Positions 1 to 64,000 of a stretch of DNA of 64,000 nucleotides are shown piece after piece. The translations under genes and the position numbers were made by a program. Numbering within the stretch: position 1 is the stretch's first letter; every line of letters starts with the position of its first letter. The notes under the pieces are model-generated. The model worked only from the letters and a program-made list of their open reading frames with translations. It had not been told where the DNA came from and searched no databases. The stretch covers positions 1 through 64,000 of IMG/VR virus record IMGVR_UViG_3300045921_000730. One strand, written 5' to 3'.

Positions 1-2
1 TA

Positions 3-1121
3 AGACAGGAAATTCGAGATAGGTTCAAAAGTCAGCTTGATTCCTGGTTCCAGCAATCTGCTGTTAAATATGGAATAGGGATGTTCAAATCAGATCATGA
101 AACTGGTCGATTGGGTCGGGTTTTTGGTGGCAAAGGCAATCTGATTAGACGTGCAAAGGGACTTATTTCAAAAGAAGAATGGAAACAAAAACGACTTCTT
201 CCGTTGTATCTAATTGGTGAAGCACCAGCTAAGGGGAATCGCAAGTTTGAGTTCCGGGAAGACCATGTTGTCTTCAAGCCATATAACGGTTGTAAAATCA
301 AAATCGATCTTCCTAACATAAGGAAGAACTGGTCGAGAATGTGGAACCAGCTCTTAGTTATGGCTTCTGAGAAGCAATTGCCGATCACTGTTTCTTTAAC
401 TATTGAATCCATCTCTTTTTCTTTTGATGACGTTAAGGTGAAACAAGAGATCAGAAAAATACCAAAACCAATCAAGAATAGATATGCAGGCATTGATCTG
501 AACCCAAATTATATTGGCATTTCTGTTTTTGATGGAACAAAACTGATTGAAACCAGATTGTTTTCATTAAAGACATTAACTGGAAAGAATGCCAGTGCTT
601 CAAAACTTGAACATGAAACAAGAGAAATTGGGCATGCAATAGGTAAGTGGCTTCAACATCTACGAGTTGATAAGTTATTTATTGAAAAGCTAGAATTTAA
701 ACAAGGCGATAAAGGCATTGGCAAAAACTTCAATCGCTTAACACAGAACCAATGGAAGAAAATAACTTTAAGGTCAATTCTAGCCAAATACTTCAAGCTA
801 TACGAAATCAATGCTGCCTATTCATCAACTATTGGCAACATCTTACATCCGGAATTACCAGACCCGGTAGCAGCTAGTACTGAGATTGCACAACGAGGCT
901 ACCGGCTTGTGATACTCAAGAACAAACAGTTCTATCCAAAACTACCAGCAATAAAGTATCTAGAGGACCTATGGAAGGAAACCAAGATACCTTTGGTAGA
1001 GACTTGGAAAGAGCTACATTCTTGGGTCAAAAACTCGAAATTGAAATATCGGGTTCCGGTTCCAAATGAGTCGGTTTTTAGAATTTTCCAGTCACCAGCT
1101 AGTTTGGTTGGTGTTTTATAG
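3..1121 (+). CDS. tnpB: TnpB-family RNA-guided nuclease (IS607-type, no Zn ribbon), 5'-truncated by window edge
   Basis: Frame is open from nt 3 (RQEIRDRFKSQLDSWFQQSAVKYGIG-MFK). RuvC-I GIDLNPNYIG, RuvC-II FIEKL, RuvC-III NAAYSS..DPVAAS. IS607-like end GTTTTATAGATTTGTAT...TATGG to ~1150. Confidence 0.8.
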   Translation, partial: RQEIRDRFKSQLDSWFQQSAVKYGIGMFKSDHETGRLGRVFGGKGNLIRRAKGLISKEEWKQKRLLPLYLIGEAPAKGNRKFEFREDHVVFKPYNGCKIKIDLPNIRKNWSRMWNQLLVMASEKQLPITVSLTIESISFSFDDVKVKQEIRKIPKPIKNRYAGIDLNPNYIGISVFDGTKLIETRLFSLKTLTGKNASASKLEHETREIGHAIGKWLQHLRVDKLFIEKLEFKQGDKGIGKNFNRLTQNQWKKITLRSILAKYFKLYEINAAYSSTIGNILHPELPDPVAASTEIAQRGYRLVILKNKQFYPKLPAIKYLEDLWKETKIPLVETWKELHSWVKNSKLKYRVPVPNESVFRIFQSPASLVGVL

Positions 1122-1160
1122 ATTTGTATTGCTTATATGAATTTATATGGAAAATTTATT

Positions 1161-1976
1161 TTATGTGATCATACCCTTTAATTGTTCAACGTCAATAATT
1201 TTTACATTTAGTTGTTTTGCTTTATCAAGTTTTGTGGACGATCCATTAATATTTTCGGCAACAACAAAAGATGTTGTTTTTGAAACAGATCCAGACACCT
1301 TTCCGCCCAATAAAACAATCTGTTCTTCGAGTTCTTTGGAACGAAAGCCCGTAAAAACAAAAGTAAGATTGTTTAATTTACCTTGTGGTTTTGGTTGATA
1401 TGGAGCCAATATAATATATTTGCTTACTTTACCAAAGAATTCAACAAATTTTGAATAACCATTAGCAATTTTTGTTGCTGTTTTATGATCAAACCCATCA
1501 ACGAGTGTAATATCAAGAACCGATTGACATTTGGTCATATCTCCTTCAAACGCTTCGTAAAGTTTTTTCATTTTACGAATACCAATCCCGCGACCGAACG
1601 CAGGATGTGCCCCCATTAAAACATATAAAGGAATGTTTGTCAGTTTGTCTCGGAGCCCCTTGTAGATCTTTTTTCCGTTTGCTTTTCCAATTACACCACA
1701 AACTTCACTTTCAGTAATTGAAATAATATCTTCTGGTTTCGTAAAACCAACATTATATAAAGCACGAAGACTTCCTTCCTTAAGAGAAGGAATATCAAGC
1801 TCTGCAAAGAAATCAAGAAGTTGCTGGAACAGTACTTCTTCATGAGTATCTTTGTTCTTTAAAACAATATCTACGGCAGTATCATTCCAGCACCAGTTTC
1901 CAGCACCAACGAGTTGATCAATTTGTTGATTAAACCACTTGAGGTATTTTTCGTTATATGAATTCATTATTTTCAT
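1161..1976 (-). CDS. ligA: NAD-dependent DNA ligase, C-terminal half (HhH + BRCT)
   Basis: HhH-like GFGRGIGIRKMKKL and GFDHKTA; BRCT 'FVFTGFRSKELEEQIVLLGGKVSGSVSKTTSFVV...STKLDKAKQLNVKII'. Confidence 0.9.
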   Translation of the reverse strand: MKIMNSYNEKYLKWFNQQIDQLVGAGNWCWNDTAVDIVLKNKDTHEEVLFQQLLDFFAELDIPSLKEGSLRALYNVGFTKPEDIISITESEVCGVIGKANGKKIYKGLRDKLTNIPLYVLMGAHPAFGRGIGIRKMKKLYEAFEGDMTKCQSVLDITLVDGFDHKTATKIANGYSKFVEFFGKVSKYIILAPYQPKPQGKLNNLTFVFTGFRSKELEEQIVLLGGKVSGSVSKTTSFVVAENINGSSTKLDKAKQLNVKIIDVEQLKGMIT

Positions 1977-2023
1977 GACACAAAAAGTTATTTAAAAAGA
2001 AGTTCAACACTCAACAAGTACAA

Positions 2024-3271
2024 TTATGAAATAGGCATAGATTTAATAACTTTGGTTATTAACGGAATAACATCTCCGCTACGGACTATACCAACGATAG
2101 CGCCAGGTCCAATATTATTTTCAACAATGAACTTTGCATTGAATGCTGTGCAATAATTAATTTCTACACCAAGAAGTTTAATTGGGTTTACTTTGAGGCG
2201 CGGTTTGAGATAACCATCTTTACTTACAGACCACTGAACTTCAATCACTTCTGTTTCAGCGTAATTATTAGCATCAGCAATTTTAAATTTTCGTGCATAC
2301 TCAGGATTTAATGTATCTTTGGTTGGTACAATTTTATTTCGTAAGTCGATGTCATTCACTTCAATCACAACACCATCAATTTCGTAAGAAGTTGGAGCGC
2401 GAAATTCGTTGAGAATCTCTGTAAGGGATCCGTCATTTACATCCCTTCCATAAATTAGTTTGTTTTGAGGAATTTTGAAATCGTTTTTTTCGTGTAAACT
2501 ATAAAGAGTTTCGCGTTTGTTAAAATTATGACCGCCAACAACTACTTCATATGCAATAATGTCAATATATTGATAGACAATGTCTGGATTGGTTTCAGCA
2601 TTCATTACACCAGCCATCATATTACGAGGATTTTTGTATGGTTGTCCAGCGCGATTTTTTACTAGCGGTTGAATTTTAGCAAAATTTTCTTTACTGATAA
2701 TAGCTTCTGCTCTAATAACCATTGGTTCTTTTTCAACAACTCGCATGGGCACCTGTTTGATTTTCATTAAATGACGCGTAATATCAGCACCTTCAATTCC
2801 GTCGCCACGAGAATAAGCAATTTTGAATTGGCCACCTTCTCCATACACTAGAAGAACACTAACGCCATCAAGTTTTTCGGTGACAAATAAATTTTGACTA
2901 TATAGATTATACTTTTTAATCCATTTTTCAATGTCGCCCTCGTACGCTTGTGTAAGAGAACCCATAGAAAAAGGAAGTTTTACTTTACTGCCACGAACTT
3001 CACTTCCCACTTTTGCAAAATAAGGGTGCGAAGGCTGCAGCGTTTCTGCATACCTTTTTACAGAGTCGTACTGCTCATCGGACAAAAAGCTTTCTGCTTC
3101 ATTAAAGTACATTTCGTCAGCATTTTTGAGCATGTCTATGATCTCTTCAAAAGAAAGAGATTCAATGCCAAAAGCTTCAAAAGTATCAATAATTTTTCGG
3201 GAAAACATAAAAGTATCTTTTTGCACGCAGGAGATAAAAGCTACTATAGATGTGTTATTAACAAGTGTCAA
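2024..3271 (-). CDS. ligA: NAD-dependent DNA ligase, N-terminal half (adenylation + OB); start probably 3208
   Basis: KLDG adenylation motif, SRGDG..GADIT, KNPRN, YEIDGVV, OB motif RSGDVIP. Stops before the HhH/BRCT domains. Confidence 0.92.
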   Translation of the reverse strand: MTLVNNTSIVAFISCVQKDTFMFSRKIIDTFEAFGIESLSFEEIIDMLKNADEMYFNEAESFLSDEQYDSVKRYAETLQPSHPYFAKVGSEVRGSKVKLPFSMGSLTQAYEGDIEKWIKKYNLYSQNLFVTEKLDGVSVLLVYGEGGQFKIAYSRGDGIEGADITRHLMKIKQVPMRVVEKEPMVIRAEAIISKENFAKIQPLVKNRAGQPYKNPRNMMAGVMNAETNPDIVYQYIDIIAYEVVVGGHNFNKRETLYSLHEKNDFKIPQNKLIYGRDVNDGSLTEILNEFRAPTSYEIDGVVIEVNDIDLRNKIVPTKDTLNPEYARKFKIADANNYAETEVIEVQWSVSKDGYLKPRLKVNPIKLLGVEINYCTAFNAKFIVENNIGPGAIVGIVRSGDVIPLITKVIKSMPIS

Positions 3272-3519
3272 CTGTTGATATATTTCTGGGTTGTAAGTTT
3301 AACGTGTTCGTGTAAACTTTGATTGTCTTGTAAGTACGGAACCAAATAATATATAACCGGTTCATCGTGTGATGAATAACTTACATTAAAAATCCCAGGT
3401 ATTTTGTTAATTAAATCAAACAATTTAGTTTCAGAAACGTTGTCCTTTTCAATAATTTTGTTAAATTCATTTACAGAAAGAAGTAATTTGTAATGTGTTT
3501 TATCAATTTCAGTAATCAT
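3268..3519 (-). CDS. hypothetical protein
   Basis: ORF packed in operon; its stop overlaps the ligase ORF start. Confidence 0.6.
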   Translation of the reverse strand: MITEIDKTHYKLLLSVNEFNKIIEKDNVSETKLFDLINKIPGIFNVSYSSHDEPVIYYLVPYLQDNQSLHEHVKLTTQKYINS

Positions 3520-3521
3520 AG

Positions 3522-4388
3522 TTATACTGCCATTGGTGCTTTAATAGTTGAATGAGAAAAATATCCTTCGAGGTGAATGTCATTCATTGTAAAATCATCA
3601 ATATCTTTAATATCAGGATTTAAAATAACTTTTGGAGACTGAAAAATCACATTTCTCGAAAGTTGTTCATGTATTTGTTCAATGTGATTTAAATAAATGT
3701 GTGCATCACCTGATACGTGTGTAAATGTTCCAGGTTGCAAGTCGCAACATTGTGCTATTAAGTGGGTAAATAAAGAATAACTTGCAATGTTGAACGGGCA
3801 ACCAAGAAAAAAATCGTTTGAGCGTTGATACATTAAGCAATCAAGAAACTTGTCTTGACGGACATAAAATTGAGCAAAAGCATGACAGGGCGGTAAGGCC
3901 ATTTCATCAAGTTCTCCGGGATTCCAAGCCGTAATGATGTGTCTACGATCGTGTGGTTTTGTTTTGATATTTTCAATCAATTTTTTTAATTGATCAATTG
4001 TTTCTCCGTGACTATTTTGCCATGACCGCCACTGCACCCCATAAATTCTTCCAAGATCACCTTCAAATCTTGCGCGCGGTTTCCAATAGTCTGCTTCAGT
4101 ATTTAATGTCCAAATTGTTGTCTTTTCAGAATTTCTGTCGCCAAATAAAATTTCGCGCAATCTTTTTTCGTCATTAGAACCTTCAATGAACCAAAGAAGT
4201 TCGCTCACAATTGCCTTCCAGGCCATCTTTTTTGTTGTCAATAAAGGAAAACCTTTTGTTAAATTATACTTTTGTGTTATTCCAAATAATGACTTTGTTC
4301 CTACAGAAGTTCGGTCGTTGCGAACTTCACCGTGTTCGAGAATATTTTTTAATGCACTTAAGTAAGTGTAATCGTGATTAGTATTCAT
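3522..4388 (-). CDS. thyA: thymidylate synthase
   Basis: DRTSVGT, FPLLTTKK, LGRIYGVQWR, catalytic MALPPCH, YQRSNDFFLGCPFNIASY, GDAHIY, ends KAPMAV. Start trimmed to MNTNH. Confidence 0.97.
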   Translation of the reverse strand: MNTNHDYTYLSALKNILEHGEVRNDRTSVGTKSLFGITQKYNLTKGFPLLTTKKMAWKAIVSELLWFIEGSNDEKRLREILFGDRNSEKTTIWTLNTEADYWKPRARFEGDLGRIYGVQWRSWQNSHGETIDQLKKLIENIKTKPHDRRHIITAWNPGELDEMALPPCHAFAQFYVRQDKFLDCLMYQRSNDFFLGCPFNIASYSLFTHLIAQCCDLQPGTFTHVSGDAHIYLNHIEQIHEQLSRNVIFQSPKVILNPDIKDIDDFTMNDIHLEGYFSHSTIKAPMAV

Positions 4389-4402
4389 TTTATTATATGT
4401 TA

Positions 4403-4591
4403 TTATATGATTTTGTATAATTGATCTGTTCTTACCCACTTTTTCCAGGTACCATAAGACATATCGACAGGAGTAATTTCATATAAAATATCATCTTTAC
4501 CGCTTGGTAGTTTTTTAATAGCAGTGCGTGATGTTAATTTTACTTCCGTGTTTTCAAAAACATATGTCTGCTGTAAATCGTACAGATCCAT
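4403..4591 (-). CDS. hypothetical protein
   Basis: Preceded by AGGAG RBS and a TTGACA-N17-TATCCT promoter-like sequence. Confidence 0.6.
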   Translation of the reverse strand: MDLYDLQQTYVFENTEVKLTSRTAIKKLPSGKDDILYEITPVDMSYGTWKKWVRTDQLYKII

Positions 4592-4650
4592 GGTTTATAA
4601 TCTCCTTCTACTATGAAGGATACAACACTTTTACAAAGATGTCAATATTT

Positions 4651-5028
4651 TTATCTAAAACTTAAGAAATAATAATTTTTATGCGTTTCAACTACATGAG
4701 TGGGATCTACTTTAACCAAAGACGTATAAATTTTTATTGTTGCAAAAAACAAATATACTGTATACCAAAAAGCAATACTGAAGAAAATATCAATCAATAA
4801 TGATGATACAAATATTGAAAATAACACACCCATTGTTGTCGTAAACATTCCCGTTCCAAGTATGAAAAGTAAGTGTTTATCAGATTTTCGTATGTCACTA
4901 TGAAATTTATGTATTAAATTAAACAATCGATTAAGATCAACTAATAAAATTAATGACCACGAAATACAAAAACCCATCCAGTAAGCATATATTGTTGGTA
5001 TATGTTCTATTAAAGTAAAAGGCATCAT
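4651..5028 (-). CDS. hypothetical membrane protein
   Basis: Three hydrophobic segments. Confidence 0.55.
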   Translation of the reverse strand: MMPFTLIEHIPTIYAYWMGFCISWSLILLVDLNRLFNLIHKFHSDIRKSDKHLLFILGTGMFTTTMGVLFSIFVSSLLIDIFFSIAFWYTVYLFFATIKIYTSLVKVDPTHVVETHKNYYFLSFR

Positions 5029-5039
5029 TTTTTATCTCT

Positions 5040-5399
5040 TTATTCTGATTCGAGTTTTTCTAACCTCTTTTGATGATATTTCAAGAGTTGATTTTGGTCA
5101 TCAATTTTGCCGTCTAGGTTATCTAATCTAAAATCTTGCTCTTCGTTTTTTAAATTTATATCGTTTAAACTTTTTGCTATCATTGCTGATGGTGGTATTT
5201 TAATATTTTTGTTGATGACAAAACCAACAGCAATCCCAAGAATAATAATCAACATTATTCTTACAGACCAATATTTGAGGCAAGCATGAAATCCTTTTTT
5301 GTCTCGTGATAAAAGAAACCAAGTTTTTTTCATTTTTGCGTCCTTATTTTTTGATCTTGACATTATATATTTATTTATGTGAACTATATTAATCATCAT
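5040..5399 (-). CDS. hypothetical single-pass membrane/coiled-coil protein
   Basis: TM segment IMLIIILGIAVGFVI followed by a coiled-coil-like tail. Confidence 0.55.
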   Translation of the reverse strand: MMINIVHINKYIMSRSKNKDAKMKKTWFLLSRDKKGFHACLKYWSVRIMLIIILGIAVGFVINKNIKIPPSAMIAKSLNDINLKNEEQDFRLDNLDGKIDDQNQLLKYHQKRLEKLESE

Positions 5400-5422
5400 A
5401 TCTTAATTTTTGAAGTGTTTTG

Positions 5423-5430
5423 TATAAATA
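5423..5430 (+). promoter_or_regulatory. T4-type late promoter TATAAATA (also at 13288, 50110, 61773, 63132)
   Basis: Exact TATAAATA shortly upstream of plus-strand genes. Confidence 0.65.
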
Positions 5431-5440
5431 CATATAAGTT

Positions 5441-5842
5441 ATGAAAACAGAGACATCAAAGATGACAGAACGAAGAATAATGAACGAAGACGCAAACTCA
5501 AATTCATTGTTGGTATCTCAAAAAGCGTCTGTTGTCTTGGATATAAAAGATATAATTGTTGTTGTTAGTACCGCTATATCAATCACGCTTTCGTGGGCAA
5601 CGATGAGTTCAAGAATTACTCTCTTAGAACAAAGAATTCAGCAGTACGAAAAACAATTCGAAAAACTTGAAAATAAATATGAATCTTTGGGAAATAAAGT
5701 CGATGGTGGTGTCAAATATTTAACACCACCAAATAATCAATACGAAAAACAAATCGAAAAGCTTGAAAATAAATATGAATCCTTGGAAAATAAAGTCAAT
5801 AGTGGCGTCAAATATTTGACGCCACCAAACAATCAACACTAA
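5441..5842 (+). CDS. membrane protein with coiled coil and duplicated 32-aa C-terminal unit
   Basis: TM IIVVVSTAISITLSW, then QYEKQ(F/I)EKLENKYESLxNKVxxGVKYLTPPNN twice. Confidence 0.65.
   Translation: MKTETSKMTERRIMNEDANSNSLLVSQKASVVLDIKDIIVVVSTAISITLSWATMSSRITLLEQRIQQYEKQFEKLENKYESLGNKVDGGVKYLTPPNNQYEKQIEKLENKYESLENKVNSGVKYLTPPNNQH
5642..5833 (+). repeat. 96-bp in-frame tandem duplication (2 copies)
   Basis: 5642-5737 and 5738-5833 align with scattered substitutions. Confidence 0.9.
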
Positions 5843-6597
5843 ACCGAAATTCCTAAATCTTCACAGGCAACAATCCAGTTTTTGACTTTTTCGCTTCTAA
5901 CAATATCGTTAGATGTAAATTTAATAACACTAAATGAAGAAATTCGGTTTGCAACTTGAATAAATTTGTCAAATCCTGTTTCTTCGTGGCGGCTTCTTAG
6001 ATCAGTTTGTGGTAGATCGCCAACGATAATAATACGTGAATATTCGCCGAGTCTTGTCATAATTGAATTTAACTCATGGAAGTTCATGTTTTGAGCCTCA
6101 TCAACAATAACAATTGTTCTGTCCCATGTTAAGCCACGAATGAATGATGTTACTGAAAAATGAACTTTCCCAGCATCTTTCATATCTCTATATGTGCTAA
6201 GTCTACCAATCAGTTCATAAAACATGTTTTCGTATGGTAATTCATAATGCATAATTTTTTCGTCAAGCGTTCCGGGCATGTGTCCAATATTTCTTGTTGC
6301 AACAGCAGAACGAATAATAATAATTTTATCTATCGCACTATCTTTTCTTAAGAGTTCATTTAAAGCAAGATACACAGCAAGAAATGTTTTCCCCGTTCCT
6401 GCTGAACCATGGCCACATATATCTTTTCCAGATATAAAGTCATGCATCATTTCACGTTGCGTATCCGTAAGAGGTTGCACGTGCTGTAAATCGTGATAAG
6501 ACCATACTTTTCTTGCAGGACCTTCTCTCATTGCTTGTTCATTAAGGACAAGCGCTTGCGTAAGCTCAATAACATTGCTTCTGCGTTTTTTAGACAT
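5839..6597 (-). CDS. phoH: PhoH-family ATPase
   Basis: Walker A GSAGTGKT, RSAV, SFIRGLTW, IVDEAQNM, GDLPQTD, DIVRS. Confidence 0.95.
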   Translation of the reverse strand: MSKKRRSNVIELTQALVLNEQAMREGPARKVWSYHDLQHVQPLTDTQREMMHDFISGKDICGHGSAGTGKTFLAVYLALNELLRKDSAIDKIIIIRSAVATRNIGHMPGTLDEKIMHYELPYENMFYELIGRLSTYRDMKDAGKVHFSVTSFIRGLTWDRTIVIVDEAQNMNFHELNSIMTRLGEYSRIIIVGDLPQTDLRSRHEETGFDKFIQVANRISSFSVIKFTSNDIVRSEKVKNWIVACEDLGISV

Positions 6598-6758
6598 TGT
6601 TTTCCTCCTAAAAGTAAAAGAATAAGTGTACTACCAGGAATCAAGATAAAGAAAAGAAAAAGCAGAGTGGTGTGGAAAAGAGAAAATTTAAAAAACAATT
6701 TTTTTATTCTCTGTGGTTGAGGTACACTTTTATTTATTTTTGTGGGGCATAAAAATAA

Positions 6759-6794
6759 AAAAGGCTGATCAATCAATATGTTGATCAGCCTTTT
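6759..6794. terminator. intrinsic terminator-like hairpin
   Basis: AAAAGGCTGATCAA-N8-TTGATCAGCCTTTT perfect 14-bp stem. Confidence 0.7.
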
Positions 6795-6812
6795 AGGAGG
6801 AAAAATAATTAA

Positions 6813-7106
6813 TTATGACCAGTTATCTTTTGATCCTAAATTATAAACGTTACTATAACCAAATTGGATTAAATAATTGCCGGCTGCTTTAACGTTTTCG
6901 TCATCATCACTTTCTCCAAACAGAATAAAGTTAGTAGTCTTTGGATGTTTAAATAAAGATGAAACATTTCTCAAAGAGACGTTAATTGCATTTGGTAAAG
7001 ATCCGTCTCTAAATTGAACAGGACTTCTCACATCAATTAACAACCCGCCCTTATCAATTAATTTCTTTGCTTTCTGTGGTGTAATTCTTTGTACATTAAA
7101 CATCAT
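6813..7106 (-). CDS. rhodanese-like domain protein
   Basis: LLIDVRSPVQFRDGSLPNAINV...GYSNVYNLG. The usual catalytic Cys is not evident. Confidence 0.8.
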   Translation of the reverse strand: MMFNVQRITPQKAKKLIDKGGLLIDVRSPVQFRDGSLPNAINVSLRNVSSLFKHPKTTNFILFGESDDDENVKAAGNYLIQFGYSNVYNLGSKDNWS

Positions 7107-7666
7107 ACTTCTCCTTCAAGAGCCTTGCGTTCGCTTTCAAGGTTGCGGTTAATTGCTCGATTTGCATCAAACTTATCGGGAAATCTCACACGTAGCTTTT
7201 CAATACCTCGATCTAATAGCCGTTCCCAATCTAAATTGTTTGCATCGCAAAGTATAGCTTGATACCAGTTTAAGTCAAACATTTCTTCACCAAGATGAAC
7301 ACGATTTAATGGTTTTCCTTGAATTACTTGTTGAAGGATTTCAACTAATTCCGTGCTTTCCGTAGCAATTCCTAAAATTCCATGAAATAAACGTGGATCA
7401 ACATTAATTTCAGGTTGAAGAAGTAGTGGTGTGTTTCCTCTCTTGTTTAATTGTTGAGAAATAAGCTCAATTGTGCTTGAACATTCAGACCACGTTTCGG
7501 ATGAAATTGGTTTACCATAAAAGACATTCTTTTTAACCATATCAAGCATGGTTCCGACAGCTATATAAATTTGCAGCAATCGGACTAGACTGTTTTTATC
7601 AAAACTTACTTTTTCAATCGTGCTTTCTGTCCGTGTTGCCAAAGGAATGAATTCTTGCAAATTCAT
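7103..7666 (-). CDS. MazG-like nucleotide pyrophosphohydrolase
   Basis: HGILGIATESTELVE...EEMFDLNWY...KLRVRFPDKF. Confidence 0.8.
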   Translation of the reverse strand: MNLQEFIPLATRTESTIEKVSFDKNSLVRLLQIYIAVGTMLDMVKKNVFYGKPISSETWSECSSTIELISQQLNKRGNTPLLLQPEINVDPRLFHGILGIATESTELVEILQQVIQGKPLNRVHLGEEMFDLNWYQAILCDANNLDWERLLDRGIEKLRVRFPDKFDANRAINRNLESERKALEGEV

Positions 7667-7735
7667 GGTAAGCCTCCACTAAAATAGTAACAGGGGGGAT
7701 TATATATGATAAGATTTATTTTGACAACTAGCAGC

Positions 7736-7951
7736 TCACTTAAAAATTCTTTCAAAAGAATCAGCTGTTTGTTTTGCTAATTTAATTTTTGTGTTAATAA
7801 TATCAGTTGTCCATTGTATGGACAACTCAATCGATTTGTTGTACAAATTATATTGATGTTGAAAGTACTTTAGAGTGTTAACAGGAGCAGTAGCAAATGG
7901 TTCAAACCATTTGCTGTTTTGTTTAAAAAGGTCTTGTTGAAAAGTATCCAT
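7736..7951 (-). CDS. hypothetical protein
   Basis: 71-aa ORF, helical composition. Confidence 0.5.
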   Translation of the reverse strand: MDTFQQDLFKQNSKWFEPFATAPVNTLKYFQHQYNLYNKSIELSIQWTTDIINTKIKLAKQTADSFERIFK

Positions 7952-8015
7952 ATTTGTTTTTGATGAATTAACAACGATTAGTTTTGGTCCACCTGTTTTG
8001 TTTTAAGTTAATTTG

Positions 8016-8088
8016 AGCGGCTGGCCGGTCTCGAACCGGCGACATTCTGCTTGGCAAGCAGATATTCTTCCAACTGAATTACAGCCGC
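8016..8088 (-). tRNA. tRNA-Gly(GCC)
   Basis: GCGGCTG/CAGCCGC acceptor stem, CTGC-TTGCCAA-GCAG anticodon arm, GGTTCGAGACC T-arm. Followed by CAA, not CCA. Confidence 0.93.
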
Positions 8089-8199
8089 AAAATATTTTTT
8101 GTCAACTACTAGTTTTTGTTTTAAGACGACCAGCAGTTCACAATATACTTTATTTATATTAAAATTTCTAAATATTTATTGTTATTGAGAGTATATGTT

Positions 8200-8955
8200 A
8201 TGGTACAAAAATATAGGACAATTTGGGTTTCAGATATTCACCTTGGTACAAAAGGATGTCAGGCAAATTTGTTGTTAGATTTCTTAAAACACACCGAAAC
8301 AGATTATTTGATATTAGTTGGTGATATTATAGATTTTTGGGCATTGAAACGAAGTTCTTATTGGCCTGCCGAACACAACACAGTTATTCAAAAAATTCTT
8401 AAATTGTCAAGACATGGAACTAAAGTAATTTTTATACCAGGTAACCACGACGAAACGTTGAGAAGTTATGTTGGTCATAATTTTGGTGATATACAACTTC
8501 ATGAAGAATATATACATCAATTAGCTGACGGAAAAAAAATTTTATGTATTCACGGCGATTTGTTTGATGCTGTAACAGCATATCATAAATGGTTAGCAAT
8601 TGCTGGTGATATAAGTTATAATTTTTTGTTGTGGTTAAATAGACACTTTAATTGCTTAAGAAACAGAATTGGTCTTGGATATTGGTCTTTATCTGCTTTT
8701 ATTAAGTTAAAAGTAAAAAAAGCTGTTAATTTTATCAGTAATTATGAAGAAAATGTTGTAAAATATGCAAAGATTAAAAATGTTGATGGTGTTTTGTGTG
8801 GTCACATACATCACGCTGAAATGAAAATGATAGATAATATTTTATACTTAAATGATGGTGATTGGGTTGAATCCTGCACCGCAATAGTGGAGAACTATAA
8901 TGGAAAACTTGAACTCATACGCTGGACTACCAAAAAGAATATTAATAATAACTGA
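8200..8955 (+). CDS. LpxH-family metallophosphoesterase, PlcP-like phospholipase C
   Basis: SDIHLG, LVGDIID, IPGNHDE, IHGDLFD, CGHIHH, NDGDWVESCTA. Whole-length resemblance to PlcP/UDP-2,3-diacylglucosamine hydrolase family. Confidence 0.85.
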   Translation: MVQKYRTIWVSDIHLGTKGCQANLLLDFLKHTETDYLILVGDIIDFWALKRSSYWPAEHNTVIQKILKLSRHGTKVIFIPGNHDETLRSYVGHNFGDIQLHEEYIHQLADGKKILCIHGDLFDAVTAYHKWLAIAGDISYNFLLWLNRHFNCLRNRIGLGYWSLSAFIKLKVKKAVNFISNYEENVVKYAKIKNVDGVLCGHIHHAEMKMIDNILYLNDGDWVESCTAIVENYNGKLELIRWTTKKNINNN

Positions 8956-9964
8956 TGCGTGGCAGCCTCAGATAAATGGAGTCGTAAGAACATTACAAAC
9001 AACGGTTGATTTAATTACCAAAAAGGGAATTGACGTTTTTGTAATTCATCCAAAAATGTTCGATACGATTGAGTGTCCGTTTTATAAAGAAATTTCTCTT
9101 GTAATAAGTCAAAAACAAGCAACTGAAAAAATTAAGCAAACGGTTGAAACTTTTCGTCCGTTATATATCCACATTGTTACAGAAGGTCCGTTGGGCTACG
9201 CAGGAAGAAAGTTTTGCATTAAAAATAACTTGCGATTTACTACAGCATACCATACCAAATATCCTGAATATATGCAAAAAATGTTTCCTTGGATTCCATT
9301 TATTAAACAAATAACTTATGCATATGTTAAAAATTTCCACAATGCATCATCAAATGTGATGGTTGCTTCAACTGCCCTGCAAGATGAACTTGCAATGAAA
9401 GGATTTAAAAATTTGGTCCTTTGGGGAAGGGGAGCAAATTTGTTGTTGTTTAACCCAGCGGTTCAATCAACTTCTCCTTTTGACCACAAATATGCTTTAT
9501 ATGTCGGTCGGATTTCCAAAGAAAAACAAATTGAGAATTTTCTTAATACCAACACAAAAAAATATGACAACATGAAAAAAGTTGTTGTTGGTGATGGACC
9601 AGAACTAAATCGCTTAATGAAAAAATATCCAAACGTAATTTTTGTAGGAAAAAAGACCGGATTGGAGCTAGCAAATTATTATAGACATGCTTCAGTTTTT
9701 TGCTTTCCAAGCAAGACTGATACATATGGTTTGGTTGTGGCAGAAGCGTTAGCTTCAGGTGTTCCGGTTGCTGCTTACAAAACTCCAAATATTGAAGCTA
9801 TAGTAAATGATCAAGTTGCTGGACTGCACGAAACTGATTTCCAACAAGCAATTGATCTTGCATTGAAAAAAGACAGAACTGCATGCAGAAAGTATGCTGA
9901 AAAGCAGTTTCATTGGGACAAATGTACTAGACAATTCCTTATAAATTTAATATCGGTACAGTGA
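8900..9964 (+). CDS. GT4 glycosyltransferase, Agt-like
   Basis: ITDAWQPQINGVVRTL, HIVTEGPLG, TTAYHTKYPEY, YVGRISKEKQ, FPSKTDTYGLVVAEALASGVPVAA. Confidence 0.88.
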   Translation: MENLNSYAGLPKRILIITDAWQPQINGVVRTLQTTVDLITKKGIDVFVIHPKMFDTIECPFYKEISLVISQKQATEKIKQTVETFRPLYIHIVTEGPLGYAGRKFCIKNNLRFTTAYHTKYPEYMQKMFPWIPFIKQITYAYVKNFHNASSNVMVASTALQDELAMKGFKNLVLWGRGANLLLFNPAVQSTSPFDHKYALYVGRISKEKQIENFLNTNTKKYDNMKKVVVGDGPELNRLMKKYPNVIFVGKKTGLELANYYRHASVFCFPSKTDTYGLVVAEALASGVPVAAYKTPNIEAIVNDQVAGLHETDFQQAIDLALKKDRTACRKYAEKQFHWDKCTRQFLINLISVQ

Positions 9965-10034
9965 ACTGAACTACCACTTGTCTAACGAACAATAAATATT
10001 TCTATGTAAACGGAGAAGTTTTTAAGAGAAAAAA

Positions 10035-10454
10035 ATGAAAATCAATGAAATTTTGTCAGAAAGTTTTTGGAGCACTGCAAAGGCTGTCGGTTCTGCATTG
10101 GCAGGTGCAGCAACTGGTACTGGCCGAGAGATTGTGAGGGGAGCCAAAGCAGTTGTTTTGCCTGGGGTTCGAATTGTAAAAGCAGGAGCTGAAGGTTATT
10201 CGAGATCTAAAATTAAAACATCTAAACAATCAATTGTGCAGGCCATTGATGAGTTGCTGGCGCGTGGTCTTTCAGATAATGAAATTCAACAACTGATTTC
10301 TCAACGTATTCAATATCAAAAAATGAAAGCGGCAGGTATGTCAGATCAACAAATTCATGATAAACTTAAGTTCGATCAAGAAACAGAAAATTTTGTGAAA
10401 AAACAACTAGAAAAGCAAAAATCTGAAAAACAACAAACGGCTCGAATTAAATAA
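10035..10454 (+). CDS. hypothetical protein (putative virion internal protein)
   Basis: AGAAG RBS-like sequence; MKINEILSES N-terminus. Confidence 0.6.
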   Translation: MKINEILSESFWSTAKAVGSALAGAATGTGREIVRGAKAVVLPGVRIVKAGAEGYSRSKIKTSKQSIVQAIDELLARGLSDNEIQQLISQRIQYQKMKAAGMSDQQIHDKLKFDQETENFVKKQLEKQKSEKQQTARIK

Positions 10455-10573
10455 GCAACTCAAACAGATACAACCCAAGCTACTAAGGCAACACAAACAT
10501 CTCAAGCAACTAAAGCTGCTAAAGCAGCATAATAACTGAAAAGAAAAAGGTGCATGTGAAGTAGTATGAAAGT

Positions 10574-10969
10574 TTAATTGCTTTGGCTACAAGCAAGTTT
10601 CATTGTATTTGCGCCGTGTCCTGGTTGAACATTTTCCCAAAGTCTATTTTTTGCGTTTAAAACTTCAAAAACGACATTTGCATTTTCGTCGTATCCAACA
10701 ATTGAAACAACTCTGTTAATTTTTCTTTTACAATCAATTTCGATAATACCATCAATTAGAAATATTTGTGTTATTTTTTGGTGCGCTTCTGTCGTTTGAC
10801 CAATTTTGTGGATTGAAATTGTTTCAGGATCTATATATGTAACGGAAGTTATATCAACAAAATAATCAATGTATTGATCTCTTCCCACAAATATATAATT
10901 TGAATCTTCAGCCTGTACACTACCACAAAATAAGTTAATTAATAATATCAAAATTATTTTTTTCATCAA
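10574..10969 (-). CDS. secreted/periplasmic protein
   Basis: Signal peptide ending VQA-E; two Cys. Similar in plan to 22090..22569 and 31439..31900. Confidence 0.55.
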   Translation of the reverse strand: MMKKIILILLINLFCGSVQAEDSNYIFVGRDQYIDYFVDITSVTYIDPETISIHKIGQTTEAHQKITQIFLIDGIIEIDCKRKINRVVSIVGYDENANVVFEVLNAKNRLWENVQPGHGANTMKLACSQSN

Positions 10970-11468
10970 AGTTTCTCCTTTTTATAAGTTTTTGTTGTTG
11001 CTTTTTGGCTATCTGTAGTTTCAACGGTGAAAGATAATCCACAAATAAAATTCCATTTAAATGGTCAATTTCATGTTGAACACAAACGCTCAATAAGCCG
11101 TTAAGCGTCATGGTTTTATGTTCTTGTTCTGGTGTATAATATGAAACTACAATTTCGTTTGCTCGTTTAACACTAGCAAACAATCCCGGAAAAGAAAGAC
11201 ACCCTTCTTTTAAATTTTGGGTGTCTTTTTTTGACATAATTACAGGATTAATTAAAATAAGTGAGTTATTTAAACTATCTTTTCCTAAACTTTGGTCAAT
11301 AACTATAATTTTTTGTTCTAAACCAACCTGAGGTGCTGAAATTCCAATACCAGAATGTTTATACATTACAGATACCATTTGTTTACCAATATAACCAGCA
11401 TCTGTAAAGTTATCTACTTCTTTACATTTTTTACGTAAGATATCATCAGGGTAATATTTTAATTCCAT
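10935..11468 (-). CDS. def: peptide deformylase
   Basis: GIGISAPQVG, EGCLSFPG, QHEIDHLNG. Confidence 0.96.
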   Translation of the reverse strand: MELKYYPDDILRKKCKEVDNFTDAGYIGKQMVSVMYKHSGIGISAPQVGLEQKIIVIDQSLGKDSLNNSLILINPVIMSKKDTQNLKEGCLSFPGLFASVKRANEIVVSYYTPEQEHKTMTLNGLLSVCVQHEIDHLNGILFVDYLSPLKLQIAKKQQQKLIKRRNFDEKNNFDIIN

Positions 11469-11530
11469 TTTAAAAATTTAACTTTATATTATGCACCCGA
11501 ATCTCATTTGTTTTTAACACAAGCGATAGT

Positions 11531-12112
11531 TCAGGATAGTTTAAGTTTGTGTGCTCTGCTGTGTCGAGGAATTTTTGTTAATAAAAATTCCATTTGATCA
11601 GCCAAAATTCTCCTATTCATTAATAAAAGATATTCAGCTCTTACAGGAGCATAAGGTACGTATAGTAACTTCATGTCTGCTTCCTCAGGAGTTCTGTTAT
11701 CTTTTAATTTGTTGCATGAACTACAAGCAGCCACAACATTTTCCCACCTATTTTTACCTCCGCGAGATTTTGGAAGTATATGATCTCGTGTTAATTTGTC
11801 GGGAGTAAATTCACCACCGCAATATGCACAAATGTTGTGGTCGCGTCTAAAAAGAGCGCGATTGGTTAATATGGGCGTTTTATACAAATGTTTGTTGCCC
11901 ATTTCTCCTTTTGTTGCAATAATTGTATTGAAGTCAAGAAATGAGCGCTCGCCGGTGGCTTTAGAAACGCCACCATAAATTCTATATCCATCAACACCAA
12001 TTGACCACGCAATCAATTCTTTACAGTAATAATATGCTGCATTTTCATATGTAATCCAACGCTGTGGATTACCAGTAATGTCAAGCTGCAAAATTAATGG
12101 CCGTTCGATCAT
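11531..12112 (-). CDS. HNH endonuclease
   Basis: CAYCG..LTRDHILPKSRGGKNRWENVVAACSSCN. Confidence 0.92.
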   Translation of the reverse strand: MIERPLILQLDITGNPQRWITYENAAYYYCKELIAWSIGVDGYRIYGGVSKATGERSFLDFNTIIATKGEMGNKHLYKTPILTNRALFRRDHNICAYCGGEFTPDKLTRDHILPKSRGGKNRWENVVAACSSCNKLKDNRTPEEADMKLLYVPYAPVRAEYLLLMNRRILADQMEFLLTKIPRHSRAHKLKLS

Positions 12113-12293
12113 GTTATTACCTGTCGAAGAAGTTGTTAATGGTATTTACTGAACTACCGCTTGTATTAACAACTTTTCAAATAATAAAGCAAAGTTATAA
12201 CTTTACGATACACAAAAACATTTGAAGAGTCAAGTGTTTTGGCGTTAGCATCCGAACTTGTTATTTCCAGCAACAGCAATTCGCAGATTCTTT

Positions 12294-13256
12294 TCAGTCT
12301 AAGATTAAACTAATAGACTGTTTATGATCAATTCGTGTAATTGTCTCAGCGAGCAGCCCAGATATTGATATTTGTTCAATCTTTGGATTATTTTTCATAC
12401 TATCAGGTAATTTAACACTATCAGTTATAAACAACATTTTTAGTTTTGAGTTTAAAATGTTTTCGTTTGCTTTTCCCGATAATACACCATGTGTAGCATA
12501 TGCAACTACTTGCTTAGCACCCTTTTCTATCAAAGCATCAGCAGCTTTACCAAGCGTTCCAGCAGTATCGACCATATCGTCTATAATAATACAAGTTTTG
12601 TTTTCAACATCACCAATAATGTTCATTACTTCAGAAACGTTTGCGTTTGGTCTTCTTTTATCAACAATTGCCAAATCAATATTATCCAGATGTTTGGCAA
12701 CTGACCTGGCTCTTGCTACACCCCCAACGTCTGGGGAAATAATAATTGGATTTTCAGATATCCAGTTCTTATAAATTGATGCAACAAACAAATGTGTTGC
12801 TGAAATGTTATCGACAGGGATTTTATAAAACCCTTGAATTTGTGTAGCGTGTAAATCGACAGTAATCAAGTGATCAATACCAGAATACTGCAAAATATCA
12901 GCAACAACTCTCGCTGATATTGGCACTCGTGAATAACCTGGTCTTCTATCTTGTCTTGAATAACCCAAGTATGGGATTACAGCAATGACTCTTTTTGCAC
13001 TAGAACGTTTGAGAGCATCAGCAAGGAGCGCCGTTTCCATTAACGAATCGTTACAGGGCGGCGAAATGCTGGAAACAATAAAAGCTCTTTGGCCTCTTAC
13101 GTTTTGTTGAATTTCAATTCGTGTTTCGCCATCACTAAATTTTTCATTAATAAATTTACTTACATAAGTTTGGGTTCGCTCAATTTCTGTTTTAAGATGT
13201 TTACAAATTCCATCTTTTATAGATGAAGAAACGTTTCCAAAAAATAAAACGCTCAT
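12294..13256 (-). CDS. prs: ribose-phosphate pyrophosphokinase
   Basis: KFSDGET, PYLGYSRQDR, DLHATQIQGFY, SPDVGGVARA, IIDDMVDTAGT, ATHGVLSG. Confidence 0.96.
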   Translation of the reverse strand: MSVLFFGNVSSSIKDGICKHLKTEIERTQTYVSKFINEKFSDGETRIEIQQNVRGQRAFIVSSISPPCNDSLMETALLADALKRSSAKRVIAVIPYLGYSRQDRRPGYSRVPISARVVADILQYSGIDHLITVDLHATQIQGFYKIPVDNISATHLFVASIYKNWISENPIIISPDVGGVARARSVAKHLDNIDLAIVDKRRPNANVSEVMNIIGDVENKTCIIIDDMVDTAGTLGKAADALIEKGAKQVVAYATHGVLSGKANENILNSKLKMLFITDSVKLPDSMKNNPKIEQISISGLLAETITRIDHKQSISLILD

Positions 13257-13326
13257 GGTTATAATTCCTTTATTTTCTTAATTAGATTATAAATACAGTA
13301 ACAATAAATGTCAAGGAGATTTTATT

Positions 13327-13581
13327 ATGAATTTACAACAACTACGCGAGCTTGCAGGTATTAAAAGAAATGAAGATGAAATTCTTTTGGATGAAGCAAT
13401 TGAAATTCCAGAAAATATTACTTTAGAAGAAGTTAATAAAATGTTTGATGCTGCAAAAAAAGCTCTTGGTCTAGCCAACAAGTTACGTGACCCAGACGAA
13501 AAGAAAAAGCATATGAGCCAAGTAATGAGTGGACTCAATAAAATTAGAGCTGCGGTTCAAAAATTATCTAAACAACAATAA
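13327..13581 (+). CDS. hypothetical protein
   Basis: TATAAATA promoter plus GGAGA RBS; MNLQQLRELAGI N-terminus. Confidence 0.7.
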   Translation: MNLQQLRELAGIKRNEDEILLDEAIEIPENITLEEVNKMFDAAKKALGLANKLRDPDEKKKHMSQVMSGLNKIRAAVQKLSKQQ

Positions 13582-13650
13582 CTTTTTTATTAATTGTTCA
13601 ACATTACGCACTTGAACTACCGCTAAGCGGTAGTTCAGTTATGCGGTAGT

Positions 13651-14907
13651 TCATTCAAATTTCACTGTAGTGCCATGTGGTGCAACAACATTAGTCTTAT
13701 AAGCAAGCCAAAGAGTGGGAGCATAGTCAGGATCCCCCCATGTACTACATTCCATGTCAGTGAAACAAACTAATTGCTTGGGCACAATTTCTTCCCCTTT
13801 CAGAAATTCCCAGATGCAATTGAAGTCTGTTCCTCCATCACCTTTAATTTCATAATCGTAAATTTCTTGGACATTTTCCTCGGTGAACGTCTGGCGGTTG
13901 TAGACTTGAGTATCAAAAGATGCAACGTTAATTTTAAATGAAGCGTGCTGTTGCATAATGCCAACTACTTCTGACATGAATACCTTGATTTCGTCAGGTC
14001 CAATGGACCCAGACGCGTCCAAGAATATATCAGCTTCTACTGTAGGTTCGCGTTGCATTGAAGGAAGAACTGCATCACACAACCAACCACGACGATTCGG
14101 GCGCATATAGGTGAAATCATTCTTAATTTGAGATTCAATTTGTTGAACCAAGAGTTCTTTCCAATTCATCTTGGGTTCTGTCAAATCCTTGATCAAGCGA
14201 CGGACACCAAGGGGAACATTGCCTACGCCATGAGCCTGGACCGAAGACATTATCGCATCACGAAGTTCGTCCCTGATCTCCGACAGTTCTTTCTCAGACA
14301 GACGTGGTTTTCCATTTGGATCTTCATCATCTCCCTCAGTGTCATTACCAGCATCAGATTCCAGGTGCTCATCAAGCACTTGAGATAACAGACTGTCGAT
14401 AGAAATTTTCTCTGCATCTTCCATGAGCCTCTCGTAGATCTCTTCCGCAGACATGTCTTTGAATTGCGGATCAAAGAGGCAAGGAAACGTGGTGATTTTC
14501 TCGCCGATCTTGAATTCAATTAGATCTCGGTTGACTGCATAGTCAGCAGCAATGTTCCAAAGTTGGGCATTGCGATCAAGGCAACGTCCGCTTTTGCCCA
14601 CATGTTCATAGACAGCATGAAGAATTTCATGTCCTATTAAGAAAATCACTTCTCGAGGTTTGAGCATATTGACAAATTTAGAATTGTACCAAAGTGTCCG
14701 CCCATCGGTTGCGGCAGTGGGACACCAGTCAACATCACTCACTAGTCTCAAGCGAGATGCAATATTGCCCCAGAACGGGGTGTGCATAAGCATCGCAATT
14801 CGCGCTACTATGATTGCTTGTTCTGCTTGGCTTTTCTCGGCAGCAGTAGGTTCGCCTTTGATTTTTTCCAACAACGTTGGATCATTGATTTTGGATTTAG
14901 ACGTCAT
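13651..14907 (-). CDS. metallopeptidase-like (HExxH) + VWA-like domain protein
   Basis: TAATDG, GHEILH, WNIAADYAVN; MIDAS-like DASGS, FDT, GDGGTDF. Confidence 0.85.
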   Translation of the reverse strand: MTSKSKINDPTLLEKIKGEPTAAEKSQAEQAIIVARIAMLMHTPFWGNIASRLRLVSDVDWCPTAATDGRTLWYNSKFVNMLKPREVIFLIGHEILHAVYEHVGKSGRCLDRNAQLWNIAADYAVNRDLIEFKIGEKITTFPCLFDPQFKDMSAEEIYERLMEDAEKISIDSLLSQVLDEHLESDAGNDTEGDDEDPNGKPRLSEKELSEIRDELRDAIMSSVQAHGVGNVPLGVRRLIKDLTEPKMNWKELLVQQIESQIKNDFTYMRPNRRGWLCDAVLPSMQREPTVEADIFLDASGSIGPDEIKVFMSEVVGIMQQHASFKINVASFDTQVYNRQTFTEENVQEIYDYEIKGDGGTDFNCIWEFLKGEEIVPKQLVCFTDMECSTWGDPDYAPTLWLAYKTNVVAPHGTTVKFE

Positions 14908-15076
14908 CTGTGGTTTTCCTTGAACGATCGTACTTTAATAGGTAGTAGACTTTAACTTGTTCCAGCATTTCTTTCAACACCAAATCATTCTCTGCTTGCA
15001 TTCTGATCGAGTGCCAAAGCTGACTCTCTTTCATGGAATTGCGTAGCTTAGATATAGTATTTGGGTCTACCATTTC

Positions 15077-16168
15077 TTAAACTTGTGTGGCCTTAAGGAT
15101 CAATGAACCAAAGCGTTCATGGAACTCCTTAAAGTTGGTCAGTTTAGAAGGCGTGAACGGAAGGTGATACTGTTGCAACATGACGCGAATTGCCATCACC
15201 ATCACTTCAGTCGTCAAACAATCCATAAAGAACCGTAGTACATTGTCTGCCTTGTTGTACCAGTTTTTATCCTTTTCGTCGTGTGCTGCCTTGAGTTCAT
15301 AAGCACAGGAAATTGCCAAAGAATACATCGCAGAGATTTCTTTGGTTTTCAACTTTTTGACTTTTCCTTCCAGCACATCCTTCGGATTTGGAAGATTCGA
15401 TGAATTCTTACGGTGAGCCAGGAACTTCAATGCCATCCCCTCACCGACGGTGCCTGCAATTAAATCCGCAATCACAGATTCGTCGAGTTGTGGGTCTTTT
15501 AGGAATTCTGAAACGAATTCCCATGAACGAGGAGTAGCAAAGGATCTGCTAGAGCTTTTTGGATCGAAATCAAATAGACTGTTCTTGCTAAACTCGATAA
15601 AGCTCACTACGTCTGGGTGGATTTGATTATCCATTGCCCAGCGTGACCAAGAATCTGCGTCAACCCGCAACTCAACGTGAACAAACCGATTGGCTAGTGG
15701 AGCAGGTTGACGATAAGTCACGCCCCTATCTGAGTCTCGGTTACCTGCAGCGAAAATTACACAATTCTCAGGGAGCTTGTATGTCCCAACTCCTCGATCA
15801 AGGACTAGTTGATATGCCGCAGCTTGTACAGAAGGCGCAGCTGAGTTCATTTCGTCGAGGAAAAGGAACACCACAGGGTACTTGGACGCTTCCTCTTCCG
15901 TAGGAAGATCGACCGGAGGAGCCCATTCCATCTTATTGGATTCTTTGTTATAGTATGGAATACCTCGGAGGTCGGTCTGTTCACATTGCGAAAGACGCAC
16001 ATCATAAAACCTACCGCCCATCTCAGCGCAAAGTTGCGCTACCATAGAACTCTTACCTACACCCATCGGACCCCAGATGAATACTGGTCGCTTAATACGA
16101 GCACACGAACGCAACACTTTCATAAGTTGTTGACCAGTCACAGTACGGGTCGTTGAAATTTCAGCCAT
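15077..16168 (-). CDS. MoxR-like AAA+ ATPase
   Basis: Walker A GPMGVGKS, Walker B FLFLDEMN, AAGNR, PLANRF, TPRSWE; paired with the VWA gene. Confidence 0.9.
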   Translation of the reverse strand: MAEISTTRTVTGQQLMKVLRSCARIKRPVFIWGPMGVGKSSMVAQLCAEMGGRFYDVRLSQCEQTDLRGIPYYNKESNKMEWAPPVDLPTEEEASKYPVVFLFLDEMNSAAPSVQAAAYQLVLDRGVGTYKLPENCVIFAAGNRDSDRGVTYRQPAPLANRFVHVELRVDADSWSRWAMDNQIHPDVVSFIEFSKNSLFDFDPKSSSRSFATPRSWEFVSEFLKDPQLDESVIADLIAGTVGEGMALKFLAHRKNSSNLPNPKDVLEGKVKKLKTKEISAMYSLAISCAYELKAAHDEKDKNWYNKADNVLRFFMDCLTTEVMVMAIRVMLQQYHLPFTPSKLTNFKEFHERFGSLILKATQV

Positions 16169-16373
16169 TCTGGTTTCTCCTTGATTAAATGAGAGGGTTT
16201 AGTGTTGGTTATCACCGTTATGGAGCATTGTATAGAAATTTAGGTAAAAGTCAACTAATTTTTTAATTCACTGATTTGAAAAGATTTTTTTAAAAAACAC
16301 CGACATGGTACAGACTAACAGCAAGAGCTTGTTTGTTCCAGTTATCAAAGCAGCCCTCTTAGACCGACGAAAT

Positions 16374-16748
16374 TCAATCGTCGAAAAAATGTGCCAACAT
16401 CAAATGTGGATTTTTAATCCAGTCTTGTAAGCCTTCGTTTGCTTTTGAATCGTACACTTTTTTAAATAGAAAGCTGAATAATTGATCGGGACTATACTTG
16501 GTGAGATCAAACGGAAGGTGCATTCCTAAATCAATGCCTTTCTTTTGAGCTTCAATCTGAAGGTTCTTCAAGCCGACCTTTTGTGACTGTGTAATTCTAT
16601 TATGCATGCAGAAAACTGAAGCGATGGACAATGCCATGTGTCTATGCATGAATAGACCTCTCCAATAGCACATTTCGTCACCAAAAAGAACTGGTTTAAG
16701 ACTTAGTAAGCTAAAAGTCATTTCCATTTCAAATGGTTGCATAGTCAT
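16374..16748 (-). CDS. hypothetical protein
   Basis: ORF overlapping its neighbour in the operon. Confidence 0.55.
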   Translation of the reverse strand: MTMQPFEMEMTFSLLSLKPVLFGDEMCYWRGLFMHRHMALSIASVFCMHNRITQSQKVGLKNLQIEAQKKGIDLGMHLPFDLTKYSPDQLFSFLFKKVYDSKANEGLQDWIKNPHLMLAHFFDD

Positions 16749-17337
16749 TTATTCCTCTAAAGTCTACATTGACAGAACCAGATACAAGCAGCGCCTTTAA
16801 TTCAGGGCAAGGTACATACCCCATTGTCATGTACTTGATTGTTCTCGAAACCAAAGAAGGTGTAACTTTTAAAACCCTAAGAGTTTTGGTCTTTATATCT
16901 TCTAAGGTGTGCTCTCCAAAAAGAAATTGCTTCCCATCAGTCAAGACCTTACATACTTCAAAATCAAATGTATCAAGCACTTTCTGAGGGCTGTCGAAGA
17001 ATTCTTTTTGTATCAGCTGAACGATATGTTTAGAATTGTTGTTGAAAATGGTAATAGCGTTTGGTGAAACGTGAAGAATATCCCATGTTTCAAGAGTTTT
17101 AACTTCAAATTCAATTAAAGGCCAGCTACCGATGCTTGTTTCACGGTTTTTCTGGTGAGTCATTTTTTGTTTTAATCTATCAAACGATTCTTGATCTTTG
17201 AACCAAACATCAATGTCTGAACCCCCGGCAGGAAGCCCTTGATACCATTTCAGTGCTGCTCCACCCGCAATCCAAGGACCTCGCTCCATGTCTGGAGCAA
17301 TTAACTCAACAATCTCTCGATCGTCTGCATGAATCAT
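16729..17337 (-). CDS. Pol-beta-superfamily nucleotidyltransferase-like protein
   Basis: PWIAGGA..GSDIDVWF, LDTFDFEVC. Confidence 0.7.
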   Translation of the reverse strand: MIHADDREIVELIAPDMERGPWIAGGAALKWYQGLPAGGSDIDVWFKDQESFDRLKQKMTHQKNRETSIGSWPLIEFEVKTLETWDILHVSPNAITIFNNNSKHIVQLIQKEFFDSPQKVLDTFDFEVCKVLTDGKQFLFGEHTLEDIKTKTLRVLKVTPSLVSRTIKYMTMGYVPCPELKALLVSGSVNVDFRGINDYATI

Positions 17338-17459
17338 TTTAACCTCATGAAAGTTCTAAACTACCATTAGAGGACTATCAATTGCATTTCCAATTGCCTG
17401 ATGTTTCTTGATGAAATGAGAATTGATTTTTCTTTCCGCTGATCGCTAAAACTAACGCT

Positions 17460-17693
17460 TTAAATGTCTCTTTGGGAGGTAATGTTTGAAGTGTTGACAC
17501 CACGTTCAAACATTGAGAACAGTTTTTCAAATTCTAGATTATAGATCTCTTTCAATCCAATTAGCGCATTGGCGACTTTATCGTTTGTCCAATCGCGATC
17601 CAACACTCCTTCAGAAATTGAACCCAGGTGATCCACAAGACCCCAACAGGTCATGAGTTGTTGTTCAAATTCAAACCGATCAAATTTTTGCAT
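17460..17693 (-). CDS. hypothetical protein
   Basis: GGAAA RBS-like sequence; 77 aa. Confidence 0.6.
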   Translation of the reverse strand: MQKFDRFEFEQQLMTCWGLVDHLGSISEGVLDRDWTNDKVANALIGLKEIYNLEFEKLFSMFERGVNTSNITSQRDI

Positions 17694-17965
17694 CGTCTGT
17701 TTCCTTTCCCAAAGTTAAATTTTTTGCGCTCTGTGGACAAACAAATTCTCCCCAGTTGAAAAATTATACTCCAACTGGGGAGACAATTGCAACGATTTGA
17801 TCAAAGATTAAAATACTTTCTGCTTTGGGCAAGAAAATACTTTTTTTCTCTTTCTTCCAAATCAAAATTATTTTGTGATTGAGAAAGATACATTTCCAAA
17901 TCGCTGCGATACTTTAGACGATCTTGAAACCAAGAAATAATTTTGGAAAACATATTTAATCTCCT

Positions 17966-18421
17966 TTATTCGATTGTTAGTTTTCTAATTGTTTCCTGCG
18001 GTTCGTTGCGTTTGATGTTGATGTGAAGTAAACCATCCTCGAGTTTAGCGGACGTAATTTCATCACCATCACTTAACTGCCACTTACGGACGAATTGACG
18101 TGAAGCAATACCCTTTACAAGATATTTTTCATCCGTTTTTGTTTCCTTTTTTGCAGCGATTGTAAGAACGTTTGTTGAATTTACTTCAATAGTAATTTCT
18201 TCTTTCTTAAAACCAGCAACAGCAAGAGAAATTACATAACCATCTTCAGTTTTAATAATATCGTATGGTGGATAGTTTACTGAACGGATTCCAACGGGGA
18301 ACGTTTTATCGAGCGTTTCAAACGCTCTTTCAGCATCTAACCACATTGAATTAATATCAGAAATCCACTTGTTAATGTCTGTTGTTGTATTTTTGAAAAG
18401 GGTTGGAAAGTATTTTGTCAT
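17966..18421 (-). CDS. Hsp20/IbpA-like small heat-shock protein
   Basis: NYPPYDII, LAVAGFKKEEI, KGIASRQF, AKLEDGLLHI. Confidence 0.93.
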   Translation of the reverse strand: MTKYFPTLFKNTTTDINKWISDINSMWLDAERAFETLDKTFPVGIRSVNYPPYDIIKTEDGYVISLAVAGFKKEEITIEVNSTNVLTIAAKKETKTDEKYLVKGIASRQFVRKWQLSDGDEITSAKLEDGLLHINIKRNEPQETIRKLTIE

Positions 18422-18509
18422 AATAATATTCTCCTTTGAGCAATATTGTTTTTATAACTTCTATAACATCTCCACCACGGCTGATGTTATAGTTTCTCGA
18501 TAATTTGTT

Positions 18510-19364
18510 TTAGTGCTCTTTGAGCCACTCTAACAAATTATCTTGAATACTTTTACCTGCACTAAACTCTTCTGTATTTATAATTGCAACACGTTTCCAT
18601 TTATTTACATTATTACAATTATCAAATCTCGTGTCCATCATATTCGGATATGATGGAAGTGTGTTTGGTATTTTATCATGCCACACTGGGAAACTATATC
18701 CCTTAGGTACTGTTTGTATTACACCTGAACGTTTGTATTTATATAAATTAATTAATGCTGTAAACCAATCATCTCCATAAAATTCACACCACTGCGAAGC
18801 AAAACGAAAATGTATTTCAATTATTCCATTTCCCAAAAATTCAAAATTCATTGCTCCATTATAATATGGGAATAGTTGTATATTCCATGTAAGTACTTTG
18901 TTAATTATATCGAGATGTTCTTTTTTAGTTTCAGTAAGTTCCCAACACCAAAACCTATTTTCTGGTAAAGTGTGACCTATTGCCGTCGCTGACCAAAAAA
19001 CAACATTATCATGTACCAATACGTCTACCGAACGATGCTCTCCTTCAAACAGAGGCATAAAATAATACCCGGGTTTATATTTTGCTACATATTCTTGTTC
19101 GTTTTCGATTTTGAAGCCGCCACCCATTCCATAAAGATTATATATGGGTTTACAAAAAACAGGATATTTCTTTGGAAGAATACCCATTGGACCAGATTCA
19201 TAATTCAGTAGTTGTGAAACGACTAGTTTGTTTGAGTACTGACGTAAATTAATACATTTTTCCCAGACAGCCTCATCATAAATTGGTATGTCGACGCTTT
19301 CGGCTTGTCGACTCCACTTTTCATATTTGAAAGTTTCCCACGGTTCTGGAGTTAAAAAGGGCAT
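18510..19364 (-). CDS. ATP-grasp-like hypothetical protein
   Basis: PVFCKPIYNLYGMG, MPLFEGEHRSVD, NFEF..IEIHFR. Confidence 0.5.
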   Translation of the reverse strand: MPFLTPEPWETFKYEKWSRQAESVDIPIYDEAVWEKCINLRQYSNKLVVSQLLNYESGPMGILPKKYPVFCKPIYNLYGMGGGFKIENEQEYVAKYKPGYYFMPLFEGEHRSVDVLVHDNVVFWSATAIGHTLPENRFWCWELTETKKEHLDIINKVLTWNIQLFPYYNGAMNFEFLGNGIIEIHFRFASQWCEFYGDDWFTALINLYKYKRSGVIQTVPKGYSFPVWHDKIPNTLPSYPNMMDTRFDNCNNVNKWKRVAIINTEEFSAGKSIQDNLLEWLKEH

Positions 19365-19365
19365 T

Positions 19366-19959
19366 TTATTTTTTATTTAAATTCATTTTAACTATATCAA
19401 ACATATGCTTAACGTCTTCTTCTTTGACGTTGCCGATGTTTAACGGAGAGGCTTTTTTAAATGTGTCGAAATTATCACGCAAGACTGCATAACGCAAATC
19501 TGTTCCTGATATTCCTGGTGTTCGTTCACCAGAACTTATTGCTATTAAGTCTAATCCTTTTTCGTTAGCATATTTTTTCAGCCTATCGAAGAGACTTCTT
19601 TCTTTTTCGTCTTCAAAATAATCACCACCCGCAAAGTAAATTAATTTTTTAATATTTGGTTTTTTGGATACTTCATCAACAACAGAAAACATATTTGATG
19701 TTGCATCGATGTTGATATCCGGAATTGCTTTTTTGATATACATAACTTTATCTTCTAAGCGAACAGGGTTTTTTTGATTATCAAAAGTTTTAGATACGTA
19801 AATTTTATACGGAATATTTTCTTTTTCGGCATATTGTTTAATTTTTAAAAAGTGTTCAATATGTCCCTTTGTTGGTGGCGAATAACGACCAAACGCAAAA
19901 ACAAAAGCATCACTTTGTTGTTCAATTAAAAATTTAATGAATGACATTATTTTTTCCAT
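19366..19959 (-). CDS. cytidylyltransferase-like (HIGH-motif) protein
   Basis: FAFGRYSPPTKGH, FAGGD, GISGTDLR; resembles the family seen in T4-like cyanophages. Confidence 0.8.
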   Translation of the reverse strand: MEKIMSFIKFLIEQQSDAFVFAFGRYSPPTKGHIEHFLKIKQYAEKENIPYKIYVSKTFDNQKNPVRLEDKVMYIKKAIPDINIDATSNMFSVVDEVSKKPNIKKLIYFAGGDYFEDEKERSLFDRLKKYANEKGLDLIAISSGERTPGISGTDLRYAVLRDNFDTFKKASPLNIGNVKEEDVKHMFDIVKMNLNKK

Positions 19960-21194
19960 TCTTTTGGTTGCGTAAAATTAATTCGTGAAAAATCTAACCT
20001 ATCAACTAATTTTACAACATCGTTGGTTTTTGAGTCTGCAAGAACTAAACCTTCTCCAGACGTTCCTCTATATTTACCTTCTTCTTTGAAGAAAGTTTCA
20101 ATGTCTTCAAGAGATTTTAACTTGCTTAAAATCATTAGTTTAATTTTTGTTAGTAAGTTAAAAATATCAAATAATAAAGTTAATTGTTTTTTTGTTTGTT
20201 TGATCATTTTAAGATAACGTTCTTTGGTTTTACTAACCTCTTCCTTTTTTGCTTGTGTTTTATATTTTTCAATATCAGCATTGAATCTTGTTTGAATGTA
20301 CGATTCAAAATCGGTGATGTGTTGTTCAACATTATCAACTAAACGACCTTGACGAATTTTTGAATTAATGTGCATTTTAATTAACTCTTTTAACTTTGAA
20401 TCGTCGTGTATTGCTTGAAGAAAACTTTTATCTATTTGTTGATATGTTTGCATTACAAGTTGTAAAAGTTTATTAATGTCTGAAACATCCTTTGGCGAAT
20501 GTGAAATTGTTTTTGTTGCATCGACAATTTTATTGCTTCGCCAAAAAACATTTGGTGAATGTTTTAAAGAAGATAAGTTTGGATTATATGTTGCGTGCAT
20601 TTCTTCAAACGTATTTCCAACATATTCTGTATGAAAAACAACACCCATTTTTGCATTTTTAATTTGGTTTCCGATGTTGGAATTTTCTAACACAGCATAT
20701 GTTAATACGTTTGGTGTAAAAACAATGTGTTCGTTTCCATTGATTTTTGCTTGTTGCAAATCAGCTTTAGTAAAGAGAAAATCGCCTTGAAGTATTGTAT
20801 TAATACCAATCTCCGGCAAATATTGAAGTGCTGTTGAAAGTTTTTCAGCTAATCCCTCCGTATTTTCTTCATAAATTTTATTTGCTGTTTCTTTTGTATA
20901 TCGTTTTCCGTTTTTAGAAAGTGCTGACTTTGTTCCAACAAAAAATTGGCCAGCATTTAATTCATTTTTTGGTATTTTCCCAGCAACAATACTTGGAGCA
21001 CCATCAATTTTAATCGTTGCAATAAGGTTAGTTTCTTTTTTTCCGGAAGTGAACGAAAGAAGTTGTGTTAAAAAATGTACAGCACGATCAATTCCTTGGT
21101 TATCAAAAACTAGGTCTTCGATGTGTTCGAGATGTTTTAGTTTTTGTTTTACAACAGTTTCCGTTTCAAATAAAAATTGTTTAAAAGATAACAT
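19947..21194 (-). CDS. conserved large-phage protein with ligase/NTase-like motifs, partner of the cytidylyltransferase
   Basis: HLEHIED, KIDGAPS, FVGTKS, LQGDFLF, FTPNVLTY, GEGLV, VKLVDRLDFS. Start trimmed to MLSFKQFLFE. Confidence 0.7.
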   Translation of the reverse strand: MLSFKQFLFETETVVKQKLKHLEHIEDLVFDNQGIDRAVHFLTQLLSFTSGKKETNLIATIKIDGAPSIVAGKIPKNELNAGQFFVGTKSALSKNGKRYTKETANKIYEENTEGLAEKLSTALQYLPEIGINTILQGDFLFTKADLQQAKINGNEHIVFTPNVLTYAVLENSNIGNQIKNAKMGVVFHTEYVGNTFEEMHATYNPNLSSLKHSPNVFWRSNKIVDATKTISHSPKDVSDINKLLQLVMQTYQQIDKSFLQAIHDDSKLKELIKMHINSKIRQGRLVDNVEQHITDFESYIQTRFNADIEKYKTQAKKEEVSKTKERYLKMIKQTKKQLTLLFDIFNLLTKIKLMILSKLKSLEDIETFFKEEGKYRGTSGEGLVLADSKTNDVVKLVDRLDFSRINFTQPKEWKK

Positions 21195-21582
21195 TAAATA
21201 AATCCTCACCAGACGGAGGTATTTATCACTTTTGGTTGATGGCACCCGAATCCCGCTTGTTCTTAAGAACAAGTGGTAGTTCAGCTTATTGTAGAATACG
21301 GACTTAACCTCTTGCTCACCCGTAAGAGTTATCATAAAAAACCTACATTTGTAGGATAACTAATTGTTTTTAACGACCTCGTCCTGTTTTACGAAACGTT
21401 TGTTGCTTTCTTTGGGGGAAGTTTGGATTGAACTTTTGAGGCAGTGTAGGTGGTGCCTTTTTTTGAGGTGGTGTCGGTTTGTTTGGTTTATTGTTACTCA
21501 TATGTTTCCCTCATAAAAAAATTATACACGCCCTGTTACTTCTTATTACGCATACAATGATCAAAATTTCAAAGAATGTGTT

Positions 21583-21659
21583 TGGTGCTGTCTCTCAGAT
21601 TCGAACTGAGGACCTGTCGCTTACAAGGCGACTGCTCTGGCCAGCTGAGCTAAGACAGC
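21583..21659 (-). tRNA. tRNA-Thr(TGT)
   Basis: GCTGTCT/AGACAGC acceptor stem + ACCA; GTCGC-CTTGTAA-GCGAC anticodon arm; TTCGAAT T-loop. Confidence 0.93.
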
Positions 21660-21869
21660 ATGAACTACTAATTATTTATTCCCTAATCCAACTAAGATTT
21701 TTAAATTCACCGCTGGGTAAACTTTTAGTTAATGTAAGAAAAGTTTCCCATTCAGAATTATTATCCATTCTTGGAAACAAATTTTCAACACCATAAAAAG
21801 TTTTATCTTCAATAAAAACACGATGCTCGAACGTGTTGTTTTTATAAGTTTCTTTGACAAGAATGACCA

Positions 21870-22079
21870 TTAGGATTCCTTTTCAAACATCTGTTCCCAA
21901 CATCTGTTAGTTATTTGCTCACGTTCTTCGGGAGTATAGTTTATCCAATTTTGGATTTCAACAAGGGTTCTAAAACAACCAATACAAGTATTTGTTTTTT
22001 CGTCAAGTTGACACACTCTTATGCAAGGACTCAACATAATTAAAATATCTCTTATTTTTGTCAGTGTTGTTTTTCGCAC
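21870..22079 (-). CDS. small Cys protein (DUF1289-like)
   Basis: SPCIRVC...CIGCFRTLVEIQNW. Confidence 0.7.
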   Translation of the reverse strand: MRKTTLTKIRDILIMLSPCIRVCQLDEKTNTCIGCFRTLVEIQNWINYTPEEREQITNRCWEQMFEKES

Positions 22080-22089
22080 AAGCGGTAGT

Positions 22090-22569
22090 TCATTTGAAAA
22101 AAGACCAAAATTTCTTTTTTCGATTGCATGCTATTTTGCTTGCTTGAAATAGTGGTGATGTTTCATCAAAATAACGAACTTCAATTTCGTCTATATTATA
22201 TATAGAATAATTTTCAAATTCACCGAACAATTTATATGATGTTGATGAAAGAATAATTGTTTTTCTAGTATAACAATCAACCATAATTTCAAGATAAGTT
22301 CTTCTACCCGATGGTAGTGTGATTTTTGTTTCTTTATCGAAAATATCTTTAAATTGAACGCCTGCGACAACCATGCGGACTACTGTTGTTTCAAGAGTTT
22401 TTAATGTTTCAATTGATGCAGTATCAAGATATAAATGAGAAAAATCTGACGTTCCTACATAAACAACAGACTTTTGTTTTTTATCAAATAAAAAATCAGG
22501 GTGTTGAGCACTAACGTTATGCCAACAAAAAATTAACATTACGGTGATCAACACCCTTATCACGATCAT
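22090..22569 (-). CDS. secreted/periplasmic protein
   Basis: Signal peptide ending VSA-Q; two Cys. Confidence 0.55.
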   Translation of the reverse strand: MIVIRVLITVMLIFCWHNVSAQHPDFLFDKKQKSVVYVGTSDFSHLYLDTASIETLKTLETTVVRMVVAGVQFKDIFDKETKITLPSGRRTYLEIMVDCYTRKTIILSSTSYKLFGEFENYSIYNIDEIEVRYFDETSPLFQASKIACNRKKKFWSFFK

Positions 22570-22585
22570 CTCTACAAGATTTAAA

Positions 22586-23098
22586 TTAAACTTCTTTCCA
22601 TATCATCAGTTTCTTAGATTCTTTATCGAGACGAACATTAATCTTGCCAATTTGTTGCTGGATAGTAGGTTCCATGCTTTGAATAAACCGCTTGGATTGA
22701 CGAAGAACAGCAACTGATACATTATGGTCCTTGATAAAGGATTCCACCGACATGGGAGTGGTTGGAATTGCTAAAAATGCTGCTTGAATTTTGTTTCCCT
22801 TTCGACCGCGCTTCTGTGGCACCTTGATTACAGACTTCTTTGTTGCTGTTTCAGGCTTTGTATGAATTGTTGCTGTGGACTTTGTTTGAGAAGCACTCGG
22901 AGTAAATAGGTTTTGATACTTTTGAACATCAAAATTTTGTGATGCAATAAACGTGCCTTGATCACGAAGTTGACGAGCAACAGATAATTCATCAGCAGAA
23001 AGATGAAATGCAGTACAAATTTGTTCGTCGGTTGGCTTGAAATGATCAATTAAAGCAAAACGATCATTCCATGATAGATGTGGCGCTTGTTTAGACAC
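22586..23098 (-). CDS. conserved hypothetical protein (possibly DNA-binding)
   Basis: GGAGG RBS; basic KRGRKG patch. Confidence 0.65.
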   Translation of the reverse strand: MSKQAPHLSWNDRFALIDHFKPTDEQICTAFHLSADELSVARQLRDQGTFIASQNFDVQKYQNLFTPSASQTKSTATIHTKPETATKKSVIKVPQKRGRKGNKIQAAFLAIPTTPMSVESFIKDHNVSVAVLRQSKRFIQSMEPTIQQQIGKINVRLDKESKKLMIWKEV

Positions 23099-23377
23099 GG
23101 TAAACCTCCTAATTTAAAATATTAGTGAATAGCTACAGAAATTGAATTTAGTGGACAAATAAAAATCCCTCTTGGACTTTCATATGTCTCGATCCAATCA
23201 CAAAATGGACTAAACATTTCAAAGAATGCGGAAAGTTGAGAATTAAATTCTTCATCTTCAGCAGAAAGAAGTTCTGTTTCTTCCGTCATGTTTTCCATCA
23301 TAAATTTCCTTTTAGGTTAAAAACACAAAGAGATTATCTAGTAAAATGATTACTGAGACAACAGATACAACTATTTT

Positions 23378-23599
23378 TTATTTGGAAATATAAGGGCCCC
23401 ATTTTTCCATGGGACACTCGGATTTAGCAAGTTTAGTTTTTGCAGGCAAAAAACATCCGCATGCTGTACAAATATTCAGATCATTTTTTGCTTCACATGC
23501 GTTACAAATGTCCATTCTGGATTGAGCAATTTCGTCATCAACCAGTTCTAACTTACCAGCAAAAGCGTCTTTGGCAGCGTCAAAAATATTATAACTCAT
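23378..23599 (-). CDS. small Cys-rich protein
   Basis: RMDICNAC..CTACGCF..KTKL..ECPMEKW. Start trimmed to MSYNIF. Confidence 0.7.
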   Translation of the reverse strand: MSYNIFDAAKDAFAGKLELVDDEIAQSRMDICNACEAKNDLNICTACGCFLPAKTKLAKSECPMEKWGPYISK

Positions 23600-24047
23600 T
23601 TTTCGTCTCGTAAGGAAAAACAACCCATGGAGAATCTTCTGGAATTGTAATCCATCTAAAATCAGGAACAAACAATGGAATGTTAAATTTCTTATAATAA
23701 AGACAGCAAGTATAAACACTTTTCTTTTGCTGTTCTTCTAAAACTGTCTTAACTTCTTTTAGCGTATTTCCAGTATCACAAATTTCGTCAACCAACAAAA
23801 CAATATTACCACCAATTTCAGGAATAAAGTTTTTGTGTTGCTTTTCGCCAGCTCCAGATTTAGATGAATAACTGATTGGCTCAAAAGGTATTCCAAGCAT
23901 GTGAGATAACATGACGCCAGGAATTAACCCTCCGCGCGAAATCCCAACAACGACTTCAAAGTTAAAATCAAGCCTTTCAAAAACATCTGCAAATGCTAAG
24001 CAAGCATTATGCATATCATTATATGTCGGCGCATATATGTTTTTCAT
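23589..24047 (-). CDS. type I phosphoribosyltransferase
   Basis: VVGISRGGLIPG, PRPP-binding loop VLLVDEICDTGNT, WVVFPYE. Confidence 0.9.
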   Translation of the reverse strand: MKNIYAPTYNDMHNACLAFADVFERLDFNFEVVVGISRGGLIPGVMLSHMLGIPFEPISYSSKSGAGEKQHKNFIPEIGGNIVLLVDEICDTGNTLKEVKTVLEEQQKKSVYTCCLYYKKFNIPLFVPDFRWITIPEDSPWVVFPYETKNEL

Positions 24048-24189
24048 TTAAACATCTCCAGAGATTAATTCTTAACAAGAATATACTCCATATATTTTAA
24101 AAAAGCAACAAAAAATTTAACCAAATATCACCAAAGAAAGCCGCCTGTTCTTTAGACAAGCGGTAGTTCAGACGTCTGGTGGTTAACAG

Positions 24190-24804
24190 TTAAATAACTG
24201 AATTAAATATTTTTCTAATCCGTCTTGCTGTTTCTAGAGCATATTTAGCGTCATCTAAAGCGTTGTGTTTATCGCGTACCGGTAAACCAAGTTGTTTAAA
24301 AAGATCGTCTGAGTTAAAAACATTTAAAGCAATGTATCCTAGCGTGCTTGTATCAACATGTCTGTTACCGAAATGTAAATTAATTCCTTCACTTCTCATC
24401 AACCGTCTAAGAAACCAAATATCAAATGTTGCAACGTTGTGTCCAAGAAGACGAATGCTGTTTGCTGGTCCCCAATACTTAATAATTAAATTGCCTATTT
24501 CTTCAACGGCATTTTTAGTGGAAATTCCGTGCTCGTCAAGATACTCTTTTGAAAGTCCGTGCACTGATTCAGCTTTTTCGCTCCATAAACTTTTTCTGTC
24601 CCATTGAATTTCAACATACAACTCTTCAACCGGCGTTAGTTTTTCGGCGTTAGCCACAACAAGTCCAAAAGAAACAGCCTGATAATATTCTTTTGTGGAA
24701 GAGTTAAAACTCGGATCATCTTCATTAAAAAAAAGACCAGAAGTTTCACAATCAATTGCCAACAAATATTGAAAATATCCGCGCGGTTTATCTTTTGGAC
24801 TCAT
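24190..24804 (-). CDS. DEDDh 3'-5' exonuclease
   Basis: AIDCETSG, LLGHNVATFD, HNALDDA. Confidence 0.9.
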   Translation of the reverse strand: MSPKDKPRGYFQYLLAIDCETSGLFFNEDDPSFNSSTKEYYQAVSFGLVVANAEKLTPVEELYVEIQWDRKSLWSEKAESVHGLSKEYLDEHGISTKNAVEEIGNLIIKYWGPANSIRLLGHNVATFDIWFLRRLMRSEGINLHFGNRHVDTSTLGYIALNVFNSDDLFKQLGLPVRDKHNALDDAKYALETARRIRKIFNSVI

Positions 24805-24814
24805 TTATTTTCCT

Positions 24815-25390
24815 TCAAATGAAAGTTTGCTTCCCTGCTGGTTTACTTGTTGCCATACCATCGAGTGTAGTTGCTTGTTCTAGAGTTTTGGCTAATTCTG
24901 TATAATGCGTGCCCTGTTGGTGATTCCATCCGCCTTGATATACGTGTGCATTCTGAGCCTCAAAAAATGCAATTTGTCCGATTCGTGTTCCTCGTTCAAT
25001 TGCTGTTTGACCACCAAACGTGTAAATTGTACATCCGACGTGTCCTTTGAAACCAGTATCATATAGGCCTGATGTAATGAATATCCCATTTCTGGTGAAT
25101 GTTGAGCGTGTAAATAAGATTGCACACATACCTTCAGGTACTTCAACATACATGTCTGACATTACATCATAAACACTCATGGCGTCCAAACGCCATATGT
25201 TGTTAATACATGGAATATCATAAATCTCACGCATTTGTTTGGTTGTTTCGCCAACATATGCCGGCTCAAGCTTAACGCGTTTCATGACATCTGCCGTAAA
25301 ATCAATTGCGTTTGGTTGTATTTGTTTTTCGGGATTATGAATTCCAGTAATCCATTTATTTTCGATCACAACCTTTGGATTAATAAACAT
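24815..25390 (-). CDS. dUTPase/dCTP deaminase-family protein
   Basis: QIQPNAIDF, TRSTFTRNG, GLYDTGFKG, GTRIGQI. Confidence 0.85.
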   Translation of the reverse strand: MFINPKVVIENKWITGIHNPEKQIQPNAIDFTADVMKRVKLEPAYVGETTKQMREIYDIPCINNIWRLDAMSVYDVMSDMYVEVPEGMCAILFTRSTFTRNGIFITSGLYDTGFKGHVGCTIYTFGGQTAIERGTRIGQIAFFEAQNAHVYQGGWNHQQGTHYTELAKTLEQATTLDGMATSKPAGKQTFI

Positions 25391-25392
25391 TA

Positions 25393-26217
25393 TTATTCTC
25401 CTTCAAATATTTTTAGTGTCATCATAACGTTATGATGAATTCTTTTTTGTGTTGCTTCATCGCTCACGTACGGATAATCAAATTGAACGTGCGCTTTTGG
25501 TTTTGAAACATATAAAAAGCTATCAGCGTTGTATGTATATTCGTGACCAAGAATAGCCATCCAAACTGGATTTGAACTATCGCAACTGTTTAGCGTTTTC
25601 ATTTTTAACAATGGTGGAATTTCTAGTCCGGGCCCGGCATTCAATCCAAGATAATGATGATATTTGTTGAAGTTGAAAATGCCTCTGTCAATTAAGATTT
25701 GCGTCATCACAACACGAGCATATGCAGCCGGAATATGTGGAAGCGCATTGGGAATGCCTAATATGGACATACCAATCATGTCTACGAGATGTGTTCCAGC
25801 AGCCCACCGATATGCTTTGATCCAATCTTCCATGTCACCTTTTTTGCTTTGAGGAACAAACATTGTACGGAATCCATTGTTGTGAATTAGATCAGCCCAC
25901 TCATGTGCTGCATCAATTGTTTTTTGTGAATGTTCAAACGGATAGTCAGGAAGCACAATACAGGAAGCTTCAATTTTATTTGCCAAATCAATTAGTTTTT
26001 CAGGCGCATACGAACGGCCAAGTTCAAAAGCACCATTATCACAAATAATAAAATCTCCTCTTTTACTCATTTTCAAATAGAAGTTTGCATAAACTGGATC
26101 TTTATCAATTAAATGTGCTAAAGCTAAATGAGTACGAGATTGAGAAGCATAATTTTCAAGATATGCTGTTGGTGCAATAATGCAAAAAGATGGTTTAGAT
26201 GGTAGTGTTTTAAACAT
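25393..26217 (-). CDS. TIM-barrel protein, possibly TGT/DpdA-like transglycosylase
   Basis: ICDNGAFELG resembles the TGT DSGGFQ motif; VLPD, MFVPQ, HYLG, SCDSS. Confidence 0.4.
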   Translation of the reverse strand: MFKTLPSKPSFCIIAPTAYLENYASQSRTHLALAHLIDKDPVYANFYLKMSKRGDFIICDNGAFELGRSYAPEKLIDLANKIEASCIVLPDYPFEHSQKTIDAAHEWADLIHNNGFRTMFVPQSKKGDMEDWIKAYRWAAGTHLVDMIGMSILGIPNALPHIPAAYARVVMTQILIDRGIFNFNKYHHYLGLNAGPGLEIPPLLKMKTLNSCDSSNPVWMAILGHEYTYNADSFLYVSKPKAHVQFDYPYVSDEATQKRIHHNVMMTLKIFEGE

Positions 26218-26249
26218 CTTGTGCTATCTCCCATATTGTAAATAAGTAA

Positions 26250-26516
26250 TCATACAAATGATGCAAAAATCCTTGTACAAAGAATATATGCATTTAGCAA
26301 TGTGTAGGCAACGCCAACAACGAGCCACTCTTTTCTGTTGGAGAGATAACTATCAATTGTCCATACGCCGTTTCCAATAAGAAAGAAAATCCACGGAATG
26401 ACTGATGTGCTTGCCGTTGATGGAAATTGGAGCAAAAATGTTCCTGTAAGGAGGAAAGAAGCACCAATCCACAGAGAAGCGCTAGCAATAATTTTTAGTA
26501 TTGTTTGTTTTAACAT
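26250..26516 (-). CDS. small multi-pass membrane protein
   Basis: Three TM segments; sigma70-like promoter upstream. Confidence 0.6.
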   Translation of the reverse strand: MLKQTILKIIASASLWIGASFLLTGTFLLQFPSTASTSVIPWIFFLIGNGVWTIDSYLSNRKEWLVVGVAYTLLNAYILCTRIFASFV

Positions 26517-26577
26517 AAAATTCTTTCAAAAACAAACAATATTATGTTAGGTTTTTTTAAAAAAGTCAACAATTACT

Positions 26578-27285
26578 TTATGAAAAGTCTTTAATTTTTA
26601 TCGTTTCGATAAGATTACCATCTTTCCAAACGGTTAGTATGGCATGTTCGGATGACTTTTCTTTGATGTGAACGACACCGCCGTGCCGTCTTGCTTTATT
26701 AACAATTTTTTCAACCAAATCGTCGATTGTTGTATCAACAACTTCTGTTGTTCCAGCACCAGGGATTTCAACGAAAATCCTTTTGTGTGTTGAAGCCTCA
26801 GTAATTGTATATGTTATTCTCCAGGGCCCGTCCAGTCCGCGAGCATCAGCAAGTTCTTTTACTGAATATTGAATCAATTCTTCATATTGTTTCCATGCTT
26901 TTTTGTTTTCAGGAGTTGGAACTTTAACGCCTGCCACTTCATATGCTTTATTTAATAAGTGTAAAGCATTTTTCCAGTTTTGTTCTAGGTCTTTAGCACC
27001 TTTACGAATATTTTTTCTAATTTCATGAACAACCAAACCGGGTAATTCATCTAGTTCTTCCGTTATTATATTTTCGATTGTTTTTTGTATTAAAGTTCTG
27101 TATCCGTAAACTTTTTCGCTATTTGTATCTTTAATAATTACTTTTTCAGGACGAAGTTTGGTTTTGGATCCAACGTCACGTTGTTTTGGATCTAATGTGT
27201 TGTGAAACTTCATTGGACGAGCAGTCTTGTCAAATTCGTTTTGTCTGGCTGGTCCTTTTAGTTTTATTTTCTTTCCAGTGTCCAT
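26578..27285 (-). CDS. hypothetical protein
   Basis: 235-aa ORF. Confidence 0.7.
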   Translation of the reverse strand: MDTGKKIKLKGPARQNEFDKTARPMKFHNTLDPKQRDVGSKTKLRPEKVIIKDTNSEKVYGYRTLIQKTIENIITEELDELPGLVVHEIRKNIRKGAKDLEQNWKNALHLLNKAYEVAGVKVPTPENKKAWKQYEELIQYSVKELADARGLDGPWRITYTITEASTHKRIFVEIPGAGTTEVVDTTIDDLVEKIVNKARRHGGVVHIKEKSSEHAILTVWKDGNLIETIKIKDFS

Positions 27286-27620
27286 TCGTATCCTTGACCC
27301 ACATATTTCGATTTAACTACTTTCCATCCTGCTTTTTCCATTTGTTTTACAACTTCACGCATTTTTGAGCGTTCGTTAATGTCTTTTGCGTATATTTTTG
27401 TTCTTGATACAACTGAAGATATGTTTCGTTTAATAGCATCGTAAGCACTATATGCAAGAACTCCCGTTAAAAACGAATGAGCACTAGCAAATCTTATTAA
27501 TCCTTTGCCTATATTTGAAATAATACCTTCGTTGAGTTGTTCGAACTTTATTGTATCGTCTTCTATAACAAGCGATGTTAATTTTCCGTCAAACGACCCT
27601 TCCCAAATTTTTTGTTTCAT
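27264..27620 (-). CDS. hypothetical protein
   Basis: ORF overlapping its neighbour. Confidence 0.6.
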   Translation of the reverse strand: MKQKIWEGSFDGKLTSLVIEDDTIKFEQLNEGIISNIGKGLIRFASAHSFLTGVLAYSAYDAIKRNISSVVSRTKIYAKDINERSKMREVVKQMEKAGWKVVKSKYVGQGYEWTLERK

Positions 27621-27654
27621 TTGCTATATAATAATTAAAAAGTGTATTATATAT

Positions 27655-28023
27655 TTATTTTGAATCGTTCGTAATAGTTTCTACGCGTTGTTTATTCGCA
27701 AAATAAATTTCGTCAACTTCTTTTTGTAAATTTTGCGTATTAACGTTTGCTTTCTTGTATTGGTCTAATATTGATTCATAAATTGAAATTAGACTTAATA
27801 ATTGTTCAATATCGGCATGCCAATACAACACAACTTTACCAGGATCATTAACATCGCCGTCGGTCAGTTTTGATATATATAAATCTGGTTTTTTTACTTC
27901 CGGTGGCGGAGGGCTAACATAAACCGGTCTATCAACATAAACAATTTCTGGTTTAACAATGTATTTTGTAGTCGGTTGACATGCAACCAAAAAAAGACAT
28001 AACGAAAGTAATATTTTTTTCAT
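27655..28023 (-). CDS. o-spanin-like lipoprotein (Rz1-like)
   Basis: Lipobox FLVA-C, Pro-rich segment; overlaps the upstream TM/coiled-coil gene by 4 nt. Confidence 0.65.
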   Translation of the reverse strand: MKKILLSLCLFLVACQPTTKYIVKPEIVYVDRPVYVSPPPPEVKKPDLYISKLTDGDVNDPGKVVLYWHADIEQLLSLISIYESILDQYKKANVNTQNLQKEVDEIYFANKQRVETITNDSK

Positions 28024-28454
28024 TTTGGACTTTCTTTGTTAATTTGTTTACCAATACTAACCAAATATTGAATTGCTTGCTCACACGTTTGAGGTTTATT
28101 TGGATTTTCGAGAATTTGTTTAATTCGAAGAGCAGAAGTTGCCTGTGATGCAGCAATTCTTGTTTTTAAAGATTCAAATTGTCTTAGTTGTTGTTGCGAA
28201 GCCTCAGACCATTTAGAAATTGCTTGATTAAATTTTTGAATTTCTTGTTGGAAGATTTCATTTGCTTCTTGGCATCCTTCCAGCTGCCCTTGTAAGGTTG
28301 ATATTTCAACTTTTAGATTTATATTGATTTCTTCAAGTTTTTTAATTTCGTTTTTTAAACCAATATAATGAAAAATAAAGAAAACAATCCCCAACAAAGC
28401 AATAATATGGATCCAATATTTTCTTAAAATTGTTAAAAGAAATTTAGTAAACAT
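28020..28454 (-). CDS. i-spanin-like protein (Rz-like)
   Basis: N-terminal TM, long coiled coil, two Cys. Confidence 0.65.
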   Translation of the reverse strand: MFTKFLLTILRKYWIHIIALLGIVFFIFHYIGLKNEIKKLEEININLKVEISTLQGQLEGCQEANEIFQQEIQKFNQAISKWSEASQQQLRQFESLKTRIAASQATSALRIKQILENPNKPQTCEQAIQYLVSIGKQINKESPK

Positions 28455-28726
28455 AATAATTATTCTGTATTTTTATTTTTAACAGCATTTGATAAAATTT
28501 TAATATTATAATCGTGAATATTCACAGAAGACTTTAATCTTTTGTTTTCGTGTTCAACAATATTTATTCTTTTTTTTAAAATCAAAATTGTATCCGACAA
28601 TTTCTTTAATTCTTCTTTAATTGTTTTTAAGTTTTTATCATCCATGAAATAAATTTCCTTTACAAACTATGACAGAACTTTTTTGTCTGAAAAAGAATAA
28701 ATAGTTTATTGAGTATTTATAGTTAT

Positions 28727-29017
28727 TTATTTTCTTTTTCTTTTTCTTTCTTTTGTATCCTTGTGATGGTCAAAATAGTTTATTGGTTTTTTTGAGACCC
28801 ATCTTATAAACTTTTGCATTTCTTCGTGTTCAATTAATCGTTCAATTGTATTGTAATAGTTGTATAATTCTTTTTCGCTGAACGTTGAGTGAATTTTTTC
28901 GTGGCAGATCCTATGAACTTTAATTGTTTCTTTACCTTTAAAGGTTTTTGGAATCAAATGGTGTTCATCGATCCACTCGGTACCGAGTTCACGATTACAA
29001 ATTGGACACGTTAACAA
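28727..29017 (-). CDS. small HNH endonuclease
   Basis: CPICNR..EHHLIPK..HRICHEKIH. Confidence 0.8.
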   Translation of the reverse strand: MLTCPICNRELGTEWIDEHHLIPKTFKGKETIKVHRICHEKIHSTFSEKELYNYYNTIERLIEHEEMQKFIRWVSKKPINYFDHHKDTKERKRKRK

Positions 29018-29092
29018 TTTACAACTCCTTCAAGAACGCGTCTAATTACTCCACTTTGGTTTAAAAGTGAATTGCCGGCTCAAGGCAGTAAT

Positions 29093-29569
29093 TCACTCAG
29101 AATCTTTGCATATTACTTCAATCGGAGGAATTTTGATTCCAGCAAACGTATAATCCTTTTTTTGAACAAAACGTGCTTGTAGTGTGTAAGCAACTCGTTC
29201 CAATTCATATTTTTCTTTGCAAGTTTCTTTTGGAGCGTGGTCGTATTCATCTTGAATATAATGAATTAATTCATGAAAAATAATACTTTGAAGTTTTGCA
29301 TCCGTTTCGATTTTTTCAAACGGAAGATTTTTACTTAAATAAATTGTTTTGTCATTACTGACAAAGCCGCTGTACCAACCTATGATTTTACAATCTTCAA
29401 TTGTACATTGTGCTTTTAATTGAAGTTGTGAGTGTTCAATAACAACAATCTGAGGAGGCAAAATTTCGGGATAATTTTCATGCGAAATCTCTGGATGTTG
29501 GTATTGCATATAACTTTGTAAGCCGACTGTAATTAAAAATTTTACTAAACTTGCTGAAAGCGTTTCCAT
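29093..29569 (-). CDS. hypothetical protein with HExxH (zincin-like)
   Basis: IIFHELIHYIQ..ERVAY. Confidence 0.55.
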   Translation of the reverse strand: METLSASLVKFLITVGLQSYMQYQHPEISHENYPEILPPQIVVIEHSQLQLKAQCTIEDCKIIGWYSGFVSNDKTIYLSKNLPFEKIETDAKLQSIIFHELIHYIQDEYDHAPKETCKEKYELERVAYTLQARFVQKKDYTFAGIKIPPIEVICKDSE

Positions 29570-29586
29570 AATTTTTCTCCGCTGAA

Positions 29587-29889
29587 TTAAAACTTGAAAT
29601 GATATTTAATTTCTTCAATACATTGATTAACACCATTAATCCATCTGTCTTGTGCTTCGGACACTTGGTTTGAACCGACCGATTCACAACAACCGATACA
29701 CTCTTTAACAATTAAATGTTTCAATTCTTCCATCTTTTGCATTTGACGAATTTGTTCGTCTTGTCGAACAAGATCAGCAAAGCGGAGTATTTTTCGCATT
29801 TCGTCTGCAAATTTATATTCGAGCATCTGAAAGTTTTCGTGAATAATTCCAGATTCTTTTGCTAGGTCAATTAGTTTTGAAAAATCCAT
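29587..29889 (-). CDS. hypothetical protein
   Basis: 100-aa ORF. Confidence 0.55.
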   Translation of the reverse strand: MDFSKLIDLAKESGIIHENFQMLEYKFADEMRKILRFADLVRQDEQIRQMQKMEELKHLIVKECIGCCESVGSNQVSEAQDRWINGVNQCIEEIKYHFKF

Positions 29890-29953
29890 TTAATATACCT
29901 TTTATCGACTGCTGAACCTCTAAACAACAAGCAGTTTCCTTAATGTGAATATT

Positions 29954-30158
29954 ATGAACTACCGCGTAGCTAAAGACAACGCGGTTTCTGAACTCATCGA
30001 CCCAGCTAACATCACCGGCGCCTCCTTCGGTTTTTGTTTAGAGTCCGACTGCGTTCCACAACCAGACATTTTATTTATGACTACAAATTAATTAGATATC
30101 AATAGGCCAATTCATCCACGCGACTGAAGATCACGTGGTTTTCTCAGCCTTAAGTTTG
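29954..30158 (-). mobile_element. mini-element family A copy 1 (protein-free IS200/IS605-TnpB derivative, ~205 bp)
   Basis: TTTAT | CAAACTTAAGG..CCACGTGA-N7-TCGCGTGG (LE hairpin) ... CCGCGT-N11-ACGCGG-TAGTTCAT (RE); near-identical to six other copies. Confidence 0.9.
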
Positions 30159-30186
30159 ATAAATGTACGCATGTGATTAACATTTT

Positions 30187-31350
30187 TTAATTATACTCTG
30201 TACCACCCTTACGAAGAAGATAATCTTCATTTACACTTTTGAGAATTACACGACCAAGCTCGATGTGTGTTCTTTCTTTGACAGGTTTTACAACAACCCC
30301 TTCTCGGACGTGAAGATTTTTTCCAGAAATTGTTTCTTTGCCAGATGTATATTGAAGCATAACTTCTCTCGAGAAAGGTCCGCGATAAATTAACGGAACA
30401 CTATTGATTCCCATTGCCATACATGCTTGAACCATATCATCATAATCATAATATAATTGTTTACCGCGATATCCAACAACCATATCAAAAGCACGAAAAT
30501 CCCTCTTATCAACATTGTAAGATAGATCTTGAACTCCTTTGCCAATCACTTCACCAAGAATAAACGTTGGAGAATCAATAACACCGCCGTCGTTTTTGAT
30601 CATGTTTACAAAACTTTCAAGCTTTTCAAATATTTGAAGTTCGGTAAGTGTCTTGATATAAACGTTGTCTTGATTTTTTATGTTGTCCTTAAAGCAAAGA
30701 CCTTTACTACCGAGTCCTTTACTAAACACAACAAACTTAGTACGAATATGGTTCTCGTTCCAATCTTTGTTTGGAAGGATTCCAATTGCACAAAAAGTTC
30801 CGTGTAGTTTTTCCGTCATTACGACTTCTTCGCCAAGCCGAAGAACGTCAGGAAAGTTTTTAAAATTTTCAATATCATAAGCAATCGTAAGATCTCTACC
30901 AGCATTGTATACTTCACCTGCAAACGTTGCTGGAATCGGAGGTTCCCATTTTACAATACCAAGAACTTCTGCAATGTCGTCTCCTTCCTTTACAGGAATT
31001 TCGCTCCCATCCTCAAGCATTAGATAAAAGTTCATAGATGAGGTGTGTTTTAATGAAAAAATTAACCCTTCACTTAATACCCCGCGAAGACGGATTTCTT
31101 TAACTCTGTTTCCAGTTTTACTAGCAAGTTTGCCTTTGTGGTTCTCGTAATCCCACAGGTTCAACTGTTTTAAAATCCATTCCGGAACAATTGAATTTGG
31201 AGGAATAAAGACAGCAAGATCACCTGCTTTATATTCACCCTTCTTTACGATGGAACGATAATCACCAATCACAGCTAGCTCAATAGCATCAGCATTAGCA
31301 ATTGGTTCAATGTCGCGAATCTTGCATACTTTTACAGAAAAAGTACTCAT
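30187..31350 (-). CDS. RNA ligase (Rnl2-like, DRB0094-type)
   Basis: PIANADAIELA, RLRGVLSEG, TEKLHGT (KxHG), GEVIGKGVQ, FRAFD, REGVVVK. Confidence 0.9.
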   Translation of the reverse strand: MSTFSVKVCKIRDIEPIANADAIELAVIGDYRSIVKKGEYKAGDLAVFIPPNSIVPEWILKQLNLWDYENHKGKLASKTGNRVKEIRLRGVLSEGLIFSLKHTSSMNFYLMLEDGSEIPVKEGDDIAEVLGIVKWEPPIPATFAGEVYNAGRDLTIAYDIENFKNFPDVLRLGEEVVMTEKLHGTFCAIGILPNKDWNENHIRTKFVVFSKGLGSKGLCFKDNIKNQDNVYIKTLTELQIFEKLESFVNMIKNDGGVIDSPTFILGEVIGKGVQDLSYNVDKRDFRAFDMVVGYRGKQLYYDYDDMVQACMAMGINSVPLIYRGPFSREVMLQYTSGKETISGKNLHVREGVVVKPVKERTHIELGRVILKSVNEDYLLRKGGTEYN

Positions 31351-31438
31351 TTATTCACCCCGCTGTGTTGTGTGTATTTGCGATATCTATTAATTAGATC
31401 AATGTCATTATACTTTAAGTATACAAAAAGATCAATAA

Positions 31439-31900
31439 TTAAATTTTATCGCCATAAATCAAACACATGTCCCACATTGGCGTTCGAGGATTCAACGTTT
31501 GTTTTTCGTTGTTTACTCTATGAGGTTCCCATGCATAGTTTGAACTATCAATTGTCCATCTTTGGATTGACATTGCAAATTTGTTCTTGCAATCAATGCG
31601 CCAAAGTTGAGCAAATATTTTACCTGTTCCTTTAATTGGAACAGCAACATAAGGATCTTCGCGAATCCAAACTGAAATTTTCCCGTTTTCAATTTTTAAA
31701 GTTGATTTTTCATATGAAAATTTGTTACTGAATTGGTCTGCTTTAATGAAAACCCATTCGTTATTTCCAAATGAAGGGGGTTCCATTAACAAATCGTCGT
31801 CTGTTTCAGCACCAAATGCAGCATAGCAACCAAAGATTAAAGCAACTATAATGCACACTAAAATAAATTCTTTCCATTGACGTTTGGCATAGTAATCCAT
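31439..31900 (-). CDS. secreted/periplasmic protein
   Basis: Signal/TM segment plus two Cys. Confidence 0.55.
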   Translation of the reverse strand: MDYYAKRQWKEFILVCIIVALIFGCYAAFGAETDDDLLMEPPSFGNNEWVFIKADQFSNKFSYEKSTLKIENGKISVWIREDPYVAVPIKGTGKIFAQLWRIDCKNKFAMSIQRWTIDSSNYAWEPHRVNNEKQTLNPRTPMWDMCLIYGDKI

Positions 31901-32231
31901 TTTTTAGTTCCTTTTCATTATCTGTTATTTAATTCATCCGTTGTTCTTTAATGCAACGCGGATATTTTGCATTAATATGTTTTTTTACGGCTTGCATTGC
32001 TTCCTTACATTGTGCTTCTGTGTCGTATTCAATCATCAAAGTAATGTTTGTTGGTGGCGAAGCAGAAAGTGATTGATTTGGCGAAACGTGAATAAGACCA
32101 TAATAATTTGTATTTAAAATAAAACTAAGAATCCAAATTTCTTTCACAAAAGATGTCTCCTATTAATTGGAAAAATAAATTATTGCCGAAGTAAAATTCG
32201 GCAATTTTCTGTTAAAATCAAAACAGATATG

Positions 32232-32630
32232 TTAATCATTCTCACGAAAATAATCTTCTAGTCGGAGTAAATGTTTAGATCCTGGAGTTGCATACCACCA
32301 TTCTTTTCCATCAAAAAGATATAAAAACATCCAACTTTTTTTATGAGCAAGCAAGTGATCAAGTTCTTTAAAATTTGTTGGTTTTACAATTTCCCAATCT
32401 TCCTTTTCGTCTCGAAAATAAAAAGTACTTTCTTCAATCAGATCTTCTATTGAAGAAGCATCGCCATATGAAATCAAATTACTAATTTTTTCATATGTGT
32501 TGTAGTGTGCATGCAGAGACTTTCCAACTCCTTCAGGATATCCATCATAATGGCAATAGATGGAGGTATATGTTTGATCTGGATTAATTGTTGCTACAAT
32601 AGCATTAGAAGACATTATTTTTCCTTTCAA
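32232..32630 (-). CDS. hypothetical phage protein
   Basis: SIYCHYDGYPEGVG motif, common in phage ORFs. Confidence 0.65.
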   Translation of the reverse strand: MKGKIMSSNAIVATINPDQTYTSIYCHYDGYPEGVGKSLHAHYNTYEKISNLISYGDASSIEDLIEESTFYFRDEKEDWEIVKPTNFKELDHLLAHKKSWMFLYLFDGKEWWYATPGSKHLLRLEDYFREND

Positions 32631-32727
32631 AGAGTGAACTACGATTCATCTGAATCGCCACTCGTCTAAAGAACATGTGGCTTTTTTTGATGGTATTTGT
32701 AAATAATACACTAACTAACAATCAATG

Positions 32728-33249
32728 TCAACAACTAAATCCTTTGCTTAAATCTGTTCCCAGAAGGATTTTGTTTGCAAGAGAACTTCCCACTTTACCC
32801 AAAACAATTAATTGTTCTATGGAGTACATTTTGTGTGTGAAAGCATTTTCAACTACATCTCTTACGTATGAAAACTGTTGATATATCTTAGTATAAACAT
32901 TGGTAGAAGGTTCAATGTCCTTGCCAAGTTCATAAAAAGCATCTTTGCCTATTGAAATAAAGTATGAAGGCGATAAACCAAAGCGTTGTGCTACAAATGG
33001 CGTGAGTGATGAGATAAGTAAACAAGTATCACCCGTGTCTTTAAGGTGTTTATATTTTTCCAGCGTTGTCTCAGATGGAGCATATTTCATTTCAATTACC
33101 GATTTGTTGTATCCAAGAGATGGATCATCAAACTTATCTGCCGTAAGACGAACTACATAACTCTCAACATCTTCATCAAGAGGATGATTAATTTCTTGCT
33201 CGCTTTCTGTAATTAATTTATAACATGCTTGAAAGTAGTATCTGTTCAT
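32728..33249 (-). CDS. hypothetical protein
   Basis: 173-aa ORF. Confidence 0.6.
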   Translation of the reverse strand: MNRYYFQACYKLITESEQEINHPLDEDVESYVVRLTADKFDDPSLGYNKSVIEMKYAPSETTLEKYKHLKDTGDTCLLISSLTPFVAQRFGLSPSYFISIGKDAFYELGKDIEPSTNVYTKIYQQFSYVRDVVENAFTHKMYSIEQLIVLGKVGSSLANKILLGTDLSKGFSC

Positions 33250-33316
33250 TGCATTTACACCTAATAATTCAAGAAAACTTAGTATTATTTATTGTGTTAA
33301 CCCAAGAAGCCAGCAT

Positions 33317-34114
33317 TCACTGCAGCTGCAAAGTTAAGCATTTTGCTCCACCGCCTGATTTTAAAAATTCAGTTAAAGGTACACGAATAACTTCATAATT
33401 TTTATAGTAAAGATGTGTTTCAAGTTGTTCCGACATGTTGTTAACAAAAATCGTATTTTCTACACACACCGCATTGCATGCAAACATCATTGCATCTTGC
33501 TGTGAAACAGCAATTGCTTTGTGTTGTAGAACTGAAGAAATTAAAAGGTTACTTTTTTCATCAAATGCTTCGGGATAATAAAGAACATCACCTCCTGAAA
33601 GAGGGCAAAAGCATGTGTCCAAGTGATAGAATTTAGGATTAATTAATTTTAGTTGGTGTAAATTTGGAAGATGCTGTTGCAAAATATCTGTGGCTTGTTT
33701 TGTGCCTCTAAAACCATAACCATACCAATATTGGTTTTGAGCATCTTTTAAACATTCGCCAGCACCTTCAAATAAGTCTGGAATGTCAATTACATTCCAT
33801 CCATTTTGTTTAAACCATTTCATAAAATATGGTTTTTCTTGTTTTCTTTCTTTATTAGCAAATTCTCCAAATAAAGCCACGTTGTTTTTAATATCACACA
33901 AAGCACCATTTGCTGTAAAAACCATATCAGGCAAATTTTTTATTGGGTCGATCAATTCAACAATTGCATATTTTTTGATAGTATTATAAAAATTTTCCCA
34001 TTGCTCAACAGCCAACTCATGACTTACATTGTGGATGTTCCCTTTCATCCAAGGGTTAATAACATAGTTAACATCGAAGTATTTGGGACGACACATTAAG
34101 AGTTTTGTTTTCAT
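33317..34114 (-). CDS. amidinotransferase / dimethylarginine dimethylaminohydrolase-family protein
   Basis: INPWM, PDMVFTAN, FEGAGE, FYHLDTCF, terminal GGGAKCLT (catalytic Cys). Confidence 0.9.
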   Translation of the reverse strand: MKTKLLMCRPKYFDVNYVINPWMKGNIHNVSHELAVEQWENFYNTIKKYAIVELIDPIKNLPDMVFTANGALCDIKNNVALFGEFANKERKQEKPYFMKWFKQNGWNVIDIPDLFEGAGECLKDAQNQYWYGYGFRGTKQATDILQQHLPNLHQLKLINPKFYHLDTCFCPLSGGDVLYYPEAFDEKSNLLISSVLQHKAIAVSQQDAMMFACNAVCVENTIFVNNMSEQLETHLYYKNYEVIRVPLTEFLKSGGGAKCLTLQLQ

Positions 34115-34169
34115 ACGATTACCTCATGAGTTTGACATCTAATAGTTAATGTGTTTAATTTTTTTGGTA

Positions 34170-34198
34170 AAAAAAGAGGAGACATATGTCTCCTCTTA
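34170..34198. terminator. palindromic terminator-like hairpin
   Basis: AAGAGGAGACAT/ATGTCTCCTCTT with A/T tails. A second palindrome GGCAGGAGAAAT/ATTTCTCCTGCC lies at ~34908-34931. Confidence 0.7.
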
Positions 34199-34268
34199 TT
34201 TAAGACTCTTTAGAAAACTGATGTTGTCTAAAGACTGTTAGTTTTTTGAGTTATTTATACAAAACCTA

Positions 34269-34877
34269 TTAATTGCTTGTCTTTACAGTCTTACCAAAAC
34301 CATCAACAACAGGCTTATTGACTACAACCTTTTGCATTTCGTCGTCACGTAGAGCGCATGGCTGTCCAACACGCTTGTAAGCAGCACGAACAACTTCGTT
34401 TTCACACATAACTTCCTTGGCTGCTGCTGTATCGCCAAACGTACGAAGTTCACGAGCGTTCAGACGGTTAACGCAATCGGTGTCCTTCCAAGTTGTGCCA
34501 GCTGAGAAACCAAAACCAACACCAGCACCGCCAATTGACGTTGAACCCATACACGTTTCAGTTAGAGTTGTTGTTAGGTTTGGAGCAACAACACCCGGTA
34601 CATTCTTGAGCTCATATCCGCCTTGATAACGAACAGTAGTTTCGGCTGGGTTGTTAATTGTTAGAGCTTGGTTGTTGCCTTGCAGCTGACCTTGAACGGT
34701 TGTGTTATTGGTGCTTGAAGAAACACCACTAACAGAAGAATTGCTATTAGCTTGTGTGCCAGAAGCAAAACCAGAATTGTTTTGCGTTTGAGCATAAGCT
34801 GGATTAACACCAGCAACCGTTACAACACCAACTAAAGTTGCTACTGCGCCTGCATAAAAAAGATCTAGAATTTTCAT
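34269..34877 (-). CDS. secreted protein: Ser/Asn/Gln-rich N-terminal part and Cys-containing C-terminal domain
   Basis: Signal peptide ending AYA-Q; 4 Cys. Confidence 0.7.
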   Translation of the reverse strand: MKILDLFYAGAVATLVGVVTVAGVNPAYAQTQNNSGFASGTQANSNSSVSGVSSSTNNTTVQGQLQGNNQALTINNPAETTVRYQGGYELKNVPGVVAPNLTTTLTETCMGSTSIGGAGVGFGFSAGTTWKDTDCVNRLNARELRTFGDTAAAKEVMCENEVVRAAYKRVGQPCALRDDEMQKVVVNKPVVDGFGKTVKTSN

Positions 34878-34949
34878 TTTATTTCTCCTATAAAGTATTT
34901 AACAATGGGCAGGAGAAATATTTCTCCTGCCTTTTACTACAACACAAAA

Positions 34950-35612
34950 TTAGTGACCAATCTTACCCTTAGCAAAGGCACTACCTTGTTGGGTGCCAAC
35001 GCCAAAACCAGATACAATATCACCAGGAGCAGTAGTTACACCCCAGTTGTTAACATGTGAAAACCCGTTGCTCGTTGCGGATGAAGTAGTGGACTTAGAT
35101 GGGGAAAGTGTATTCTTATAGTTGGAGTATGAATTATTCTCAGCTATACCGTAGCTGCCAGACACGGCATTGCCTGTGCCTATTACACCAGCACCACTCC
35201 CGGTGTTAACACCAACAAGAGACGTGTTATCAATTTTGCCACCATAATGTTCACCGTTTGTGTCAGTTACTGTGATTGAACCATTACCGGTTTGTTGACC
35301 AAAAGCACCAGCCCCGCCTTGTCCAATACCATTGGCCCAAGTAGTGGTGCTACCATTTGTATAGGCATATGTTGAACCACTGCCCTCATAATTACCAGCG
35401 TTGGCACTACCACCCACACCGGTTGTGTTCAATGCGGAACCACCGACGGAATGTGTACTGAAATCAACACCAGAACCAGAAATGTTTGATACGGAAAAAG
35501 AGCCTACAGAAACAGTTGCTGATGAAGTTACAGCAGCATTATAAGATGGACCTGTTGCCATTGCGGCACCAGCAAAACCAGAAATTACAACAGCAAGAAT
35601 CGTTTTATTCAT
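34950..35612 (-). CDS. secreted Gly/Ser/Thr/Asn-rich protein
   Basis: Signal peptide ending AMA-T; low-complexity beta-rich composition. Confidence 0.7.
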   Translation of the reverse strand: MNKTILAVVISGFAGAAMATGPSYNAAVTSSATVSVGSFSVSNISGSGVDFSTHSVGGSALNTTGVGGSANAGNYEGSGSTYAYTNGSTTTWANGIGQGGAGAFGQQTGNGSITVTDTNGEHYGGKIDNTSLVGVNTGSGAGVIGTGNAVSGSYGIAENNSYSNYKNTLSPSKSTTSSATSNGFSHVNNWGVTTAPGDIVSGFGVGTQQGSAFAKGKIGH

Positions 35613-35689
35613 ATTTTTTTCCTTTCAAAAAAGTTAAATTACTTATTCGTTCATTACTGAACTTGACAACAACTTACCACAGATCAAAA

Positions 35690-35891
35690 CTGGACTACTG
35701 CTTGTTCTTAAGAAGAAGCAGAGGTCACCTAATGACAACCGTGATTCCTGCTTCATCGTGGCATCTACTTCAGCCACTCCACAGGCGTAGATTCGGCCAG
35801 TCCCCAACCTATATATTTTATTTTTTTGTACTCATTTGTTGCAAAATGGGTTCTTAATTAAAATTATAACAGACTTTCATCCACTTGTCAA
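35690..35891 (-). ncRNA. family B omegaRNA-like cassette with perfect sigma70 promoter (copy 1)
   Basis: TTGACA-N17-TATAAT, then a tnpB-3'-end-like scaffold (GGACTGGCCGAATCTACGCCTGTGGAG...CAGGAATC) and RE hairpin ending TAGTCCAG; homologous to 40355-40551. Confidence 0.7.
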
Positions 35892-35979
35892 CAACAACTT
35901 GTCAATTTTTAATTATTCTTAACAAAAACTTACTTTCTGAGCCGAATTCCTTACAACAGAACTCGTATTTTCACAGACA

Positions 35980-36207
35980 TTAAATCCTTTGAACTACCGC
36001 TTGTCTAAAGAACAAGTAGCTTTCTTTGGTAGTATTTGTAAATTCATTAAGGTCAAAATCTGTTTTTTCAGACACACGAACTCGAACATTGTTCGTTTTA
36101 TTGACAAGATACCCCTGTCGAATTTCTTCAACAGACAAAGAATGTTTTGTAATAAAACGATAATATTTTGATTTTACAAGGAATTTTCGTTCAATTTCTA
36201 CGCCCAT
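35980..36207 (-). pseudogene. truncated CYTH-domain (adenylate cyclase/triphosphatase-like) gene
   Basis: MGVEIERKFLV..IRQGYL..VRVRV, then runs into an RE hairpin (35989-36020) and stops. Confidence 0.7.
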
Positions 36208-36247
36208 ATTGTATTTGTTTTTCTGTGAAAGACGATAAATAGTATAA

Positions 36248-37477
36248 TTATGTCGTTTTATAAAAATCAATAAAACTAACTAAACGCTTCAACGAGGATG
36301 CCTTAGGCATTTCTACCTTTGGTCTTAATTCCTCTCGACGTCTGTAATCGGCTAATTCGTCCGATGTAAATCCATAAAGATCGTCAAGACCTTTAAGTAA
36401 AATGTTCATTGCAGCATTCAAGTCTCGATCATGTAATGAACCACAAGACGGGCAGGTCCATTCTCTTACCGAGAGTTCCATGCTAGCCATCTTGTGACCA
36501 CAACATGAGCAAAGTTTTGAACTCGGATAGAAGGTGTCAATCTGTTGAAATGACCGACCATACCAGTTGCTCTTGTATGCAACCATAGACACAAAGGATG
36601 ACCAAGAAACATCTTGTATGGACTTAGCCAATCTGCGGTTCTTTACCATGCCCTTAACGTTCAGCTTTTCCATGCAAATGGTATCGTAGTTGTTCACTAA
36701 CCAAGTAGATAGATTATGGTAGAACCAGTTTCGTTGATTGGTTATTTTTTGATGGTTTTTAGCAACCTTGATTCTTTGCTTATTCCAACGATTTGACCCT
36801 TTAACCTTACGACTTAAATGCTGCTGTGCTCTTTTAAGTTTAGATTGGCTTTCTCTAAACCACCTTGGGTTTGAAATCTTCAGGCCATTACTCATGACTA
36901 TCAAGTCTTTCAACCCGAGATCAATACCGATAGAGCGACCGGTATTTGGTTTCAATTCTAGCTCTTCTTCAACTAGAACTGAAACAAAATACTGACCAGA
37001 AGGATTTCTTGAAATTGTCACTGATTTAGGGGCGCCATTGAATTTCCGATCAACCACCATCTTCATTGGAGACATTTTCGTGAGTTTGATTGTTCCAGCA
37101 TCTAAATCAAATGCCTTCATTCCACCCAATGATGCAGCAGGGATCCTAAACGAATCACGTGATTTCCCTTTGCATTTGAACTTCATCCGCCCAAGTTTAA
37201 CGGCTCGTTTCTTGTTGAAGAATTGCTTTTTGGTCTCATCAAAGTCCATTCGCCTTTGTTGCAAAGCATAACTGATGACTTCTTTTAGCCAAGGATATCT
37301 AGGATCGTCTTTCAAGGTCTTTTCAGTGACTGTTTGAGTTGGACCATCCTTAGACCAAGAATTAAAGTTGGCTACCAGTTGATTCCAGACGAATCGGACG
37401 CAACCAAAGTTCTGCAACAAGAATTGCTCTTGCTCTTTTGTTGGATACAGTCGGTATTTGTAAGCTCTTAGAATCAT
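36248..37477 (-). CDS. tnpB: TnpB nuclease (IS607-derived element lacking tnpA)
   Basis: LRAYKYRLYPT; RuvC GIDLG / MEKL / HDRDLNAA; Zn ribbon CSCCG..CPSCG. Start trimmed to MILRAYKY. Confidence 0.95.
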   Translation of the reverse strand: MILRAYKYRLYPTKEQEQFLLQNFGCVRFVWNQLVANFNSWSKDGPTQTVTEKTLKDDPRYPWLKEVISYALQQRRMDFDETKKQFFNKKRAVKLGRMKFKCKGKSRDSFRIPAASLGGMKAFDLDAGTIKLTKMSPMKMVVDRKFNGAPKSVTISRNPSGQYFVSVLVEEELELKPNTGRSIGIDLGLKDLIVMSNGLKISNPRWFRESQSKLKRAQQHLSRKVKGSNRWNKQRIKVAKNHQKITNQRNWFYHNLSTWLVNNYDTICMEKLNVKGMVKNRRLAKSIQDVSWSSFVSMVAYKSNWYGRSFQQIDTFYPSSKLCSCCGHKMASMELSVREWTCPSCGSLHDRDLNAAMNILLKGLDDLYGFTSDELADYRRREELRPKVEMPKASSLKRLVSFIDFYKTT

Positions 37478-37681
37478 TGAACCTGTATAAATAAAATCGT
37501 ATGGGACAGCCCAGTCACCTGTAGCTGAGGTTGGAGTTCCTGCTAAGAACTTCCTAACCATACATCTATTTATGCAAAAAGATATTTGGTCATCGCTTCT
37601 ATATAATTTTTACAGGAATTTTATAGTTGTTGATTGAAATGGAAATTTACATACAATATTGATACTTTAAGGAAGACAACG

Positions 37682-37873
37682 ATGAACATCAAACCTGAAA
37701 ACGAAACAGCCACACCAACACTTTCCCTAATCCAAAAATTACTTTCTTGGGTTGATAAGCCTTGGAAAGTTCTTGGGTTAATTATGATTGTTGTAGTTGT
37801 CGTTGGAACATATATTGTGTGGGAAAGCAGAGAAAAATTTGTTGACGCTATAATCGAAGTTATTAAAAATTAA
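37682..37873 (+). CDS. small membrane protein
   Basis: GGAAG RBS, one strong TM segment. Confidence 0.55.
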   Translation: MNIKPENETATPTLSLIQKLLSWVDKPWKVLGLIMIVVVVVGTYIVWESREKFVDAIIEVIKN

Positions 37874-37952
37874 GTTAAAATTTTCAAAAAAAGATGAATT
37901 AAACAAGCACATACAGACAAATTAATACTTCTGTGATTTGTCGTAAGCAGAA

Positions 37953-37985
37953 AAAAAGAGCAGAATTAATTCTGCTCTTTTTTCA
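37953..37985. terminator. bidirectional terminator
   Basis: AAAAAAAGAGCAGAATTAATTCTGCTCTTTTTT between convergent genes. Confidence 0.8.
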
Positions 37986-38264
37986 TTGGGTAAAATAACT
38001 TCAGCTTAGATTAGGGTAGAAGCCTTATAGCCATGGCTCTTCCAAAAAACACGGATCTTACCATTGCGTGCTACTTCTTGATCACGAATTGTAACAATCG
38101 ATTCAGTCTTACGAATCTTTGTTTGACCAAGAACACGAACACGAGCACCTGCCGGAATTGTAATTTGCTTGCCAATATAGTTCTTCATAATTTATTTCTC
38201 CTTATGTCTAATGTGTCATATATATGACACGACAAATTATATTACAGTTACATTTAAAAATCAA

Positions 38265-38471
38265 CTACTCTGGTTTGTACACAAATACAGTTGTACAATA
38301 CACATACCCATTTTCCACCCTTGTGCAGTGGCTAGACATTGGTGTTGAAGTTCCAACAAGATTTTGTGCTGCTTGAATGTTTTGTTGCTTCAAATCTCTA
38401 TCGCTAACTCCAACATCAAATTTACAACCGCTTAGTACCAACGCAATTGAACCCAAAATTAATCTTTTCAT
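38265..38471 (-). CDS. small lipoprotein
   Basis: Lipobox LSG-C. Confidence 0.6.
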   Translation of the reverse strand: MKRLILGSIALVLSGCKFDVGVSDRDLKQQNIQAAQNLVGTSTPMSSHCTRVENGYVYCTTVFVYKPE

Positions 38472-38568
38472 ATAATTACCACATTAAAACCTGATGTTGT
38501 TTAGACATGAGGATGAATTGTGGATTCCTCCTTTCTTCAATATATTCACACAAAAAATACCAACTTCT

Positions 38569-38774
38569 ATGAACTACCACGCAGTTAAAGACGACACGGT
38601 TTCCGAACTTATCGACCCAGCTAACATCACTGGTGCCTCCTTCGGTTTTTGTTTAATGTCCGACTGCGTCCCACAACCAGACATTATCATTTATAATCAT
38701 AAACCAATTAGATACCATTGTGTTGATTCGTCCATATGACTGAAGATCATGTGGTTTTCTCAACCTTAAAGACA
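38569..38774 (-). mobile_element. mini-element family A copy 2 (diverged), nested next to a left-end remnant of another TnpB family (38472-38525)
   Basis: Same architecture, TTTAT on the left and TAGTTCAT on the right. Confidence 0.88.
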
Positions 38775-38803
38775 ATAAAACTTCTATTTTTTTATTAGGG
38801 TTT

Positions 38804-39226
38804 TTATTCCTCTTTAAATTGTTCACAGATAGGATCTAACCACCCGCTTAACGTATCTTTATTCAATGCTAACATGAGCCGTTGTCCTTCATTGAGTGGT
38901 ATCTCGTCTTTAAACAAGTTAAAATAATCTCTGCATAAAATTTCTTGTTTTTCAACATCAAGATCATTTATGTCTACATAGCCATCGTTATCGTTTTCTT
39001 CTTCTCCGCTTTCGTTTATGAGATAACTAACGTAACGTTCTACCCAGAGTGTCGTTAAAGCATGGTCAAGATTAATAATTGCGTCTTTGTATTCTTTGCT
39101 AGTGTTCTTTAATTCTTCTACTTCTTCTAGCTGTTGAACTTGTTGATATGCAAAATAGCTGATAGAAACGGGCACAACAATGAATAGTACGCCAAGAGTC
39201 GTTAAAGCTATTTTACGAATGTTCAT
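38804..39226 (-). CDS. single-pass membrane protein
   Basis: N-terminal TM segment, acidic tail. Confidence 0.6.
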   Translation of the reverse strand: MNIRKIALTTLGVLFIVVPVSISYFAYQQVQQLEEVEELKNTSKEYKDAIINLDHALTTLWVERYVSYLINESGEEENDNDGYVDINDLDVEKQEILCRDYFNLFKDEIPLNEGQRLMLALNKDTLSGWLDPICEQFKEE

Positions 39227-39355
39227 TTTATTACTCCTTTTTCCAGTTACATAATCTATGTATTAAAAAATAGGTATGGGGAATCAATAATCAACGAATA
39301 GGTAATTTAACTTTTTTGTTGTGCCTATAATTTGAATTTATAATGTTTGAACTTG

Positions 39356-40279
39356 TTAAAATTTTCTTCCAAAGCCAATCATGAACAAATCTTGATCTCT
39401 GTTATAAAACGACGTAATTCTTGTAAATGTTCCACCAACAAAATAATCACCAAAATCTCTAACTATTCTGATAGAACCAGCCATCATTAGTTTTATTTGT
39501 TCAGTTGATCTTTTGTTATCAACAGCAAGATAAGGACCAATACCACCACTCAGTGTCCACTGTTCTGATGGCTTATAATCATACCAACCCTGAAAATACA
39601 TTCCAGTTCTATCAACAAGACCGGTATTACCTTCATAAAGTAAACCACCACCAAATGAAATGCGAGAAATGTTATACTGTTGTTTGATGTCTAACATCAC
39701 TGGTGTGGCATTTTTTTGTGTACCAATTTGTGTTGTACGAGAAGAACCTGACCAAACGCTCAAATATACTTTATCGAATACTTTTTCAGAATTGTTTACA
39801 GAATTATTCCAATCTTTACCAATACCAAACAATACACTATTTGAATTTGTGGTTGTCATTAAAATATTATTGTATTGAGCACGAAGATACCATCCATCTT
39901 GTAAATAATACTTAAGCGTTGCTGATGAAATTAAACCAACGTGGAAATCATTTAAACGATTTTCGTTTTGAAGTGTATTGTTGTTACTAATATATGGACC
40001 AGTACCAACTTGGTAATAAAGTGAATTCGTAATTTTGTCAGTATACCAGCCTTGTACAGCAAAGCCGTCCCTGTGATTATTTTCGCTGTGACCTTCGTTT
40101 AAGTAAGAAAACCCCACACCAAATTTATTGTTGATTTGTGAAATAAATCCGCTTTGTAATGTCCAAGTCGTATTAGGAGCATCAGCATTTTGTAAAGCAC
40201 CGCCTTGAAAATATACTTCACCACCATTAGCAAACGCTGTTGAACAAAACAATAATGGAAAAAGAGTTATGTATTTCAT
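39356..40279 (-). CDS. outer-membrane beta-barrel protein
   Basis: Signal peptide AFA-N; alternating amphipathic Gly/aromatic strands; C-terminal MIGFGRKF beta-signal. Confidence 0.75.
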   Translation of the reverse strand: MKYITLFPLLFCSTAFANGGEVYFQGGALQNADAPNTTWTLQSGFISQINNKFGVGFSYLNEGHSENNHRDGFAVQGWYTDKITNSLYYQVGTGPYISNNNTLQNENRLNDFHVGLISSATLKYYLQDGWYLRAQYNNILMTTTNSNSVLFGIGKDWNNSVNNSEKVFDKVYLSVWSGSSRTTQIGTQKNATPVMLDIKQQYNISRISFGGGLLYEGNTGLVDRTGMYFQGWYDYKPSEQWTLSGGIGPYLAVDNKRSTEQIKLMMAGSIRIVRDFGDYFVGGTFTRITSFYNRDQDLFMIGFGRKF

Positions 40280-40295
40280 GCACTTTCCTTTGATG

Positions 40296-40354
40296 TGGTG
40301 CTCTGTAGAGGAATCAAACCTCTGTAAGCTGTTTACGAAATAGCTATAATACTA
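40296..40354 (-). pseudogene. decayed tRNA-Thr(CGT) 3' remnant
   Basis: GCTAT-TTCGTAA-ACAGC arm, AGAGG-TTTGATT-CCTCT T-arm, ACAGAGC-ACCA. The 5' acceptor strand is replaced by the family B cassette. Confidence 0.55.
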
Positions 40355-40551
40355 CTGAACTACCACTTGTTCTTAAGAACAACTGGGGTCACCCAACGGT
40401 AACCTTGATTCCTGTTTCATTGTGGCATTTATTTCAGCCACTCTACAGGAGTAAATTCGGCCAGTTCCCAACCTATATGTTTTATTTGTTTCCATTTGTT
40501 GCAAAACGTGTTCCTAATTAAAATAATAACACACTTTCATCCACATGTCAA
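40355..40551 (-). ncRNA. family B omegaRNA-like cassette (copy 2)
   Basis: TTGACA-N17-TATTAT promoter, scaffold homologous to 35690-35891, RE TTGTTCTTAAGAACAAGTGGTAGTTCAG. Confidence 0.7.
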
Positions 40552-40580
40552 CAAGTAGGATTTGTGTGGATAGTACTAAG

Positions 40581-40796
40581 TTACTGTTGAGGAAACTCTT
40601 CTAACGTACCAATCGATCGTAGTTTTGCAGGAATATCAGTACCATCAATCATGACAAGTTTTCCGTCAACCTCACCCGCCATGTATTTACCGCCACCAAC
40701 AGCACGACCATTAAAAAGAACCGGTTTTACAACTTTGCCGTTTAGTTTACGAAGACGACCGTGTACTTTATCACTTGAAGATTTTGGTGCTGCCAT
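40581..40796 (-). CDS. hypothetical protein
   Basis: AAGGAG RBS; 71 aa. Confidence 0.7.
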   Translation of the reverse strand: MAAPKSSSDKVHGRLRKLNGKVVKPVLFNGRAVGGGKYMAGEVDGKLVMIDGTDIPAKLRSIGTLEEFPQQ

Positions 40797-40812
40797 GTGT
40801 TTCTCCTTTGAT

Positions 40813-42240
40813 ATAAACTACCGCGTAGCTAAAGACAACGCGGTTTTCCTGCTCCCCATGTCAACTCCAAAAATGCTTGAAGATCTCTCGATTTTAGCGA
40901 CATGTTTTTGCAAGGACGTTGGGATCACTCCCACTTCGGGCATCTCACCCGAAGGAATAAGTTGATCATAGCAATCTAGCTGACCAAAGTTTTTAATGTT
41001 GATAGCAGCATTTAAGTCTCGATCATGTTCAGTACCACAACCAGGGCAATGCCATTCCCGAGTACCAAGATCAAGTTTCTCAAGTTTGTGCCCACAGCAC
41101 GAACACGTCTTGCTAGATGGAACAAACGGATCAATTTGATGGAATGTCCTACCAGCAGAGGCTGACTTGCAGGAAATCATGGAAACAAGCGTTGACCAAG
41201 CAGTTTCATGGATTTTTCTTGAGAGTTTTCTGTTCTTCAACATTCCAGAAGCATTCAAGTTCTCCATGTAAATGGTATCAAAGTTTTGAATCAAGTAGGA
41301 GCTAATGTTGTGGTAGTACCAATTTCTAATGTTGGCAATCTTCTCGTAGCACTTAGCTACTTTGATTCGTTGAGCTTCTCTGTTCTTACTGCCTTTAGTC
41401 TTTCTTGCTAAAATGCGCTGCTGCTTCTTAAGTGCTAACTTGGCTTTCGCTAGCATTGCTTCAGGATGTTGGAATTTGAGTCCGGTTGAAAGGACGCAGA
41501 GGTCCTTCAAACCAAGATCAATCCCCACTTCTTGCTCGGTAGAAGGTAGAACTGAAACATCTTCTTCTACCAAGATGGAAACAAAAAACTTACCTGACGG
41601 AGTCTTTGACACTGTAGCTGATTTGATGGTTCCTTCGAACTTTCTGTCTAGAGCAATCTTGACATTCTTGATCTTTGGTAACTTGACTGTGCTGTTCTCA
41701 AAATCAACTTTGACATCACGAGTCCTGTAGGACTGATAATTTGATTTAGACTTGAATCTGGGTGCTTGTAGCTTTGGACCTTTTCGTTTTCCGGTGATAG
41801 AATTTAAGAAGTTTTGGTATGCTGTGTGCAGGTCTTCGGCTGCATGTTTCAAACACCAGTCGTCAATTTCTCTGAGCCAAGCAGTTTCTGGTTGTTTCTT
41901 GAGTTGAGTAATCTGTACGTTGATGTCGTAGTTGTTCAGATGTTTTTCTTTGTTGGCAAATCGTTGTTTGTTTTCGTGGAGGTAATGGTTGAAAATCCAA
42001 CGCTTGGCACCAAAGAACTGTGTTAGCAGCGCCTCTTCTGCTTTGTTTGGATACAACCTATACTTGTATGCTCTTAATTCCACTTGACAAACCTTTGTTG
42101 TTCTGTTATAATCTATTTATGCTTTTTCATGTTTCGATATGACAATTTCAGGAGATTTTTCGATGTTGTTTGATCTAGATCAAAAACTTGACCAATTCAT
42201 CCACGCGACTAAAAATCACGTGGTTTCCTTGGTCTAATTG
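40813..42240 (-). mobile_element. tnpB: IS1341-like (tnpB-only) element with family A ends; tnpB CDS 40818..42083
   Basis: LE CCACGTGA-TTTTTAG-TCGCGTGGATGAA and RE CCGCGTTGTCTTTAGCTACGCGGTAG match family A; RuvC D/E/D intact; Zn ribbon present. Confidence 0.93.
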
Positions 42241-42288
42241 ATATGAATTATCAGAACTTCCGATACAAATACCGGAACCGTAGTTTTG

Positions 42289-42361
42289 CTCCCCGACCAG
42301 GGCTCGAACCCGGGACCTGCGGATTAACAGTCCGTTGCTCTACCGACTGAGCTATCGGGGA
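42289..42361 (-). tRNA. tRNA-Asn(GTT)
   Basis: TCCCCGA/TCGGGGA acceptor stem, CGGA-CTGTTAA-TCCG arm, GGTTCGAGCC T-arm. Followed by CAA. Confidence 0.95.
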
Positions 42362-42448
42362 ATAAATAGCTAATTGTTCTTAAGAAGAATTAGCTAATAC
42401 ATTACTATACTACTAAACAAAAGACAACAATCAACGTTCTGTATTAAA

Positions 42449-42654
42449 ATGAACTACCACGAAGCTAAAAACTTTATGGTTTCCGAGCTCATCGACTCGA
42501 CCTAACCGCATCGACGCCTCCTTCGGTTTTTGTTTAATGTCCGACTGCGTCCCACAACCAGACATTTTATTTATGACTACAAATTAATTAGATACCAATG
42601 TGCTGATTCATCCATGTGACTGAAGATCACGTGGTTTTCTCAACCTTAAGTTTG
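42449..42654 (-). mobile_element. mini-element family A copy 3 (most diverged)
   Basis: TTTAT...TAGTTCAT boundaries; compensatory stem changes. Confidence 0.88.
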
Positions 42655-42864
42655 ATAAATAAAAAACGACAACAACATTACTTATGTATACGTTTCAAAT
42701 ATGACAACACCCGAAAAACAGTATCTTAAATTTCCTCGTTTGTGTTTTGTATGTAAAAAAATTGTTCCTTATATACGGCGTGAAAAATATATTTGTAGTG
42801 AACAATGCGAGAAAAAATTTAACAAAAAAATAAAACTAAAAACAACTTTACGTTGTTGTGGTGG

Positions 42865-43122
42865 TTAAAATAGTTGCTTTCTACTATGCGAAGCGCCGCA
42901 ACGACCACAATACCACCACTCCCAACCTAAGCCATTGTTGTAATACTTTGTCTTTTCGTGTTCACCGTATATTTTAATACAATCTTCTTGTAGTTGTTTT
43001 AATGCTGGAAAATATACTTCTTCGTCATATTGTTTCATTAATTCTTCAGTTTTTTTACGGCGTTCATTATCAATTTCAAGTCGTCGTTTCCATATGTCGT
43101 GCATCACATTAATCGATGTCAT
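42865..43122 (-). CDS. hypothetical protein (Zn-ribbon-like tail)
   Basis: C..H...CGRC. Confidence 0.6.
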   Translation of the reverse strand: MTSINVMHDIWKRRLEIDNERRKKTEELMKQYDEEVYFPALKQLQEDCIKIYGEHEKTKYYNNGLGWEWWYCGRCGASHSRKQLF

Positions 43123-43124
43123 TT

Positions 43125-43388
43125 TTATTCGTCCCTTGGATCATATTCATATTGTTTAAAATGTTTTTTTAAAACGGCAAGCTTGTCTTCATACTCGGCA
43201 ATTGCTTGTAATTCTTTTTCAATGGCACCGATATAATCGGTATGATCATGAATTGCCAATGGATTGTTTAACATTACATTTATGTTCATTTTGTGACGAG
43301 CAATATTTCCTTCAAAATAAGAAGTCAATGTTGTAAGTATGGCTAATTTTATAGATGAATTGGTGATCATATTATTTTCCTCAGACAT
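43125..43388 (-). CDS. hypothetical phage protein
   Basis: Short helical ORF in operon. Confidence 0.6.
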   Translation of the reverse strand: MSEENNMITNSSIKLAILTTLTSYFEGNIARHKMNINVMLNNPLAIHDHTDYIGAIEKELQAIAEYEDKLAVLKKHFKQYEYDPRDE

Positions 43389-43930
43389 TAAAAAACTTGA
43401 CTTAATTTTGCAACAAACGTATTATCCTTTGTAGCTTTTAATATAATATCTTCTTTTTTTACTTTCCTATAAAATTTTTCTGTTGTCAACAAGACGTTGT
43501 TCATTTCACACTCACCTTGAAAAACAAGATATGTATTGATGATACCATCATATTTTATTTGTTTTGTTTCGTTTTGATTTAATTTAAATATTTCAATGTT
43601 ATAATTTTTCTTGAAGTCAAGAGCCCACACATTTGTGAATTTTGTTTTTTCATAATATCGAACATAATAATATCTAAGATGTTTTAATTCAGTTGTAATA
43701 TTATACGGTTTTTCGGTTGTAAAATAATTATATTCAAGAACTTTTTGTTTGTCGGGGTGTGAAAGAATTATCGTATTTCCTGCATGTCGATTAGGAACCC
43801 CAAACGTGAATAACGTTTTTATTTTTTCCTGGTCAACAAACTCTTCTAAATATTCTTGATTGTCATCAATATCAACATACTGACGACAAAGACCAAATTC
43901 TGTTCCTCTCATTGTATTATAATATATCAT
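43388..43930 (-). CDS. hypothetical protein (cupin-like C-terminus possible)
   Basis: Divergent from the PP-loop/desaturase operon. Confidence 0.5.
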   Translation of the reverse strand: MIYYNTMRGTEFGLCRQYVDIDDNQEYLEEFVDQEKIKTLFTFGVPNRHAGNTIILSHPDKQKVLEYNYFTTEKPYNITTELKHLRYYYVRYYEKTKFTNVWALDFKKNYNIEIFKLNQNETKQIKYDGIINTYLVFQGECEMNNVLLTTEKFYRKVKKEDIILKATKDNTFVAKLSQVF

Positions 43931-43956
43931 AATTTATTATTCTCCACTGATACCAT

Positions 43957-44815
43957 GAATATTACTTATAATAATTATTTTTCGTGTTTTGGGTCAGGAT
44001 CGACATTTACTGTAAAAAGAAACAAAATCACAAGACCTCCCAACACCTTTCTGGAAGAAGCATGCATTGCCGCTGAAGAAATATACAAAAACAGAAACGA
44101 AATTCTTTATTTGATGTATAGTGGTGGAATAGATAGCGAATTTATGTTAAGTGTATTTTTGTCTTTAAATATTCCATTTGTCCCTGTAATAATAGATCTT
44201 CAACCAAACTATAATTTACATGATACAAAATATGCTTTTTCTTTCTGTAAACAAAATAGTTTAACTCCTTTAATTATTTCTATTGATTTCGACGAATTTG
44301 TAATGACGGGCAAAATAAATGAAATAGCAGAAACAGCTGAATGTGCATGGTATCAATTGCCAACAACTTTATTTGCAGAACAACAGCTAAAAGGAAGCGT
44401 GATAACAGCCAGTGGTGAACCCGATTTCGTAAAAAAAGATAACAAATGGTTTTATTATGAACTAGAAGAAATAAAAGCAAGAATAAACTGGAGAGAGAAA
44501 AATAATATTGATGGAACTCCTTTTTTTATGTCATATACTCCAGAAATGTGTTATAGTTTTATTGAAGATGATATCTTTGCAAGTTTGTTAAATAACCACA
44601 GGCCTGGATATCAACATTCGTTCAATTATAAAAAGAATTTATATCGAAAATTTTTTCCGTTAAAAAATAGGCCTAAATATACAGGATTTGAAATAATTGA
44701 AAAAAGCGAAATCTTTCAACATCCAAATTTAAAAAAATTTAATGTTTATCAACAAAAATGGGGCGGAATTTACGAAACGACATATGAAGAATTCAAGCAA
44801 CAACTTTCTTTTTAG
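43957..44815 (+). CDS. PP-loop (adenine nucleotide alpha-hydrolase-like) protein
   Basis: LMYSGGIDSE; start probably MNITYNNY. Confidence 0.6.
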
Positions 44816-45566
44816 TTTAAAATTAAATCAATATTTAATTATTTTACATATTTTAGGAATATATAGTTTAATTAATTTAAATAACGTTTCTTTATCGCAA
44901 GTTATCATTCCATTTGTTATCGGTTATTTTATAACGATGATACTTGGTGTAAGTATTGGATACCACAGATTAATTTCGCACGGAAGTTTTAAAACGAATG
45001 TTTTTTGGAAAATTGTCTTGTTATTTTCGGGAATGTTGAGTTTTCAAGGAAGTCCTTTATTTTGGGGCGCCTTGCACAGAAATTATCATCACAAGCATGC
45101 CGATACCGATAAAGACCCACACAGTCCAAAGCACGGATTATTTCATAGTTATATGGGATGGCTTTGGAAAATAAAAAGAACAGACATTTCTTTCCGTCGC
45201 GTTCCAGATCTATTAAGGGATAAGATTGTATTATTTTTTCATAAACATCAAACTTATTTGTTGTTTGCTGTTTGTTTATTAGTGGGAATAATTAATATTA
45301 ATTGGTTATTATATGGAATAATTTTACCAGCATTAATAACATTTCATGGTTGGTGCATGGTGACAAGTTTAAGTCATTCGTCTAAATTTTCATACAGAAA
45401 TTATCAAACAAAAGATAATAGTTTAAATATTGTTTGGTTGTGGCCTTTGGTGTTTGGCGAAGCATGGCACAATAATCATCATGGAAAGGAAAGAAACTAT
45501 TCTACACAACAAAAATGGTTTGAATTTGACCCAGCCAAATTTGTAATTGAACGAATAAAACAATGA
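44784..45566 (+). CDS. membrane fatty-acid (delta-9-type) desaturase
   Basis: His boxes GYHRLISH, HRNYHH..DTDKDPHSP, GEAWHNNHH; WFEFDP. Confidence 0.92.
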   Translation: MKNSSNNFLFSLKLNQYLIILHILGIYSLINLNNVSLSQVIIPFVIGYFITMILGVSIGYHRLISHGSFKTNVFWKIVLLFSGMLSFQGSPLFWGALHRNYHHKHADTDKDPHSPKHGLFHSYMGWLWKIKRTDISFRRVPDLLRDKIVLFFHKHQTYLLFAVCLLVGIININWLLYGIILPALITFHGWCMVTSLSHSSKFSYRNYQTKDNSLNIVWLWPLVFGEAWHNNHHGKERNYSTQQKWFEFDPAKFVIERIKQ

Positions 45567-46012
45567 AAACAATCGACGAATATACAGATAGAAATAATAA
45601 TCATCACAAAATTATTTATATAAAAAATATACATTCTACGCCATATAGAGAATGGTTCCTTCAAACATGTAAAGAAGTTATTGAACAGGGCCATGCATAT
45701 GATGTCTGGGATTACTCGAATATAAAATATAGTTCAATCATTTGGCTCAAAAATGACAAACCCTTTTTACATTTTTCGTTTGTTATTCAACGGCGATATA
45801 AAATGTTGGCAGACATATTCATATATGCCTCACCAGAGGCCAGATATAAAAAATACCCCTTAAAATTAATGGAATATGCCAAACAATGGGGAAAAGAAAA
45901 TGGTTTTGTTTGTTCGTCGGGTTTAATTCACGTTAACAATAAACAAAGCATTAATTTTTGGGAAAAAATTGGCGGCAAAAAACCTTTTTACTTTGCAATA
46001 ATAGATTTTTAA
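45563..46012 (+). CDS. GNAT-like acetyltransferase
   Basis: IYASPEARYK..LMEYAKQW..HVNNKQSINFWEKIG. Confidence 0.6.
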   Translation: MKTIDEYTDRNNNHHKIIYIKNIHSTPYREWFLQTCKEVIEQGHAYDVWDYSNIKYSSIIWLKNDKPFLHFSFVIQRRYKMLADIFIYASPEARYKKYPLKLMEYAKQWGKENGFVCSSGLIHVNNKQSINFWEKIGGKKPFYFAIIDF

Positions 46013-46257
46013 TTTAATAATAAAATCTTGTATGCATTAAGAGCGCTATCAATGTCAGCATAAAAATTTGCTTCATCGTCTGTAACAGATCCGTTGGCAG
46101 CATTTATAAATTGTGATGTATATCTAATAGTCGGTGCAATGGCTGGAAATACTTGTTTGATTTCAAGAGTTTTAACGACACCTTCTCTTACACCATCATT
46201 TAAACTAACATGCCAAACAGTTTGACCAACATCAAATTGATATGTAATGGTTGTCAT
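46009..46257 (-). CDS. hypothetical protein
   Basis: YQFDVGQTVW beta-rich ORF. Confidence 0.6.
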   Translation of the reverse strand: MTTITYQFDVGQTVWHVSLNDGVREGVVKTLEIKQVFPAIAPTIRYTSQFINAANGSVTDDEANFYADIDSALNAYKILLLN

Positions 46258-46258
46258 T

Positions 46259-46603
46259 TTAATCTCCCGTATATGGATCTAATCCGATTTTTTGTCGGCG
46301 TTCCAGATGATGCTTACGTGATTTAATTATATCTTCAGCCGTCTCTGGTGATAATTTTTTATGCATTTCGTATTTTTCGGGATGAAACTTTTGTTTCATT
46401 TCAAAGACAAATTTGTCAAAAACACCAATATTCAAAGGAACGTTCAAGCCCTTGTCGCGAATTCTTTTTGAGACTATATTCTCAAACGCACGAATTCCAC
46501 CCTTATCTTCCTTAATAGCATTTAACAATTGTTTTTGTTCTTCTTTTGTAAGAAGATCGTCGATTGTTAACGAAGATCCTTCATAAATTTGTTTTAATAA
46601 CAT
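46259..46603 (-). CDS. hypothetical protein
   Basis: MLLKQIYEG N-terminus. Confidence 0.6.
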   Translation of the reverse strand: MLLKQIYEGSSLTIDDLLTKEEQKQLLNAIKEDKGGIRAFENIVSKRIRDKGLNVPLNIGVFDKFVFEMKQKFHPEKYEMHKKLSPETAEDIIKSRKHHLERRQKIGLDPYTGD

Positions 46604-46657
46604 ATTAATATAAACTCCTTTTCATATTATTTATCAATTTTGTATAGAAAATGTAGT

Positions 46658-46981
46658 TTAAATACTGAAACTTTCACCGCAGCCACAACGTCCAGTTTCT
46701 GCTTTATTATTAATAATAATTTTCTTTTTAAATTTATCTGAAGTCATGTCTACAACAACATCTTTTAAGAGCTCTGTGTCTTCATTTGGTACGAAAACAA
46801 AAATGTTTCCAAATTGAAAGCGTTGAACATTAACAGAATCAAGTTGATTAATTACTTTGAGTTCATATTTAAAGCCAGAACAACCAAATTTTTTAACTGA
46901 TAATAAAATACCAATTAATTCAGGGGTTATCGTAAGTAATCTTTCAAAATGCTTTTGTGCTTCTGATGTAATTGTTATCAT
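46658..46981 (-). CDS. IscA/HesB-family Fe-S assembly protein
   Basis: ITITSEA, KFGCSGFKY, terminal CGCGESF. Confidence 0.92.
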   Translation of the reverse strand: MITITSEAQKHFERLLTITPELIGILLSVKKFGCSGFKYELKVINQLDSVNVQRFQFGNIFVFVPNEDTELLKDVVVDMTSDKFKKKIIINNKAETGRCGCGESFSI

Positions 46982-48255
46982 ACTGTTGTCCGCATAAGTG
47001 CTTGTTTTAATTTTGTTTTTAACCTGTGATCATGTACCATATTTATTATTGATCTTTTTACCGCTTTACTTTCAACACTATTCACTGCTTCTTCTATGAC
47101 TTTTATGGTTTGTTTTTGTTTTGGAATAAGTTTTAGTATTTGAGGATGTCGTTTAACAATTTTTATTAAAATCTGTTCTTCTAATAAATCTTCTCTTACA
47201 TATGCAACCAAAGAAGGTTGTTTGAAGATTATTGATTCAATTAATTCTTTAGTTTGAAATTCTGGATCCATTACCTGAATTAACTCGGGGCGGTATTTCA
47301 CTGCTTCTTGTTGGAAATATCTGGTTTGTTGTAAATCAGAACGGATCAATGTTTTAGCAGCTTTAAAAGAAATTGAAAAAGCAATGTCGATTATTTCTTC
47401 GTTTTGAAATTCTGGAGGCATCAATCTAATCAATTCGATTTTTGTTTCGGAACTTTCACGTGGTTTGCGCAAAGCATTTATGTATGCTTGCTGCGACGGA
47501 TTTTCCATTAAATATATAATGCCATATTTTTCTCCAATTGAATTAAATGCTTTTTTGATTTCAGGAAACGAATGTACGAGTTTCATTAAACTCACCATTC
47601 GATCGGATTCGTCTCTGAATTGACTTGTTTCAAAATGAAATTGATATCTCCCGGCTGGCGTATAGACGATATACAAATCACCTTGTTGGCTATAGGTCAA
47701 GAAAAAATTTTTAGATGATGTTGAGGCGGTGCACCATGCAGTACCTTTTCCAAACCAACAGGATGCCTCTGCTGTTCTAGGAATTAAAACTTTAATTTGT
47801 TCCCCTTGATAGAACAGTTCTGCTTGTTTAGTTTCAAAAAAATTTTGCTCTTTTGTTTTTTCTTCTTGTCTTTTTGACAGAGGAACATCCGCATCTCTTA
47901 CTTTTTTTAATTCTAAAAACAAATCGCTTGTTGTTTTATATCGATTGATGTCTCGAAAGGACAGTTTGTTTTTATACCTTTCAAAATCACAGAGGTCTTG
48001 ATAAATTCGTGTCAAATCTTCAAGATAAAAATTGTTTTGTGTATATTTGTTTGCAATCCACTGCAGATATTTGTATTTTTTTGATGGATCGTATTTTTTT
48101 AATATGTCAAGAACATAATGAGCATTATTAATAATGCTATTATCAGAAGAATGATCTAAACAGTCTTGACTTCGAGTAGGATCGGAATTAAAAGCAAGTA
48201 TTAATTTTTTGTTGAGTGTTTTAACGATAAAATCATCACGTAAGATTGATTTCAT
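46978..48255 (-). CDS. conserved phage protein (PcfJ-like domain) with C-terminal short helical repeats
   Basis: KYLQWI, GKGTAWCTA, GDLYIV..RYQFHF, then repeated P(E/S)LI..M units. Confidence 0.55.
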   Translation of the reverse strand: MKSILRDDFIVKTLNKKLILAFNSDPTRSQDCLDHSSDNSIINNAHYVLDILKKYDPSKKYKYLQWIANKYTQNNFYLEDLTRIYQDLCDFERYKNKLSFRDINRYKTTSDLFLELKKVRDADVPLSKRQEEKTKEQNFFETKQAELFYQGEQIKVLIPRTAEASCWFGKGTAWCTASTSSKNFFLTYSQQGDLYIVYTPAGRYQFHFETSQFRDESDRMVSLMKLVHSFPEIKKAFNSIGEKYGIIYLMENPSQQAYINALRKPRESSETKIELIRLMPPEFQNEEIIDIAFSISFKAAKTLIRSDLQQTRYFQQEAVKYRPELIQVMDPEFQTKELIESIIFKQPSLVAYVREDLLEEQILIKIVKRHPQILKLIPKQKQTIKVIEEAVNSVESKAVKRSIINMVHDHRLKTKLKQALMRTTV

Positions 48256-48469
48256 AATTTATTTTATTTTTTAAATTTATTTAAAATATTTACTGACTAG
48301 CACAAAATATTTTGTGGTTTTCTGAATCTAGAAGAGCGGTGAAACGAACGTTTCATCTATTTTTTATTTTGACATCCAGAGATTTTTAGCAAATTGTTCA
48401 GCAGCGATCAACAAACTTTCTTCAGAAAATTTATATAATTCAGGTATAATCATGCGATTCCATAAAATC

Positions 48470-49711
48470 TTATAAAATCGCTGGACACTTCAACGAAGTA
48501 GCCAATGTCGTACCGACCACTGGTCTTAGCACTTCTCGATGTCTGTTCTCGACTGATTCGGCCGAGTTCAATTCTCTGTTGCCTCTTTTGATCCAGTTGA
48601 CCAGATCTCTAGAAGCTTCTTGTTCGATGTTCTTAGCAGCATTCAAGTCACGATCATGCACTGAACCACAAGATGGGCAGGTCCATTGACAGACATCTAG
48701 TGATTTCTTTCCATCATGATGACCACAAGTAGAACAAACTTGACTAGAAGCAAAGTAACGATCAACCTTGGCAAATTCCTTACCATACCAATCACATTTG
48801 TAGCTGATCTTAGTGACCAGTGAAGACCAACTCGCATCTGCAATGTTCTTGTTTCGAGTCTTATTTTTAGACTGCATCATCTCTTGAACAGCTAGATCTT
48901 CAAGATAGATGTAGTCGTAGTTCTCGACAAGCCACTTAGAAAACTCATGTTGCAGGTGTTCTCGTCGGTTGGTGATTTTCAAATAGATACGATTGACCTT
49001 CAGCTGCTGTCTCTTACGACGATTGCTTCCCTTTTGTTTGCGACTCAAATGCTGTTGTGCTTTCTTCAGTTTCACTTGGCTTTCGTGAAACCATCTTGGA
49101 TTAGTTAGTCTATGGCCGTCACTAAGAACGGCTAGATCAGCTAGACCAAGATCAATACCTACAGCATGATAGGTATTTGGTAAAGGTTCTGGTTTTGCTT
49201 CTTCAACCAGAACTGAAACAAAATACTGACCAGAAGGGTTTCTTGAAACTGTCACTGATTTAGGTATTCCATTGAATTTCCTGTCAACAACCATCTTCAT
49301 TGGAGTCATCTTTGGGATGACAATTTGACCAGTCTCGCACATCTCAAGATTTGCTTTTGGAAGCACAGAACCAGGAATCCTAAACGAATCTCGTGATTTC
49401 CCTTTGCATTTGAACTTCATTCGGCCAAGTTTAACTGCTCGTTTCTTGTTGAAGAATTGCTTCTTGGCCTCTTCAAAGTCCATTCGTTTTTGTTGCAAAG
49501 CGTAGCTAATGACTTCTTTCAACCAAGGATATCTAGGATCGTCTTTCAAGGTCTTTTCTGTGACCGTCTGAACTGGTTTGTCCTTAGACCAAGAATTGAA
49601 GTTAGCTACAAGTTGGTTCCAAACAAAGTGGACTGCACCAAAGTTTTGTAGCAAGAATTGCTCTTGCTCTTTGGTTGGATATAACCGATACTTGTATGCT
49701 CTTAGGACCAT
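48470..49711 (-). CDS. tnpB: TnpB nuclease of an IS607-family element
   Basis: RuvC GIDLG / LEDL / HDRDLNAA, Zn ribbon; lies downstream of a tnpA fragment. Confidence 0.95.
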   Translation of the reverse strand: MVLRAYKYRLYPTKEQEQFLLQNFGAVHFVWNQLVANFNSWSKDKPVQTVTEKTLKDDPRYPWLKEVISYALQQKRMDFEEAKKQFFNKKRAVKLGRMKFKCKGKSRDSFRIPGSVLPKANLEMCETGQIVIPKMTPMKMVVDRKFNGIPKSVTVSRNPSGQYFVSVLVEEAKPEPLPNTYHAVGIDLGLADLAVLSDGHRLTNPRWFHESQVKLKKAQQHLSRKQKGSNRRKRQQLKVNRIYLKITNRREHLQHEFSKWLVENYDYIYLEDLAVQEMMQSKNKTRNKNIADASWSSLVTKISYKCDWYGKEFAKVDRYFASSQVCSTCGHHDGKKSLDVCQWTCPSCGSVHDRDLNAAKNIEQEASRDLVNWIKRGNRELNSAESVENRHREVLRPVVGTTLATSLKCPAIL

Positions 49712-49722
49712 TTGACTAATCT

Positions 49723-50022
49723 TTATTGGTTTTTACTATTTATACTTTCTTTGATTTCCAACTCCTTGATTAGTTGCTCCGTCTTTCTCTTACTTCTTCG
49801 TTGGCCATAAATCCTAGCACTAAAGGAAGTGATGATAGAGACAAAGTCCTGAATCAAATCTTCCTTTTCGTCTTGAACACAATTCACTACTTCAATTTCA
49901 ATTCCGTTTTTCTTCAGCAAGATTTCTAAGTAGTTGGAGAATGTTTGAACATCAGCGGACGGCTGTCCACCATATGGATGACCAACAAACGTTGTTTCTC
50001 TTAAAAATTTAATAAAATTCAT
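49723..50022 (-). pseudogene. IS607 serine-recombinase TnpA C-terminal fragment fused to an unrelated phage N-terminus
   Basis: NYLEILLKKNGIEIEVVN..EDLIQDFVSIITSFSARIYGQRRSK; HTH and catalytic Ser region absent; N-terminus MNFIKFLRE. Confidence 0.8.
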
Positions 50023-51425
50023 ATAATTCCCGCAAGGAAACCTAATGTTCTTTAGACGTCAGGATGAATTGCGGACCTTTCATTAGTTAAATTGAAAAAT
50101 TCTAACTTATATAAATAATAGTATATAGTAATTCAAATTTATTGTCAAGTGAATCAGCTTAGAGCCTACAAATATCGCCTTTATCCAACCAAAGATCAAG
50201 AGCAAATTCTAGCTCAATTCTTTGGTGCTAAACGTTGGGTCTTCAACCATTTTCTTCACGAAAACAAACAACGATTTGCTAACAAAGAAAAACATCTGAA
50301 CAATTACGACATCAACGTACAGATTACCCAACTCAAGAAACAACCAGAAACTGCATGGCTTCGTGAAATCGATGATTGGTGTTTGAAACATGCAGCCGTA
50401 GATCTGCACACAGCATACCAAAACTTCTTCAAGTCCATAACAGGAAAACGAAAAGGACCAAAGCTACAAGTGCCTAAATACATGTCTAAAGACTCACGTC
50501 AGTCCTATAGGACTAGAGGCGTTAAAGTTGACATTGAGAACAGCACAGTCAAGTTACCTAAGATCAAGAATGTTAAGGTTGTTATTCACCGCAAATTCAT
50601 CGGAACTATCAAATCCGCTACAATCTCTAAGAACCCTGATGGTCAGTATTACATTTCAGTTCTAGTTGAAGAAGATATCAAGTCTTTACCATCAACCAAA
50701 ACCGAAATTGGTATTGATCTTGGAATTAAGGACTTGCTCATATTGAGCAATGGTGTCAAGTTTCAACATCCCAAGAAAATGCTAGAGAAAGCCAATCTAG
50801 CATTGAAGAAGCAGCAAAAGAAACTAGCAAGAAAGACGAAAAGCAGTAATAACCGAGCTAAACAAAGAACTAAGGTAGCTAGAGCGTATGCTAGGATATC
50901 TAGAATCCGCAACAACTACTATCATGAGATTTCGACGTATCTGGTTAGAAACTTCGATGCCATCTACATGGAAAATCTAAACGTGAAGAGCATACTTCAA
51001 AATAGGAAACTTTCACGAGCAATTCATGAAGCATCTTGGTCTACATTAGTCTCTATGATCTCCTACAAGTGCAATTTCTACGCCAGACCTTTCCACCAAA
51101 TAGATCGCTTTGCCGCTTCTTCAAAAACATGCTCATGTTGTGGTCACGAATTAGAGAAACTTGATCTAGGAACCAGAGATTGGACTTGCCCATCATGTGG
51201 TGCCCAGCACGATCGAGATATCAATGCTGCCATCAACATCAAAAACCTTGGTCAAATAGATCTTTATGACCAACTAATTCCTTCGGGTGCAACAACCGAA
51301 GTGGGATCTTCGATCCCAAAGGCTCTAGTGAAATGGACTACTAAAACCGAGAGGTCTCCAAGTGTTTTTGGAGTTAGTCCAGGGACGGAGCAAGCAAGAC
51401 GTTCTTTAGACGTCTAGTAGTTGAC
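50023..51425 (+). mobile_element. tnpB: IS1341-like (tnpB-only) element; tnpB CDS 50149..51417
   Basis: TTCAT | ATAATTCCCGC..CCTAATGTTCTTTAGACGTCAGGATGAA left end; RuvC D/E/D; RE AGACGTTCTTTAGACGTCTAGTAGTTGAC. Confidence 0.93.
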
Positions 51426-51477
51426 ATAATTACCACGAAAAAATTTGTTGTCGTTTAAACGTCTAACAGTTGACTAA

Positions 51478-51900
51478 TTAGTCTTGTTTTTTTGATGTAT
51501 GTTTTTGAGGATTATATTTACGATATTTTTTATTTCTTGTTTTAAGATAATCGCGACGATATACTTTTGCTGCTATTTCTTTGCTTACACTTTCAGTTAA
51601 TGTGTTATGAAAAATATCATGAATTGCTTGTTTGTATTTACCATTATTATATTCACTTACAGCCTTCTCATCCTGTATATCAAAATTAAATTCATGAAAT
51701 ACATTAGATTTACCTTTGACAATAACAGGCCAGGCATCAATCATTATGGCTAGACCGTCTTTAATTTTGAGGACGTCACCGTCTTTGATATCATCGTTTG
51801 TTTGTGTTTCATAATATGCGTCTCTGTGAGACATGCTTGATAAATCATGTACTTTATATTTTCGTTCTGTTGATTCAAGCAATTCACGTAGCAATTTCAT
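51478..51900 (-). CDS. hypothetical protein
   Basis: MKLLRELLES N-terminus. Confidence 0.65.
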   Translation of the reverse strand: MKLLRELLESTERKYKVHDLSSMSHRDAYYETQTNDDIKDGDVLKIKDGLAIMIDAWPVIVKGKSNVFHEFNFDIQDEKAVSEYNNGKYKQAIHDIFHNTLTESVSKEIAAKVYRRDYLKTRNKKYRKYNPQKHTSKKQD

Positions 51901-51904
51901 ATAA

Positions 51905-52420
51905 TTATCCCATTTTCTTCCACATTACTGCAGCAGCAACACGCTTGCCGGCTTCTTCAGAACCATACTGTTTTGCAGCTTTCTTTTCGATTTCTTTAAA
52001 TTTTTTACCTGGAGCACCAATATCTTCTCCGCGCTTTGCACGTTTTACAATGTGAGACTTTTCTGCAGTCGTCAAATGTGCTGATGGACGAGAACTTTCT
52101 TCGTCTTCGTAACGCTTACCAGTTTTTGGACACATGCGTTCAATAATTTGTTGAACGTTTGATAGATCTTCATCTGTCAAAACGCTTTCAAAAATAAGAT
52201 AATCTGTAAACGAAAATTGAAAGCTTTCTTTTACTTTTTCTGGAAGTCCATGATGTTTTGTGCCAGCAAATTTTTTTGCTTCTGATTTAGTAATAGATTT
52301 TGAGATTGATTTAATTTTATCAGCAACAGAATCAGGTAAGTCTTTTAATTTTAAAGCACCAGTTTTAAGTGCATAAACCATTCCCATTAATCTTTGCTGC
52401 TTAATAGATTTTGCTGGCAT
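51905..52420 (-). CDS. hypothetical basic protein
   Basis: MPAKSIKQQRLMGM..KKFAGTKHHGLPEKV, a motif type common in large phages. Confidence 0.7.
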   Translation of the reverse strand: MPAKSIKQQRLMGMVYALKTGALKLKDLPDSVADKIKSISKSITKSEAKKFAGTKHHGLPEKVKESFQFSFTDYLIFESVLTDEDLSNVQQIIERMCPKTGKRYEDEESSRPSAHLTTAEKSHIVKRAKRGEDIGAPGKKFKEIEKKAAKQYGSEEAGKRVAAAVMWKKMG

Positions 52421-52437
52421 AATAATTACTCCTCGTA

Positions 52438-52971
52438 TTAAACGCGCTTCAATGTACTATACAAATTACGTAGTGCTGCACTTTGTGTATTATTTATTTT
52501 ATTATTAATATTTTTGTACTTTTTTGGTTGTTTTGGTGTTTTTTCTTCAACAATTAATTTTGCATCACCTGTCTTAACCAGAAACTTTGCTGGAGGACCC
52601 GAATGTATTGTAATAAATCTTATTCCATTTTTATACTGTTTCGATTTATCGGAAAAATTAAAATTAACAACAATTGATAATTGTTTGGAAGAACTTTTCA
52701 TAACTGCATATATATCCTTTTTGCTATTTTTCTTTTCTTCAAGATATTGTCGATATTTTTTTGCCACTCTTTCTATAACATCCAAAGCATCGTCTTCTAT
52801 TGATTCACGTACTTCTCTTCCTTGAAGACGTTCAGTAAAAAAGTGTGTAGATATAAAAACATCTACATCCAAATAAGAAAAAATTTGTTTAACTTTTTGT
52901 TTAAAAGAATTTACTGTATAATAATCTTCGTTGGCTCTTTCTAACAAAGAAAATATTTCATTCACCTTCAC
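52438..52971 (-). CDS. hypothetical protein
   Basis: MKVNEIFSLLE N-terminus; HFFTERL motif. Confidence 0.65.
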   Translation of the reverse strand: MKVNEIFSLLERANEDYYTVNSFKQKVKQIFSYLDVDVFISTHFFTERLQGREVRESIEDDALDVIERVAKKYRQYLEEKKNSKKDIYAVMKSSSKQLSIVVNFNFSDKSKQYKNGIRFITIHSGPPAKFLVKTGDAKLIVEEKTPKQPKKYKNINNKINNTQSAALRNLYSTLKRV

Positions 52972-53121
52972 AATATTGTTCTCCGTTTTCTATTTCACCT
53001 ATTAAATTACGAAGATTATATGCAGCATCCAGTTGTTCTTCACAATCGTTTTCTTCAAGAATATCAATAATTGTTTCAATCATTTCTATTAGTTAATTTA
53101 ATTGATGTTCTGTCATTGATT

Positions 53122-53304
53122 TTATCCCAACAAAAGCTGCTTACCGCTTTCATTAATTGGTACAATTGTTGCTCGTTCTTGTTCCGCTAATGGCAAAGAC
53201 AAAAGATAAAGCTCTGCAAGCCTTTGAGATGGTTGTGGAATACCGACACGAACACCATTCACGAGAACAACGTATTTTACTTGATCAATTTCTGTTAAAT
53301 TCAT
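53122..53304 (-). CDS. hypothetical protein
   Basis: Overlaps its upstream gene. Confidence 0.55.
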   Translation of the reverse strand: MNLTEIDQVKYVVLVNGVRVGIPQPSQRLAELYLLSLPLAEQERATIVPINESGKQLLLG

Positions 53305-53564
53305 TTGTATGTCTTGAGATGCTCATGCATAACATCACAACAATGCTTTGCACATTCGTGCAGATCTTGATATTGTTTCTTTTGTTCCGGAGTAATATTT
53401 TGTGTATCTTTTAAACGGTCCTTACACATCTTAATTACATCTTGAAGACAAGAACAACAATTTTCAAATAGCTTTTTTTCATCAGCCATGTGTTGTTCAA
53501 GTTCTTCTGCTTCTGTTAAAGTTGTTAGACCTGCAATACGACGAATTTCATTGATTGAAAACAT
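53301..53564 (-). CDS. hypothetical Cys-containing protein
   Basis: MFSINEIRRIAGL N-terminus. Confidence 0.6.
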   Translation of the reverse strand: MFSINEIRRIAGLTTLTEAEELEQHMADEKKLFENCCSCLQDVIKMCKDRLKDTQNITPEQKKQYQDLHECAKHCCDVMHEHLKTYK

Positions 53565-53621
53565 TTTTGATTCTCCTACGTCTCTAATTTGAATGGATAA
53601 TACTATATTATTTATTAATGT

Positions 53622-54620
53622 TCATGCAAAAGTTGTTGTAATTACACGACCCTTACGCTCGAAAGATGATGGAACTAAACTATCAACAACAAACGCTCTC
53701 TGAAGCCATCTATCAAACCCATTGAATTTTGCTTTAAAAGGAGTTCTTCCATGAACGGCAACGTTATTATCAACAATTAGCAAATCGCCTGGCTCTAAAC
53801 ATATAGAGACATATTGTTGATTAACAATGCTCTGTAACTCCTTTAGTGCGTTTGTTGCTTCTTCATTTATGCCAACCATCAAATCTTCATCATAGACAAA
53901 TTTTGTTTTATCATGATTGAATACCGACATTAACGGACCAAATTTTCCTTCATTGGTACCAGGCGGTAAAAAAGATTTGTCAGGTCTTGTTTTGAACAGC
54001 GGTTGCGTCAATAAATCAATTGTTTTTTGTGAAGCATGTTCTAAAATTATATCTTTATGACATAATAAAGTGTAAGCATTATTATCACCGCGTAAACACA
54101 TAAGAAACAAATATGATGGCATGTAAGGGTGAAATGCTTGTTCTGTATGAAATGCTAAATGTACAGAAGATGATGTCGATTGTTGTGTTGTTGAATTTTG
54201 TTTAACAGGAAGTATGTTCTGAACAATTGTTCCGCCGTGTTCTGGAAGATAACCTATTGGTTCTCCGAAGAATTTTGCAATACTTAACAACAACATTTCC
54301 GAAACGAAAGTTTTTGTTGTGGGCGTTGTTGGTGTTATAGGCGTTTGTGGAAGATCATCTATAAGCAGATTTTTTAATAGAATGCCACCGGAAGAACTTG
54401 AATACAACTTAAATAAGTTTAAAAAATCTTGAAGATTAAAATACTGACCAACATTAACATGATATTTCGTATAACTTTCCAGAGCCGTTGTTTTCCATTT
54501 TAATATTTTTTTCTGTTCTTTTTCAACTAACGACATAAACCCCACCACGTCTTCAAACGGAGACAGTGGTGGTGGATTAATATTTTCTGATAACACATAA
54601 TAAGTTGGTAATTTAAACAT
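53622..54620 (-). CDS. TauD/clavaminate-synthase-like Fe(II)/2-oxoglutarate oxygenase
   Basis: HxE motif LAFHTEQAFH, YLFLMCLR, GDLLIVDNNVAVHGR, RWLQR. Confidence 0.85.
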   Translation of the reverse strand: MFKLPTYYVLSENINPPPLSPFEDVVGFMSLVEKEQKKILKWKTTALESYTKYHVNVGQYFNLQDFLNLFKLYSSSSGGILLKNLLIDDLPQTPITPTTPTTKTFVSEMLLLSIAKFFGEPIGYLPEHGGTIVQNILPVKQNSTTQQSTSSSVHLAFHTEQAFHPYMPSYLFLMCLRGDNNAYTLLCHKDIILEHASQKTIDLLTQPLFKTRPDKSFLPPGTNEGKFGPLMSVFNHDKTKFVYDEDLMVGINEEATNALKELQSIVNQQYVSICLEPGDLLIVDNNVAVHGRTPFKAKFNGFDRWLQRAFVVDSLVPSSFERKGRVITTTFA

Positions 54621-54639
54621 TACAAATCAAAAACGAAAT

Positions 54640-54844
54640 ATGAACTACCGCGTAGCTAAAGACAACGCGGTTTCCGAACTCATCGACCCAGCTAACATCA
54701 CCGGCGCCTCCTTCGGTTTTTGTTTAGAGTCCGACTGCGTTCCACAACCAGACATTTTATTTATGACTACAAATTAATTAGATACCAATAGGCCGATTCA
54801 TCCATGTGATTGAAGATCACGTGGTTTTCTCAGCCTTAAGTTTG
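54640..54844 (-). mobile_element. mini-element family A copy 4
   Basis: TTTAT...TAGTTCAT boundaries; differs from copy 5 at 2 nt. Confidence 0.92.
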
Positions 54845-54851
54845 ATAAAAA

Positions 54852-55421
54852 TTAACTAACTGAGTTAGGACGTGTTAAAGCATAAGCTCGATTTCTCCAC
54901 CCGTTTCTGAAAACACTAAGCCTTGGATTTCTTTCAATTAAACGCTCATAAAATCTCCACGCTTCATCTGCATAGGCAGTCAACAAACGACGTTCTTCAT
55001 CACCATCACCAACAGCATTTATTGCAACAAAAGAAGCATTTCCGAGAACGCCATCAACCGTTAATCTTAAACCAAAAGTATTATTAAGTGCTGTTTGGAG
55101 AAGTCTGTGAGCACGGTCAGCACCCATGTTAACAGATAAATCAAATACTTTTGTAGCTATTGTCTGGTCATTAATGCGACCATACTGGTATCTATCCCAC
55201 CAATGACGACGATAAATTTGTGAAGCTTGCTCGCGCGTCATGTTAACAATATCTTCAATATCAACTCTTCCGTCACGATTTAAATCACCCTCTTGCGGGA
55301 AACCTCTTAAAAATCTAAGACTAATTCCGAAGTTTGTTGCGCCACCTGGATCATCTGGATGATTTACAAATCCACCCTCGTGCAACAAAATATGAGGAAT
55401 TGCTCGTTCAAATGTAGCCAT
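54852..55421 (-). CDS. glycoside hydrolase family 108 lysozyme (endolysin)
   Basis: HEGGFVNHPDDPGGATNFGI, C-terminal peptidoglycan-binding-like part, FRNGWRNR. Confidence 0.92.
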   Translation of the reverse strand: MATFERAIPHILLHEGGFVNHPDDPGGATNFGISLRFLRGFPQEGDLNRDGRVDIEDIVNMTREQASQIYRRHWWDRYQYGRINDQTIATKVFDLSVNMGADRAHRLLQTALNNTFGLRLTVDGVLGNASFVAINAVGDGDEERRLLTAYADEAWRFYERLIERNPRLSVFRNGWRNRAYALTRPNSVS

Positions 55422-55446
55422 TATATATCTCCTTTATTTTTTAAAA

Positions 55447-55651
55447 ATAAACTACCGCGTAGCTAAAGACAACGCGGTTTCTGAACTCATCGACCCAGCT
55501 AACATCACCGGCGCCTCCTTCGGTTTTTGTTTAGAGTCCGACTGCGTTCCACAACCAGACATTTTATTTATGACTACAAATTAATTAGATACCAATAGGC
55601 CGATTCATCCATGTGATTGAAGATCACGTGGTTTTCTCAGCCTTAAGTTTG
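55447..55651 (-). mobile_element. mini-element family A copy 5
   Basis: TTTAT left boundary; RE variant TAGTTTAT. Confidence 0.92.
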
Positions 55652-55808
55652 ATAAAACAAAATGTCACCGCAAGCACCGCTTGTCTATCCACGTGGGTTT
55701 AAAATGGACATAAAAGTTAACGCCAGTTGTATTTTTGATGAAAATTGTGTAAACTACGGTCATGTAATAAATGTTGTGTTTGATAAATTGAAGAAAGAAG
55801 TGGACAAC

Positions 55809-56576
55809 ATGAATACTGAGATTCAACGAATTGTAGATTTTCGTGGGAACCAGCATTGGTACTTGAATGGAAAACTTCATCGTGAAGATGGACCTGCTGT
55901 TATCAATGCTGATGGTTCTGAAGAATGGTACTTGAATGGAAAACGACATCGGGTAGATGGACCTGCAATTACTTGCAACAGAGGGTCTAAAGATTGGTAC
56001 TTGAATGGAAAACGGCACCGTGAGGATGGGCCTGCAATTATTTTAGCTGATGGGACTCAAATCTGGTATCTAAAAGGAAAACTCCACCGCAAAGATGGAC
56101 CGGCGGTTATCTATCCCGACGGGTCTAAACGTTGGTACAACCACGGAAAATATCATCGCGAAGATGGGCCTGCCTATATTAACAGCGATGGTTCTGAGCA
56201 ATGGTACTTGCACGGGAAACTCCATCGCGAAGATGGGCCTGCAGCTATTCGTAGTGATGGATCTGAAGAATGGTACTCACACGGGGTACTTCATCACGAA
56301 GATGGACCTGCGGTTATTCGCAACGATGGTTCTGAGTATTGGTATATGTATGGAAAACTTCATCGTGAAGATGGACCTGCTGTTATTAATGCTGATGGTT
56401 CTAAATATTGGCATAAACACGGGAAACTTCATTGTGAAAATGGACCTGCTGTTATCAATGCTGATGGGTCTAAGGTTTGGTACCTATATGATGTCAAACT
56501 TTCCTTTAATGAGTGGTTAGAAAGATTGAAATTCAATGAAGAAGAGAAACTATTATTAATTCTGAAGTTTGTATGA
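55809..56576 (+). CDS. 23-aa beta-hairpin (MORN-variant-like 'HREDGPA') repeat protein 1
   Basis: 9 repeats WYLNGKLHREDGPAVI..DGS; start trimmed to MNTEIQRIVD by alignment with the paralogues. Confidence 0.85.
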   Translation: MNTEIQRIVDFRGNQHWYLNGKLHREDGPAVINADGSEEWYLNGKRHRVDGPAITCNRGSKDWYLNGKRHREDGPAIILADGTQIWYLKGKLHRKDGPAVIYPDGSKRWYNHGKYHREDGPAYINSDGSEQWYLHGKLHREDGPAAIRSDGSEEWYSHGVLHHEDGPAVIRNDGSEYWYMYGKLHREDGPAVINADGSKYWHKHGKLHCENGPAVINADGSKVWYLYDVKLSFNEWLERLKFNEEEKLLLILKFV

Positions 56577-56616
56577 ACAACGGTTAACATAACACAACAA
56601 AACAGAAACAAGTGAC

Positions 56617-57384
56617 ATGAATATTGAGATTGAGCCAGTCGTAGATTCTGAAGGAAATCGGTATTGGTACTTGAACGGGGAACTTCGCCGCGAAGATGGA
56701 TCTGTGGTTATGTATAACAACGATTCTGAGTATTGGTATGTGAACGGAAAACTTCACCGCAAAGATGGACCTGTCGTTGTTTATAGTGATGGTTCTGAGA
56801 TCTGGTATTTGGATGGAAAACGACATCGGGTAGATGGACCTGCAATTGTTTATAACGATGGTTCCGAAGAATGGTACTTCAACGGAAAACTTCACCGTGA
56901 AGATGGACCTGCCATTGTTTATAGCAATAGTTCAAAACATTGGTATAAACATGGAAAACGACATCGCACAGATGGGCCTGCAATTGTCTATGTTGATGGC
57001 ACCAAAGAATGGTATCTTAATGGAAAGCGACACCGGCTAGACGGACCTGCTATTATCAGTGCTACTGGTACTGAAGAATGGTACTTGAATGGAGAACGAC
57101 ACCGTGAAGATGGACCTGCGGTTGTGTATAGCGATGGGTCTAAGCGTTGGTATAAACATGGGAGATACCATCGTGAAGATGGACCCGCCATTGTTTATAG
57201 CAATGGTTCTCAATATTGGTACTTGAATGGAAAGCGACACCGGGAAGACGGACCTGCAATTGTCCATGGAGATGGTACTATGTTGTGGTTTTTAAATGAT
57301 ATTAGATTCTCTTTTGAGAAATGGTTAGAAAAAAGCAATTTTAGTGAAGAAGAAAAGCTACTTTTGATTCTGAAGTTTGGATAA
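56617..57384 (+). CDS. HREDGPA repeat protein 2
   Basis: 9 repeats; shared C-cap FEKWLEK..EEEKLLLILKF. Confidence 0.85.
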   Translation: MNIEIEPVVDSEGNRYWYLNGELRREDGSVVMYNNDSEYWYVNGKLHRKDGPVVVYSDGSEIWYLDGKRHRVDGPAIVYNDGSEEWYFNGKLHREDGPAIVYSNSSKHWYKHGKRHRTDGPAIVYVDGTKEWYLNGKRHRLDGPAIISATGTEEWYLNGERHREDGPAVVYSDGSKRWYKHGRYHREDGPAIVYSNGSQYWYLNGKRHREDGPAIVHGDGTMLWFLNDIRFSFEKWLEKSNFSEEEKLLLILKFG

Positions 57385-57423
57385 ACAATGCTTAACACAG
57401 CGCGCCAAAATAAAAACAAGCGA

Positions 57424-57916
57424 CATGAACACTGAACTTAAACGAATTGTAGATTCCCATGGGAACCAACTCTGGTACTTGCACAGTGTGCTTCACCGTG
57501 AAGATGGACCTGCGATTATATATCGTGATGGTTCCGAGTGTTGGTATAAACATGGGAAATACCATCGCGAAGATGGACCTGCTATTGTGTATAGTAATGG
57601 TAATAAGTACTGGTACTTGAACGGAAAACTTCATCGTAAAGATGGACCTGCAATTGTCTATAACAATGGTTCTAACTTGTGGTACTTGAATGGAAAACTC
57701 CATCGTGAAGATGGACCTGCGATTGTGTATAATGATGGTACCAAGTATTGGTACTTGCACGGGAAGCTTCATCGGGAAAATGGACCTGCTATTATTAGTG
57801 CCGACGGTTCTGAAAAATGGTACTTAGGTGGTGTTGAGTTTACTTTTAATGAATGGTTAGAAAAAGTCAAAACCAGCGAAGAAGAGAAACTATTATTAAT
57901 TCTGAAATTTAGATAA
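57424..57916 (+). CDS. HREDGPA repeat protein 3
   Basis: 5 repeats; same N- and C-caps; start trimmed to MNTELKRIVD. Confidence 0.85.
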
Positions 57917-58051
57917 AAATGATAGAGTGAACAGCGTTCAGGGATACAAGTAGCTTTGTTGAAGTGTTGAGCAACTTTGATAAATTTTTGTGAACTTACA
58001 TAATTGTTGTAGAAACAAACCGCATAAATACTATAAAAAGGGTATTGAATT

Positions 58052-59161
58052 ATGTTAAAACTTTTATCGGATTTTGATTTTATTATACGAGAAGGTAGAA
58101 CCAAAACAAATTATTATAATAATGTTAAATTCAAAAGCTTTGCTGCTTTTATGGAAGCATTGGAACGAGAGGGTTTAGTTCAACCCAAAGAATGTATTGA
58201 CGGGCTTCCCGCTGGTACACTTATGCTCGGCGAAAAAGAATATTATGGTTGGGTCGACATGGTCGGTTCTAACAAAATTAAACTTCTCACACAAGGATCA
58301 CCATATTTACAACAAAATTCAACAAAACATATGATTGTAAAAGGAGAACCAGCTTACTTAGAAATATTTGAGTCCGTTTTAAAACGTCATTCTTTGTTTG
58401 AAGGTTATGTCGAAGAGACTATAAAACCGAAAGACGTAAAGGTTGTTATTAATTATCATAAAAAACTAAATCCGTCTTTGTGGCAAGAAAAAGATGGTAA
58501 ATATCAACTGATTCCAAAAGTTGAGACAAATTTAAAGAAGATTGCTAATGAATTTATTGAATATTTAAAGCTTCCAAAATTAGAAATTGTTGACCTTACA
58601 ATTACAGGAAGCAACGCTAATTATAATTGGACATCATATTCAGATGTAGATTTACATATAATTATTAACTTTGAAAAAGCTAAAAAACATTACGGTGAGT
58701 TATTAGAAGACTATTTGTCAGCAAAAAGAAAATTGTGGGATCATACGCACGATATTAAAATTTACAACAATCCAGTTGAAGTTTATATCGAAAAAAGCAG
58801 CGAAAAACACATTTCAACAGGCGTTTATTCAATTAAAAATCGTAAATGGATTGAAGAACCGCAGCACAAAGAGCCAACATACAATGAAAATAACATAAAA
58901 GAAAAAACAGCAAAATATATGAATGAAATTGACGAGTTGTATTCTGCTTCTGGGTGTGATAGTTCTTATGCAGGAAAATTAATGGACAAGTTAAAAACTT
59001 ATAGACAAGCCGGTCTTGACCGAGCTGGCGAATTTTCAACTGAAAATCTTGTTTTTAAAACGCTTCGCAACAGTGGTTATATTGAAAAACTAGCACAATG
59101 TAAAGTAAAAGGAATTGATGCGAAGTTATCTATCGAAGATGAAGAGTGGTGGAAATATTGA
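58052..59161 (+). CDS. two-domain protein with C-terminal Pol-beta-type nucleotidyltransferase
   Basis: TITGSNANYNWTSYSDVDLHI (GS..DxD), PVEVY, GEFSTENLVFKTLR. Confidence 0.8.
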   Translation: MLKLLSDFDFIIREGRTKTNYYNNVKFKSFAAFMEALEREGLVQPKECIDGLPAGTLMLGEKEYYGWVDMVGSNKIKLLTQGSPYLQQNSTKHMIVKGEPAYLEIFESVLKRHSLFEGYVEETIKPKDVKVVINYHKKLNPSLWQEKDGKYQLIPKVETNLKKIANEFIEYLKLPKLEIVDLTITGSNANYNWTSYSDVDLHIIINFEKAKKHYGELLEDYLSAKRKLWDHTHDIKIYNNPVEVYIEKSSEKHISTGVYSIKNRKWIEEPQHKEPTYNENNIKEKTAKYMNEIDELYSASGCDSSYAGKLMDKLKTYRQAGLDRAGEFSTENLVFKTLRNSGYIEKLAQCKVKGIDAKLSIEDEEWWKY

Positions 59162-59369
59162 AAGGAGAAAAACTATGTTAGGATTTATTACTGGTGTTGT
59201 TGTTGGTGTTGTTGTTGGTGCAGCATTTGCACCATTTTGGATTAAAGTTTTTAATACTGGAAAACAAAAGGTAGAAAAAATTTTTGAAAAGAAAAACTAG
59301 TTGTCTTTTAAAAACAATTTATATATGATTCTGCTGTGTACTAATATACGGCAGAATCAATTTTTTTAT

Positions 59370-59574
59370 CAAACTTAAGGCTGAGAAAACCACGTGATCT
59401 TCAGTCACGTGGATGAATCAGCACATTGGTATCTAATTAATTTGTAGTCATAAATAAAATGTCTGGTTGTGGAACGCAGTCGGACTCTAAACAAAAACCG
59501 AAGGAGGCGCCGGTGATGTTAGCTGGGTCGATGAGTTCGGAAACCGCGTTGTCTTTAGCTACGCGGTAGTTCAT
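59370..59574 (+). mobile_element. mini-element family A copy 6
   Basis: TTTAT | CAAAC... perfect LE hairpin CCACGTGA/TCACGTGG ... TAGTTCAT; follows a terminator hairpin at ~59328-59359. Confidence 0.92.
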
Positions 59575-59613
59575 AAATTTGTGTGATTTAAAAGATAAAG
59601 GTTTAAAATCAAA

Positions 59614-60372
59614 ATGATTAAACATCCCCTGTTTCCCAACGGAAACATCTATCTTTCTGGCGGCATGCAACATGCTCGTGACCTTGGGACTGGTTGGAGG
59701 AAAATTTGTAGTGAACGTTTAAAACAGCTTGGTTTTTTTCCAATTGATATTGCTGATTTAGACATCAAATATTCACAGACTCATGGAGAACTTTACCGTT
59801 TTATATCTGACGATGAACTTCTCCAACGAAAATCAAACATCAGAAAACATTTTATTGAAACAGATATTAATTTAATTAGAAATGATACTGACGCTTTGAT
59901 TGTTCTATATGATGAAAGTGTAAGGCTCGGCGCAGGAACCACAAGCGAAGTTCACGAAGCATTTATGTTAGATATTCCAACATTTTTAATTAATAAATAC
60001 AAATCTCTTTCTGAGATTCCTGGTTGGATGCAAGCGGAAACAACAAAAATATTTAACGAGTGGGAAGATTTATATTCGTATCTTGAAAATCTTCCTTCGG
60101 GCATTTTAAAACGAGACATTTATGGAAATCGTCGTTCTGGAAATTTTTATCTCTGTTCTCTCTGTGGAGCAGTTGAAGAAAAACACAAAACGCACTATGT
60201 ATCAAAAATCTCGCCTCTATATTGTAAAACATGTGTTGAACTAGTGAAAACAACACACGAAACACATTATGACAGATACAAATTTTTCTTAGACTGCCTT
60301 GAGGCTGAAGCAGCTACTGAATACAAACGATCTTTTGCAAACGATCAACAACGAATCCATAATGACGATTAA
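59614..60372 (+). CDS. nucleoside 2-deoxyribosyltransferase-like protein with C-terminal Zn ribbon
   Basis: IYLSGGM..W, ETDINLIRNDTDALIVL..GAGTTSEV; CSLC..CKTC. Confidence 0.65.
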   Translation: MIKHPLFPNGNIYLSGGMQHARDLGTGWRKICSERLKQLGFFPIDIADLDIKYSQTHGELYRFISDDELLQRKSNIRKHFIETDINLIRNDTDALIVLYDESVRLGAGTTSEVHEAFMLDIPTFLINKYKSLSEIPGWMQAETTKIFNEWEDLYSYLENLPSGILKRDIYGNRRSGNFYLCSLCGAVEEKHKTHYVSKISPLYCKTCVELVKTTHETHYDRYKFFLDCLEAEAATEYKRSFANDQQRIHNDD

Positions 60373-60462
60373 CTATATTTGTGACGTATCAAACAAAAAT
60401 TTGTCAAATTTTTAATATGCTTTTGTCATTGCAACAAACACAAACAAATAAGGAAAATTATT

Positions 60463-60789
60463 ATGCCATACATTAAACAACAAAGTCGTGATGTACTCGA
60501 TCCTTGTATTTTAAATTTATTAAATGCACTTCGTGAACTCGAAAGTGATGATGAAAAAAATAGCATGAGTGGAAATTTAAATTATGTTTTCACCAAACTT
60601 CTTGCTACAATTTATGGTTCCGGCAATTACGATGATCGAAGCGATGCGATCAAAACGTTGGAGTGTGCAAAGATTGAATTTTATCGCAAATACATGCAAC
60701 AATATGAAGATCAAAAAGAATTTGAAAATGGATCAGTTGACGTGTGCCTGGAACCAATCATAACAACAACGGGAGTTGTTAAAAAGTGA
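60463..60789 (+). CDS. conserved hypothetical phage protein
   Basis: MPYIKQQSR..GNLNY..LECAKIEFYRK..YEDQK..ENGSV. Confidence 0.7.
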   Translation: MPYIKQQSRDVLDPCILNLLNALRELESDDEKNSMSGNLNYVFTKLLATIYGSGNYDDRSDAIKTLECAKIEFYRKYMQQYEDQKEFENGSVDVCLEPIITTTGVVKK

Positions 60790-61313
60790 AAATCTTTGAA
60801 ATTTTAACACAAAGTAAGGGCACATATGCTGGTGTAAGATATGATGCTGATTCTGTCAATAGACTTAAAAATTTTATTGTACAACACAAAATCCCAAATC
60901 CGATTAAACCACAAAATTTCCATACAACATTACTTTATAGTAGAAAATATTTACCAAACTATAAGCCATGCGGGAAATTACAAACACCATTTTCTGTTAT
61001 CCCAAGCGAATTTGTTATCTGGAAAACCAACGCGTCTGGCGGTGCTGAAAATAACTCACCTCAAACTAATTGTCTTGTACTTAAATGTCAATCGTCCGAT
61101 CTGGTTAACAGACACAATGAATTAATGAATATTCATCAAGCAATATATGATTATCCCGAATATGTGCCACATATAACGCTATCGTACGATGTTGGTGATT
61201 TTGATATATCTACTCTCTCAGCTCCTCACACCATCGGTACTCTTTATGCGGACGAAGAGTATGGTGAGGAATTAAATTTAAACTGGGCAAAAACAAAAGG
61301 AACAAAACAATGA
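60786..61313 (+). CDS. acb1: Acb1 / T4 gp57B-like 2H phosphodiesterase (anti-CBASS)
   Basis: Two 2H motifs FHTTLLYSR and YVPHITLSY; IPNP, VIWKT, LVL, EELNLNW collinear with T4 57B as recalled. GTG start. Confidence 0.85.
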   Translation: MKIFEILTQSKGTYAGVRYDADSVNRLKNFIVQHKIPNPIKPQNFHTTLLYSRKYLPNYKPCGKLQTPFSVIPSEFVIWKTNASGGAENNSPQTNCLVLKCQSSDLVNRHNELMNIHQAIYDYPEYVPHITLSYDVGDFDISTLSAPHTIGTLYADEEYGEELNLNWAKTKGTKQ

Positions 61314-61675
61314 ATGAATTTCCTTATTTATCAATGGTTGCAGCATCTGAAATATCTGAAGAAGATAAACAATCATTTAAACTTTTGTCAGATAAAGCAA
61401 TCAAGTTCGGTTTTGTTGAACGTTTGTCTAACGAAGGAATACTTCAAGCAATTGAAAACATTGCATATGAAATCGCAAAAATGTCTCTTTACACTTTTTT
61501 TAAAAATCCTGATGTTGCAGAATTTACTACGCCGGAAGAATTTTATGAAGATGAAGTGATAGGCGAGGATCTTGAAAAACTTGACGAAATTATTTGGAAC
61601 GTTGCTTTAGCGTCTGGAATCCATCCCGATCTGTTAAATGTTATGATTGATGTAAAGTGCGATGAATTTATATAA
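61310..61675 (+). CDS. hypothetical acidic protein
   Basis: Stop codon lies inside the adjacent element's left end. Confidence 0.6.
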   Translation: MNEFPYLSMVAASEISEEDKQSFKLLSDKAIKFGFVERLSNEGILQAIENIAYEIAKMSLYTFFKNPDVAEFTTPEEFYEDEVIGEDLEKLDEIIWNVALASGIHPDLLNVMIDVKCDEFI

Positions 61676-63005
61676 TCAATTCAAGAAAACCTGATGTTCT
61701 TTAGACGTCAGGATGAATTGAATTTTTTAGTCCTCTTGAGTTTCAATATACCGTTTAATTGTCTCACTATTATATAAATAATATATGACAAAGGTATTTA
61801 TATAAAATGTTCATCAGACAAAATTACAGAATATATCCTAACAAAGAGCAGACCTCAATTCTGAACCAATGGCTTGGTCAGGGTAGATATATTTGGAATT
61901 TCATGTTAACCAAGAACATAGAAACATACCAAGAAACTAAAAAGTTTATTTTTGAAATAGACATGAATAATCTTCTACCTGGTTTGAAACGGCAAGAAGA
62001 AACATCTTGGTTAAAAGAAATACCAGCACAATGTTTACAACAGAAGTGTCAAGATTTGTCACAAGCATTAAAACAGTCTTTTAAGACAAATAAAAGCAAA
62101 AAGGGATTTCCAAAATTTAAGTCAAAAAAGACTGATGAATCTGGCATCAGATTCCCATCATTCAAATTTGAGGGTGACAGGATCAAGTTACCTAAAATGT
62201 CACAAGGAATCAAAATTAAGTTACATCGTGATTTGCTTGGGAAGAAATCATCAGTTACTATATTTCGAGATAAAACCGGAGTCTTCTGGGCATCTATACT
62301 TGTTTCTATTGATGATGTTGTCCCAACGAACACTATTTCTAATGTGGTAGGTATTGATGTCGGATTAAAAGAATTCGCGGTCACATCAGACGCTGAAATA
62401 ATCAAAAACCCGAAATTTCTAAAAAGAACGGCAAAGAAACTAGCAAAAGCTCAAGCAAAACATAGTAGAAAAGAAAAAGGTTCGTCAAACAAAGAAAAAC
62501 AAAGAATTAAAGTTGCAAAAATTTACAGAAAAATAAGCAATCAACGTAAAGATTTTATCAATCAAGTTGCTAGTTCGATAGGCAAGACAAACGACTTGAT
62601 TGTAGTTGAAAATCTCAATGTAAAAGGTATGATGAAAAATCCTAACCTAGCTAAATCTATTTCAGATGTTAGTTGGGGAATGTTTTTATCCGCTTTAAAG
62701 TGGCATTGTAAGAAACGGGGCAAACACTTCGTTGAGATTTCACAATGGTATCCTTCAAGCAAAATGTGTTCATGTTGTGGAAATAAAAAATCAGATTTGT
62801 CCTTGAGCGACAGAACATACGAATGTAAAGAATGTGGTTTCACGATGGATAGAGATTTAAATGCTGCCATTAACATTCTGAAAGAAGGTATCAACCTTTT
62901 CAATACCGTAGGAACTACGGAAATTAACGCCTGTGGAGATATGAGTTCTGAAGTAGGGAACTCAGCCCAGGAAGCTAGTTGTTCTTTAGACAACTAGCAG
63001 TTCAC
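61672..63005 (+). mobile_element. tnpB: IS1341-like (tnpB-only) element; tnpB CDS 61807..62997
   Basis: TTTAT | ATAATC..CCTGATGTTCTTTAGACGTCAGGATGAA left end; GIDVG / VENL / DRDLNAA; RE CTAGTTGTTCTTTAGACAACTAGCAGTTCAC. Confidence 0.93.
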
Positions 63006-63108
63006 AGATAAACTGTTAAAAAAATGATCTGTCGCTTGTCTGAAAAACAAGTGGGATTCGGGTGCATCTTACTAAAGAAATAATCGACGCATTGGTGAGC
63101 AATAACGG

Positions 63109-63139
63109 TTGACTGAATACTTAAAATCGACTATAAATA
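63109..63139 (+). promoter_or_regulatory. sigma70-like promoter for ssrA; its -10 doubles as a T4-type TATAAATA box
   Basis: TTGACT-N17-TATAAA(TA). Confidence 0.75.
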
Positions 63140-63144
63140 TATAT

Positions 63145-63412
63145 GTTAGTGAGTAATCACTGACAATGAGTGTATGAAGCAATCTGTAGACGGGCAAGAC
63201 ACGAGTTCGAATCTCGTCGCCTCCACAAATATTAACTCATGGGGGCGTTATGGAATCGATTGACGGGCGAAGGAAAGTGGACACTTCGAGAGACGACTGA
63301 CGTAATCAGCGTAAAACCTTAAATGCAAACGATGCATTTTATAATGAGGAATTCCGCCTAGCAGCGTAAACCTCAGGGGGAGCGTAGATTCCTTCTTACC
63401 CAACATCTACCG
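63145..63412 (+). ncRNA. ssrA: circularly permuted (two-piece) tmRNA
   Basis: The T-arm and 3' acceptor strand (CACGAGTTCGAATCTCGTCGCCTCCA, to 63225) precede the 5' strand GGGGGCG (63241). G3-U70 pair present. Tag ORF 63325-63369 ANDAFYNEEFRLAA*. Outer ends approximate. Confidence 0.9.
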
Positions 63413-63440
63413 AAAGGACAGTCTTAAGACTGTCCTTTTT
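63413..63440 (+). terminator. intrinsic terminator of ssrA
   Basis: AAAGGACAGTC-TTAA-GACTGTCCTTT followed by a T run. Confidence 0.85.
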
Positions 63441-63448
63441 GTTTTTAT

Positions 63449-63654
63449 CATCTTCAGGGCTGAGAAAACCACGTGATCTTCAGTCGCGTGGATGAATCAG
63501 CCCATTGGTATCTAATTAATTTGTAGTCATAAATAGTAATGTCTGGTTGTGGGACGCAGTCGGACTCTAAACAAAAACCGAAGGAGGCGCCGGTGATGTT
63601 AGCTGGGTCGATGAGTTCGGAAACCGCGTTGTCTTTAGCTACGCGGTAGTTCAT
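63449..63654 (+). mobile_element. mini-element family A copy 7
   Basis: TTTAT...TAGTTCAT boundaries. Confidence 0.92.
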
Positions 63655-63746
63655 TTTAAATTTTTCTCTCTTAATGAAACCCATTTCCGCATATTAAAAG
63701 CAGATATTATTTTCAGCTGTAAATACTCAAAAAAAGGAGTGTTAAA

Positions 63747-64000
63747 ATGAATAAAAATAATGTTTACGTTGAAAACGATGATGATGATGTAAAGAATCCT
63801 TTACCCTTAGTAGTAAAACAAAAATACGCTTACAAATCTTTTGAGCAAACGTTTACAGCACACCAAATTCATTTTTACATTACAGATGATATCGGTGAAC
63901 CGAGCGACTATGTTGAAATGATCCACCGCATTCTAACAGCGTCTCAAAACGATGTTATTTTTATTCATTTAAATACGGCTGGTGGAAGATTAGATACAGG
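63747..64000 (+). CDS. ClpP-like protease, 3'-truncated by window edge (not in the ORF track)
   Basis: AAGGAG RBS; MNKNN...HFYITDDIGEPSDY..IFIHLNTAGGRLDTG matches the ClpP 'I.LYINSPGG' region. Confidence 0.75.
   Translation, partial: MNKNNVYVENDDDDVKNPLPLVVKQKYAYKSFEQTFTAHQIHFYITDDIGEPSDYVEMIHRILTASQNDVIFIHLNTAGGRLDT

What the first reader, a model, noticed from the sequence alone, without database searches (positions are those of the whole stretch)
1957..2030. DNA ligase split by a 68-nt coding gap with matching take-off and landing codons: candidate translational bypass
SEEN (minus strand): ligA N-half ends ...ATT TCA TAA and the C-half frame contains ...AAT TCA TAT AAC 68 nt downstream. 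TTCATA is directly repeated (2025-2030 and 1957-1962). Removing the 68 nt gives the continuous protein VIKSMPIS-YNEKYLKW...WCWNDTAVD, joining the OB domain to HhH/BRCT. KNOWN: T4 gene 60 bypassing uses matched codons with a stop immediately 3' of the take-off codon across a 50-nt gap. INFERRED: programmed ribosomal hop, or a small insertion tolerated as a two-subunit ligase (an ATG at 1976 could re-initiate).
Basis: partly seen in the sequence, partly recalled or inferred. Interest (0 to 1): 0.62.

Follow-up and report, generated by a model that had tools for sequence, protein, structure and literature searches.

The report
Two-gene phage DNA ligase, not bypass
The NAD-dependent DNA ligase of this jumbo phage really is cut in two after its OB domain, but it is most likely made as two separate proteins, as in many related phages where a homing-endonuclease gene sits in the same gap, and not by a ribosome hop.

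Summary
On the minus strand the ligase N-half (adenylation + OB) ends ATT TCA TAA at 2024-2032. The C-half (HhH + BRCT) resumes AAT TCA TAT at 1956-1964, and the two TCA codons lie 68 nt apart.

The bypass reading is not supported.
- 23 of the 120 best homologues stop within a few residues of the same point.
- All 12 split loci whose C-half DNA I read (11 distinct lineages) give the C-half its own ATG, 2-10 codons before the conserved Y..WF.
- Nine further split loci carry a reverse-strand DUF723/Vsr-like homing-endonuclease gene in the gap. Several also have a TTGACA-17-TATAAT promoter and a GGAG ribosome-binding site before the C-half.
- A 98.7%-identical relative has a 49-nt insertion, a copy of a gene-start repeat of this genome, directly 5' of ATG 1967. 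That makes its gap 117 nt and closes the frame from ATG 1976.
- The gap has no stem-loop (z = +1.16) and no SD-like triplet before the landing codon.
- Matched codons of this kind occur in 31% of ordinary adjacent gene pairs of the same genome.

T5-like phages annotate ligase subunits A and B broken at the same domain boundary. A complex model supports binding of the two halves (0.73; best control 0.01).

Verdict: a new member of a known kind, of low interest. No reads could be inspected.

The parts
3243..3271 (-). sigma-70-like promoter (TTGACA-17-TATAGT, 11 of 12) upstream of the N-half start
   Evidence: It is a consensus match only. No such site is found in the gap between the halves.
2024..3208 (-). 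Ligase N-half gene: ATG 3208 to TAA 2026-2024, 394 aa, adenylation + OB domains. The listed ORF from TTG 3271 is probably too long.
   Evidence: Pfam. NCBIfam LigA profile positions 3-380 of 652. Aligns to solved LigA chains up to about residue 393-394 (2owo, 1v9p).
2027..2029 (-). TCA, last sense codon of the N-half (the proposed take-off codon), followed by TAA
   Evidence: Matched-codon null of 31%.
1968..2023 (-). 56-nt AT-rich spacer between the N-half stop and the C-half ATG. No predicted structure, no promoter or terminator match, no SD-like motif.
   Evidence: Fold: MFE -6.6 kcal/mol, z = +1.16, and 178 of 200 shuffles fold as well. Promoter and terminator scan. Identical in four assemblies except for a 49-nt insertion at its 3' edge in L089. 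No similarity to the inserts of other split loci.
1161..1967 (-). Ligase C-half gene: ATG 1967 to stop 1163-1161, 268 aa. It holds a Trp-rich module (residues 1-56), then HhH and BRCT. An in-frame ATG at 1976 would add MKI.
   Evidence: Pfam. NCBIfam LigA profile 435-652 of 652. Alignment A2 of 12 stand-alone C-halves, all starting with M 2-10 residues before the invariant Y8/W11/F12. L089 closes the frame from ATG 1976.
1959..1961 (-). TCA, third codon of the C-half (the proposed landing codon)
   Evidence: The same TCA TAT AAC (S-Y-N) occurs at the start of the C-half of L087, whose N-half does not end in TCA.

Best explanation
The locus is a 'gene in pieces'. The phage's NAD-dependent DNA ligase is encoded by two adjacent same-strand genes, cut at the boundary between the OB domain and the module that replaces the Zn finger.

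How it most likely works:
- The N-half (adenylation + OB, 394 aa) terminates normally at TAA 2026-2024.
- The C-half (Trp-rich module + HhH + BRCT, 268 aa) is started independently at ATG 1967, probably on the same transcript from the promoter at 3271-3243.
- The two polypeptides then assemble non-covalently through the interface that is intramolecular in unsplit ligases.

How it most likely arose: the cut belongs to a recurrent hot spot at which a reverse-strand DUF723/Vsr-like homing-endonuclease cassette splits this ligase family. The window would be an endonuclease-less end state with only a 56-nt spacer left.

What is shown: the split, its recurrence, the independent starts in relatives, the endonuclease in relatives, and the variable gap.

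What is inferred: loss of an endonuclease in the window's own lineage, co-transcription, SD-independent initiation, and assembly and activity of the two pieces.
For: 1. Of the 120 best homologues of the N-half, 23 are 390-415 aa and end within a few residues of the same point. The other 97 are continuous proteins of 616-672 aa.
2. Nine further split loci read as DNA have a 247-325-aa reverse-strand gene in the gap: L085, L087, L170, L171, L172, L173, L047, L022 and L100. In eight of them Pfam shows DUF723 or DUF559, PHROGs (scanned in four) call it HNH or homing endonuclease, or both. In most it overlaps the N-half tail in antisense.
3. Others have no endonuclease and short gaps: L086 313 nt, L117 136 nt, the P0032 locus 84 nt, the window 56 nt, L089 105 nt.
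4. All 12 C-halves start with their own ATG, 2-10 codons before the invariant Y..WF. Several have TTGACA-17-TATAAT and GGAG upstream. Further stand-alone C-halves of 260-273 aa exist in the database.
5. On a tree of the N-parts the split state needs 16 changes, at least 10 of them forced by well-supported branches.
6. Relative L089 (98.7% nt identity) carries a 49-nt insertion directly 5' of ATG 1967. The insertion is a copy of a dispersed repeat that, in at least four copies in this genome, ends about 5 nt before a gene's ATG, with the same spacing as in L089.
7. Window versus L089: N-half 12 synonymous and 5 non-synonymous codon differences; C-half 6 and 4.
8. Complex model: ipSAE 0.73, best of 3 controls 0.01. 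That mark was reached by 58 of 80 solved complexes and 2 of 110 mismatched pairs. Runs agree in at least 77% of contacts and partner pLDDT is at least 85. The interface joins OB residues 324-335, 357-365 and 390-393 to C-half residues 4-52.
9. T5-like phages annotate NAD ligase subunits A and B, cut at the same OB boundary.
Against: - The window's spacer has no SD-like motif and no promoter match, so how well the C-half is translated here is unknown. About 46% of this genome's ORFs also lack an SD 4-mer.
- The window has no endonuclease gene and no recognisable remnant of one. The spacer shows no similarity to the cassettes of other loci, and there is no close DUF723 endonuclease elsewhere in the 244 kb held. 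The endonuclease origin of this particular split therefore rests on analogy.
- The decayed duplicate of the OB end seen upstream of the C-half in L022, L172, L085 and L117 is not detectable in the window.
- The complex score may only recall the intrachain contacts of solved full-length ligases.
Confidence: 0.85

Rival explanations
1. Programmed translational bypass. Peptidyl-tRNA(Ser) takes off at TCA 2029-2027 next to TAA, the ribosome slides 68 nt and lands on TCA 1961-1959, giving one full-length ligase.
For: [quoted passage not shown]
Against: - The MFE fold leaves the take-off codon unpaired and the region folds no better than shuffles (z = +1.16).
- There is no GAG, GGG, GGA or AGG 5-7 nt before the landing codon. 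These features are listed in bioRxiv 10.1101/2022.08.31.505936.
- The gap is 68 nt here and 117 nt in the 98.7%-identical relative L089, where the extra 49 nt is a gene-start element.
- The downstream half has its own conserved ATG in all 12 split loci whose C-half I read (11 distinct lineages), most with gaps of 0.8-1.6 kb that no hop could cross.
- The codon match occurs in 31% of ordinary gene pairs.
Confidence: 0.03
2. A decaying gene. The split inactivated the ligase, or at least its C-half is no longer expressed in the window's lineage, and the two ORFs are intact only because the event is recent.
For: No SD, promoter or endonuclease in the 56-nt spacer. Relative L089 has a proper gene-start element that the window lacks.
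Against: - Both ORFs are intact in four assemblies about 1% apart, with more synonymous than non-synonymous changes.
- The same two-piece arrangement persists in many diverged lineages with intact HhH and BRCT domains.
- The predicted interface is retained.
Confidence: 0.08
3. RNA-level removal of the 68 nt: a very small intron, a bulge-helix-bulge-type excision, or editing.
For: None beyond the colinearity of the joined protein.
Against: - No Rfam family matches in the window locus or in six split relatives at E <= 0.1.
- 68 nt is far below group I or II intron sizes (established knowledge).
- There is no predicted helix at the junctions.
- The gap length varies between near-identical relatives.
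Confidence: 0.02
4. Assembly or sequencing artefact that introduced the 68 nt.
For: None.
Against: Four independent assemblies from different samples carry the same junction: the IMG/VR record, Logan SRR16893473, Logan SRR30649436 and JGI 3300045922.
Confidence: 0.01

Closest known systems
Two-gene NAD-dependent DNA ligase of T5-like phages (annotated subunits A and B, e.g. Salmonella phage vB_Sen-E22 MT311645, Vibrio phage KIT04 LC487410, Pantoea phage AAS21 in PMC7232348)
   Same: Adjacent same-strand genes. Subunit A = adenylation + OB, ending at OB profile position 71 of 79 (window: 73 of 79). Subunit B = HhH + BRCT. The spacer is about 200 nt (E22) or about 1 kb with an extra ORF (KIT04).
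   Different: Only about 24% identity in the N-half, and no significant BLASTP similarity in the C-half. So this is the same arrangement in another lineage, probably an independent event. The T5-type subunit B starts with Cys-rich sequence (seen by eye in the alignment, not tested). The window has a Trp-rich module instead.
T4 topoisomerase genes 39/60 split by the MobA homing-endonuclease cassette (bioRxiv 10.1101/2022.08.31.505936)
   Same: An endonuclease cassette repeatedly invades one site of a DNA-enzyme gene and splits it. The element adds tails to both pieces and carries a copy of the target region. Some lineages later lose the endonuclease and keep the split.
   Different: No bypass cassette here. 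The endonuclease in relatives is DUF723/Vsr-like and on the opposite strand, not HNH MobA. The downstream piece starts at its own ATG with no coding gap inside it.
Fractured genes with Vsr-like free-standing endonucleases (Dassa et al. 2009, PMC2677866) and the Aeh1 nrdA gene split by mobE (PMC3045599)
   Same: Phage DNA-metabolism genes broken in two with an endonuclease gene between. Control elements are brought in with the endonuclease. The paper's newly predicted endonuclease family is Vsr-like, as the gap genes here appear to be, and one of its cases is a DNA ligase.
   Different: Those fractured genes are rejoined by split inteins. Here there is no room for intein halves: N-halves end at most 5 residues after the OB domain and C-halves start at most 10 residues before Y..WF. 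The window also has no endonuclease.

Membership tests
Gene-60-type programmed translational bypass | Matched take-off and landing codons read by one tRNA | tested here: met
   TCA 2029-2027 and TCA 1961-1959. The same criterion is met by 27 of 87 ordinary adjacent gene pairs in this genome.
Gene-60-type programmed translational bypass | [quoted passage not shown] | tested here: met
   TAA 2026-2024. This holds for the last codon of any gene.
Gene-60-type programmed translational bypass | [quoted passage not shown] | tested here: not met
   In the MFE fold the first 28 nt, which include TCA TAA, are unpaired. MFE -6.6 kcal/mol, z = +1.16.
Gene-60-type programmed translational bypass | SD-like triplet (GAG, GGG, GGA or AGG) 5-7 nt 5' of the landing codon | tested here: not met
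   The sequence 5' of the landing TCA is ...CATGAAAATAATGAAT, with no such triplet. Criterion taken.
Gene-60-type programmed translational bypass | Gap of 20-50 nt, under constraint among relatives | tested here: not met
   68 nt in the window, L177 and L178, and 117 nt in L089 at about 99% flanking identity.
Gene-60-type programmed translational bypass | Nascent-peptide signal upstream of take-off | not testable with these tools
   The upstream peptide is the conserved OB-domain end, shared with continuous ligases. No assay was possible.
Endonuclease-generated genes in pieces | A conserved enzyme gene is broken where close homologues are continuous, and both pieces stay intact | tested here: met
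   97 continuous versus 23 split homologues. Split and unsplit forms are interleaved on the tree. Synonymous changes outnumber non-synonymous ones in both halves.
Endonuclease-generated genes in pieces | A free-standing homing-endonuclease gene lies between the pieces | tested here: not met
   The window has only a 56-nt spacer and no endonuclease remnant. Nine homologous split loci do have one.
Endonuclease-generated genes in pieces | The downstream piece has its own translation start | tested here: met
   ATG 1967 aligns with the start of 11 other stand-alone C-halves. In L089 a gene-start repeat abuts it.
Endonuclease-generated genes in pieces | The pieces assemble into an active enzyme | tested here: inconclusive
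   The model supports binding: 0.73 versus best control 0.01, a mark reached by 58 of 80 solved complexes and 2 of 110 mismatched pairs. This may reflect memory of intrachain contacts. Activity was not tested.
Split-intein fractured gene | N- and C-intein halves at the broken ends | tested here: not met
   No extra length at either end and no intein family in Pfam.
Group I or II intron | Recognisable intron RNA between the exons | tested here: not met
   No Rfam match in the window locus or in six split relatives. 68 nt is too short (established knowledge).
T5-type two-subunit NAD ligase | Break after the OB domain, giving adjacent A (adenylation + OB) and B (HhH + BRCT) genes | tested here: met
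   Pfam on vB_Sen-E22 subunits A and B, compared with the window halves.
T5-type two-subunit NAD ligase | Common descent of the split from the T5-type event | tested here: inconclusive
   24% N-half identity and no significant C-half similarity. The window's nearest relatives include continuous ligases, which argues for an independent event.

The most novel reading that the evidence does not exclude
Besides independent initiation, a fraction of ribosomes that terminate or stall at TCA-TAA could hop or re-initiate across the unstructured AT-rich 56-68-nt spacer. That would yield some full-length ligase, or couple the synthesis of the two halves. It would be a structure-less long bypass unlike gene 60.
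Probability: 0.03. Interest if true: 0.85.

Novelty: new member of a known kind. Interest (0 to 1): 0.25.

Why it matters
For the scan, this is a cautionary case. Matched codons next to a stop look like a gene-60 bypass, but they arise by chance in about a third of adjacent gene pairs.

For phage biology, the useful by-product is at family level. NAD-dependent ligases of uncultured jumbo phages are split again and again (at least 10 changes of state among 120 sequences) at the OB boundary. A DUF723/Vsr-like endonuclease gene usually sits in the gap, often beside a promoter and a ribosome-binding site for the downstream half. Endonuclease-less end states such as this window also occur.

If the two pieces assemble as modelled, they are a natural split point for LigA. 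I found no paper describing this for jumbo-phage ligases, but the search library is incomplete.

Tried and rejected
- **Sequencing reads and RNA evidence:** I did not try another route, so read laying was not used and no read-level or transcript evidence exists.
- **Nucleotide search of the locus against cultured phages:** no match.
- **Rfam on the window locus and six split relatives:** only one sub-threshold sRNA hit, in L047 and unrelated to the gap.
- **Endonuclease scar test:** I asked whether the window's spacer is a scar of the endonuclease cassette. blastn-short against all split loci gave only chance 12-14-mers. Antisense translations of the spacer do not resemble the C-termini of the endonucleases.
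- **Target-duplication test:** I asked whether TTCATA belongs to a longer duplication of the N-half end before the C-half start, as in some relatives. The duplicate is significant or near-significant in L022 (0.002), L172 (0.016), L085 (0.02) and L117 (0.04). It is not in the window (0.98) or L089. I therefore do not claim it for the window.
- **Same endonuclease elsewhere in the genome:** only a weak DUF723-like stretch inside a 595-aa ORF near 145.8 kb.
- **Possible decayed C-half duplicate after the N-half stop in L022:** weak (32% over 44 aa) and left open.
- **Sen-NF (H18):** it proved to have a continuous ligase.
- **Single frameshift:** excluded by stops in all three frames.
Full report
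**1. Observation**

The window is the first 64 kb of a 244,293-bp IMG/VR virus record. The record is 36% G+C and estimated 72% complete.

On the minus strand an ORF ends ...AAA TCT ATG CCT ATT TCA TAA, with TCA at 2029-2027 and TAA at 2026-2024. Its probable start is ATG 3208, behind a TTGACA-17-TATAGT promoter match at 3271-3243.

A second ORF reads ATG(1976) AAA ATA ATG(1967) AAT TCA(1961-1959) TAT AAC... and runs to 1161.

- Pfam: the first ORF holds the NAD-ligase adenylation and OB domains (OB profile 1-73 of 79). The second holds HhH (weak) and BRCT.
- NCBIfam: they map to LigA profile positions 3-380 and 435-652 of 652.
- Solved structures: the N-half aligns to LigA chains up to about residue 393-394. 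From my knowledge of the E. coli LigA domain map, that is the end of the OB domain.

The hexamer TTCATA is at 2030-2025 and 1962-1957, and the two TCA codons are 68 nt apart. All three frames have stops in the gap.

**2. Is the codon match more than chance?**

No. I took 87 ordinary adjacent same-strand ORF pairs in the same genome, with 5-150 nt between them.

- In 27 pairs (31%), the last sense codon of the upstream gene recurs in frame in the open leader or the first seven codons of the downstream gene.
- In 6 pairs (7%), the equivalent hexamer is repeated.
- TCA TAT AAC (S-Y-N) also begins the C-half of relative L087, whose N-half does not end in TCA.

**3. Relatives**

A word search with the N-half gave 120 listed homologues. 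Of these, 97 are continuous proteins of 616-672 aa, and 23 are 390-415 aa with only the adenylation and OB domains.

All 23 short proteins stop within a few residues of the same alignment column, with recurring tails: PMPxENM*, PMKFDK*, PGPLx*, PMPI*. Continuous relatives run straight across that column. Those with a long linker match the window's joined sequence (...EPMPxx..Y..WF...GxWxW..VD).

I fetched DNA for the split loci.

- **Loci with a gene in the gap.** L085, L087/L088, L170, L171, L172, L173, L047, L022/L023/L027 and L100 each have a 247-325-aa gene on the opposite strand between the halves. In most it overlaps the N-half tail in antisense.
  - Pfam shows DUF723, or weakly DUF723, DUF4379 and DUF559, in all but L047 and L022, which I only read.
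  - The four scanned against PHROGs hit 'HNH endonuclease' and 'homing endonuclease' families.
  - The L047 and L022 genes share the DUF723-style Cys repeats and the (E/F)DGxxH motif by eye.
  - This appears to be the Vsr-like free-standing endonuclease family of Dassa et al. 2009, judged from the DUF559 hit and their description (PMC2677866).
- **Loci without an endonuclease.** L086 has a 313-nt gap, L117 136 nt, and the P0032 locus 84 nt (gene table only). The window has 56 nt from stop to ATG 1967.

In every one of the 12 loci whose C-half I read, the C-half opens with its own ATG, 2-10 codons before an invariant Y..WF (alignment A2). A separate search with the C-half found further stand-alone C-halves of 260-273 aa with the same kind of start.

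Upstream of that ATG, several loci show a TTGACA-17-TATAAT-type promoter, a GGAG, and a decayed, frame-shifted copy of the codons for GDVIPFI...EP, the end of the OB domain. This duplicate beats shuffles in L022 (0.002), L172 (0.016), L085 (0.02) and L117 (0.04). It does not in the window (0.98).

On a maximum-likelihood tree of the N-parts, the split state needs 16 changes, at least 10 of them forced by well-supported branches. The window's own starred clade of 15 rows holds 4 split and 11 continuous sequences.

The picture is a mobile endonuclease cassette that invades one site of the ligase gene again and again. It supplies a tail for the N-half, and in several loci a promoter and an RBS lie before the C-half. 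This is much like the MobA element in T4-type topoisomerase genes, which also carries a copy of its target and is sometimes lost while the split remains (bioRxiv 10.1101/2022.08.31.505936).

**4. The nearest relatives decide the start codon**

Three other assemblies are 98.7-99% identical to the window over about 2 kb and carry the same N-half stop: L089 (Logan SRR16893473), L177 (Logan SRR30649436) and L178 (JGI 3300045922). This excludes an assembly artefact.

L177 and L178 have the window's gap. L089 has 49 extra nucleotides exactly between ...ATGAAAATA and ATGAATTCA.

- With the insertion, the frame from the 1976-equivalent ATG runs into TAG after six codons.
- The distance between the two TCA codons becomes 117 nt.
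- The insertion is a copy of a dispersed repeat of the window's own genome. In at least four of its copies, the repeat (...GACGTCTAAAGAACATCAGGTTTCCTTGCGGGAATTAT) ends directly before the ATG of a gene. L089 shows the same 5-nt spacing after GGGA.

So in L089 the C-half is marked as an ordinary gene start at the ATG that corresponds to window 1967.

Between the window and L089, the N-half differs at 12 synonymous and 5 non-synonymous codons. The C-half differs at 6 and 4. The numbers are small, but they are in the direction of purifying selection on both halves.

**5. Test against the bypass model**

I took the conserved features of gene-60-type bypass from Manning and Atkins.

| Feature | Result in the window |
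|---|---|
| Matched take-off and landing codons | Present, but also expected by chance |
| Stop or hungry codon after take-off | Present, but true of any gene end |
| Take-off stem-loop with a stable loop | Absent: MFE -6.6 kcal/mol, z = +1.16, 178 of 200 shuffles fold at least as well, take-off codon unpaired |
| SD-like triplet 5-7 nt before landing | Absent |
| AU-rich gap of 20-50 nt under constraint | 68 nt, and 117 nt in a near-identical relative |
| Nascent-peptide signal | Not testable here |

The downstream ORF also does not need joining, because it has its own conserved ATG. I put bypass at about 3%.

Other rival readings fare no better.

- **Intron:** excluded by size, by the absence of any Rfam match and by the absence of junction structure.
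- **Split inteins:** excluded because neither end carries extra length.

**6. How the two pieces would work**

No promoter or terminator match lies in the spacer, so co-transcription with the N-half is the simplest reading.

The spacer has no SD-like 4-mer. Only 54% of 212 ORFs of this genome have one (9% background), so an AT-rich unstructured leader is not unusual here.

A complex model of the N-half with the C-half supports binding.

- ipSAE is 0.73 against 0.01 for the best of three controls.
- That mark was reached by 58 of 80 solved complexes and 2 of 110 mismatched pairs. These counts hold only roughly, because my own alignments were used.
- The runs agree in at least 77% of contacts, and partner pLDDT is at least 85.
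- The interface joins OB residues 324-335, 357-365 and 390-393 to C-half residues 4-52, the Trp-rich module that replaces the Zn finger.

Full-length ligase structures exist, so this may only recall an intrachain interface. That is nevertheless the point: the cut lies next to a large pre-existing interface.

Whether the pieces bind and ligate is not shown.

**7. Comparison with what is known**

Cultured relatives at 40-45% identity carry this ligase with a single ligase annotation under the match: Xanthomonas phages Xoo-sp13 and XacN1, Agrobacterium phage Atu_ph07 and Sinorhizobium phage Phosso.

T5-like phages (Demerecviridae) annotate 'NAD-dependent DNA ligase subunit A' (adenylation + OB, OB profile 2-71 of 79) and 'subunit B' (HhH + BRCT) as adjacent genes. 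They are about 200 nt apart in vB_Sen-E22 and about 1 kb apart with an extra ORF in KIT04. AAS21 lists subunits A and B with one ORF between them.

The arrangement is therefore already known at the level of annotation, in a lineage only about 24% identical to the window.

Endonuclease-driven genes in pieces are also well known: T4 39/60, Aeh1 nrdA and the fractured genes.

I found no paper describing the recurrent split of jumbo-phage ligases, but the library is incomplete.

**8. Verdict**

- The bypass interpretation is not supported.

The window is a new member of a known kind, and interest is low (0.25). That an endonuclease was lost in the window's own lineage is inferred by analogy, because no remnant is detectable. 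No read or RNA evidence could be obtained.

Noticed in passing
window 3-1121 (+); paralogues in the same record at 64664-65779 and 119988-121103; fragments at 86892-87095 and 169933-170511: A 372-aa ORF that runs off the contig start. It has no Pfam, PHROG or NCBIfam hit but is present in at least three 92-93% identical full copies plus fragments, so it looks like a multi-copy IS-like gene. The contig begins inside one copy, directly downstream of the ligase C-half.
   Followed up: partly
window 50024-50106 (-), 61682-61720 (-), 38487-38520 (-); elsewhere in the record at 73274-73417, 99538-99576, 122162-122202, 131885-131921, 160006-160044: A dispersed repeat...CCTGACGTCTAAAGAACATCAGGTTTCCTTGCGGGAATTAT. 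At least four copies end a few nt before a gene's ATG, and it has two potential small hairpins. It is probably a 5'-UTR or regulatory cassette. One copy is the 49-nt insertion before the ligase C-half in relative L089.
   Followed up: partly
window 29961-30017, 38576-38632, 54647-54703, 55454-55510 (all -), 59511-59567, 63591-63647 (+); also 231807, 233243 and 243121 in the record: A 57-nt repeat, CGGTGATGTTAGCTGGGTCGATGAGTTCGG followed by the hairpin AAACCGCGTTGTCTTTAGCTACGCGGT, in nine copies. Five of them lie 26-99 nt upstream of an ORF start. It is a candidate phage promoter or regulatory element.
   Followed up: partly
window 5441-5842 (+): A 133-aa ORF whose C-terminal half is two tandem copies of a unit of about 35 aa (YEKQ.EKLENKYESL.NKV..GVKYLTPPNNQ), seen in the translation.
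   Followed up: no
L022 5200-5280, L172 2320-2372, L085 5400-5461, L117 4230-4289, L086 4470-4520: In split relatives the C-half ATG is preceded by a sigma-70-type promoter and a decayed, frame-shifted copy of the codons for the OB-domain end (GGTGATGTnATTCCnTTTATTTATGGAG), which now supplies the GGAG. This implies a duplicated or cassette-borne copy of the target, like the HomR of the T4 MobA element.
   Followed up: partly
L062 4036-4400: A more distant ligase that keeps the Cys-rich Zn-finger motif is also cut right after the OB domain. The downstream gene has its own start behind TTTACA-17-TATAAT and no endonuclease in the 350-nt gap. So the OB boundary is a break point in more than one ligase lineage.
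   Followed up: partly
C-half residues 1-56 (window 1800-1967, -) and the same region of the continuous homologues: This ligase family lacks the tetracysteine Zn finger of bacterial LigA; LigA profile positions 381-434 are unmatched. It has a Trp-rich module instead (Y..WF...G.W.W..VD), which the complex model packs against the OB domain.
   Followed up: partly

What the first reader, a model, noticed from the sequence alone, without database searches (positions are those of the whole stretch)
8200..9964. Phage-borne PlcP + Agt-like operon: phosphate-starvation membrane lipid remodelling as an auxiliary metabolic module
SEEN: overlapping LpxH-family metallophosphoesterase and GT4 glycosyltransferase genes, about 1.6 kb from phoH. 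KNOWN: in alphaproteobacteria and marine heterotrophs, the phospholipase C PlcP and glycosyltransferase Agt convert phospholipids to DAG and glycolipids under P limitation. INFERRED: the phage could release phosphate from host membranes for DNA synthesis or alter the envelope.
Basis: partly seen in the sequence, partly recalled or inferred. Interest (0 to 1): 0.6.

Follow-up and report, generated by a model that had tools for sequence, protein, structure and literature searches.

The report
Phage-borne PlcP–Agt lipid remodelling operon
A giant bacteriophage from hot-spring microbial mats carries the bacterial two-gene kit that swaps phosphorus-containing membrane lipids for sugar lipids, and hundreds of other viral contigs carry related kits that databases currently label as a cell-wall (LpxH) enzyme.

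Summary
A 251-aa metallophosphoesterase gene (8200-8955, +) overlaps a 354-aa GT4 glycosyltransferase gene (8900-9964, +) by 56 nt, 1.6 kb from phoH. The record is a 244-kb myovirus-type jumbo-phage fragment.

The esterase is not LpxH:
- It scores 45-48 bits against LpxH cut-offs of 134 and 190.
- It has GNHD where true LpxH has GNRD.
- Its bacterial homologues coexist with a genuine LpxH.
- True LpxH sits on a very long, fully supported branch in the tree.

It belongs with bacterial plcP genes that are followed directly by agt, including a Paraburkholderia plcP-agt-dagK operon arranged like the characterised B. cenocepacia one. The transferase keeps the His/Asp dyad, both UDP-sugar motifs and 3 of 4 DAG-binding residues reported for SAR11 GTcp.

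The pair is conserved in all four related phage contigs, with dN/dS of 0.06 and 0.15. At least 576 IMG/VR contigs encode relatives. Among the best 80, 70 of the 78 with enough downstream sequence have a glycosyltransferase directly downstream.

Enzyme identity is well supported. The role (freeing phosphorus, or changing the envelope) is inferred: I found no Pho box and no RNA runs, and the host is unknown. I found no paper describing phage-encoded PlcP.

The parts
8200..8955 (+). plcP-like gene: PlcP-type metallophosphoesterase (phospholipase C family), 251 aa. Motifs: D12-x-H14, G41-D42, G81-N-H-D84, H118-G-D, G201-H-x-H204. A helical insertion spans about residues 119-192.
8900..9964 (+). 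agt-like gene: GT4 (GT-B fold) retaining glycosyltransferase of the Agt/GTcp diacylglycerol-glycosylating clade, 354 aa. Carries H118, R177, the GRISKEKQ motif, the FPSKTDTYG motif, E282 and W339.
8900..8955 (+). 56-nt overlap of the two reading frames. It suggests co-transcription and possibly coupled translation. An overlap is also present in L004 and L005; in L008 a 58-aa ORF lies between the two genes.
8137..8165 (+). Sigma-70-like promoter candidate (TTCACA-17-TAAAAT) in the 111-nt spacer between the tRNA gene and the esterase start. This is a consensus match only.
   Evidence: No Pho-box-like repeats in 7952-8199.
8015..8088 (-). tRNA-Gly(GCC), divergent from the operon. It marks the upstream edge of the + strand cassette. 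Conserved at the same place in L004.
7103..7666 (-). Context: MazG-like pyrophosphatase. Conserved next to the module in the related phages.
6813..7106 (-). Context: rhodanese-domain protein. Conserved in the related phages.
5839..6597 (-). Context: phoH, a Pho-regulon-type phage auxiliary gene. Conserved in the related phages. It also lies two genes upstream of the module in the unrelated viral contig L057.
10935..11468 (-). Context: peptide deformylase.
12294..13256 (-). Context: ribose-phosphate pyrophosphokinase (prs), which makes the nucleotide precursor PRPP.

Best explanation
The two overlapping genes are a phage copy of the bacterial plcP-agt lipid-remodelling operon.

Inferred from family membership:
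- The esterase is a metal-dependent phospholipase C of the PlcP type. It cuts the phospho-headgroup off host glycerophospholipids (PE, PG or PC) and leaves diacylglycerol (DAG) in the membrane.
- The GT4 enzyme then transfers glucose or glucuronic acid (possibly galactose) from a UDP-sugar onto that DAG. This makes phosphorus-free glycolipids (MGDG/GADG) and keeps the bilayer intact.

Inferred from context:
- During infection this converts a large phosphorus store, the membrane, into soluble phospho-headgroups. Host phosphatases can turn these into phosphate for nucleotide and DNA synthesis.
- The cassette sits in an auxiliary-gene island with phoH, mazG, prs, thyA and a deformylase.
- The genome is about 340 kb (244,293 bp / 0.72), so each copy needs about 6.8e5 phosphorus atoms.

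Shown here: gene structure, family membership, conservation, synteny and purifying selection. Not shown: activity, substrates, timing of expression and fitness benefit.
For: 1. It is not LpxH.
- LpxH equivalog models score 48 and 45 bits against cut-offs of 134 and 190.
- PDB LpxH chains match only at E 1e-4, and they show GNRD where the phage has GNHD.
- GNHD is present in 180 of 180 PlcP-type sequences; GNRD is present in both true LpxH sequences.
- Paraburkholderia and Variovorax have a true LpxH (223 and 201 bits) at a separate locus. In Variovorax the phage-like homologue scores only 36 bits.
- Azospirillum and Caulobacter have only the sub-cut-off type.
- In the 182-row tree, true LpxH sits on a 100%-supported branch of about 5 substitutions per site on each side.

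2. It is PlcP-type.
- It is 53-61% identical to alpha- and betaproteobacterial genes.
- In 65 of 94 bacterial loci those genes are followed directly by the Agt-like GT4. This is the 'type 2' plcP context of PMC4796936.
- The Paraburkholderia nodosa locus reads esterase-GT4-DAG kinase. That matches the experimentally characterised B. cenocepacia plcP-agt-dagK operon (PMC13691135).
- The fold is LpxH-like, with a helical insertion where LpxH has its lipid-binding cap.

3. The transferase is Agt/GTcp-type.
- Alignment A3 keeps G27, G96, G99, H118, R177, R204, K209, D274, T275, G277, E282 and W339. The motifs read GRISKEKQ and FPSKTDTYG.
- These correspond, by consistent numbering offsets, to the GTcp residues whose mutation abolished or almost completely abolished activity. 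They include the His104/Asp256 dyad, in which Asp replaces the usual GT4 Glu (bioRxiv 10.1101/2021.03.25.437072).
- Some JGI homologues are named 1,2-diacylglycerol 3-alpha-glucosyltransferase/glucuronosyltransferase.

4. The phage context is real and under selection.
- The same phoH-rhodanese-mazG-[esterase+GT4]-(PDF)-HNH synteny occurs on 262-kb and 355-kb contigs; PDF is absent in L008.
- dN/dS between the window and L004 is 0.057 for the esterase and 0.148 for the GT.
- Viral esterases and viral GT4s each cluster together in their trees, and the two trees agree.

5. There is a link to phosphorus.
- phoH is nearby here and in L057.
- In the isolated Pelagibacter phage Mosig the homologue is divergent from pstS.
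Against: - I had no sequence of a characterised PlcP or Agt (SMc00171, MED193_17359, PB7211_983/960, atu2297, PA3219/3218, BCAL2364/5). The link runs through same-family or same-genus relatives and published residue numbering.
- There are no Pho-box-like repeats upstream, and the host and its PhoB motif are unknown.
- No RNA run holds the region.
- The held 244 kb has no pstS and no UDP-glucose dehydrogenase. I did not search it for phosphatases. Phosphate release and UDP-sugar supply would therefore depend on the host.
- One reported DAG-binding residue differs (GTcp Thr162 -> Gly176) and Phe258 -> Tyr276.
- The cap region of the esterase model has low confidence (pLDDT 46-69).
- The source is hot-spring and microbial-mat samples, where phosphorus limitation is not established.
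Confidence: 0.6

Rival explanations
1. The enzymes are the same (PlcP + Agt), but the benefit is a changed envelope rather than phosphorus supply. Replacing phospholipids with glycolipids could alter receptor display or membrane properties. That could block superinfecting phages, blunt host defences that act on the membrane, or stabilise the membrane of a cell carrying very large virions until lysis.
For: - There is no Pho box upstream and the cassette has its own sigma-70-like promoter.
- The held genome has no pstS.
- Published work links lipid remodelling to phage attachment and membrane protein content (PMC9938194, listed; PMC9804370).
- 39 of the 80 best viral loci pair the esterase with a different transferase, a GT2. 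That fits selection for a surface or lipid product.
Against: - The module repeatedly sits beside phosphorus- and nucleotide-related auxiliary genes: phoH here and in L057, pstS in Mosig, and prs, mazG and thyA here.
- The glycolipids are inner-membrane and bulk lipids, not known phage receptors.
- The two roles do not exclude each other.
Confidence: 0.2
2. The esterase acts on a non-lipid phosphoester, for example nucleotides or a signalling molecule of a host defence system. The GT4 would then modify some other acceptor. The resemblance to plcP-agt would reflect ancestry rather than current function.
For: - The metallophosphoesterase superfamily is very broad. PHROGs places weak matches under DNA repair exonuclease and phosphatase families.
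- No activity has been measured for any viral member.
- The viral clade is long-diverged from the bacterial ones.
Against: - The esterase is 53-61% identical to bacterial plcP-context genes over its full length, and the helical cap insertion is kept.
- 70 of the 78 assessable viral loci keep a glycosyltransferase immediately downstream.
- The GT keeps 3 of 4 reported DAG-binding residues and the clade-specific Asp.
- Purifying selection acts on both genes.
Confidence: 0.1
3. This is a lipid A / LPS module: a true LpxH (UDP-2,3-diacylglucosamine diphosphatase) with an LPS glycosyltransferase. That is how current annotation and KEGG-based viral surveys label such genes.
For: - Automatic names: 'UDP-2,3-diacylglucosamine hydrolase' in the records for phages Mosig and S-SRM01 and on many JGI and NCBI homologues.
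- The top structural matches are LpxH.
- Viral lpxH is listed as an LPS auxiliary gene in PMC10653327 and PMC9611531.
Against: - It falls below both LpxH equivalog cut-offs.
- It has GNHD, not the GNRD of LpxH.
- Its homologues coexist with a genuine LpxH in betaproteobacteria. They are the only LpxH-model match in the two alphaproteobacteria searched, which have no match over the LpxH cut-off.
- A very long branch separates it from LpxH.
- No lpx genes are nearby.
Confidence: 0.03
4. This is an artefact: bacterial DNA mis-assembled into a viral contig, or a decaying passenger.
For: - The cassette is a small + strand island among - strand genes.
- One IMG/VR locus (L010) groups tightly with Paraburkholderia and may be bacterial.
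Against: - GC content matches the rest of the phage (0.33).
- The same insertion point and neighbours occur on independent contigs from JGI, NCBI, ENA and Logan.
- Both frames are intact, with dN/dS of 0.06-0.15.
- Runs filed under 8 studies hold the region. Some may be the source sample or one data set filed twice, so this is not fully independent support.
Confidence: 0.02

Closest known systems
Bacterial PlcP-Agt lipid remodelling pathway. Characterised members: S. meliloti SMc00171; Phaeobacter MED193_17359; SAR11 HTCC7211 PB7211_983/PB7211_960 (GTcp); A. tumefaciens Agt atu2297; P. aeruginosa PlcP/Agt1/Agt2; B. cenocepacia BCAL2364-2366.
   Same: - Same two protein families in the same order (esterase first, GT4 directly after).
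- All metal-binding motifs are present in the esterase.
- The GT has the His/Asp dyad and both UDP-sugar motifs.
- The phage proteins are 56% and 41% identical to the Paraburkholderia plcP-agt-dagK genes, and 56% and 46% to the Thalassospira pair.
   Different: - It is encoded by a jumbo phage.
- No Pho box was recognised and there is no dagK.
- The two genes overlap by 56 nt.
- The viral copies form their own clusters in both trees.
- GTcp Thr162 is Gly here.
- The environment is a hot-spring mat, not ocean or soil.
LpxH (UDP-2,3-diacylglucosamine diphosphatase, lipid A pathway)
   Same: - Same superfamily and overall fold: a metallophosphoesterase core with a helical insertion at the cap position. 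Foldseek ranks 1-24 are all LpxH, at E about 1e-10.
   Different: - 18-22% identity in those structural alignments.
- Below the family cut-offs.
- GNHD instead of GNRD.
- A separate paralogue in genomes that also have a true LpxH.
- No lipid A genes nearby.
Phosphorus-related phage auxiliary genes (phoH, pstS, phoA of T4-like cyanophages and pelagimyophages)
   Same: - A host-derived gene carried in a hypervariable auxiliary island next to phoH and mazG.
- The homologue in Pelagibacter phage Mosig lies beside pstS.
   Different: - Those genes import phosphate or scavenge it from outside the cell. This module would mine the host's own membrane.
- I found no description of it in the searched papers.

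Membership tests
PlcP (metallophosphoesterase-type phospholipase C) | Calcineurin-like metallophosphoesterase domain with a complete set of metal-binding motifs | tested here: met
   Pfam Metallophos 5.9e-14. D12, H14, D42, N82, H83, D84, H118, H202 and H204 are invariant in A1.
PlcP (metallophosphoesterase-type phospholipase C) | Groups with plcP orthologues and apart from the LpxH paralogue | tested here: met
   In the tree, true LpxH is split off at 100% support on a very long branch. The paralogues coexist in Paraburkholderia and Variovorax. E-values are about 1e-93 to 1e-104 against alpha- and betaproteobacterial plcP-context genes.
PlcP (metallophosphoesterase-type phospholipase C) | BLAST E < 1e-40 to a characterised PlcP (the criterion of PMC4796936, with MED193_17359 as query) | not testable with these tools
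   No tool gave me a characterised sequence. As a surrogate, the phage esterase is 56% identical (E 2e-93) to the Paraburkholderia nodosa gene heading a plcP-agt-dagK operon. PMC13691135 reports >72% identity among Burkholderia PlcP orthologues.
PlcP (metallophosphoesterase-type phospholipase C) | Linked to a gene that uses DAG to make a phosphorus-free lipid (agt, pgt or btaBA) | tested here: met
   An Agt-type GT4 overlaps its 3' end. The same arrangement occurs in 65 of 94 bacterial loci and 31 of 78 viral loci.
PlcP (metallophosphoesterase-type phospholipase C) | Pho-regulon control (a Pho box upstream) | tested here: inconclusive
   There are no 7-mer direct repeats at 11-nt spacing, and nothing within 6 mismatches of the E. 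coli consensus, in 7952-8199. The host and its PhoB motif are unknown.
PlcP (metallophosphoesterase-type phospholipase C) | Phospholipase C activity on PC, PE or PG releasing DAG | not testable with these tools
   This needs a biochemical assay or lipidomics.
Agt / GTcp clade of GT4 (DAG glucosyl/glucuronosyl-transferase) | GT-B fold with GT4 N- and C-terminal domains | tested here: met
   Pfam Glyco_transf_4 + Glycos_transf_1. The model has pLDDT 92. Top folds are MshA, BshA and PimA.
Agt / GTcp clade of GT4 (DAG glucosyl/glucuronosyl-transferase) | Catalytic His/Asp dyad (Asp in place of the usual GT4 Glu) and the motifs GRVAxEKN and FPSxTDTFG | tested here: met
   H118 and D274 are present, with GRISKEKQ and FPSKTDTYG. 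All are invariant or near-invariant in A3. The mapping uses motifs and consistent numbering offsets, not a direct alignment to GTcp.
Agt / GTcp clade of GT4 (DAG glucosyl/glucuronosyl-transferase) | DAG-binding residues His104, Thr162, Arg163, Trp320 | tested here: inconclusive
   H118, R177 and W339 are kept. The Thr position is Gly176 here and in L004, and Ser or Thr in most homologues.
Agt / GTcp clade of GT4 (DAG glucosyl/glucuronosyl-transferase) | High identity within the clade (46-58% reported) against <25% to other GT4 enzymes | tested here: met
   46% to the Thalassospira plcP-adjacent GT (the genus of GT_tl in the GTcp paper), 41-45% to Paraburkholderia, Cupriavidus and Azospirillum, and 12-20% to solved GT4 structures.
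Agt / GTcp clade of GT4 (DAG glucosyl/glucuronosyl-transferase) | Makes MGDG/GADG from DAG and UDP-sugars | not testable with these tools
   This needs heterologous expression and lipid mass spectrometry.
LpxH | Scores above the curated equivalog cut-offs (TIGR01854, NF003743) | tested here: not met
   45.5 against 190.35 bits and 48.1 against 134 bits.
LpxH | GNRD variant of the third metallophosphoesterase motif. Its role in LpxH is from my recollection of the LpxH structure papers; the residue pattern itself is shown here. | tested here: not met
   The phage has GNHD. E. coli LpxH chains and two above-cut-off LpxH sequences have GNRD.
Phage auxiliary metabolic gene | Host-type metabolic gene inside a bona fide phage genome, conserved in related phages and under purifying selection | tested here: met
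   Structural genes are present. Synteny is conserved on 262-kb and 355-kb contigs. dN/dS is 0.057 and 0.148.
Phage auxiliary metabolic gene | Expressed during infection | not testable with these tools
   No run that holds the region is on record as RNA.

The most novel reading that the evidence does not exclude
PlcP-type phospholipase C genes, usually followed by a glycosyltransferase presumed to act on DAG (Agt-type GT4 or a small GT2), are a widespread and so far unrecognised class of phage auxiliary gene. At least 576 IMG/VR contigs carry a relative, as do the isolates Pelagibacter phage Mosig and Synechococcus phage S-SRM01. On this reading, phages dismantle the host's phospholipid membrane for phosphorus while patching it with sugar lipids, and the 'viral lpxH / LPS biosynthesis' entries in metagenomic surveys are mostly this module under the wrong name.
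Probability: 0.45. Interest if true: 0.75.

Novelty: new member of a known kind. Interest (0 to 1): 0.62.

Why it matters
Known phosphorus-related phage genes (pstS, phoA, phoH) act on uptake, external scavenging or regulation. A phage-encoded PlcP-Agt pair would be an internal route: it would turn the infected cell's own membrane phospholipid into phosphate for viral DNA.

That matters most for jumbo genomes. Each ~340-kb copy needs about 6.8e5 phosphorus atoms. From textbook figures recalled from memory, an E. coli-sized cell holds roughly 2e7 phospholipids. That is a few tens of genome equivalents, but this is an order-of-magnitude inference only.

It would also change how infected cells contribute to environmental lipid pools (MGDG and GADG are used as markers of phosphorus stress). 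It would correct a systematic mis-annotation of viral 'lpxH' as LPS biosynthesis.

It is easy to test. Both genes are small and soluble-type. The bacterial Agt homologues already give clear lipid phenotypes when expressed in E. coli (PMC4796936, PMC13691135), and a cultured phage with a homologue (Mosig on HTCC1062) exists.

Tried and rejected
1. Single-protein pattern scan of IMG/VR. It found nothing because the patterns were too specific. The alignment-based scan succeeded.

2. Megablast of 20 kb of the window against phage records. No match, so there is no close cultured relative.

3. Named reference sequences through the genome search.
- The class-level sample returns no taxon names for centres reached through loci.
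- No GT in the sampled small genomes matched GTcp numbering exactly.
- So I made no direct alignment to GTcp, Agt or a characterised PlcP.

4. Repeated phage promoter motif. The conserved upstream element around 8137-8156 is not repeated across the 244-kb genome.

5. Pho box. None was found.

6. Bacterial donor. L143 and L161 appear as sisters of the jumbo-phage clade. They are high-GC bacterial contigs that share only this one gene with the phage, and the tree flags them as joined long branches. I name no donor.

7. Accessory genes. There is no pstS or UDP-glucose dehydrogenase in the held genome. The second metallophosphoesterase, at genome 129048-130106, is a separate gene.

8. Tools not used.
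- Read laying: only assembled contigs of DNA runs were on offer.
- Complex prediction: I make no binding claim.
- The large representative search: the family was not left open.

Full report
**What is there.**
- The window holds two same-strand ORFs. One is a 251-aa metallophosphoesterase (ATG at 8200, stop at 8955). The other is a 354-aa GT4 glycosyltransferase (8900-9964). They overlap by 56 nt (Pfam).
- phoH ends 1,603 nt upstream, on the other strand.
- The pair, plus a small ORF at 10035-10454, is a + strand island among - strand genes. The neighbours are phoH, a rhodanese protein, a MazG-like pyrophosphatase, tRNA-Gly(GCC) at 8015-8088, peptide deformylase, an HNH endonuclease and PRPP synthetase.
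- GC content is the same as in the rest of the region.

**It is a phage.**
- The window is the first 64 kb of a 244,293-bp IMG/VR record judged 72% complete, so the full genome is about 340 kb.
- Elsewhere the record encodes a baseplate wedge subunit (880 bits), a head-tail adaptor (645 bits), and tail and head-decoration proteins.
- The window itself has an NAD-dependent DNA ligase, thymidylate synthase and an RNA ligase.
- Sequencing runs that hold the region are labelled hot-spring or microbial-mat metagenomes. None is RNA.

**The module is conserved in the phage lineage.**
- Exact look-ups of the closest homologues gave a 3.3-kb contig (esterase 87%, GT 75% identical), a 355-kb and a 55-kb record of one phage, and a 262-kb contig.
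- All carry esterase followed by GT4. The long ones share phoH-rhodanese-MazG upstream and an HNH endonuclease downstream. PDF is present in the 355-kb phage and prs in the 262-kb one.
- Against the closest relative, dN/dS (NG86) is 0.057 for the esterase and 0.148 for the GT, at dS of about 1.1-1.2. Both genes are therefore under purifying selection in phages.

**The esterase is not LpxH.**
- NCBI's two LpxH equivalog models score 48.1 and 45.5 bits against cut-offs of 134 and 190.
- Solved LpxH chains match by sequence only at E 1e-4. They show GNRD where the phage has GNHD.
- Paraburkholderia nodosa and Variovorax rhizosphaerae each have a true LpxH above the cut-off (223 and 201 bits) at a separate locus. 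In Variovorax the phage-like gene scores only 36 bits.
- Azospirillum and Caulobacter have only the sub-cut-off type, at 45-46 bits, the same level as the phage.
- GNHD occurs in all 180 PlcP-type sequences collected, and GNRD in both true LpxH sequences.
- In a 182-row maximum-likelihood tree, the true LpxH sequences sit across a 100%-supported branch of about 5 substitutions per site on each side.
- The predicted structure (pLDDT 81) does resemble LpxH best. Foldseek ranks 1-24 are all LpxH, at E about 1e-10 and 18-22% identity. A helical insertion (residues about 119-192) lies between the HGD and GHxH motifs, where LpxH has its lipid-binding cap. So it is an LpxH-like lipid phosphoesterase fold from a different family.

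**The esterase is PlcP-type.**
- Homologues at 53-61% identity are abundant in alpha- and betaproteobacteria. Of 401 sampled alphaproteobacterial genomes, 145 have one.
- In 65 of 94 bacterial loci examined, an Agt-like GT4 follows directly on the same strand. This is the commonest plcP neighbourhood described by Sebastian et al. (PMC4796936).
- In Paraburkholderia nodosa the order is esterase, GT4, prokaryotic DAG kinase. That is the arrangement of the B. cenocepacia plcP-agt-dagK operon, whose deletion abolishes MGDG/GADG synthesis (PMC13691135).

**The transferase is Agt/GTcp-type.**
- The GTcp paper defines the clade by a His104/Asp256 dyad (Asp replacing the usual GT4 Glu), the motifs GRVAxEKN and FPSxTDTFG, and the DAG-binding residues His104, Thr162, Arg163 and Trp320.
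- The phage protein has H118, D274, GRISKEKQ, FPSKTDTYG, R177 and W339, and also G27, G96, G99, K209 and E282. All are invariant or nearly so among 22 homologues. The numbering offsets are consistent (+11, +14, +18, +19).
- Two positions differ: Thr162 is Gly176 and Phe258 is Tyr276.
- Identity is 46% to the plcP-adjacent GT of a Thalassospira (a genus represented in the published clade), and 41-45% to Paraburkholderia, Cupriavidus and Azospirillum. Identity to the best solved GT4 structures (MshA, BshA, PimA) is 12-20% (model pLDDT 92).
- I could not align it directly to GTcp or Agt, because no tool supplied those sequences.

**The wider picture.**
- Of the best 80, 31 have the GT4 directly downstream, 39 have a 240-aa GT2 (Glycos_transf_2 / Glyco_transf_21 hits), 8 have neither, and 2 end too early.
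- In the esterase tree, 68 of them form a viral-only clade (98% support) within an 84%-supported group that also holds the isolated Pelagibacter phage Mosig. The four jumbo-phage sequences are monophyletic (91%).
- The GT4 tree shows the same clustering of viral copies. The nearest cellular sequences come from low-GC, small alphaproteobacterial genomes. Composition bias is flagged there, so I name no donor.
- In Mosig the gene is divergent from pstS. In the 162-kb contig L057 it lies two genes after phoH.
- One IMG/VR locus (L010) groups with Paraburkholderia and may be bacterial.

**Mechanism and its limits.**
- By family membership, the esterase should cleave phospholipids to DAG plus a phospho-headgroup, and the GT should glycosylate DAG to MGDG/GADG.
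- The most likely benefit is phosphorus for nucleotide synthesis. This rests on the neighbouring genes (phoH, mazG, prs, thyA) and on the large phosphorus demand of a 340-kb genome.
- An envelope-modifying role is a live alternative, and the two do not exclude each other.
- Against a simple Pho-regulon model, no Pho-box-like repeats lie upstream. There is only a sigma-70-like promoter match, and the conserved upstream element is not repeated in the genome.
- The held genome has no pstS and no UDP-glucose dehydrogenase. I did not search it for phosphatases.
- Expression could not be examined.

**Novelty.**
- Full-text searches found no paper that combines PlcP with viral auxiliary genes (0 papers for 'plcP' + 'AMGs').
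- The Mosig and S-SRM01 genome papers do not mention the gene.
- Viral 'lpxH' appears only as an LPS-biosynthesis entry in KEGG-based surveys.
- Subscription journals are not covered by the search.
- I therefore rate this a new (viral) member of a known pathway. It has a plausible wider significance that needs a simple lipidomics test.

Noticed in passing
window 8015-8088 (-); L004 394-469; L005 about 7780-7900; L008 about 7760-7900: tRNA-Gly(GCC) sits directly upstream of the module. In L005 and L008 the alignment shows the conserved 5' and 3' halves of the same tRNA-like sequence separated by about 35 extra bases. ARAGORN calls no tRNA there, so this may be an intron-bearing or decayed tRNA.
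   Followed up: partly
window 36248-37561, 40818-42083, 48470-49711 (all -): Three paralogous transposase genes (phrog_506, 388-435 bits). Two of them lie in stretches of raised GC (0.37-0.41 against about 0.33). That is an unusual load of insertion elements for a lytic-type jumbo phage, and a possible handle on the host.
   Followed up: no
L041 5907-6629, and 38 other IMG/VR loci among L016-L087: In 39 of the 80 best viral loci the PlcP-like gene is followed by a 240-aa GT2 (Glycos_transf_2 / Glyco_transf_21 hits) rather than a GT4. In bacteria, GT21-type Pgt enzymes are the other known plcP partner. The function of this short viral GT2 is open.
   Followed up: partly
L001 (Pelagibacter phage Mosig, MT647606) 4903-6738: The isolated pelagimyophage has a PlcP-like gene (48% identical, annotated as UDP-2,3-diacylglucosamine hydrolase). 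It is divergent from pstS and has no GT4 match. The genome announcement does not mention it.
   Followed up: partly
window 13651-16168 (-): A DUF2201 putative metallopeptidase with a VWA-like domain, next to an ATPase (phrog_1297), lies in the highest-GC stretch of the window (0.449). PHROGs labels the first of these 'HNH endonuclease', which does not fit its Pfam domains.
   Followed up: no
window 10574-10969 (-): A 131-aa ORF with a signal-peptide-like N-terminus and no family match lies between the module and the deformylase gene.
   Followed up: no
G000:C1:102849-114926 (-), outside the window: A single open frame of 4,025 aa lies next to the baseplate wedge gene. I did not examine it.
   Followed up: no
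G000:C1:129048-131893 (+), outside the window: A second metallophosphoesterase (352 aa, Metallophos 38 bits) is followed by a 594-aa ORF. By arrangement it is probably an SbcD/SbcC-type nuclease pair, unrelated to the lipid module.
   Followed up: no
L005/L006 4556-5434; L008 3085-3822: The related jumbo phages encode a Thg1-family protein (tRNA-His guanylyltransferase-like) near thymidylate synthase and DNA ligase.
   Followed up: no

What the first reader, a model, noticed from the sequence alone, without database searches (positions are those of the whole stretch)
29954..63654. Seven dispersed protein-free omegaRNA mini-elements (family A): a candidate distributed guide-RNA library for TnpB acting in trans
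SEEN: ~205-bp copies at 29954-30158, 38569-38774, 42449-42654, 54640-54844, 55447-55651 (minus) and 59370-59574, 63449-63654 (plus). Every copy is preceded by TTTAT and ends in TAGTT(C/T)AT, with no target-site duplication. Internal order is LE hairpin, TTGGTA-N17-CATAAATA promoter-like box, a ~115-nt structured segment, then the RE hairpin. That segment still reads as a vestigial TnpB tail (MSGCGTQSDSKQKPKEAPVMLAGSMSSETALSLATR*), whose last 8 aa equal those of the TnpB at 40818-42083, an element with the same ends. KNOWN: IS200/IS605 elements insert 3' of a short motif, and the TnpB omegaRNA overlaps the tnpB 3' end and takes its guide from the right flank. INFERRED: each copy is a self-contained guide cassette with a different spacer (e.g. 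AATATTCACATTAAGG, AAATTTGTGTGATTTA, TTTAATACAGAACGTT). These could load a TnpB in trans to cut TTTAT-flanked empty alleles of co-infecting phages, giving protein-free homing or a dispersed CRISPR-like system.
Basis: partly seen in the sequence, partly recalled or inferred. Interest (0 to 1): 0.85.

Follow-up and report, generated by a model that had tools for sequence, protein, structure and literature searches.

The report
Guide-RNA-only mini transposons in a phage
Seven ~205-bp repeats in this large phage genome are stripped-down IS200/IS605 transposons that have lost the TnpB nuclease gene but keep its whole guide-RNA scaffold, so they probably borrow a TnpB made elsewhere in the same genome; the kind of element is known, but this many copies in a virus is unusual.

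Summary
Seven ~205-bp copies lie at the stated coordinates. Each follows TTTAT, ends in TAGTT(C/T)AT and has no target duplication. The window is bases 1-64000 of a 244-kb viral contig that holds three more copies.

Each copy is an internal-deletion derivative of a tnpB-only IS200/IS605 element. It keeps a left end with a hairpin, a CATAAATA box and 114 nt equal to the 3' end of a tnpB gene plus the right end.

Those 114 nt are a TnpB omegaRNA scaffold. Across 23 homologues from 17 viral contigs, 98% of cells pair and 17 of 31 pairs show compensatory changes. A pseudoknot covaries in the ISDra2 position.

The likely partner is not the TnpB at 40818-42083, which shares only the last ~40 nt. It is a TnpB at contig 231.8-233.0 kb whose scaffold differs at 3 of 114 positions.

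No Y1 TnpA, no empty site and no second target for any guide was found.

That idea is already published. The CRISPR-like library reading has no support here. Expression and cleavage are untested.

The parts
29954..30158 (-). Mini-element c1 (subfamily A1). TAM TTTAT at 30159-30163, omegaRNA scaffold 29954-30067, guide-equivalent flank 29938-29953.
   Evidence: (123.6 bits).
38569..38774 (-). Mini-element c2, the oldest copy (82-85% identical to the others). TAM 38775-38779, scaffold 38569-38682, flank 38553-38568.
   Evidence: (114.5 bits).
42449..42654 (-). Mini-element c3 (subfamily A2, with the copy in L007). A 1-nt insertion breaks the vestigial reading frame, but the stems are kept by compensatory changes. 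TAM 42655-42659, scaffold 42449-42563, flank 42433-42448. It lies 87 nt upstream of tRNA-Asn.
   Evidence: (107.6 bits).
54640..54844 (-). Mini-element c4 (A1). TAM 54845-54849, scaffold 54640-54753, flank 54624-54639. It fills the gap between the GH108 lysin-like gene and the TauD-like gene.
   Evidence: 125 bits.
55447..55651 (-). Mini-element c5 (A1, 99% identical to c4). Its right end finishes in TTTAT instead of TTCAT, so the motif next to its own guide target equals the TAM. TAM 55652-55656, scaffold 55447-55560, flank 55431-55446.
   Evidence: (122 bits).
59370..59574 (+). Mini-element c6 (A1), used as the reference copy. It is inserted directly after a terminator-like hairpin plus T-run (59326-59369).
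   Evidence: 125 bits.
63449..63654 (+). Mini-element c7. TAM 63444-63448, scaffold 63541-63654, flank 63655-63670. It lies 7 nt downstream of the permuted tmRNA gene.
   Evidence: 123.4 bits.
59365..59369 (+). TTTAT target or transposon-adjacent motif of c6. The same motif precedes all seven copies.
59390..59412 (+). Left-end subterminal hairpin of c6 (9-bp stem, 5-nt loop), nested in an outer 5-bp stem (59380-59384 with 59418-59422).
   Evidence: (DNA fold, z = -4.0).
59449..59456 (+). CATAAATA box, 4 nt upstream of the first scaffold base. It fits NATAAATA, the T4-type late-promoter motif.
   Evidence: The sigma-70 scan does not call it.
59461..59574 (+). 114-nt omegaRNA scaffold of c6. It has three stems plus a pseudoknot between the GAA loop (59472-59474) and UUC (59570-59572). 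It ends at the right-end boundary.
59575..59590 (+). Right flank of c6. This would be the 16-nt guide if the transcript runs on, as in ISDra2.
   Evidence: Inference from the ISDra2 architecture. The only match in the available sequence is this flank itself.
It has the same hairpin types at both ends and a nearly identical last ~40 nt, but a different scaffold. It appears to sit after TTCAT and ends in TTTAT.
   Evidence: (26.7 bits).
50149..51417 (+). tnpB of a related element with the same type of left-end hairpin (at ~50035-50071), apparently after TTCAT. TATAAATA lies 32 nt upstream of the start. Context only, not a partner.
61807..62997 (+). tnpB of a related element. Left-end hairpin at ~61684-61720, apparently after TTTAT. 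The right end finishes at ~63005. Context only.
   Evidence: (26.8 bits).

Best explanation
The seven repeats are non-autonomous, PATE-like derivatives of a tnpB-only IS200/IS605 element living in a ~244-288-kb phage genome. An internal deletion removed almost all of tnpB. It joined the left end (hairpin plus the tnpB promoter box CATAAATA) to the last 114 nt of the element, which encode the complete TnpB omegaRNA scaffold and the right-end hairpin.

The copies spread by Y1-TnpA-type single-strand 'peel-and-paste' transposition into TTTAT sites. The transposase came from somewhere not yet seen, either the rest of the phage genome or the host.

Each copy is then expected to give a ~130-nt RNA that starts at or next to the first scaffold base and runs ~16 nt into its own right flank. 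That RNA would be loaded in trans by the cognate TnpB encoded at contig ~231.8-233.0 kb. This gene has the RuvC triad, a scaffold that differs at 3 of 114 positions, and no left end of its own.

The complex would cut TTTAT+flank, which is the same locus without the element. Such a site arises after excision or sits in a co-replicating genome that lacks the insertion. Recombinational repair would then restore or copy the element.

Shown here: the copies, their ends, their derivation from tnpB, the conserved RNA structure, and the presence of a cognate TnpB.
Inferred: transcription, loading, cleavage, homing, and where TnpA comes from.
For: 1. Copies and ends: seven copies, each after TTTAT, with no target duplication. 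Subterminal hairpins at both ends.

2. Parent gene: a full-length 406-aa tnpB in the same contig runs into the same 114 nt and right end. A1 copies differ from it at 3-5 of 114 positions. It matches ISDra2 TnpB at E = 5e-69. D190, E274 and D356 are conserved in the alignment.

3. RNA structure: 23 scaffold homologues give 31 pairs, 98% of cells paired and 17 pairs with compensatory change. 0 of 500 shuffles reach this, and slid controls pair at 26-41%.

4. Pseudoknot: loop GAA/GAG pairs with 3' UUC/CUC (AU:17, GC:6, no mismatch at the covarying pair). This is the place where ISDra2 pairs -105..-103 with -5..-3 in a 116-nt scaffold.

5. Selection on RNA, not peptide: c3 and the L007 copy have a frameshifted vestigial ORF but keep the stems through compensatory changes.

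6. Retention of the whole scaffold: protein-free derivatives with several different deletion junctions occur in other viral contigs. All but one truncated relic keep the entire scaffold.

7. Promoter box: [C/T]ATAAATA lies 22-32 nt upstream of the tnpB starts checked and 4-5 nt upstream of the scaffold in six of the seven mini copies (c2 has TATAAATG). TATAAATA occurs 14 times against 5.4 expected. NATAAATA is the late-promoter motif of T4-like cyanophages.

8. Transposase-type recognition: the base 4 nt 5' of the hairpin foot is A where the cleavage motif is TTTAT and G where it is TTCAT. This holds in 7 left ends and 2 right-end types, read by eye.

9. Strand orientation flips together with the GC-skew minimum near 55 kb.

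10. Published precedent for PATE omegaRNAs acting in trans.
Against: - No Y1 TnpA in the window or in ~25 kb of other retrieved parts of the contig.
- No empty site was found, so precise insertion and an existing target are inferred, not seen.
- No expression data. The box is not called by a sigma-70 consensus scan.
- The single-sequence RNA fold is not significantly more stable than shuffles (z = -1.59).
- The 23 sequences are related, and the six pseudoknot covariants may be one clade.
- Some retention of the scaffold could simply reflect recent origin, since A1 copies are 93-99% identical.
- The right end of c5 finishes in TTTAT. An active complex with a TTTAT TAM could then cut c5's own locus. 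This argues for low activity, a stricter TAM, or a very recent mutation.
- No Rfam family matches.
Confidence: 0.6

Rival explanations
1. The copies are inert selfish relics. They are PATE/MITE-like copies mobilised by a TnpA in trans. Their omegaRNA part is carried along only because the deletion that made the founder happened to end there, and the RNA is not made or not used.
For: - A1 copies are 93-99% identical, so there has been little time for decay.
- No expression evidence, and the sigma-70 scan is negative.
- c5 tolerates a TAM-like right end.
- L001b in the same genome is visibly decaying, and L178 in another contig is truncated.
- c1, c5 and L001b carry a change that weakens the base of stem 2.
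Against: - Older and diverged copies (c2, c3, L007) keep all stems. c3 and L007 do so through compensatory changes while the reading frame is lost.
- Derivatives with different junctions in other viral contigs keep the whole 114 nt. From my own recollection of IS608, not checked here, the hairpin-proximal ~40-50 nt are enough for TnpA.
- An intact cognate tnpB is kept in the genome.
Confidence: 0.22
2. The phage uses a resident TnpB plus the dispersed cassettes as a weapon or gene drive against related co-infecting phages. Each cassette would cut the allele lacking it and drag neighbouring markers along. This would be an RNA-guided analogue of T4 seg/mob marker exclusion and the closest version of the reader's 'distributed guide library'.
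For: - The cognate tnpB has no left end of its own, so it looks like a fixed phage gene.
- There are at least 9 cassettes in one genome, clustered in contig 229-244 kb plus 29-64 kb.
- The box matches a phage late-promoter motif.
- A near-identical cassette sits in an unrelated viral contig from a sibling sample (L007).
- Orthologous cassettes are kept at the same locus in diverged contigs (L176, L183, L184).
- The concept is listed as 'non-restorative homing' in a 2026 review.
Against: - No genome lacking any cassette was found, so there is no known victim.
- Guides match only their own flanks.
- Every observation is equally explained by ordinary transposon self-maintenance.
- The targets are AT-rich intergenic leaders with no obvious value as weapon targets.
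Confidence: 0.13
3. The elements matter mainly as mobile regulatory modules. They would act as an outward-reading promoter for the downstream gene and as a terminator-like hairpin against antisense transcription.
For: - All copies are intergenic, co-oriented with the flanking genes and 19-97 nt upstream of the next gene or tRNA.
- The box points towards that gene.
- On the opposite strand the left-end hairpin followed by TTTTCT is called terminator-like.
Against: - This does not explain conservation and covariation of the 114-nt scaffold or the pseudoknot.
- The co-orientation is also what the strand bias of IS200/IS605 insertion predicts.
- The consensus scans are weak evidence.
Confidence: 0.05

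Closest known systems
PATEs (palindrome-associated transposable elements): protein-free IS200/IS605 derivatives, described in Haloquadratum and as PATE-like elements in Geobacillus stearothermophilus (Meers et al. 2023, PMC10055086)
   Same: No coding capacity. Left and right ends with subterminal hairpins. Insertion next to a short motif without duplication. They need TnpA in trans. The paper states that PATEs often encode omegaRNAs that would need a TnpB from another element.
   Different: These copies are in a virus, with at least 9 in one genome. A phage-type NATAAATA box sits 4-5 nt from the scaffold start. The cognate tnpB has lost its own left end. No TnpA has been seen so far.
ISDra2 TnpB-omegaRNA (Deinococcus radiodurans; PDB 8H1J, 8EXA)
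   Same: The cognate protein is a clear homologue (E = 5e-69). The scaffolds are 114 nt here and 116 nt there. The scaffold overlaps the tnpB 3' end and finishes at the right-end boundary. A pseudoknot joins the last few nucleotides to a 5' stem-loop. The guide comes from the flank.
   Different: The TAM would be TTTAT rather than TTGAT. The RNA is uncoupled from the gene. There is no sequence similarity between the RNAs. Nothing here has been tested biochemically.
Free-standing homing endonuclease genes of T4-like phages (seg, mob) and marker exclusion
   Same: Under the homing reading these are phage-borne selfish cassettes in intergenic positions. They would cut the allele that lacks them in a co-infecting genome and spread by repair (review).
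   Different: Recognition would be by RNA guide plus TAM, not by protein. One nuclease gene would serve many loci. There is no experimental or population evidence here.
Classical MITEs
   Same: Short, multi-copy, non-coding deletion derivatives of an insertion sequence.
   Different: There are no terminal inverted repeats and no target-site duplication. The ends are asymmetric hairpins, and insertion is strand- and motif-specific.

Membership tests
IS200/IS605 family, non-autonomous (PATE-like) derivative | Insertion immediately 3' of a fixed 4-5-nt motif, with no target-site duplication and no terminal inverted repeats | tested here: met
   TTTAT precedes 7 of 7 window copies, and also the L004 and L007 copies. 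L001b follows ATTAT. The flanks are unrelated.
IS200/IS605 family, non-autonomous (PATE-like) derivative | Imperfect subterminal hairpins at the left end and the right end | tested here: met
   DNA folds give z = -4.0 for the left end and z = -3.75 for the right end. The same hairpin types occur in the tnpB elements at 40813-42242, ~50035 and ~61684.
IS200/IS605 family, non-autonomous (PATE-like) derivative | The cleavage motif is read by a short internal DNA guide just 5' of the hairpin foot (IS608 model) | tested here: inconclusive
   The base 4 nt before the hairpin is A with TTTAT and G with TTCAT in 7 left ends and 2 right-end types. The sample is small, was read by eye, and the exact pairing register was not resolved.
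IS200/IS605 family, non-autonomous (PATE-like) derivative | A Y1 (HUH) TnpA is available to mobilise it | tested here: inconclusive
   None found among 45 ORFs scanned against Pfam. None found in six-frame translations of the window plus ~25 kb of the same contig with an HMM built from 7 TnpA sequences. About 155-200 kb of the genome and the host were not examined.
IS200/IS605 family, non-autonomous (PATE-like) derivative | Orientation bias relative to replication (active strand on the lagging-strand template) | tested here: inconclusive
   Five minus-strand copies lie left of ~55.6 kb and two plus-strand copies lie right of it. This coincides with the cumulative GC-skew minimum and the gene-strand switch. 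Replication and transcription direction cannot be separated here.
TnpB omegaRNA (OMEGA guide RNA) | Encoded by the 3' end of tnpB plus the right end, finishing at the transposon boundary so that the flank supplies the guide | tested here: met
   The 114 nt equal the end of a full-length tnpB in the same contig, with 3-5 differences in A1 copies. The same holds for 6 full-length relatives in other viral contigs.
TnpB omegaRNA (OMEGA guide RNA) | Conserved secondary structure supported by covariation | tested here: met
   98% of cells paired, 17 of 31 pairs with compensatory change, 0 of 500 shuffles as high, slid controls 26-41%. Caveats: the sequences are related, and the single-sequence fold has z = -1.59.
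TnpB omegaRNA (OMEGA guide RNA) | Pseudoknot between the last nucleotides of the scaffold and a 5' stem-loop, as in ISDra2 and Cas12 guides | tested here: met
   Alignment columns 12-14 pair with columns 111-113 in 98.6% of cells. One pair covaries (AU:17, GC:6). The position corresponds to the ISDra2 pseudoknot. The six covariants may be one lineage.
TnpB omegaRNA (OMEGA guide RNA) | A cognate TnpB with an intact RuvC triad in the same genome | tested here: met
   A 406-aa TnpB at contig ~231,808-233,025. ISDra2 homologue at E = 5e-69, with D190, E274 and D356 conserved.
TnpB omegaRNA (OMEGA guide RNA) | Transcribed, bound by TnpB, and directing TAM-dependent cleavage | not testable with these tools
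   There is only a promoter-like NATAAATA box at the right distance.
TnpB omegaRNA (OMEGA guide RNA) | Match to a curated RNA family | tested here: not met
   No Rfam 15 family reaches threshold. The best hits are chance-level, at E = 0.019 and above.
CRISPR-like guide library | Guides that match sequences other than the element's own insertion site | tested here: not met
   Each 16-nt flank has a single perfect match, which is itself. All other hits in the window and 6 loci carry 2-3 mismatches and none lies after TTTAT (one lies after TTTAT with 3 mismatches). Host and competitor genomes are not available.

The most novel reading that the evidence does not exclude
A large T4-like-related phage has domesticated one TnpB, which has been stripped of its own transposon left end. 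It serves at least nine dispersed, self-promoted omegaRNA cassettes. Together these would act as a multi-locus RNA-guided homing or marker-exclusion system that is expressed late in infection and cuts co-infecting relatives lacking a cassette. Similar promoter-plus-scaffold cassettes, some with no left end at all, recur in at least ten other viral contigs. That would make this a general phage strategy and a natural intermediate between a fixed-guide transposon nuclease and a multi-guide system.
Probability: 0.2. Interest if true: 0.8.

Novelty: new member of a known kind. Interest (0 to 1): 0.48.

Why it matters
If the cassettes are expressed and used, this genome is a natural case of one TnpB served by many separately encoded guides. 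That is the step that separates a transposon nuclease with one fixed guide from a multi-guide system such as CRISPR-Cas12.

It would also extend RNA-guided homing from bacterial chromosomes to competition between phages.

In practical terms it offers a defined trio to test in trans: the TnpB at contig ~232 kb, a 114-nt scaffold, and a TTTAT TAM.

If the cassettes are not used, this is simply a well-preserved burst of PATE-like elements in a phage. That would be useful for annotation, because these repeats break assemblies, but otherwise ordinary.

Tried and rejected
- Rfam, at gathering thresholds over the window and at E <= 10 on c6: no omegaRNA family. A weak hit to a S. pyogenes sRNA (E = 0.11) was not pursued.
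I replaced that reading with the NATAAATA late-promoter reading.
- Partner TnpB at 40818-42083: rejected in favour of the contig-232-kb gene.
- Empty sites. Exact-protein look-ups of three flanking genes found only the same genome or contigs that break in the repeats. An empty-site pattern for c6 gave 0 hits in metagenome contigs, and so did the family pattern, so that collection evidently lacks these samples. Genome contigs gave 0 hits.
- Cultured phages: no DNA match to the window or to the element.
- TnpA: not found. I did not scan IMG/VR with a TnpA profile, because only the best 80 loci are returned and the source contig would probably be lost among them.
- Second-site targets of the guides: none.
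- Thermodynamic stability of the scaffold alone: not significant.
- The Altae-Tran 2021 paper could not be opened, so I do not rely on it.

Full report
OBSERVATION. They align end to end. Two internal motifs each hit seven times, with none expected in shuffles. A profile HMM and a covariance model both recover exactly these seven full copies in the window. All are preceded by TTTAT. Six end in TAGTTCAT and c5 ends in TAGTTTAT. The flanks share nothing, so there is no target-site duplication.

SOURCE. The window is bases 1-64000 of IMGVR_UViG_3300045921_000730, a 244,293-bp viral contig. The same genome was assembled as a 288-kb contig in JGI sample 3300045911, 100% identical over 6.5 kb. Logan contigs from SRR30649435 stop inside the repeats. 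The repeats are therefore real and not an assembly product. The gene content is phage-like: peptide deformylase, Acb1, HSP20, dCTP deaminase, HNH, RNA ligase and NAD ligase. One protein has its relatives mostly in T4-like cyanophages, at 33-36% identity. The host is unknown.

ANATOMY. I use c6 as the reference copy.
- TTTAT at 59365-59369.
- A left end with a 9-bp hairpin (59390-59412) nested in an outer stem.
- CATAAATA at 59449-59456.
- Four bases later, 114 nt (59461-59574) that run to the right-end boundary.

Outside the window the same contig holds a full-length 406-aa tnpB at ~231,808-233,025. Its last codons and right end are these same 114 nt, and A1 copies differ from it at 3-5 positions. 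The mini-element is therefore an internal-deletion derivative: left end plus promoter region joined to the scaffold-encoding tail. The ATG of the 'vestigial tail' is an internal Met codon of that parent gene.

Three further copies lie in the same contig, outside the window. One is full (L004) and one is decaying (L001b); the third is the parent gene's own tail. One more copy (L007, 92% identical) sits in a different viral contig that shares nothing else at the DNA level.

IS THE 114-NT SEGMENT AN omegaRNA? A 22-nt motif from it finds 15 further viral contigs. They carry six full-length tnpB genes and about nine protein-free derivatives.

An alignment of 23 distinct scaffolds gives a three-stem structure:
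- 98% of cells are paired.
- 17 of 31 pairs show compensatory change.
- 0 of 500 shuffles reach this, and slid controls pair at 26-41%.

The loop of stem 1 (GAA or GAG) pairs with the UUC or CUC just before the right-end boundary. That pair covaries perfectly (AU:17, GC:6). In ISDra2 the functional scaffold is 116 nt, and a pseudoknot joins -5..-3 to -105..-103 (Nakagawa et al. 2023). The geometry here is the same, and the parent protein matches ISDra2 TnpB at E = 5e-69.

In c3 and the L007 copy a 1-nt insertion destroys the reading frame, yet the inner stem is kept by compensatory changes. Constraint is therefore on the RNA and not on the peptide.

Caveats:
- The sequences are related, and the six pseudoknot covariants may be one clade.
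- The fold of a single copy is not more stable than shuffles (z = -1.59).
- Stem 3 is also the DNA hairpin that TnpA would read.
- No Rfam family matches.

WHICH TnpB? The window encodes five TnpBs, and all keep the RuvC residues. That explains the identical final 8 residues. Its scaffold region is different, however. It scores 26.7 bits on the model, against 107-125 bits for the mini copies, and the protein is 37% identical to the parent. Its element appears to sit after TTCAT and to end in TTTAT, the reverse of the mini copies. If TTCAT is its TAM, loading mini RNAs would direct it to the occupied sites, which end in TTCAT followed by the guide target. The contig-232-kb TnpB is the plausible partner.

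That gene has no left-end hairpin on its own strand. Upstream of it lies only its TATAAATA box, followed by L001b in the opposite orientation. It therefore looks immobile.

HOW THEY MOVED. The ends are those of IS200/IS605 'peel-and-paste' elements. The base 4 nt before each hairpin is A where the cleavage motif is TTTAT and G where it is TTCAT, in seven left ends and two right-end types. This fits recognition of the motif by an internal DNA guide, as stated for this family. The sample is small, I read it by eye, and I could not fix the pairing register.

Copies left of ~55.6 kb are on the minus strand and those to the right are on the plus strand. This matches the cumulative GC-skew minimum and the switch in gene strand. 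From my own knowledge, this family inserts with its active strand on the lagging-strand template. The pattern is consistent with that, but transcription direction is confounded with it.

No Y1 TnpA was found in the window or in ~25 kb of other retrieved parts. The rest of the genome and the host are unexamined.

TTTAT occurs about 460 times in the window. All seven insertions are intergenic. One sits directly after a terminator hairpin and one sits 7 nt after the tmRNA gene.

PROMOTER. A sigma-70 consensus scan does not call TTGGTA-N17-CATAAATA. There is comparative support for a different reading.
- TATAAATA occurs 14 times against 5.4 expected.
- [C/T]ATAAATA lies 26-32 nt upstream of four of the window tnpB starts and 23 nt upstream of the parent tnpB. 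It also lies 22-45 nt upstream of several other genes.
- In six of the seven mini copies the same box sits 4-5 nt before the first scaffold base (c2 has TATAAATG).
- In other viral contigs an ATAAAT-type box lies 5-7 nt before the scaffold. This includes cassettes that have no left end at all and follow a terminator.
- NATAAATA is the late-promoter motif of T4-like cyanophages (Clokie et al. 2010).

A primary transcript starting at the scaffold 5' end is thus a reasonable inference, but it has not been shown.

WHAT THE GUIDES WOULD HIT. Each 16-nt flank matches only itself in the window and six loci. Next to that target stands the element's own TTCAT rather than TTTAT, so occupied sites would be spared and only the element-free allele would be cut. 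This is the standard logic of TnpB homing. Nothing points to targets elsewhere, so the 'CRISPR-like' reading has no support.

c5 is the exception. Its right end reads TTTAT, so an active complex might cut c5's own locus. I could find no empty allele for any copy.

COMPARISON AND NOVELTY. Protein-free IS200/IS605 derivatives (PATEs) are known. Meers et al. 2023 state that PATEs often encode omegaRNAs that would need a TnpB from another element. A 2026 review lists homing into co-infecting phages as a category. TnpB genes are common in cultured phages, with 427 records matching.

What is new here is the instance:
- at least nine cassettes and six tnpB genes in one large phage;
- a phage-type promoter box abutting the scaffold;
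- a parent tnpB without its own left end;
- recurrence of such cassettes across many viral contigs.

I file it as a new member of a known kind.

MECHANISM AND CONFIDENCE. I am about 90% sure that these are omegaRNA-bearing PATE-like elements. I am about 60% sure of the whole chain: transcription, trans-loading by the contig-232-kb TnpB, cleavage of TTTAT+flank, and retention or homing. The main rival is that they are unexpressed relics (~0.2). A phage-versus-phage drive is possible but unsupported (~0.13 as the main function).

Noticed in passing
window 63118-63441 (+): A permuted (two-piece) tmRNA gene inside a phage genome (121 and 108 bits against two Rfam models). ARAGORN did not report it. 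Mini-element c7 starts 7 nt after it.
   Followed up: partly
window 36248-37561 (-), 48470-49711 (-), 50149-51417 (+), 61807-62997 (+), with 40818-42083 (-): Five full-length tnpB genes in 64 kb, all with the RuvC residues. The one at 48470 has an upstream 99-aa ORF (49723-50022) that looks by eye like the C-terminus of a serine recombinase (IS607-like). Pfam did not confirm this.
   Followed up: partly
window ~24120-24175 (+), ~32640-32700 (-), ~35990-36045 (-): Three copies of a ~55-nt right-end-like module: a hairpin followed by GGTAGTTCA. One copy lies ~200 nt downstream of the tnpB at 36248 and is probably its right end. The other two are solo and may be remnants of a second mini-element family.
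   Followed up: partly
window 55855-57825 (+): Three consecutive ORFs (55662-56576, 56617-57384, 57377-57916) are built from diverged 69-bp (23-aa) tandem repeats. By eye they resemble MORN-type repeats. G+C and GC skew are locally raised.
   Followed up: no
L129/L001 (contig ~231.8-233.2 kb): The parent-type tnpB has no left-end hairpin of its own. A decaying mini copy (L001b, after ATTAT) lies head-to-head ~100 nt upstream of its start.
   Followed up: partly
L181 416-521, L188 108-218, L189, L175 2601-2714, L179 5327-5436: In other viral contigs the same scaffold occurs with no recognisable left-end hairpin. It sits directly after a terminator-like hairpin and an ATAAAT-type box, so these look like stand-alone, immobile omegaRNA genes.
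   Followed up: partly
L130 2380-3760 (IMGVR_UViG_3300010158_000027, 281 kb): Another very large viral contig carries a complete relative: a TnpB 50% identical to the parent, with a covarying scaffold. It is also inserted after TTTAT at the end of a terminator.
   Followed up: partly
window 1-1163 versus L005 1920-3082 (contig ~64.7-65.8 kb): 88% DNA identity between the first gene of the window (81-1121, 346 aa) and a region just beyond the window end. This is a diverged duplicate gene.
   Followed up: no
window 60786-61313 (+): The ORF matches Pfam Acb1 (an anti-CBASS nuclease), so the phage carries a counter-defence gene close to the cassettes.
   Followed up: no
window 54802-54824, 55609-55631, 59390-59412 (strand opposite to each element): Read on the antisense strand, the left-end hairpin followed by TTTTCT is called terminator-like by the consensus scan.
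   Followed up: no
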